Shown piece after piece: positions 1-10,539 of a DNA stretch of 10,539 bases. A program made the position numbers and the translations under genes. Every line of letters begins with the position of its first letter. Positions within the stretch are counted from its first letter, which is position 1. The notes below the pieces were generated by a model, which searched no databases, was not told where the DNA came from, and saw nothing but the letters and a program-made list of their open reading frames with translations. Origin of the DNA: a virus; IMG/VR virus record IMGVR_UViG_3300002461_000783, positions 1 to 10,539 of that record. One strand, given 5' to 3'.

Positions 1-94
1 TGCAGCCGATACCGGCCGGCGCGCTCAGAATCCGGCGCTTTTTGCGGATTTCCGCCGGCCGGCCGGTCAACCGATTTTGCGATCATACCGAGAG
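1..94. repeat. Left copy of the exact 94-bp direct terminal overlap (circular-assembly redundancy); carries the first 28 codons of rep on the minus strand (ATG at 84-86)
   Basis: Letter-for-letter identical to 10446-10539. The overlap cuts through the rep ORF, so it is not a biological terminal repeat. Confidence 0.95.
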
Positions 95-255
95 GCCGGC
101 GCACGAGCGCGCCGGCACTTCATAACCCGTTGATTTTTCGATGACTTTAGACATTCTGGCCCAGGCAGCGAAACACCACCGCGCATCGTCAACCGGCCAC
201 CGCCACCGGAGCACCGGACGCGCGGCCAGCGCCTGCAGGCGGCGTTGCTTTCGAC
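87..255 (-). promoter_or_regulatory. Non-coding region upstream of rep: candidate rep promoter, Rep-binding or origin region
   Basis: 169 bp lie between the stop of ORF 256-456 and the rep ATG (84-86). A GC hairpin at 95-102/109-116 (GCCGGCGC acgagc GCGCCGGC) sits 8 nt from the rep ATG. An A/T-rich patch spans 117-158. Four copies of (C/G)CACCG occur between 176 and 216. rep has no recognisable Shine-Dalgarno sequence. Confidence 0.35.
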
Positions 256-456
256 TCACCGCGCGGCCCTCGCCGCATCCCGCCGCGCCGCCCTGTTCGG
301 AGCCACCACAGGCCCACCAGGAAGCCGCAGGACGCGCCGCACGAACACCGGCCACCAGGCGGCACGCCCGAGCAGCACCAACGCCAGGCCGAGCCTGTAG
401 CGCCACGGCATCAGCATCGCCTGCTCGAACGCGCGCGAGAACTCAGCGGGCGTCAC
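256..456 (-). CDS. Hypothetical small protein (66 aa), one hydrophobic segment and an Arg-rich tail
   Basis: The GTG start forms a GTGA overlap with the stop of gene 453-686. A hand count of codon-position G+C over 259-405 in this frame gives 3rd 86%, 1st 78%, 2nd 66%, the coding pattern expected in a high-GC genome. The competing ORF 83-406 lacks this pattern. Hydrophobic stretch: LGLALVLLGRAAWWPVFV. Confidence 0.5.
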   Translation of the reverse strand: MTPAEFSRAFEQAMLMPWRYRLGLALVLLGRAAWWPVFVRRVLRLPGGPVVAPNRAARRDAARAAR

Positions 457-686
457 AGCGCCTGCAGCTCGCTGCAGTCAAACGCAGTCGGACCGCTGCG
501 CGGCGTGTTATCCAGCTGCACCAGGACGCCGCCGACACCATCGGCACCGCTGACAGTGCCGCGACTGTTGCCCCACTCGCCAGCCTTCACACGCACACGC
601 GAGCCGACAACAAAGCCGCCTACAGATGCAGCGGGTTTCTTCGCAGCGGATTTCTTCGTTGCAGTTTTTTTCTTCGCCTTGGTCAT
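453..686 (-). CDS. Small basic protein (77 aa): histone-H1-like Lys/Ala-rich N-terminal tail plus a short beta-rich (SH3/KOW-like) domain; candidate DNA-binding protein
   Basis: ATG at 684-686 is preceded by GAGGAG 7 nt upstream. N-terminus is MTKAKKKTATKKSAAKKPAAS, followed by VGSRVRVKAGEWGNSRGTVSG...VLVQLDN. The stop overlaps the next start (GTGA). Confidence 0.75.
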   Translation of the reverse strand: MTKAKKKTATKKSAAKKPAASVGGFVVGSRVRVKAGEWGNSRGTVSGADGVGGVLVQLDNTPRSGPTAFDCSELQAL

Positions 687-698
687 CGTTCACTCCTC

Positions 699-729
699 AA
701 AAAAAAGACCGCTGCCACGATGGCAGCGG
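699..729 (-). terminator. Rho-independent terminator after the 130-aa gene
   Basis: The minus-strand RNA forms a perfect 9-bp stem (CCGCUGCCA ucg UGGCAGCGG; 721-729 with 709-717), then UC and U8 (699-706). It lies 40 nt downstream of the stop at 769-771. The U-tract runs straight into the GAGGAG SD of gene 453-686. Confidence 0.75.
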
Positions 730-768
730 CCACTACGAGACGAACAGCAGCACAGCGACGGCAGGAAC

Positions 769-1161
769 TCATGAGACCATTTCTTCGCACACCAAACGCG
801 CGACATCCTCAGCTTTTTTTACCTTGTAGAGAAACGGCTGCAGGATGAATTTAAATTCATCGCGAAACGCGGCGCGCACCTTGTAGTTATGTTCGGTGAA
901 CGTGGCAATCTCATCCGCAAAGCAACCGGTGACACGGCGCGGAAGTTCGTAGGTGTTCTCGATCTCAATAACTTCCTTGAGCGCCTTTATGGCGTTGGCC
1001 ATGTGATCCAGATACAGCTGCAGCTGCGCGTCGATGGCATCGACCGCCACGCGCTGAATCGGCGAGATTTCATCAGGCATCACGGGGCAACCGTTGACGC
1101 GGTCGAACCGCGCATCGTAGACGCGCGGAATATTCTCTCTCGACTTAGTGGGTGCGCTCAT
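769..1161 (-). CDS. Hypothetical protein (130 aa), helical and slightly acidic; second gene of the lower-GC accessory cassette
   Basis: ATG at 1159-1161 forms an ATGA overlap with the stop of the upstream gene. The amino-acid composition is diverse, not the Arg/Ala/Pro shadow type. The DNA here is visibly more A/T-rich (hand counts of roughly 47-65% per 60 nt) than the rest of the window. The gene has its own terminator. I recognise no family. Confidence 0.8.
   Translation of the reverse strand: MSAPTKSRENIPRVYDARFDRVNGCPVMPDEISPIQRVAVDAIDAQLQLYLDHMANAIKALKEVIEIENTYELPRRVTGCFADEIATFTEHNYKVRAAFRDEFKFILQPFLYKVKKAEDVARLVCEEMVS
844..861. repeat. 18-bp perfect palindrome GATGAATTTAAATTCATC inside the 130-aa gene
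   Basis: Checked base by base: positions 844-861 equal their own reverse complement. It is AT-rich within a GC-rich genome and encodes DEFKFI. Confidence 0.95.
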
Positions 1162-1391
1162 ACCCCCCCCTTGCGCGCTTCATTACGGGCGGCCGCCTGG
1201 CGCATATCGCGGCTACGCAAAAACAAAAAGGAATCGGCCGCCCTGGCCGCAGAGTGCTTATAAAAACTAGAACCCATCCGATCAAAAGCGGCTTTGTAAG
1301 CCGTTCCCTCACCGATGGCGTCGCCGGTCCGGTCGATACGGTCGATTTCACGGGCGACCGCCCCCGCGATGCTTTCTCGATTCCTCAGCAT
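1158..1391 (-). CDS. Hypothetical small protein (77 aa); first gene of the accessory cassette
   Basis: ATG at 1389-1391 is preceded by AGAGGGGA about 8 nt upstream. The ORF-track version (to 1442) uses a TTG start inside the upstream hairpin region. The 3' end carries a G8 tract and overlaps the next ATG (ATGA). Confidence 0.65.
   Translation of the reverse strand: MLRNRESIAGAVAREIDRIDRTGDAIGEGTAYKAAFDRMGSSFYKHSAARAADSFLFLRSRDMRQAAARNEARKGGV
1163..1170. repeat. C8 (G8 on the coding strand) homopolymer at the junction of the 77-aa and 130-aa genes
   Basis: The minus strand reads AAG GGG GGG GTA TGA, with the ATG of the next gene embedded in GTATGA. Confidence 0.95.
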
Positions 1392-1538
1392 GGCATTTCC
1401 CCTCTTGCACGTTGTAAGGGACGCCCGGTGACCGGGTAGCAAGAGGGAGCAAGCGCCCCAGGCCGAACGTCAGACCCAAGGGATTGAGGCGGCGAACCGG
1501 CTATGCCCCTAGATCATGGGGCGGGAGAATAACACATT
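1392..1538. promoter_or_regulatory. Divergent control region with nested inverted repeats and a candidate leftward promoter
   Basis: A 9-bp inverted repeat CCCTCTTGC (1400-1408) / GCAAGAGGG (1439-1447) encloses the palindrome CCCGGT g ACCGGG (1424-1436). The left arm contains the SD of gene 1158-1391. The minus strand reads CATAAT at 1536-1541, a possible -10 element. Confidence 0.45.
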
Positions 1539-2114
1539 ATGCGCGGAATGGCGGTAATTCTGGCCCTGTGGCTGGCGCTGGTAGCCCTGGCGTCGCGCCG
1601 CGCCGACCCCGTGAACCCCCCCCCCGGTTTTGACTCCCAACGCGTCCTAGCGCGTTTAAACCCAAAAACAGGGGGAGTCATGGATTCAGGGGAAGTACTC
1701 GCGGCCGTCAGCGTCGCCGAGTTGATCAGCATCACCGCCGTGAACGAAACCACCGCCCGCCGCTGGAAAAGCGGCCGGGCGCAGATCCCGACCGCTGCCG
1801 CCCGCCTGGTTGCGCTGTACACAGTCGGCGACCTGGCCAGCCTGGCCGGACCCGATTGGGACGGCTGGACCATCACCAGGGACGGCCGGCTGCAGTCGCC
1901 GCGCTGGCGGCGAGCCTTCACCCGCTGGGAAATCGAGGAATTGCCGAACCTGCACGGCCAGCGCGCCGCGTTCGACGTTGAACGCCGGCAGCTGCAGCGG
2001 GACATGCGCCAAGCGCATGACGAACTCGACGCCCAAAAAAAACGCGCGGCTTTTTACCGCGCGCAGCTTGTGACGGAAGCGAGGATCGGCCTAGCGTTCC
2101 TCGCGCCGCGTTGA
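1539..2114 (+). CDS. HTH regulator, DUF3653-like phage protein (191 aa as sequenced; 144-aa core if started at ATG 1680)
   Basis: AELISITAVNETTARRWKSGRAQIPTAAARLVALYTVGDL...WDGWTITRDGRLQSP matches my recollection of DUF3653 (HTH plus a W-x-G-W motif). The first 29 codons (MRGMAVILALWLALVALA...) have coding-like GC3 (25/29 by hand). The next 18 codons (1626-1679) do not (8/18). They carry TTGACT, an operator-like palindrome and AGGGGGAG (1670-1677) ahead of an internal ATG at 1680. This is the only plus-strand gene. Confidence 0.65.
   Translation: MRGMAVILALWLALVALASRRADPVNPPPGFDSQRVLARLNPKTGGVMDSGEVLAAVSVAELISITAVNETTARRWKSGRAQIPTAAARLVALYTVGDLASLAGPDWDGWTITRDGRLQSPRWRRAFTRWEIEELPNLHGQRAAFDVERRQLQRDMRQAHDELDAQKKRAAFYRAQLVTEARIGLAFLAPR
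1616..1625. repeat. C10 homopolymer linking the hydrophobic leader to the regulator ORF, 4 nt upstream of TTGACT
   Basis: Counted directly: aaC CCC CCC CCC gg. It is the longest homopolymer in the window. Confidence 0.95.
1630..1660 (+). promoter_or_regulatory. Candidate promoter/operator for the ATG-1680 form of the regulator
   Basis: TTGACT lies at 1630-1635 and TTTAAA at 1655-1660, with a suboptimal 19-nt spacer. The spacer holds the inverted repeat AACGCG tcctag CGCGTT (1639-1656). Confidence 0.3.
2035..2063 (-). terminator. Rho-independent terminator of the long minus-strand (late) operon
   Basis: The minus-strand RNA forms a perfect 7-bp stem (CGCGCGG uaaaaag CCGCGCG; 2057-2063 with 2043-2049) followed by U8 (2035-2042). 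It lies 28 nt downstream of the last minus-strand stop (2091-2093), inside the 3' coding region of the plus-strand gene. Confidence 0.7.
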
Positions 2115-2273
2115 CAGCGAGGCCGGCGCGCCGATTTCATCGAGCCGGCGATGCGCGCGGTCAATGTCGGCGCGCAGCCAATCCAGCTTCGTCGAGACAA
2201 CGCCCCATGTCACGGCGCCATTGACTAGCGCCGTGATCCCCGCCGGGGCGATTGCTTCGGTCAGCGTGAACAT
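2091..2273 (-). CDS. Small membrane protein (60 aa), one TM and a charged C-terminus; last gene of the operon
   Basis: ATG at 2271-2273 shares its A with the TGA of the upstream ORF (TGATG). TM segment is AIAPAGITALVNGAVTWGVV, followed by DWLRADIDRAHRRLDEIG. The ORF-track form (TTG at 2414) would overlap the better 59-aa ORF. Confidence 0.55.
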   Translation of the reverse strand: MFTLTEAIAPAGITALVNGAVTWGVVSTKLDWLRADIDRAHRRLDEIGAPASLSTRREER

Positions 2274-2452
2274 CAGTTCGAGCCTTTTTCCTTGAGCACG
2301 ATGCCTAGCAGCAGCGACGCGACGGACGCGGCGACGGTGGCGACTTCGGGCACGCCGACCGCAGCCAGGCCCGGCACACCGAAGATGCCGCCGAGCGCGC
2401 CCAGGGCAGCCCAAGTCGAGGGTTCACCAAAACGGGAAATTGCAGTCTTCAT
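2273..2452 (-). CDS. Small membrane protein (59 aa, two Gly/Ala-rich hydrophobic segments); absent from the ORF track
   Basis: My translation: MKTAISRFGEPSTWAALGALGGIFGVPGLAAVGVPEVATVAASVASLLLGIVLKEKGSN. ATG at 2450-2452 forms an ATGA overlap with the stop of gene 2449-2772. Its stop forms a TGATG overlap with the next start. Confidence 0.6.
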   Translation of the reverse strand: MKTAISRFGEPSTWAALGALGGIFGVPGLAAVGVPEVATVAASVASLLLGIVLKEKGSN

Positions 2453-2772
2453 CGAAAAAGTCCTTTCAGGAAGTCAGCCGCCGAACAGGAAAACGAAGCA
2501 TCCCAGGTGCGACCGGCGGCAAGGTCAGCCTGGCATTGAGTCTGGTTGGTGCGCGGAATGCCGACAATCTCGCCAGCAGTCTGCACCGACTCGGAAACGA
2601 AGCCCCCGGCAAAATCCACTGCGGCACCGCCGGCAGCCGAGCCGATGCCGCGCGCGTTTCGCGCCAGGATAGGCAGCGCGATCACAAGCACCAGGCCGAG
2701 ACCGAGGCCGACCAGCACCGCGCGCGATTGCGAGCAAGTCAGCAGCGGCATCTTGACGGCGCACTCAGACAT
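2449..2772 (-). CDS. Membrane protein (107 aa), N-terminal TM and a Cys-containing C-terminal domain
   Basis: ATG at 2770-2772 is preceded by AAGGAAG and overlaps the upstream stop (ATGTCTGA). TM segment is AVLVGLGLGLVLVIALPIL. The ORF-track N-terminal extension (to 2928) overlaps gene 2765-2965 and is Arg-rich. Confidence 0.6.
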   Translation of the reverse strand: MSECAVKMPLLTCSQSRAVLVGLGLGLVLVIALPILARNARGIGSAAGGAAVDFAGGFVSESVQTAGEIVGIPRTNQTQCQADLAAGRTWDASFSCSAADFLKGLFR

Positions 2773-2965
2773 AGACTTCCTTGACGCCGTCTTGCCGGGT
2801 GCGCGCCCAGCCATCGAGCACCGGATCGTAAACAAAGCCAGGCGGCGCGCTGTTGGCATACCGAAAATAACCCTGCAGCGTCGATTCCGATCGCCGCGAC
2901 CACTTGACCAGGAAGTAAGCCAGCGCACCAGCGCCGACCATAATCACCACATCATCGAGCTTCAT
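2765..2965 (-). CDS. Small membrane protein (66 aa), N-terminal TM; holin-like position directly after the lysozyme
   Basis: ATG at 2963-2965 forms an ATGA overlap with the lysozyme stop. TM segment is VVIMVGAGALAYFLV. Confidence 0.65.
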   Translation of the reverse strand: MKLDDVVIMVGAGALAYFLVKWSRRSESTLQGYFRYANSAPPGFVYDPVLDGWARTRQDGVKEVYV

Positions 2966-3675
2966 GCATACCCCCCGCCGGTTGAACTGAACAGCGCGAC
3001 TTCAGACGCGCGCCGATTGACCAGGCCTTGCACCACCTGGCCGCCCGCTCGGCGCCACAGCGGCAGCTGAGCAGCAGCGCCGGCATAGTCGCCGGCATTC
3101 AACAGCCGCAGCAGCGTCGAGCGGCGGAACGCGCCCACCCCGACGTTATAAACGAACGACACCAGCGCATCGAATTGCGGCTGTGTCAATGGCACCTTGA
3201 CCAGGCTATTGACAGCATCTTCGGCGATGCCGACATCCTGCGCGAGAAGGGAAGAAGCCTGCGCCTCAGTGATGCTATCCCACCACTCGCCAGGCTTCAG
3301 CAGATGGCCATAACCAATGGTCCACAGCCCGGCGGAATCCTTGTAAGGGTTGAGCTTCAGCCCTTCCCACTGCTTCAGGTGAGCCAGACCAGCAAGAGAC
3401 AGCACCATGCGACCCCCCCACACACCGGAAAAAAAGTTTTCAGCGCGATACACCACCGGCAGCAGCGCATCCCCCACGGCATCGAGCGCACCCACTTCGT
3501 ATTCATCCGGCGATGCCCAGGCACCGCCACCATCAGCACCGCGCGTCCAGTCGAACTGGTAGGCCGGATGATCGGCAGGCACCCCGCCCTGCTCCGCGCG
3601 CGACCGCAGCGCGAAGTAAAGCCCGACGCCAGCGCCGACGATCACCACAGCGGCCGCTGCAGCGCGCGCGCTCAC
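2962..3675 (-). CDS. Membrane-anchored GH24 (T4/lambda-type) lysozyme, 237 aa
   Basis: LKQWEGLKLNPYKDSAGLWTIGYGH carries the canonical E-x8-D-x5-T triad (E104, D113, T119; the E104 codon is at 3364-3366). The N-terminal TM is AAAAAVVIVGAGVGLYFAL, followed by a ~65-aa linker before the catalytic domain. The GTG start forms a GTGA overlap with the upstream stop. Confidence 0.9.
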   Translation of the reverse strand: MSARAAAAAVVIVGAGVGLYFALRSRAEQGGVPADHPAYQFDWTRGADGGGAWASPDEYEVGALDAVGDALLPVVYRAENFFSGVWGGRMVLSLAGLAHLKQWEGLKLNPYKDSAGLWTIGYGHLLKPGEWWDSITEAQASSLLAQDVGIAEDAVNSLVKVPLTQPQFDALVSFVYNVGVGAFRRSTLLRLLNAGDYAGAAAQLPLWRRAGGQVVQGLVNRRASEVALFSSTGGGYA

Positions 3676-4145
3676 TTCGGCAGTTCCGACTTGACAGAGA
3701 CGCGCACCGCCTGCAGGGCATCAGCCGCATTAGACCGCCCTTCAATCGCGTATTCCCACAGCGCCACCACCAGGGCATCGACGGTCGCGCCGCGTTCAGC
3801 GTATTTAAGCGCGCGCAGTTGATCAACGGTCATTGCAGCCAGGCGCGCAGCTGCAGCCGCCGTATCAGCAGCAGCCACACGCGACGCGCGCGCAGCGAGC
3901 AGCTGGCCGACGTTGCCGATCACACCATCGAGCGCGGCCAGCGCCGCCGCATTCAGGCCGCTCGCGCGCTGATTGCCCGCCGCGTCGATGACACAATTCA
4001 TTAGACCAGGCGCATACACCAGGCCGGCAGCACCAGGCGCAGCCTGGCCGGCATCGAGCGCGAAATTCTGCGGCGTGTCGATGTAGACGCCGGCAGCGCC
4101 CTCGACAATGACCAAGCCATCATGGGATAGCTGGACGCGGTTCAT
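3672..4145 (-). CDS. Hypothetical Ala-rich protein (157 aa) coupled to the collar protein; possible spike stalk or assembly partner
   Basis: ATGA overlap at 4142-4145. It has a beta-like N-terminal half and an Ala-rich helical C-terminal half. I recognise no family. Confidence 0.7.
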   Translation of the reverse strand: MNRVQLSHDGLVIVEGAAGVYIDTPQNFALDAGQAAPGAAGLVYAPGLMNCVIDAAGNQRASGLNAAALAALDGVIGNVGQLLAARASRVAAADTAAAAARLAAMTVDQLRALKYAERGATVDALVVALWEYAIEGRSNAADALQAVRVSVKSELPK

Positions 4146-4621
4146 CGTTCGGCCTTGATGATGTAAAAGGCAACCGCGAACGGCTGCATGTTGTTATGCG
4201 CGGTGCCGCTGCCACCGTTGCCGGTTGTAGCGGAACCACCTTTGCCAGCAGCACCCACTGGACCATAGGTTGCGCCGCTATCTACGATGAACAAAGACGC
4301 GCTTCCTGGCGGGTGAGTGTGCACGCCGTTTTCACCGTCGGTCAGCGGATGGGTTTCAGCGCCACCCGTGCCGCCACGGCTGCGCGCCGTCAGCCCCGAT
4401 CCAGAGCCAGCGCCGAGCAGCGCGCGCCCGCGACAGTCGGGCAAGTTGAACGTGGTCGAGCCGTCCCCCGCGCCGTAAGCGGTGCCGACTTCGGCAAAAA
4501 GAGCGGCATACACGGTGCGCGACACCGCAGCGCCGTTGCAGTCGAGCCAGCCAGGCGGGACAGCAGCACCGCCCCATGCCTTGATGGAGCCGACGCGCTC
4601 AGATGCCGGAGCAAAAAACAT
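4142..4621 (-). CDS. Phage Tail Collar domain protein (MdpB/COG4675-like), 159 aa; candidate receptor-binding spike subunit
   Basis: GWLDCNGAAVSRTVYAALFAEVGTAYGAGDGSTTFNLPDCRGRALLGAG ... GVHTH ... HNNMQPFAVAFYIIKA is the classic Collar-domain signature (PF07484). ATG at 4619-4621 shares one nt with the upstream TGA. Confidence 0.88.
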   Translation of the reverse strand: MFFAPASERVGSIKAWGGAAVPPGWLDCNGAAVSRTVYAALFAEVGTAYGAGDGSTTFNLPDCRGRALLGAGSGSGLTARSRGGTGGAETHPLTDGENGVHTHPPGSASLFIVDSGATYGPVGAAGKGGSATTGNGGSGTAHNNMQPFAVAFYIIKAER

Positions 4622-5187
4622 CAGCCCTCGATCACATGCACGTTATTACCAGCCGACGCGCTGGATCGGATGCCACTGATTTCCCCGGTTGGAATAAAAC
4701 CCGGCTCCCAAACTCCACCGGCCGGAATCTCCAGGCAGGCCGCATCAGCGGTCGCAGCGGCGCCGTCACACCGCACCCACAGCGAAAGCGACGCGTGCGA
4801 ATTCTGGATCAGAACGTATTTCCTACCGGCATTTGCAGCCAGAATCTGCGCGCTTGTATTCGTGATGGCCTTCGCCGCCGGCGTATGCGCGCCAGTCGGG
4901 CCATTAGTAAGCGCCACCGCACCAGTCACACGATCAGCGCCCACTCGCCCCTGATAGACATCGAGAACGACGGTCTGAGCACCCGGCGCAGTGACGCGCA
5001 CCTCATCGAACCCGCCTTCAGGGTTGGCGTAGTAACCACTCGAAGCCGAGCGCAGATTTTCAGCGAGCAATTTGCCGCCGCGATAAAAATCAACGTTAAC
5101 CAGGGACGCCGACTCCAGTCTAAAAAAATCTCCCCGCGCGTAGTAAGCTTTAACCTGCCCAGCGGTGAACGGCTCATTGATTCGCAT
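4621..5187 (-). CDS. Beta-rich structural protein (188 aa); candidate penton/vertex base
   Basis: ATG at 5185-5187 is preceded by AGGGG about 8 nt upstream. It has no TM and is rich in beta-strand-type sequence. It sits directly upstream of the collar protein and is coupled to it. The functional call is inferred from position. Confidence 0.75.
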   Translation of the reverse strand: MRINEPFTAGQVKAYYARGDFFRLESASLVNVDFYRGGKLLAENLRSASSGYYANPEGGFDEVRVTAPGAQTVVLDVYQGRVGADRVTGAVALTNGPTGAHTPAAKAITNTSAQILAANAGRKYVLIQNSHASLSLWVRCDGAAATADAACLEIPAGGVWEPGFIPTGEISGIRSSASAGNNVHVIEG

Positions 5188-5190
5188 CGG

Positions 5191-5673
5191 TCAACCCCTA
5201 AAAGACTTCACGGCCACGATGGCAACCGCAGCGATCACGCCATAGGCCACCAGGCGCTTTGCATCGCCCTCACCCTTTGCGTTGTCGTATGCCGTGGCGA
5301 CGATGGCGCCCGACGCCTTTACGATATCGGCATTTTTGTCGAGCACCTGGAAGGACTTGTCGAACACACGATCAACCAGGCCGAGCAGCTGCTGCGCGCT
5401 CTGGCCCTGCAGGGCATCGCCGGCCTTCAGCAGATCAATGCCGGCGCGCGCGAACTCGAAGGACTGAGTAATCGCGCCGTTGTCCAGCGCGGTGACGTTG
5501 ACCGTCGAACTGTCCGAACTAATGCCGATGCCCTGGTCAACGACCAGGCGCTTGTCGATATTCTGAGTCGTGGTCTCATTGGAAGAACTAGACCCGCCGC
5601 CGCCGCCGTTACACGGCGCCCGCTTCGATCCTGGCTGAACACCCCAGCCGCAGCCGATGGGCTCCATCATCAC
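5191..5673 (-). CDS. Membrane-anchored protein (160 aa), C-terminal TM and a Gly/Ser-rich N-terminal region
   Basis: The GTG/ATG/ATG start cluster at 5665-5673 overlaps the upstream TGA. The C-terminal TM is LVAYGVIAAVAIVAV. Confidence 0.7.
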   Translation of the reverse strand: MMMEPIGCGWGVQPGSKRAPCNGGGGGSSSSNETTTQNIDKRLVVDQGIGISSDSSTVNVTALDNGAITQSFEFARAGIDLLKAGDALQGQSAQQLLGLVDRVFDKSFQVLDKNADIVKASGAIVATAYDNAKGEGDAKRLVAYGVIAAVAIVAVKSFRG

Positions 5674-6134
5674 GCAGCCACCTTGCCGAGGACCACACCG
5701 CGCGGCGAGTAGCCCAGGCGCGCGAACGCCTGGACAACAGACCGGCGCGCCGACATGACTCGAAACGAAGACACACCTCTAAACTGGCGCTCAAGCGCGG
5801 CGATCAACGCAGGAAAGCGGCTTCGAGCGAACGGCAACCGGCCCGCAGCCGCGTCGATCACCCCTTCAGCGCCCAGCTCGCGCACCTCGACGCGCAACAC
5901 TACACAGCCCAGCACTTCGCCATCATGGTCGATCACGTCGAACAGCACGGACCGTCCAGACGCAACGTCACAGCGCAGGCTTTCAGCGGTCATCATCGGA
6001 TCGGCGACCAGGGCGCGCGCCAGCCGCTCAGCGTGCGACGGCAGCCAGGCAGAGGGGCGCAGCGTCAGGCTTTTTTCTTGATCCACACGATCCCCGCGAG
6101 AGTGAGAGCAACGACACCGGTAGCCAGCAGCCAC
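5670..6134 (-). CDS. Hypothetical protein with GNAT-like (acetyltransferase-fold) sequence topology; start uncertain
   Basis: The ORF-track start is GTG at 6134, which gives a 70-nt overlap with the upstream gene. Alternatives are GTG at 6084-6086 (GGGGA 4 nt upstream) and ATG at 5994-5996. The pattern LTLRP...(helix)...VIDHDGEVLGCVVLRVE...GVIDAAAG...ALIAALERQF..FRVMS..SVVQAFARLGYSPRG resembles the GNAT beta1-alpha-beta2-4-alpha3-beta5-alpha4-beta6 order. The glycine-rich CoA loop is not evident. Confidence 0.55.
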   Translation of the reverse strand: MAAGYRCRCSHSRGDRVDQEKSLTLRPSAWLPSHAERLARALVADPMMTAESLRCDVASGRSVLFDVIDHDGEVLGCVVLRVEVRELGAEGVIDAAAGRLPFARSRFPALIAALERQFRGVSSFRVMSARRSVVQAFARLGYSPRGVVLGKVAA

Positions 6135-6385
6135 GAAGGCACGCCGGCGGTTTTTGACGACGTCGCATTGCCCGGCCCAAAGTCAACGACGAAGCCGGAA
6201 TTGTCAAACGTGATTGTGTTTGCCGAATCGACGCGAGACGGCCCCGCAGAACTTGGGGCCAGCGCCTTCGACAAGATCGGCGACGCGGCAGAGAACCAGG
6301 CCAAAGCCGGATTGCCGGCGGCAGCGGCCCCTACGATACGACCAGGCCCATCCGTGCCCGCCACGCCATCAGCCCAATCAGACAT
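6065..6385 (-). CDS. Tail-anchored small membrane protein (106 aa)
   Basis: ATG at 6383-6385. The C-terminal TM is WLLATGVVALTLAGIVWI, followed by KKKA. Confidence 0.7.
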   Translation of the reverse strand: MSDWADGVAGTDGPGRIVGAAAAGNPALAWFSAASPILSKALAPSSAGPSRVDSANTITFDNSGFVVDFGPGNATSSKTAGVPSWLLATGVVALTLAGIVWIKKKA

Positions 6386-6395
6386 GGCGAGCCGT

Positions 6396-6680
6396 TCACT
6401 TCAGGGCAAGGTAGGCGACACCGCCGACAACCAGCACCCCGGCGACCAGCAACAGCGGCGAGATACCGCCAATCATCGCGCCAGGCTGTCCCCTGGTGTA
6501 AAGGCCACCGTTGGCACCCATGCCCAACTGGCGAGCCACGTCATTCACCTGATAGGCCTGCAGGGTTTCCGAATCGACGTATCGACCGAAGCCATAAGAC
6601 ACCAGCTGCTGCCACCACTCTTCACCGGCGACCAGGCCGGGCGGCGGCGTGACCGTCACCGGGTTTCCGTAGTGCTGCAT
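6396..6680 (-). CDS. Tail-anchored small membrane protein (94 aa; 95 aa if started at GTG 6683)
   Basis: ATG at 6678-6680 lies 5 nt after GGGGG. The C-terminal TM is ISPLLLVAGVLVVGGVAYLAL. Confidence 0.7.
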   Translation of the reverse strand: MQHYGNPVTVTPPPGLVAGEEWWQQLVSYGFGRYVDSETLQAYQVNDVARQLGMGANGGLYTRGQPGAMIGGISPLLLVAGVLVVGGVAYLALK

Positions 6681-6689
6681 CACAGCCCC

Positions 6690-7496
6690 CTAGTTGTTAA
6701 CGAGCGGATCCAGCAGCTCCATCACCACCGTCACATTGCCAGCACCGCTTACAGTGACATACCACTCATGAGTGTTGGCGTTTGCGGCATTGTGGACATT
6801 GCTGAGATTGCCGTCCTCGATGAAGTCGATGCATACGCAGTTGGCTTGCGGGGTGCGCTGATACTCGCCGAGCACGAAGTCATTCAGCGCATCATTGCGG
6901 TTCCAGACCTCGATGCCGTTTTTCTTCACGCGCGCGGCAGTGACCGTCGAGCCAAAAAAGTGCGCGCGCTTGATGAACGACCCAGCCTGTTTGCCGAACG
7001 GAATGTCCACGGGGAATTCGCCAGCGGCGCCGAAGTTCTGCGTGTAGCTAAGCACCTTGGCGATCAGGCCGCTGTAGCTAGGATCATTCTGCGGCGCAGC
7101 CGACACCTGGGCGATAGCCGACAGCGTCGGCGAAGTCGCGCCGCCGATATCAATCTCGACATTCAGATCACGAATGCCGCTGCTGACGGTATCCAGGCAG
7201 CCGACCTTTTGACCCTGAATCGTTCGGGCGCGGATTTCCGCAAAGTCGAGCACCAGGTAAGCAGCGGCGGCAGTGATGCCACGGTGCTGCATACGAGTGT
7301 CGATGCGGGAGCCGGTGTCTTCGACAATGGTCTTGCCGTTCGCCTGCACCTTCACGTTGGTAATTTGCGCCTTGGTGAACGTGCCACCCAAGGTGTAAAT
7401 CACGCGGTCTATGGTGTAGCCGAGCAGGTTGTTCCATTTGCCGCTGGCTTTGCTGTTCGCGGCGACGCCGGCCAGCGGATTGACAACGATATCCAT
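6690..7496 (-). CDS. Major capsid protein, corticovirus P2-like (predicted double jelly-roll), 268 aa
   Basis: The protein is beta-rich with no TM. Its size is essentially that of PM2 P2 (~269 aa). It lies between the packaging ATPase block and the small membrane proteins. Local strings (PTLSAIAQ, ITNVKVQANGK, CIDFIEDGN) resemble my unverified recollection of PM2 P2. SD AAGGGA lies upstream of ATG 7494-7496. Confidence 0.8.
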   Translation of the reverse strand: MDIVVNPLAGVAANSKASGKWNNLLGYTIDRVIYTLGGTFTKAQITNVKVQANGKTIVEDTGSRIDTRMQHRGITAAAAYLVLDFAEIRARTIQGQKVGCLDTVSSGIRDLNVEIDIGGATSPTLSAIAQVSAAPQNDPSYSGLIAKVLSYTQNFGAAGEFPVDIPFGKQAGSFIKRAHFFGSTVTAARVKKNGIEVWNRNDALNDFVLGEYQRTPQANCVCIDFIEDGNLSNVHNAANANTHEWYVTVSGAGNVTVVMELLDPLVNN

Positions 7497-7523
7497 GTTT
7501 TTTCCCTTTGGATTCGCCGACGA

Positions 7524-7646
7524 TTACAGCGATTCGGACAGCAGCGGAACCTGGGTTTTTTTCAGCATCGGGCGCACGACCAGGTTGGTCAGCACCATGA
7601 AGCCGACGAAGGTGGCGTAGGCCACAGCGAGTTTTTTCACGTCCAT
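7524..7646 (-). CDS. Small membrane protein (40 aa); absent from the ORF track
   Basis: My translation: MDVKKLAVAYATFVGFMVLTNLVVRPMLKKTQVPLLSESL. ATG at 7644-7646 is preceded by GGAGA about 8 nt upstream, and the stop is TAA at 7524-7526. It sits directly upstream of the capsid gene. Confidence 0.6.
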   Translation of the reverse strand: MDVKKLAVAYATFVGFMVLTNLVVRPMLKKTQVPLLSESL

Positions 7647-7664
7647 GAATGAAAATCTCCGGTT

Positions 7665-7706
7665 ATAAAAAGGGCGCACCTAGTGCGACGGCCGCATGGT
7701 GCGCTC
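7665..7706 (-). terminator. Candidate terminator/attenuator between the ATPase gene and the capsid block
   Basis: The minus-strand RNA reads GAGCGCACC a UGCG gccgu CGCA cua GGUGCGCCC. The outer 7-9 bp stem pairs 7698-7706 with 7672-7680, and there is an inner 4-bp stem. UUUUUAUAA follows. The hairpin lies 33 nt after the ATPase stop and ends about 10 nt before the SD of the 40-aa gene. Confidence 0.5.
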
Positions 7707-7738
7707 CCCGGAGCAAGGGACGCAAACGCCTTATAACC

Positions 7739-8386
7739 TCAGGAAATTGCCCGCGTCAGGTCTTTGAGCGAAACGCCTTCGGCCGTCAGATCACCTGTAA
7801 CAAGGTTCTTGACCAGCCACTGACGCGGCCGCAGCTGCCGCAGCAGATTAATGTTCACGTCGATGGCATCGGCCACCGCTTTTTTATCGCCAGCACTCGA
7901 CAGTTTGCCGACGCGGATCATGGTGCAGTTTGAAAAAAACGTCTTATCGAGCAACGCCGGCCGCTGCGACGTGCCGACCACCATCAGCCCGTAATGACGT
8001 CCACCGGTGACCACTTCAAGCCAGCCAGGCGGCGAGTATCCGGCCTTTGTCACTAAGGCCAATTCCTCGATGACCAGCATCACATCGCGCACCGCCAGCG
8101 CCGCGCGGCAGAACACGGCGAACTGTTCACGCATCCGCAGCTCCGTGGACTTGTCCGGCTGGTAGACCAGGGCGAAGCGACCGCGCCCGACCTTGCGCAG
8201 CTCCGCCACCAGGTCAGCCGTGCGGCCCTTGATGACCTTGCCGACGTGGCCATATTCGCGCATCGCATCCCACACCATCAGGCGCGGCGGTTTCGTGGCC
8301 AGCACCTGTTTGACGAAGTGAGATTTACCCGAACCGGTCGAGCCGATCACCGCGACGAACGCGGCCTGGTTGTCTGAACCTTTCAC
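7739..8386 (-). CDS. Genome-packaging ATPase, FtsK/HerA-superfamily P9-like (215 aa)
   Basis: Walker A is GSTGSGKS (8321-8344). A Walker B-like VMLVIEE is present, followed downstream by GGRHYGLMVVGTSQRP. The small size and the position next to the capsid gene match the ATPases of membrane-containing tailless phages. The GTG start forms a GTGA overlap. Confidence 0.85.
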   Translation of the reverse strand: MKGSDNQAAFVAVIGSTGSGKSHFVKQVLATKPPRLMVWDAMREYGHVGKVIKGRTADLVAELRKVGRGRFALVYQPDKSTELRMREQFAVFCRAALAVRDVMLVIEELALVTKAGYSPPGWLEVVTGGRHYGLMVVGTSQRPALLDKTFFSNCTMIRVGKLSSAGDKKAVADAIDVNINLLRQLRPRQWLVKNLVTGDLTAEGVSLKDLTRAIS

Positions 8387-8853
8387 GGCACCGGCTTTGG
8401 TGTCGGCGCGCCAGGCGGCGGCTGGTGGCCTTGATGCGTAGAGTGCCGCAGCACCTCGACGGTATCGAATCCCAGCATGGCCAGGGCACCGATGGCGACC
8501 AGGTATTGCATCGCCACGCTATTGGTCGCGTTGATACCCCAGCGGTCAAGCACCGGCGCGACGGCCTCACCGACCATCGCGCAGCGATGCTCCGTGTAAA
8601 CACGCTTCACCGCCGGGTATCGCATCGCCATCAAGTTTCCAGACCCGAGCAGCACACCAGCGACCAAGCGAGCGGTCGAAATCGAATGCTCGCCGGCCCC
8701 GGCCCGGTCATCACCAGGCGGCTGCGCGCCGCCGGCTGGTGGCGGGTCTTCGCCGCCGTTGTCTACGCGCGCCGCTTCGGCCGCCAGCTGGTCCAGATCG
8801 GGATTGCCGGCGGTTTCGCCCTCGCCTGGCTGCGCCTGTTCCGCTTCGTTCAT
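8383..8853 (-). CDS. Hypothetical protein (156 aa): acidic, Pro/Gly-rich N-terminus and two hydrophobic segments; coupled to the ATPase
   Basis: ATGA overlap at 8850-8853 with the upstream gene and GTGA overlap with the ATPase start. Hydrophobic stretches are ARLVAGVLLGSGNLMAM and MQYLVAIGALAMLGF. Confidence 0.7.
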   Translation of the reverse strand: MNEAEQAQPGEGETAGNPDLDQLAAEAARVDNGGEDPPPAGGAQPPGDDRAGAGEHSISTARLVAGVLLGSGNLMAMRYPAVKRVYTEHRCAMVGEAVAPVLDRWGINATNSVAMQYLVAIGALAMLGFDTVEVLRHSTHQGHQPPPGAPTPKPVP

Positions 8854-9170
8854 CGACCACCCCCGAGAACGTCGAGCGCATCAGAGAACATGCCGCGCTT
8901 TTTCTCCGGTTTTTTTTCCGGTTTCGGTTCCGCCGGTTTTTCGGCGACCGGCGCGGCCGGTGCCGGATCGACGGCAGCCGGCGCGCTGGCCGGCAGCGAT
9001 GACCGGATGCCGCGATCACCGCGACCGGAGAGCGTACGGAACATCGACGTGCAGCAATCAAAAATGATGTAGGCGCGGCCGTTCGATCCCTGGCGCGCTT
9101 CCGCTTCACCGACCGCACCGCAGGCCGGACACTTCGCCGAACTTTGCCCGAGGACTTTTTTATCGGCCAT
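8850..9170 (-). CDS. Zinc-ribbon-like small protein (106 aa) with a Pro/Lys/Glu repeat tail; candidate transcription factor
   Basis: ATG at 9168-9170 is preceded by GAAGGGG. The sequence has CPAC ... (about 22 aa) ... CC, then APAAPVAEKPAEPKPEKKPEKK. Confidence 0.72.
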   Translation of the reverse strand: MADKKVLGQSSAKCPACGAVGEAEARQGSNGRAYIIFDCCTSMFRTLSGRGDRGIRSSLPASAPAAVDPAPAAPVAEKPAEPKPEKKPEKKRGMFSDALDVLGGGR

Positions 9171-9339
9171 CGTTCACCCCTTCCAGTTTTTCGATGCGCT
9201 GGATCAGCTCATCGATGATCGTTACCGCATCGGCCAGCGCAGCGCGCGCATCATGCGGCACAAAACCCACCGCCAGCGGATTGGCCAGAAGCCGCGCCGT
9301 CGCAGTTTTCAAGTTCTTCATACGTTCGTTCGTCGTCAT
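9160..9339 (-). CDS. Small helical protein (59 aa), overlapping the rep 3' end; internal part of ORF-track entry 9160-9564
   Basis: ATG at 9337-9339 is preceded by AAGGG about 9 nt upstream. Product: MTTNERMKNLKTATARLLANPLAVGFVPHDARAALADAVTIIDELIQRIEKLEGVNDGR. Over the 9251-9339 overlap, hand-counted GC3 is 19/29 in this frame against 13/29 in the rep frame. Upstream of 9339 this frame is Arg/Cys-rich junk. Confidence 0.55.
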   Translation of the reverse strand: MTTNERMKNLKTATARLLANPLAVGFVPHDARAALADAVTIIDELIQRIEKLEGVNDGR

Positions 9340-10531
9340 CAGGCGGCCCTTTGTCTGGTGGGCGTTCCTGTTCCATCTGCCGCAGCGCGAGCAGAACGCC
9401 CTGCACCCCCGCCGCGCCTTCACGTTCAGCCCACAGCAGCACCTGATACCGCGCGCGATGGCGCAGCACCAATGCCCAATCGTCTTTGGTAAGCGTGGCG
9501 ACGGTTTCGAACTCCGGCGCGTTCGCCTGCTGTTCCAGGATTTCATCGTCTGCCGCTTCGTCATCGAGGCCCAGACGCGCGCGCAGCCCTGGCGACCATG
9601 TCAGCTGCCGGCGACCTTTAAAGGCCCAGTAGAATTCCCGGAACAGCTGCGCGGCTTGCTGGTCACCTTTTCCCACCGCCACCAGCAGCGTGAACGGCGT
9701 CGAGCCGCGCATGGAATGGGAAACCTTGCTCTGCCCCTTCACCATTTCCCGCGCTGCGCCCCAGGTAGCGCCGGCATCAAGCTTCGCCTTGAATGACGGT
9801 TCATGCCCGAACTTGGCGACATACTCCGCAGCGAAATCACCGCCGCGCACATCGAAGGAATGCGCGTTGATATCGTTCAGCTGGTCCGCGCCGGCCGCGC
9901 CGGTTTTCAGCAGCGCCGACACCCAGGCCGCGCGCAGCTGTTCGAACAGCGGCAGCTGGTCCGGCTGGGCAAAAATCAGAATGTGAAAGTGAGGATGCCA
10001 GCCATGCCAGCTGCCCCAGGTGCATTCCAGGGCGCGAATCGTGCCGATGGCGCCGGCCGCCGTCATCACCGAGCGCCACGCCTTCGACTGCTTCAGCCGC
10101 TGCGACGTGGCCGCTGCCACCTTCAGCAGACCGGACAAATTGTCCGCCCTCACATGCGGCAGCGTCAGCGTCATCAGGTAGACCGCCCCGCCCTGCTTCG
10201 CCCAGGCTTCGATTGCCCGCTGCAGATCGTGGCGGCGTTCCTCCGTGATGATGCCGCTGCAGATCGGGCAGGCCCAGACGTTCGAACAGCTTTCCAGCCC
10301 GCCGAATACCGCTTTGTTCCTGGCATGATCGACGCGCACCTGCACCGTGCCGACCGTTCGCCATCGATGGCAGGTGCAGACCCGTTCTTGCTTTTTGCCG
10401 ACCTCGCCCCTGGCCGGTTCAAACATCAGGTTGGACGCGACCCGCTGCAGCCGATACCGGCCGGCGCGCTCAGAATCCGGCGCTTTTTGCGGATTTCCGC
10501 CGGCCGGCCGGTCAACCGATTTTGCGATCAT
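9251..10531 (-). CDS. rep: Rolling-circle replication initiator, HUH superfamily (Rep_1/pC194-phage type), 426 aa
   Basis: Motif I is YLMTLTLP. Motif II is WHPHFHILIF (H181-F-H183 at 9983-9991). Motif III is AAEYVAKF (Y237 at 9821-9823, Y-x-x-K). An N-terminal Cys cluster reads VCTCH...SCSNVWACPIC. ATG is at 10529-10531. The last ~30 codons have low GC3 and overlap the 59-aa ORF. Confidence 0.92.
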   Translation of the reverse strand: MIAKSVDRPAGGNPQKAPDSERAGRYRLQRVASNLMFEPARGEVGKKQERVCTCHRWRTVGTVQVRVDHARNKAVFGGLESCSNVWACPICSGIITEERRHDLQRAIEAWAKQGGAVYLMTLTLPHVRADNLSGLLKVAAATSQRLKQSKAWRSVMTAAGAIGTIRALECTWGSWHGWHPHFHILIFAQPDQLPLFEQLRAAWVSALLKTGAAGADQLNDINAHSFDVRGGDFAAEYVAKFGHEPSFKAKLDAGATWGAAREMVKGQSKVSHSMRGSTPFTLLVAVGKGDQQAAQLFREFYWAFKGRRQLTWSPGLRARLGLDDEAADDEILEQQANAPEFETVATLTKDDWALVLRHRARYQVLLWAEREGAAGVQGVLLALRQMEQERPPDKGPPDDDERTYEELENCDGAASGQSAGGGFCAA

Positions 10532-10539
10532 ACCGAGAG
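10446..10539. repeat. Right copy of the exact 94-bp direct terminal overlap
   Basis: Identical to 1-94. Confidence 0.95.

Follow-up and report, generated by a model that had tools for sequence, protein, structure and literature searches.

Organization of the genome

The window analysed here is the whole stretch of 10,539 nucleotides of the viral record IMGVR_UViG_3300002461_000783, and its features are collected in Table 1. The first and last 94 bp of the window are identical, and the original prediction had taken them as a head-to-tail overlap that closes a 10,445-bp circle. This was borne out both by the exactness of the overlap and by an independent ENA assembly (L005) of the same run (SRR2905841, an activated-carbon metagenome), a contig of 10,454 bp that matches the unit in reverse complement, starts at another point of the circle and is unbroken across the window's 10445/1 junction. 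Leaving out the 7-nt end redundancy of L005 itself, the two differ by substitutions at 1600 and 1606 and by two extra C in L005 in the poly-C run at 1616-1625, and by nothing else. The start codon and first 28 codons of rep lie inside the duplicated 94 bp and, therefore, the repeat represents assembly redundancy, as had been read from the overlap cutting through this gene.

Nearly all genes lie on the minus strand, a gene for a XafT-like protein being the only confident plus-strand gene. The G+C content of the unit is 62.96% overall (55-69% across 500-bp windows), that is, high as foreseen but slightly lower than the two-thirds that had been estimated. Neither integrase nor tRNA genes were found in the window by family profile searches and a tRNA search, respectively. 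Likewise, family searches gave no matches to portal, terminase or tail proteins, in keeping with what had been claimed, the PHROG "tail" matches being confined to the Collar domain. A crude Kyte-Doolittle scan detected TM-like hydrophobic stretches in nine ORFs, in line with the proposal of at least eight small single-TM proteins. As regards its dsDNA or ssDNA type and its virions, the element is known here from assembled sequence alone.

Table 1. Features of the window, with positions counted from its first nucleotide
Position	Strand	Feature	Basis
1..94	.	Terminal assembly redundancy; closes circle; holds rep start codon	Identical to 10446-10539
74..103	-	Invariant 30-mer CTCTCGGTATGATCGCAAAATCGGTTGACC spanning rep start codon	Alignment of relatives
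256..456	-	Small conserved ORF upstream of rep, 66 aa	GC3 0.87; alignment of relatives
453..686	-	Early gene, 77 aa, Lys/Ala-rich histone-H1-like N-terminus	Translation; gene called in L005
707..731	-	Strong terminator-like hairpin within early operon, 11-bp stem then T8	Hairpin scan
769..1161	-	Early gene, 130 aa	Translation; L005 gene call
1158..1391	-	First early gene, 77 aa	L005 gene call; tblastn matches in relatives
1520..1547	-	dif-like attP	XerC arm TCCGCGCATAA, centre TGTGTT, degenerate "XerD arm" ATTCTCCCGCC
1539..1652	+	Remnant ORF; hydrophobic tail = C-terminus of relatives' repressor	Comparison with relatives; hydropathy
1680..2114	+	P15/XafT-like Xer recombination activation factor, 144 aa	NCBIfam NF040522; PM2 gp a similarity
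2042..2064	-	Terminator-like hairpin, end of long late operon	Hairpin scan
2091..2965	-	Four small genes downstream of lysozyme (60, 59, 107, 66 aa)	L005 gene calls
2962..3675	-	GH24 (T4-type) lysozyme, 237 aa, N-terminal hydrophobic anchor	Pfam; PHROG; hydropathy
3672..4145	-	157-aa protein in vertex/spike block	Translation; gene call
4142..4621	-	Tail-Collar-domain protein, 159 aa	Pfam PF07484 at 3.5e-23
4621..5187	-	188-aa beta-rich protein, candidate penton/spike base	Position only (PM2 spike P1 slot)
5191..6680	-	Four small structural/membrane genes (159, 138, 106, 94 aa)	Gene calls; hydropathy
6690..7496	-	Major capsid protein, 268 aa, PM2 P2-type double jelly-roll (DJR)	Pfam; PDB sequence; AF2; Foldseek
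7524..7646	-	40-aa single-TM protein at position of PM2 P7 (34 aa)	Position; hydropathy scan
7739..8386	-	Genome-packaging ATPase, 215 aa, PM2 P9 homologue (FtsK/HerA superfamily)	BLASTP; tblastn; PHROG
8383..8853	-	156-aa protein at PM2 ORF h position	Collinearity with PM2
8850..9170	-	106-aa protein, CPACG...CC cysteine motif, at PM2 P13/P14 position	Position and sequence only
9251..10531	-	Rep, 426 aa, Rep_1-family HUH rolling-circle initiator	Pfam PF01446; PHROG 11698; motifs

Structural and packaging proteins

The capsid protein matched the Pfam domains P2_N (2.6e-24) and P2_C (1.3e-40) and, among PDB sequences, 9t9v_A (7.8e-13) and PM2 P2 (3.6e-5). When its AF2 model (pLDDT 92.2) was submitted to Foldseek, the best PDB match was PM2 P2 itself (2vvf_A, E 4.2e-25, TM 0.86, rmsd 2.2 A), followed by the DJR proteins of PBCV-1, STIV and PRD1, and the best 50 BFVD matches listed were DJR capsid proteins almost throughout. 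The double jelly-roll fold anticipated for this protein was thus recovered by profile and by model. Such modelling and profile matching had been named in advance as a possible refutation of the PM2-type reading, which it left standing. The packaging ATPase, with a GSTGSGKS Walker A motif, is 31% identical to PM2 P9 (E 6e-26, BLASTP), which places the small FtsK/HerA-like ATPase of the original prediction in the P9 type. In tblastn, identity was 37% with NO16 and 31% with PM2, and profile matches were to PHROG 2666 (6.8e-30) and, weakly, to AAA_22, DUF87 and FtsK.

Around these two genes, the 40-aa gene next to the capsid gene is kept in all relatives compared. The 156-aa protein displays no sequence similarity to PM2, and the protein with the CPACG...CC motif, presumed to be a late-transcription factor, gave no significant match to Pfam, PHROG or NCBIfam profiles. 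Within the block of four small genes, TM segments are found in the 159-aa (C-terminal), 106-aa and 94-aa products, and the 106-aa one is weakly similar to PM2 P3 (BLASTP E 0.003). The AF2 model of the candidate penton or spike base (pLDDT 62) is confident only over the N-terminal ~80 residues, and Foldseek returned nothing significant for it, with PM2 P1 at E 0.027 and TM 0.30. The 157-aa protein had no family match in Pfam or PHROG. The Tail-Collar protein, whose presence had been correctly noted, is presumed to be the receptor-binding part of the vertex spike; close relatives carry in its place unrelated proteins of 246-278 aa.

Replication, early and lysis genes

Rep matched Pfam Rep_1 (4.4e-13, 49.7 bits, cutoff 33.2) and PHROG 11698 (1.4e-68). 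Its N-terminal part bears a cysteine cluster (CxCH...CPxC), and motif I (MTLTLPH), the HUH motif (WHPHFH) and the Tyr motif (AEYVAKF) are all present. When the protein was aligned with Reps of relatives and of Inoviridae, these three motifs showed no variation. Consequently, the proposal of an HUH endonuclease stood, but not that of a PM2 P12-like one: no similarity to P12 was found, and this Rep_1 protein is of a kind otherwise found in filamentous phages, its nearest phage relatives being Inoviridae.

This kinship bears on an alternative, namely that the element is a FLiP/PhiCjT23-like (Finnlakeviridae-type) virus, with a DJR capsid and a rolling-circle Rep, that packages single-stranded circles. 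Besides the affinity of Rep to ssDNA phages, such a reading could invoke the location of almost all genes on one strand and the fact that dif motifs likewise lie on either side of ssDNA DJR prophages of the PhiCjT23 type (PMC9719478). However, the capsid protein carries PM2-P2 Pfam domains and has PM2 P2 as its best structure, no FLiP or PhiCjT23 chain occurs among the best 50 PDB matches of its model, a clear PM2-P9/NO16-type ATPase gene lies near the capsid gene, and the entire structural block, this ATPase included, is collinear with that of the dsDNA phage PM2. FLiP and PhiCjT23 are not known to carry a P9-type packaging ATPase gene. Rolling-circle replication, moreover, is also used by PM2 (PMC1950889), and a FLiP-like nature was considered very unlikely.

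The 30-mer CTCTCGGTATGATCGCAAAATCGGTTGACC is invariant at 29 of its 30 positions in five relatives that average ~60% column identity there, its upstream edge is sharp, and homology to an unrelated context (L025) begins exactly at this sequence. From this conservation, we infer that it is a candidate replication origin (nick region) or a regulatory site. No conserved hairpin was found in the region, nor could an origin be identified through the pC194-type nick sequence CTTGATA, which is absent from the window. Among the early genes, the 66-aa ORF coincides with a gene called in L002, the 130-aa product has same-position homologues of 118-129 aa in relatives, and the H1-like protein had no family match in Pfam or PHROG.

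The predicted GH24 lysozyme was also confirmed (PF00959 at 2.3e-49; PHROG 7, endolysin, at 1.7e-65), and its N-terminus contains a TM-like segment. Two of the four small proteins encoded downstream have TM segments in the hydropathy scan and, from their position, the four are presumed to be lysis accessory or membrane proteins. Lysis would thus involve a membrane-anchored lysozyme assisted by small membrane proteins.

The attP site and the relatives integrated at dif

In the window, [CT]ATAATGT has a single match, which is at attP. The XerC arm and the centre of this site bound the integrated relatives and match the dif of those relatives' hosts, and the synteny break between the window and one of them (L001) falls at attP. 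In L001 and L014, a hybrid site marks one end and the canonical dif (A/G)TTCGTATAATGTGTATTATGTCAAAT the opposite one, L011 is bounded in the same way with a different dif variant, and host tatD adjoins L001, L009 and L011; L012 and L013 are circles carrying attP.

Searched against NCBIfam, the XafT-like protein, whose gene lies beside attP, scored 45.9 bits (4.9e-12) with NF040522 (VC1465/XafT family), short of the curated cutoff of 70; with this model, the orthologues in five relatives gave E-values between 1e-6 and 2e-10, and PM2 gp a gave 1.9e-7. Similarity to PM2 gp a was also seen by BLASTP (28% identity, 2.5e-4). This gene had been described as a DUF3653 regulator that PM2 lacks. The supposed lack in PM2 had to be abandoned, the protein being a XafT-family homologue of PM2 gp a/P15. 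Pfam DUF3653 itself had no match in the window at E <= 0.1, whereas its NCBIfam equivalent, the XafT/VC1465 model, had one.

Since close relatives are integrated at host dif without an integrase, the lineage is temperate and appears to exploit host XerCD. By analogy with TLC-phi, which together with dif-type DJR prophages provides the model (PMC6744903, PMC12715192, PMC10589892, PMC9966536), host XerC/XerD, activated by the XafT-like factor, would integrate attP at dif. The relatives lie at the chromosomal dif of their hosts, where a functional dif has been restored on one flank.

Absence of the repressor

In 11 of 11 relatives examined (L001, L003, L009, L011, L012, L013, L014, L018, L019, L020/L022 and L021), a homologue of an HTH repressor spans attP, and tblastn found none in the window. 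Here, the attP core runs straight into the early promoter's -10 box (TATTCT, 1526-1531), which the degenerate arm ATTCTCCCGCC overlaps, and the -35 box seen in the intact L011 promoter (TTGACA-N18-TATTCT) is lost. The remnant ORF holds the poly-C run over whose length the two assemblies disagree. Because the repressor is absent and attP is fused to the -10 box, the circle is most likely a derepressed deletion derivative unable to maintain lysogeny, which would have replicated in the sample as a free circle, be it lytic or episomal. Given that the early promoter is without its -35 box, high early expression is not assured.

The repressor-less junction was not seen in other metagenome or viral collections that were searched and was found only in the two assemblies of one sequencing run. 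A chimeric assembly could conceivably have produced this junction or the closed circle: several related strains coexist in the sample (L022, L023 and L025, same LNFM01 project), the contig end coincides with the sequence shared with L025, suggesting a graph branch point, and the assemblies disagree near the homopolymer run. Nevertheless, both assemblies, although differently broken, agree on the circle and on the attP-promoter junction. The sides of this junction have only ~3 nt in common, which is not enough for a k-mer jump, and gene order is fully syntenic with that of relatives from other samples, save for the repressor and one ~60-aa early gene. An artefact is, on balance, extremely improbable.

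It could also be argued that the circle only reflects how a tandem prophage (IMEX) array at dif was assembled, as IMEXs are often in tandem, their head-to-tail junction looks the same as attP, and L011 carries a further IMEX-like block next to its prophage, or that it is a defective plasmid-like remnant that forms no virions. The missing repressor and -35 box, and the finding of the element in one sample only, would agree with such a view. However, set beside those of relatives, the structural, packaging, replication and lysis ORFs are without exception intact and of full length, neither assembly contains host flanks, while relatives elsewhere were assembled with theirs, and a prophage without repressor is expected to be unstable. 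These explanations were judged unlikely, and a free circle of the deletion derivative is preferred.

Placement and host

These observations can be integrated by assuming that the window represents, with high probability, a whole phage genome, circular and 10,445 bp in size, and that this phage is an uncultured, tailless member of the order Vinavirales (PM2 lineage) with an internal membrane. The original assignment to Corticoviridae held as far as the PM2-type circular genome is concerned, but not in the strict sense of the family, because the two hallmark proteins are only 26-37% identical to those of cultured members, hence the placement at the level of the order. In this phage, the packaging ATPase would pump DNA into a shell of the P2-type protein, the small membrane proteins would line an internal lipid vesicle, the vertices would carry a spike ending in the Tail-Collar receptor-binding protein, and replication would proceed by rolling circle.

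Integration was seen only for relatives, with 72-87% capsid identity to the element; these lie on Burkholderiales-like contigs, and the thiolase flanking L001 clusters at at least 90% identity with a protein from a "Burkholderiales bacterium" MAG, the sole named flank match. To judge from these flanks and from the lysozyme type, the element probably infects Burkholderiales bacteria of a water-treatment carbon filter. Betaproteobacterial Vinavirales typically carry a T4-type lysozyme, the prophage clade D being mainly betaproteobacterial with endolysins of this type, and Rep_1 replicases have already been published within the order (PMC9502842), as has the high-GC phage Jorvik (62.4% GC, from Rhodobacter; PMC10589892). 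The argument from rarity, based on few cultured members, marine gammaproteobacterial hosts and high GC, is therefore outdated and the claim of novelty was overstated: the element belongs, as could be expected, to a lineage that had already been catalogued from prophage sequences. Its most unusual trait, and a new detail when set against all relatives examined, is the loss of the repressor.

A circular genome and its genes

The first 94 bases of the window are repeated exactly as its last 94, leaving a unit of 10,445 bp with a G+C content of 62.96% (55%-69% across 500-bp windows). Because the rep ORF begins within the duplicated segment, the repeat corresponds to assembly redundancy, as the original prediction had proposed. 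The sample of origin, an activated-carbon metagenome (run SRR2905841, PRJNA301005), was traced through the exact sequence of the capsid protein, as was a second, independent ENA contig from that run (L005, 10,454 bp). This contig matches the reverse complement of the unit, with its break about 5.1 kb from that of the window, and it runs without interruption across the window's 10445/1 junction. Leaving aside its own 7-nt end redundancy, it differs from the unit only by substitutions at 1600 and 1606 and by two extra C in the poly-C tract 1616-1625. The 94-bp overlap and the rotated independent contig support, at the assembly level, a circular genome of about 10 kb; a tandem prophage array may also be the source of such a circular contig. 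No capsid homologue was found in the plasmid collection; nothing points to a catalogued plasmid. The length of the poly-C tract decides whether a short remnant ORF is in frame with the XafT-like gene (191 aa) or ends after 37 aa, and the discrepancy between the two assemblies could reflect a sequencing error or real heterogeneity.

At this composition, GC3 frame statistics by themselves were not enough to tell genuine ORFs from spurious ones, and the gene calls therefore rely on L005 and on synteny with relatives. They amount to about 24 genes, all on the minus strand except one on the plus strand, which has the remnant ORF just upstream on the same strand. A sigma-70 consensus scan found no promoter. 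The strong hairpin within the early operon, upstream of rep, may serve as a site of attenuation or antitermination through which rep expression is controlled. At the 5' end of the following gene, three tandem degenerate repeats of 15-18 nt (TGCAGCGGGTTTCTTCGC-like; window 627-677) encode the Lys/Ala-rich, histone-H1-like N-terminus of its product. The window also lacks, at 1158-1161, an early gene of about 60-64 aa that in relatives separates the first early gene from the third (L001, 5776-5970; L009, 5747-5929; L012, 927-1121; L013, 9355-9537), a second small difference in gene content besides the repressor discussed below.

Features of the window, with a Burkholderiales dif sequence
Feature	Position	Strand	Remarks
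Invariant 30-nt stretch	74-103	-	Spans rep start codon
Early ORF, 66 aa	256-456	-
Lys/Ala-rich early protein, 77 aa	453-686	-
Strong terminator-like hairpin	707-731	-	11-bp stem, T8; between 130-aa gene and Lys-rich 77-aa gene
Early gene, 130 aa	769-1161	-
Early gene, 77 aa	1158-1391	-
dif-like site (attP)	1520-1547	-	Single site
Repressor remnant ORF	1539-1652	+	Hydrophobic tail only
Divergent XafT-like gene, 144 aa	1680-2114	+
Terminator-like hairpin	2042-2064	-	End of lysis block
Four small proteins in lysis block		-	After lysozyme in transcription order
GH24 lysozyme	2962-3675	-
157-aa protein		-	After Tail-Collar gene in transcription order
Tail-Collar protein, 159 aa	4142-4621	-
188-aa protein		-	After the four small structural/vertex-block proteins, before Tail-Collar gene
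Four small proteins, mostly TM		-	After capsid gene in transcription order
Capsid protein, 268 aa	6690-7496	-
40-aa TM protein		-	Between ATPase and capsid gene
Packaging ATPase, 215 aa	7739-8386	-
106-aa Cys-motif protein, then 156-aa protein		-	Between Rep and ATPase in transcription order
Rep, 426 aa	9251-10531	-
Burkholderiales dif			GTTCGTATAATGTGTATTATGTCAAAT

Capsid, packaging and virion

The capsid protein matches both Pfam domains of PM2 P2 (P2_N, 2.6e-24; P2_C, 1.3e-40) and, by sequence, solved double jelly-roll (DJR) proteins, the best PDB sequence match being 9t9v_A (7.8e-13), with PM2 P2 at 3.6e-5. Its AlphaFold2 model, based on 50 homologues (mean pLDDT 92.2, pTM 0.89), had PM2 P2 (2vvf_A) as the best PDB match in Foldseek (E 4.2e-25, TM 0.86, rmsd 2.2 A), followed by the DJR capsid proteins of PBCV-1, STIV and PRD1, and the best 50 matches in BFVD were nearly all DJR capsid proteins. 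The major capsid protein is a PM2-P2-type double jelly-roll: it clearly shows both the P2 profile match and the DJR model whose joint absence was to count against the original prediction. Just upstream of its gene lies that of a P9-type FtsK/HerA ATPase, 31% identical to PM2 P9 (E 6e-26); among cultured phages compared by tblastn, NO16 was the closest (37%), followed by PM2 and Cr39582 (31%). The identification of the element as PM2-type and corticovirus-like was right, given the P2 Pfam domains, the DJR model and the P9-type ATPase.

Pfam, PHROG and NCBIfam scans revealed no portal, terminase or tail protein, and all PHROG 'tail' matches came from the Collar domain of the 159-aa protein. A TM-like segment was detected in nine ORFs by a crude hydropathy scan; together with the ATPase, these suggest a virion with an internal lipid membrane and a dsDNA genome. 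The 188-aa protein, with only 11 homologues, an AlphaFold2 pLDDT of 62 and no significant Foldseek match, is from its position a putative penton or spike protein. Vertex or receptor-binding genes are swapped among close relatives (window 3672-5187 versus L011:12342-13840, L012:7562-8505 and L014:7877-8925), the Tail-Collar protein of the window, L001 and L013 being replaced by unrelated proteins of 246-278 aa in L011, L012 and L014. This swapping recalls the way in which PM2 and Cr39582 diverge in their spikes.

The Rep protein and a candidate origin

The Rep scored 49.7 bits against Pfam Rep_1 (PF01446; gathering score 33.2) and matched PHROG 11698 end to end (1.4e-68). It is not similar to PM2 P12; the phages with the closest Reps are all filamentous Inoviridae, namely blackswan219-6 (36%), Pseudomonas PMBT54 (31%) and Propionibacterium B5 (26%). 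In an alignment with the Reps of the window's relatives and of Inoviridae, motif I (TxT..H), the HUH motif (WHPHxH) and the Tyr motif (Y237..K240) were invariant. By its profile match and motifs I, II and III, the protein is a Rep_1 (pC194/pUB110-type) HUH rolling-circle initiator. Residues ~55-125 hold a cysteine cluster (CTCH ... SCSNVWACPICS) common to the relatives' Reps, largely kept in that of the inovirus PMBT54 (CPxC present, CxCH in part) and absent from the shorter Rep of blackswan219-6; this N-terminal cluster is likely a zinc-binding, DNA-recognition domain.

The pC194/phiX-type nick sequence CTTGATA does not occur on either strand of the window. The rep start codon is spanned by a 30-nt stretch, CTCTCGGTATGATCGCAAAATCGGTTGACC, of which 29 positions are invariant in five relatives while the flanks diverge. 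For the window, DNA folding near it yielded a z-score of -2.6, and no hairpin or other structure common to the relatives was found in the region; the stretch is proposed only as a candidate origin. Homology with the otherwise unrelated L025 (L025:4276-4530), a 4.5-kb contig of about 50% GC, begins exactly at this 30-mer, upstream of which all of L025 is unrelated and carries genes for a Doc/Fic-like toxin and XRE-type HTH proteins. The end of the window's contig falls there as well. The 30-mer could be either a module boundary at a rolling-circle origin or a branch point of the assembly graph.

Integration of relatives at host dif sites

The capsid protein has 272 homologues at E <= 1e-5, mostly on contigs of 10-12 kb and a few on long ones. 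L001, with 75% capsid identity, lies on a 362-kb NCBI contig, and L009 (87%) and L011 (72%) share its setting: all three elements directly follow the same host genes, tmk-holB-tatD and then a gene for a 215-aa protein. No flanking tRNA was found at these three loci, and no recombinase match was obtained for any ORF of the window (Pfam, PHROG, NCBIfam) or in the relatives' gene tables. The synteny break between the window and L001 falls at window 1476-1664. At its right end L001 carries a canonical dif (ATTCGTATAATGTGTATTATGTCAAAT) and at its left end a hybrid site, with XerC arm and centre as in dif and a degenerate XerD arm. The same pair bounds L014. In L011 the pattern recurs with another dif variant, and L009 agrees with it at its left boundary. 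For relatives, though not for this exact genome, these boundaries show integration at host dif, between a dif and a hybrid site. The corresponding attP is carried by L012 and L013, which are closed circles (overlaps of 53 and 30 bp), and the window has exactly one dif-like site, TCCGCGCATAA-TGTGTT-ATTCTCCCGCC.

The divergent gene next to this site had been read as a DUF3653 regulator. No Pfam DUF3653 match was found for the ORF 1539-2114, and it was the 144-aa form that matched NCBIfam NF040522 ('VC1465 family Xer recombination activation factor', XafT of TLC-phi) at 4.9e-12 and 45.9 bits, below the curated cutoff of 70. The same profile matched the orthologues in five relatives (1e-6 to 2e-10) and PM2 gp a (P15; 1.9e-7), to which the 144-aa protein is 28% identical (E 2.5e-4). 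By activating XerD, XafT enables an attP whose XerD arm is poor to recombine with dif (PMC6744903). A module made of P16/RstR, P15/XafT and a dif-like attP is known in dif-type DJR prophages of Vibrio (PMC12715192), and the use of XerCD has been proposed for NO16 and Jorvik (PMC9966536, PMC10589892). By analogy, the window's lineage fits this XerCD-exploiting scheme and would depend on Xer.

Variants of this arrangement were seen among the relatives. L011 has an extra block between an outer attL-like site and the repressor (L011:2745-4655), holding a bona fide XafT-family protein (110 bits, above the cutoff) besides the 145-aa XafT-like gene at the other end, which suggests a tandem or recombinant integrative element exploiting XerCD (IMEX). 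In L003, which is also integrated and more remote from the window (capsid identity 59%), the lysis genes are followed by a ParE toxin cassette among other cargo (L003:14480-15560). A dif-like site of reversed orientation lies just upstream of host ftsK; the 144-aa XafT-like gene is not evident.

The missing repressor

All relatives examined (n=11: L001, L003, L009, L011, L012, L013, L014, L018, L019, L020/L022 and L021) encode an HTH repressor of about 125-160 aa with a conserved AAERAKRPEVKKAWQRAA segment and a hydrophobic tail. Its gene lies between attP and the early promoter, and in L001, L012, L013, L014, L020/L022 and L021 the attP is inside the repressor 3' coding region, where it encodes '...GITHYTN...'. 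No homologue was found in the window by tblastn, the best hit (E 0.004) being a 23-residue alignment in an unrelated region; what remains is an ORF for the hydrophobic tail. The XerC arm and central region of the window's site directly abut TATTCTCCCGCCCCATGATCTAGGGGC, a sequence that in L011 forms the -10 box and 5' leader of an intact early promoter (TTGACA-N18-TATTCT). This repressor-less junction is present in both assemblies of SRR2905841, and its exact sequence had no match in the metagenome and IMG/VR collections.

The junction points to a deletion with an endpoint at or beside the Xer crossover region. Such a deletion would leave a phage with attP and the XafT-like gene still in place but without the means to repress itself, a loss paralleled by Jorvik2, the virulent variant of Jorvik, whose virulence arose by mutation of an HTH regulator (PMC10589892). 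The event might have been an aberrant Xer-type recombination in which the phage-proximal dif (attR or attP) paired with a secondary site located in the early promoter; excision of this kind would leave the repressor behind and fuse the attP crossover region to the promoter -10 box. This origin of the junction is attractive and speculative. That the circle as a whole is a natural virulent derivative, produced by aberrant Xer recombination, of a temperate, XerCD-exploiting Burkholderiales phage of the Vinavirales is a reading that we put forward as rather improbable.

Host

A thiolase flanking L001 belongs to the same cluster, at 90% or more, as a protein named 'MAG: ... [Burkholderiales bacterium]', and the window has a T4-type lysozyme, as reported for betaproteobacterial Vinavirales (PMC9502842). 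The host of this exact genome is probably betaproteobacterial. A scan of the genome collection with the single capsid protein found no integrated copies; a 50-sequence capsid alignment was too diverse to seed such a scan, and a 12-sequence alignment returned only one contig of 4.9 kb, L007 (JALHPZ010000065.1), which encodes a GH24 lysozyme and has a capsid gene of 57% identity. L007 is binned to a Gemmataceae (Planctomycetota) MAG and was rejected as evidence for that host, since it is probably a mis-binned phage contig. As the genome-collection scans gave no host, the assignment is based on the contigs found by exact protein and on one named flanking protein.

Comparison with known systems and placement

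Like the window, PM2 has a circular genome of about 10 kb, with a map that runs P12 Rep, P13, P14, ORF h, P9 (218 aa), P7 (34 aa), P2 (269 aa), P3/P4/P8, ORF j, P1 spike, P5, P6 and lysis ORFs. The window's genes come in that order and encode proteins of comparable size: Rep, small regulators, an ORF-h-sized gene, the ATPase (215 aa), a TM protein of about 35-40 aa, the capsid protein (268 aa, same fold, TM 0.86), membrane proteins, spike and lysis. Both have a divergently transcribed P15/XafT-like gene, and rolling-circle replication is given for both, for the window as predicted from its Rep. However, pairwise similarity was found in three proteins only (P2, 26%; P9, 31%; gp a, 28%), that of P3 being marginal. 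The window differs in its 426-aa Rep_1 protein (634-aa P12 in PM2), in a GH24 lysozyme instead of P5, in separate small spike proteins, one with a Tail-Collar domain, instead of P1, in its G+C content of 63%, in a probably betaproteobacterial host from fresh or engineered water, and in lacking a P16-type repressor. Membership of Corticoviridae sensu stricto (genus Corticovirus, PM2/Cr39582) was rejected, the Rep being unlike P12 and only P2, P9 and gp a detectably similar.

FLiP and PhiCjT23, ssDNA DJR phages of Bacteroidota, share with the window a small circular genome, a DJR capsid, an HUH-type Rep and an internal membrane (predicted in the window), and PhiCjT23 has dif-flanked prophages. 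Neither is known to have a packaging ATPase gene. The window, in contrast, has a P9-type ATPase and a capsid protein of PM2-P2 type detectable by sequence and closest to PM2 P2, and a Finnlakeviridae-like ssDNA DJR phage was set aside on these grounds.

With a P2-type DJR capsid, a P9-type ATPase, a circle of about 10 kb and no tail, portal or terminase, the window belongs in Vinavirales; it is best placed there rather than in strict Corticoviridae because its hallmark proteins are only 26-37% identical to those of cultured members. Rep_1-family replicases have been reported in this order, replicases are often displaced and endolysins track the host (PMC9502842). It comprises five clades, of which clade D is mainly betaproteobacterial and 'without any known phages' (Yutin et al. 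2022, PMC9502842). The window shares with clade D the predicted host class and a T4-lysozyme-type endolysin, and core genes homologous to P2, P9, P7, ORF h, P14, P15 and P16 (PMC9502842) count as a further likeness; these likenesses are drawn from the clade's description. Clade D was described from prophages only, whereas the window is a closed, free-looking circle without a P16-type repressor. Corticoviral prophages are widespread in aquatic bacteria (PMC1950889), and the authors of Jorvik counted 849 P9+P2 prophages in Alpha-, Beta- and Gammaproteobacteria (PMC10589892).

The dif-type DJR prophages of Vibrio and NO16 ('Asemoviridae'; PMC12715192, PMC9966536) resemble the window in having no integrase, a dif-like attP and a P15/XafT homologue as terminal gene, in the window a putative one. 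They carry a repressor at the other prophage end, as do the window's relatives, while the window does not; it shows the IMEX features of a dif-like attP and no integrase, and lacks a P16/RstR-type repressor as its other terminal gene. NO16 is its closest cultured relative by ATPase (37%), with 27% identity in the capsid protein; the Vibrio prophages and NO16 differ from the window in host class, G+C, replicase and endolysin. Jorvik, a cultured phage of Rhodobacter, is also a high-GC (62.4%) circular member of Vinavirales, about 9 kb long and from a non-marine proteobacterium, without an integrase, with dif-like attP and attB and with proposed XerCD integration (PMC10589892). However, its replicase is a 212-aa RepL-like protein and its endolysin an M15 peptidase, its integration site is in a RuBisCO operon whereas the window's relatives lie at chromosomal dif, and it was not among the tblastn matches of the window's capsid protein or ATPase. 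TLC-phi, an IMEX and satellite of Vibrio cholerae (PMC6744903), shares with the window an HUH rolling-circle endonuclease and an attP with a degenerate XerD arm, and its Xer activator XafT has a putative counterpart there; its repressor is matched in the window's relatives, and its integration rebuilds a functional dif (PMC6744903). In contrast to the window, it is a filamentous-phage satellite without capsid genes, and the window's XafT-like protein is a distant one, below the family cutoff.

The capsid, packaging, replication and integration parts of the window all come from published families, and current understanding is not overturned. The window provides a complete, well-annotatable reference genome for the poorly sampled betaproteobacterial Vinavirales, in a drinking-water or activated-carbon biofilm setting. 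It would extend the dif/XerCD and P15/XafT lysogeny module, lately known from Vibrio DJR prophages, to high-GC Burkholderiales-associated relatives, where the mechanism is predicted. Here a PM2-type virion goes together with two modules that are elsewhere typical of filamentous phages, namely the Rep_1 replicase and a putative XafT/dif module, which adds to what is known of modules shared by filamentous and double-jelly-roll phages. If the improbable origin by aberrant Xer recombination were true, the circle would be the first free, actively replicating member of a betaproteobacterial clade so far known only as prophages, as well as an example of host Xer recombination making lytic escape variants. 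The variant without a repressor offers a concrete candidate route by which such prophages may go lytic.

What the first reader, a model, noticed from the sequence alone, without database searches (positions are those of the whole stretch)
3672..5187. Tailed-phage Tail-Collar domain recruited into the spike module of a tailless membrane phage
Three translationally coupled genes (188, 159 and 157 aa; TGATG and ATGA junctions) follow the membrane-protein block. The 159-aa product is essentially a bare Phage Tail Collar domain (GWLDCNGAAVSRTVYAALFAEVGTAYGAGDGSTTFNLPDCRGR ... HNNMQPF). This module is known from tailed-phage fibres and MdpB-like proteins and is not expected in an icosahedral tailless virus. 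The arrangement suggests a split vertex complex. The 188-aa beta protein would be a penton-like base, the collar protein an exchangeable receptor-binding subunit, and the Ala-rich 157-aa protein a stalk or chaperone. That would imply module exchange between Caudoviricetes fibres and a DJR-lineage virus.
Basis: partly seen in the sequence, partly recalled or inferred. Interest (0 to 1): 0.6.

Follow-up and report, generated by a model that had tools for sequence, protein, structure and literature searches.

The report
Tail-fibre tip cassette in PM2-like phage
A complete 10.5-kb tailless, membrane-containing (PM2-like) phage genome has a shortened vertex spike gene followed by a swappable two-gene cassette whose first gene is the tip of a tailed-phage tail fibre; the pattern is real and instructive, but such "fiber" genes were already listed in published tables for this virus order.

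Summary
The three coupled minus-strand genes exist as described. The 159-aa product is a strong Phage Tail Collar protein (PF07484, E=3.5e-23). The window is a complete PM2-like genome (order Vinavirales).

- The 188-aa protein is a short homologue of the PM2 vertex spike P1. It sits in the P1 position, and P1 is the best structural match of its predicted model. It is 188 aa against 335 aa for P1.
- The collar gene and the 157-aa gene form one exchangeable cassette, window 3683-4607. A close relative carries a different fibre-tip gene plus a small partner gene at exactly that place.
- In 15 related elements the slot after the short spike gene always holds another small gene or gene pair. Eight slots hold a collar protein. 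Partner genes in three collar slots match tail-fibre-assembly families.
- The collar protein is 53-55% identical to the last ~150 residues of long fibre proteins, one of them on a contig with a portal and a tailed-phage-type head protein.

The role of the 157-aa protein (chaperone or adaptor) is inferred from position only.

The claim that this is unexpected does not hold. Yutin et al. 2022 already tabulate pfam07484 "fiber" genes in Vinavirales, including betaproteobacterial prophages. I class it as a new member of a known kind, of moderate interest.

The parts
4621..5187 (-). 188-aa short homologue of the PM2 vertex spike P1, with two beta domains (residues 1-82 and 97-188)
   Evidence: AF2 model from a 96-sequence alignment has mean pLDDT 94.2. 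The best Foldseek match is PM2 virion chain 2w0c_L, E=5.1e-5. VIA-align gives 2vve_B (P1 stem and receptor-binding domain) Z=10.0, rmsd 2.1, 83 residues for 97-188; 2w0c_L Z=9.3 over 165 residues; and a 124-residue chain of the PR772 virion, 6q5u_O, Z=7.3 for 1-84. The gene sits where P1 sits in PM2, between the gp j/P10-position gene and the lysin. It co-occurs with the P2-type capsid gene in all related loci. The family has 687 representative clusters at E<=1e-3.
4142..4621 (-). 159-aa stand-alone tail-fibre tip protein: Tail Collar domain, HxH motif and HNNMQP C-terminal motif
   Evidence: PF07484 E=3.5e-23. PHROG tail families down to E=1.9e-29. PDB sequence relatives are a long tail fibre (8kec, E=1e-7) and the T4 short tail fibre gp12 (1pdi, 1ocy). 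It is 53-55% identical over 146-152 residues to the C-termini of 304-639-aa fibre proteins on other viral contigs.
4421..4591 (-). Pfam Collar domain proper (residues 11-67 of the 159-aa protein)
   Evidence: residues 11-67 match profile positions 1-56 of 57.
4313..4321 (-). H101-T-H103 (HxH) motif of the collar protein
   Evidence: Read from the sequence. An HxH motif is kept in 6 of 8 collar proteins of related elements and is multiplied in L008. That it binds a metal on a three-fold axis, as in T4 fibres, is inferred from established knowledge of gp12/gp37 and was not tested.
4607..4621 (-). Codons 1-5 (MFFAP) of the collar gene; they lie outside the swapped cassette and are a candidate N-terminal docking peptide
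   Evidence: Homology to L003 continues through these 14 nt and then stops. The unrelated 138-aa L003 protein starts with the same five residues. MFFAP is invariant in 10 of the 12 closest collar homologues while the next residues vary. L007 and L008 have SYFAP. The docking function is inferred.
3672..4145 (-). 157-aa Ala-rich partner protein: small N-terminal beta unit, poorly modelled loop 40-62, helical bundle 66-154
   Evidence: Only 6 homologues at 48-100% identity in 5.8 billion proteins. It is always next to a type-A collar gene (L006, L007, L008). The AF2 model has mean pLDDT 78. No PDB match reaches Z>=5. The best BFVD hit is a DUF4376 protein at E=0.035. There is no Pfam or PHROG hit.
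3683..4607 (-). Exchangeable two-gene cassette (collar gene from codon 6, and the 157-aa gene except its last codons)
   Evidence: In blastn of the window against L003, homology runs through the spike gene to 14 nt inside the collar gene. It is then absent and resumes 10 nt before the stop of the 157-aa gene. L006 is collinear throughout.
5191..5673 (-). 160-aa protein in the PM2 gp j/P10 position, with a C-terminal hydrophobic segment; upstream neighbour
   Evidence: Position relative to PM2 and to the gene order of Yutin 2022. Maximum hydropathy 1.83. Conserved in L003, L004, L035 and L041.
2962..3675 (-). 237-aa lysozyme with an N-terminal hydrophobic segment; downstream neighbour coupled by GTGA
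   Evidence: PF00959 E=2.3e-49; junction.
6690..7496 (-). 268-aa PM2-type double jelly-roll major capsid protein, which defines the virus type
   Evidence: Pfam P2_N E=2.6e-24 and P2_C E=1.3e-40.

Best explanation
The three genes encode the host-recognition apparatus of a PM2-like (Vinavirales) virion, built from separate parts.

The 188-aa protein is a shortened P1 spike. Its N-terminal jelly-roll domain would fill the five-fold vertices as a pentamer (inferred). A conserved second beta domain would project outward (inferred).

The 159-aa protein is the distal tip module of a tailed-phage tail fibre made as a free-standing protein. It has a collar domain, an HxH motif and an HNNMQP end. By analogy with T4 gp12/gp37 it probably forms a metal-stabilised trimer that binds a cell-surface saccharide (inferred). 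It would attach to the short spike through its invariant five-residue N-terminus (MFFAP), through the 157-aa protein, or both (inferred). That would give a penton-plus-separate-fibre vertex like those of adenovirus, FLiP or PRD1.

The 157-aa protein is the cognate partner of this tip type. It sits where other cassettes in the same slot carry a tail-fibre-assembly chaperone, so it most likely helps the tip fold or assemble and may stay bound as an adaptor (inferred).

The tip gene and partner gene move as one recombination cassette between conserved flanks. This lets the virus lineage change receptor specificity without touching the capsid genes (cassette shown; host-range effect inferred).
For: Virus type: P2_N/P2_C capsid, ATPase, Rep_1 and a complete record with a terminal repeat.

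Spike:
- The AF2 model has pLDDT 94.
- PM2 P1 is the top match in Foldseek (E=5.1e-5) and in an independent all-against-all structural search (Z=10.0 and 9.3).
- The gene order matches PM2: gp j, P1, lysin.
- The gene accompanies the capsid gene in all 14 related loci.

Cassette:
- The breakpoints against L003 are exact.
- Of 15 loci, 8 have a collar gene after the spike gene (window, L006-L009, L038, L039, L041) and 7 have something else (L003, L004, L005, L035, L036, L037, L040).
- The L003 138-aa protein matches the C-termini of tail-fibre PHROGs (E=2.2e-9).
- The L040 protein carries Gly_rich_2 (PF21722, E=1.5e-8).
- The small genes after the L038, L039 and L041 collars match 'tail fiber assembly' PHROGs (phrog_105, E=1.3e-5, 3.7e-8 and 1.2e-3; L041 also phrog_35518 at 3e-5).

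Fibre-tip identity:
- 53-55% identity over ~150 residues to the C-terminal ends of 304-639-aa proteins.
- One of these, L123, lies beside a portal-like protein and a major head protein.
- PDB relatives are tail fibres.

Structural-gene context: translational coupling inside the late operon and no membrane segments.

Precedent: 'fiber' pfam07484 genes are listed after P1_spike in Yutin 2022. A separate-spike swapping model was proposed for double jelly-roll viruses in PMC9719478.
Against: - No direct evidence places the 159-aa or 157-aa protein in a virion.
- The collar protein has only about 9 residues before the collar domain. It has no shaft and no recognisable attachment domain.
- Conservation of MFFAP could reflect where recombination happens or the needs of translational re-initiation, not docking.
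- The second domain of the 188-aa protein also occurs at the C-terminal (normally distal) end of long fibre-like proteins in tailed-phage contigs. The short spike might therefore bind receptors itself.
- Sequence-profile comparison of the 188-aa family with PM2 P1 is not significant (hhalign E=0.13). The P1 Z-scores are only 1-2 units above unrelated jelly-roll and cupin folds.
- The 157-aa protein matches no tail-fibre-assembly family.
- Oligomeric states and complexes could not be modelled with the tools at hand.
Confidence: 0.68

Rival explanations
1. The 188-aa protein is the complete receptor-binding spike on its own. The collar protein and its partner are an auxiliary or second adhesin, or a virion-associated factor used on some hosts only, as PRD1 carries two different vertex proteins. 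They are not the main receptor binder docked on the spike.
For: The second domain of the 188-aa protein matches the 'stem and receptor binding domain' crystal structure of P1 (Z=10.0). Homologues of that domain end long fibre-like proteins in tailed-phage contigs, where the C-terminus is usually the distal end. PRD1/PR772 precedent for two vertex proteins is cited in PMC9719478.
Against: The second domain is the more conserved half of the protein: mean identity to the window is 41.5% against 31.4% for the N-terminal domain. That is unusual for a receptor-binding tip. The variable element in the lineage is the downstream cassette, not this domain. All 15 loci have at least one extra gene between the spike and lysin genes.
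Confidence: 0.17
2. The collar gene and the 157-aa gene are a non-structural accessory cassette (a moron). It would be a cell-surface or secreted MdpB-like protein pair expressed for the lysogen or during infection, for example for exclusion or cell-cell interaction, and it would not be part of the particle.
For: Short stand-alone collar proteins named 'microcystin-dependent protein' by their sources are very common. There were 3204 hits at E<=1e-3, several on contigs of 120-420 kb that are probably chromosomes. PM2 itself has no such genes. The cassette is a separately exchangeable unit.
Against: The genes are translationally coupled in the middle of the late structural operon, between the spike and lysin genes. 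Neither protein has a signal peptide-like or membrane segment. The same slot in relatives holds other tail-fibre tip modules with tail-fibre-assembly-like partners, which points to a virion role. The closest non-Vinavirales relatives found are the ends of real fibre proteins.
Confidence: 0.1
3. The 157-aa protein is the structural stalk or adaptor that joins a pentameric spike to a trimeric tip and is a stoichiometric virion component. It is not a chaperone.
For: Its model has a long helical region (66-154, pLDDT above 90) and a small N-terminal beta unit. In L008 the helical part is lengthened by a duplicated Ala-rich repeat, and the collar protein of the same genome is lengthened by extra HxH repeats. 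It matches no tail-fibre-assembly family.
Against: The length co-variation rests on one genome. Other cassettes in the slot have 61-88-aa partners, three of them with tail-fibre-assembly matches. The collar protein in L009 works with an unrelated 79-aa partner.
Confidence: 0.3

Closest known systems
'fiber' (pfam07484) genes next to P1_spike in Vinavirales (pro)phages, Yutin et al. 2022, Viruses 14:1842 (PMC9502842), including betaproteobacterial clade D
   Same: The virus order and gene order are the same: ATPase, MCP, P3, P8, GNAT, P10, P1_spike, fiber, lysin. The paper also lists short (145-180 aa) proteins with the Phage Tail Collar domain. Relatives of the window occur in betaproteobacterial MAGs, including Ramlibacter.
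   Different: The paper lists these genes only in a figure legend and in tables, without analysis. The clade D examples I could read (WIXJ01000002_17, VOQU01000005_26) are of the RGEFLRG...RNVA subtype, which I found in L038, L039 and L041. The window carries the HxH/HNNMQP subtype with a 157-aa partner that has only six homologues. The cassette boundaries and the chaperone-like partners are shown here, not there.
Spike protein P1 of Pseudoalteromonas phage PM2 (PDB 2w0c, 2vve)
   Same: It is the best structural match for both domains of the 188-aa protein, and the gene position is the same.
   Different: P1 has 335 residues and carries its own receptor-binding part. In PM2 the lysin gene follows directly. 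The window's protein has 188 residues and is followed by two extra genes. Sequence-profile similarity is not significant. Which P1 domain the second domain corresponds to is unresolved.
Tail-fibre tips of tailed phages: T4 short tail fibre gp12 (1ocy, 1pdi), a long tail fibre (8kec), and fibre proteins on IMG/VR contigs such as L123
   Same: They share the collar domain, the HxH motif and the C-terminal HNNMQP-type end. Identity to metagenomic fibre ends is 53-55% over ~150 residues.
   Different: In tailed phages the module is the C-terminal end of a long shafted protein anchored in a baseplate or tail. Here it is a free 159-aa protein in a virus that has no tail.
Penton base plus separate fibre or spike vertices of adenovirus, FLiP and PRD1/PR772, and the 'spike swapping' model (De Colibus et al. 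2022, PMC9719478)
   Same: The proposed way of working is the same: a conserved vertex protein with a separately encoded, more easily exchanged receptor binder.
   Different: This is a functional analogy only. No homology of the fibre parts was shown, and the architecture here is inferred from genes, not seen in a structure.
Tail-fibre tip plus tail-fibre-assembly (Tfa) chaperone gene pairs of P2/Mu/lambda-type phages
   Same: The layout is a two-gene unit with the tip first and a small partner directly downstream and translationally coupled, exchanged together. Partners in L038, L039 and L041 match tail-fibre-assembly PHROGs.
   Different: The window's 157-aa partner has no detectable similarity to these chaperones.

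Membership tests
Pfam PF07484 Phage Tail Collar domain | Match to the family profile above the curated gathering score | tested here: met
   81.8 bits against a cut-off of 24, E=3.5e-23, profile positions 1-56 of 57.
T4 gp12/gp37-type fibre tip (collar followed by a metal-binding HxH region) | HxH motif downstream of the collar domain | tested here: met
   H101-T-H103. Kept in 6 of 8 related collar proteins. The alignment to 8kec covers its HxH region.
T4 gp12/gp37-type fibre tip (collar followed by a metal-binding HxH region) | Homotrimer with a metal ion on the three-fold axis | not testable with these tools
PM2 P1-type vertex spike (P1_spike of Vinavirales) | Gene between the P10-position membrane protein gene and the lysin gene of the late operon | tested here: met
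   Comparison with the annotated PM2 record and with the published gene order.
PM2 P1-type vertex spike (P1_spike of Vinavirales) | N-terminal jelly-roll penton domain followed by further beta domains, similar in fold to P1 | tested here: met
   2w0c_L is Foldseek rank 1 at E=5.1e-5. VIA-align gives Z=9.3 over 165 residues and Z=10.0 for the second domain. The margin over unrelated folds is small.
PM2 P1-type vertex spike (P1_spike of Vinavirales) | Detectable sequence-profile similarity to PM2 P1 | tested here: inconclusive
   hhalign of the 96-sequence profile against the single P1 sequence gives E=0.13. The alignment is collinear: 5-163 against 5-154.
PM2 P1-type vertex spike (P1_spike of Vinavirales) | Full P1 length, including all of the 'stem and receptor binding' part | tested here: not met
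   188 residues in two domains against 335 residues in P1. Most family members are 185-200 aa.
PM2 P1-type vertex spike (P1_spike of Vinavirales) | Pentamer at the five-fold vertices of the virion | not testable with these tools
   This needs multimer modelling or a particle structure.
Order Vinavirales (PM2-like tailless membrane phages) | P2-type double jelly-roll major capsid protein, small packaging ATPase, and a ~10-kb circular genome with small membrane protein genes | tested here: met
   P2_N and P2_C. ATPase matches phrog_2666 at E=6.8e-30. The record has a terminal repeat. Hydrophobic small proteins follow the capsid gene.
Tail-fibre-assembly (Tfa) chaperones, considered for the 157-aa protein | Sequence match to a tail-fibre-assembly family | tested here: not met
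   No Pfam or PHROG hit for the protein or its seven relatives at useful E-values. The BFVD DUF4376 hit is E=0.035 only. The Atlas XkdW lead scores 0.86 only.
Tail-fibre-assembly (Tfa) chaperones, considered for the 157-aa protein | Encoded directly downstream of the fibre-tip gene and inherited with it | tested here: met
   ATGA overlap. Present with the type-A collar gene in L006, L007 and L008 and lost together with it in L003. Positional counterparts in L038, L039 and L041 match tail-fibre-assembly PHROGs.

The most novel reading that the evidence does not exclude
PM2-like phages of Betaproteobacteria build an adenovirus-like vertex. A pentamer of a truncated P1 would dock trimeric tail-fibre tip modules taken from, or shared with, tailed phages. 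Docking would use a five-residue N-terminal peptide (MFFAP) that is kept outside the recombination cassette, so that unrelated tips plug into the same spike. The second domain of the short spike and the collar tip may be an old partnership that also exists in tailed phages, where small proteins with that domain lie directly beside collar fibres (L148, L108).
Probability: 0.35. Interest if true: 0.55.

Novelty: new member of a known kind. Interest (0 to 1): 0.36.

Why it matters
Tailless membrane phages are common in water and soil bacteria, but how they choose hosts is almost unknown beyond PM2 and PRD1. This genome and its relatives show at sequence level that one lineage separates the capsid-anchoring part of the spike from the receptor-binding part. 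They also show that it exchanges the receptor-binding part as a two-gene cassette drawn from the same pool of fibre tips and chaperones that tailed phages use. That gives a concrete, testable case for the 'spike swapping' idea proposed for double jelly-roll viruses. It also suggests that host prediction for such prophages could borrow what is known about tailed-phage fibre tips. It is not a new principle, and the presence of collar 'fiber' genes in this order was already tabulated.

Tried and rejected
The genomic contexts of the database homologues could therefore not be read, including the NCBI 362-kb contig that carries both a spike homologue and a collar homologue. I used the search for related loci, the genome search and the fetch from genomes instead.
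- A single-protein scan of viral contigs with the capsid protein found nothing. The 96-sequence spike alignment was too diverse to make search patterns.
- A megablast of the whole window against deposited phage genomes found no match.
- For the 157-aa protein, Pfam and PHROGs on all eight family members gave only chance-level hits. The all-PDB structural search gave nothing at Z>=5. BFVD gave a best hit of E=0.035. The Atlas gave only unnamed phage clusters at 0.91 and an XkdW lead at 0.86. I do not claim a fold or family for it.
- Sequence-profile comparison of the spike family with PM2 P1 was not significant. Re-alignment with pdb_via added nothing to the first structural search. Whether the second domain equals the P1 stem or head is left open.
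- I considered that the collar proteins of tailless phages might be one clade with a single acquisition. The alignment shows two distinct subtypes, so I did not build a tree whose members' contexts I could not read.
- I considered that the viral contigs with the closest collar relatives might themselves be PM2-like. None of 159 such loci has a P2-type capsid hit, and only 4 have a hit to the spike family, all to its second domain only.
- Literature searches for 'corticovir*' with 'tail collar', and for 'tail collar domain' with 'non-tailed', returned nothing.
Full report
**What the window is.** The window is a whole virus record of 10,539 bases with a direct terminal repeat. I measured the repeat as 94 bases. 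Nearly all genes lie on the minus strand. The 268-aa protein at 6690-7496 matches both Pfam halves of the PM2 major capsid protein: P2_N at E=2.6e-24 and P2_C at E=1.3e-40. The 215-aa protein at 7739-8386 is a small packaging ATPase (phrog_2666, E=6.8e-30). The 426-aa protein at 9251-10531 is a Rep_1 rolling-circle initiator. The 237-aa protein at 2962-3675 is a phage lysozyme. This is a complete PM2-like genome of the order Vinavirales. No deposited phage genome is close at the DNA level.

**The observation.** The three ORFs, their lengths and their overlaps are as described. The junctions are TGATG between the 188-aa and 159-aa genes and ATGA between the 159-aa and 157-aa genes. A further GTGA overlap leads into the lysozyme gene. 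The 159-aa protein matches PF07484 over almost the whole profile, with 81.8 bits against a cut-off of 24 and E=3.5e-23. It also matches many PHROG tail and tail-fibre families. Its solved relatives by sequence are a long tail fibre (8kec) and the T4 short tail fibre gp12. None of the three proteins has a membrane-helix-like stretch, unlike the proteins encoded just upstream.

**The 188-aa protein.**
- A search of 1.84 billion representative proteins found 687 clusters at E<=1e-3. Most are 185-200 aa and match over the full length. A minority share only the first ~100-130 residues and continue differently.
- With 96 of these as an alignment, AlphaFold2 gave a model with mean pLDDT 94.2. It has two beta domains, residues 1-82 and 97-188.
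- Foldseek against the PDB ranked the P1 chain of the PM2 virion first (2w0c_L, E=5.1e-5), the only match below 1e-3.
- An independent alignment against 48,161 representative chains also put P1 on top. 2vve_B scored Z=10.0 (rmsd 2.1, 83 residues) for the second domain, and 2w0c_L scored Z=9.3 over 165 residues. A 124-residue chain of the PR772 virion scored Z=7.3 for the first domain.
- The margin over unrelated jelly-roll, GOLD and cupin folds is only 1-2 Z units. A profile-to-sequence comparison with PM2 P1 was not significant, at E=0.13, although it was collinear.
- Gene order strengthens the case. In PM2 the order is gp j (P10), P1, lysin. In the window the 188-aa gene sits between the P10-position gene and the cassette that precedes the lysin gene.
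- I conclude that it is a P1-type spike or penton protein. At 188 residues against 335 for P1 it lacks the equivalent of one P1 domain. I could not decide which one.

**The cassette.** I collected related elements with pattern scans and genome searches. All 14 carry a homologue of the 188-aa protein together with the P2-type capsid gene wherever the contig reaches that far.
- L006, L007 and L008 have the same trio as the window.
- L009 has a collar protein with an unrelated 79-aa partner.
- L038, L039 and L041 are prophages in genomes of the same order as a Ramlibacter MAG. They have collar proteins of a second subtype.
- L003 is a close relative, 62-76% identical in the flanking proteins. Between the spike and lysin genes it has a 138-aa and a 72-aa protein instead.
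- At the DNA level, homology between the window and L003 runs through the spike gene and 14 nt into the collar gene. It then disappears and returns 10 nt before the stop codon of the 157-aa gene. L006 is collinear throughout. The exchanged unit is therefore window 3683-4607, that is, both genes minus a few terminal codons.

**What fills the slot elsewhere.**
- The L003 138-aa protein matches the C-terminal ends of tail-fibre PHROGs (E=2.2e-9). Its 72-aa partner matches the N-terminal ~70 positions of two families that PHROGs labels tail fibre protein (E=3.9e-11).
- The partners of the L038, L039 and L041 collars match 'tail fiber assembly' families: phrog_105 at E=1.3e-5, 3.7e-8 and 1.2e-3, and for L041 also phrog_35518 at 3e-5.
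- The L040 protein has a Gly_rich_2 domain.
- The proteins in L004, L005, L035, L036 and L037 remain unidentified.
- In all 15 loci at least one gene separates the spike gene from the lysin gene.
- The slot therefore holds 'fibre tip plus small partner' pairs of several unrelated families.

**Where the collar protein comes from.**
- Its closest relatives (60-99% identity) are 153-162-aa proteins. Most are on contigs of about 9.6-11.5 kb, and one is on the same 362-kb NCBI contig as a spike homologue.
- Beyond those there is a continuum of thousands of short 'microcystin-dependent protein'-like sequences at about 50-57% identity.
- In IMG/VR the best matches outside PM2-like elements are the last ~150 residues of proteins of 304-639 aa, at 53-55% identity over 146-152 residues.
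- One of these contigs, L123, also encodes a portal-like protein and a major head protein of a tailed-phage family.
- None of 159 such loci has a P2-type capsid gene.
- The whole 159-aa protein therefore corresponds to the distal tip of tailed-phage fibres, not just the 57-residue Pfam domain. The direction and number of transfers are not established.
- The two collar subtypes among the PM2-like elements argue against a single event.

**How the tip might be held.** The collar protein has only about nine residues before the collar domain.
- Its first five residues, MFFAP, lie outside the swapped segment. The unrelated L003 protein shares them.
- They are invariant in 10 of the 12 closest homologues while the following residues vary.
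- L007 and L008, whose spike is only 46% identical, have SYFAP.
- This fits a short docking peptide, as in the adenovirus fibre tail. It could equally reflect where recombination occurs or the needs of coupled translation.
- The second spike domain is the better conserved half: 41.5% against 31.4% mean identity. That fits a docking platform better than a receptor-binding tip.

**The 157-aa protein.** It has six homologues in 5.8 billion proteins and no family match. The model has mean pLDDT 78, with a small N-terminal beta unit, a poorly modelled loop and a confident helical bundle at 66-154. No solved structure reaches Z 5. The best viral model hit is a DUF4376 protein at E=0.035. Its assignment as chaperone or adaptor rests on position, coupling and co-inheritance with the type-A collar gene, and on the tail-fibre-assembly matches of its positional counterparts.

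**What was already known.** Yutin et al. 2022 (PMC9502842) state that MCP, ATPase and a P1 homologue are present in each Vinavirales (pro)phage genome they show. They give the gene order used above. Their Figure 3 legend lists 'fiber, tail fiber protein homolog'. Their supplementary tables annotate 145-180-aa 'fiber' proteins with pfam07484, including contigs WIXJ01000002 and VOQU01000005 of betaproteobacterial clade D. The main text does not discuss them, and two targeted literature searches found nothing else. De Colibus et al. 2022 (PMC9719478) proposed that separately encoded spikes are swapped more easily in double jelly-roll viruses. New here are the exact cassette boundaries, the fibre-tip-plus-chaperone nature of the slot, the shortened P1, the conserved N-terminal peptide and this collar subtype with its rare partner.

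**Verdict.** The feature is real and the mechanistic reading is largely right in outline. I class it as a new member of a known kind. Virion location, oligomeric states and the mode of attachment are inferred, not shown.

**Limits.** I reproduced that number.

Noticed in passing
window 4621-4899 (residues 97-188 of the 188-aa protein); L015-L024; L010-L014: The second domain of the short spike (motif RKYLLIQN) also forms the C-terminal ~85 residues of long, repeat-rich fibre-like proteins on large viral contigs; L023 also encodes a portal. It occurs as a free 105-aa protein near a tailed-phage-type head gene in L010-L014. A P1-like domain is thus shared with tailed phages too.
   Followed up: partly
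L148:6462-6767 and L108:705-983: In two non-PM2-like viral contigs, a ~100-aa protein made only of the spike's second domain lies directly beside a collar-tipped fibre gene: after it in L148 and before it in L108. The pairing of this domain with collar tips may predate its use in tailless phages. Only 4 of 159 collar loci show the domain at all.
   Followed up: partly
L008:2695-3342 and L008:3339-3905: In one relative both partners are lengthened. The collar protein has three tandem HVHAHSAT repeats (215 aa). The 157-aa homologue has a duplicated Ala-rich helical repeat (188 aa). This is possible length matching of two proteins that lie side by side, seen in one genome only.
   Followed up: no
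L004:10357-11070; proteins P0176 and P0193: A non-collar 237-aa protein in the slot of L004 starts MPVIRKSP. Two collar proteins from the database start MPMIRNPS and MPVMRRAV. This may be a second class of shared N-terminal peptide. The spike types that go with them could not be read.
   Followed up: no
L035 and L036 (genome G162, contigs C1 and C14): One betaproteobacterial genome holds two related PM2-like prophages. Each has a short spike gene, a 135-aa protein in the slot, a 66-67-aa partner and a ~348-aa ORF. In L035 that ORF has a lysozyme domain; the L036 copy was not scanned.
   Followed up: partly
window 5670-6134: The 154-aa protein sits where Yutin et al. place a GNAT acetyltransferase in this virus order. 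It gave no Pfam or PHROG hit at the thresholds used. It is conserved in L003, L004, L035-L037 and L041.
   Followed up: no
window 1-94 and 10446-10539: An exact 94-base terminal repeat closes the record into a 10,445-bp circle. It falls inside the rep ORF (9251-10531), so it is likely assembly redundancy of a circular genome.
   Followed up: partly
window 2962-3675: The lysozyme has an N-terminal hydrophobic segment (maximum hydropathy 2.2) and about 100 residues before the catalytic domain. The Pfam match starts at residue 101.
   Followed up: no
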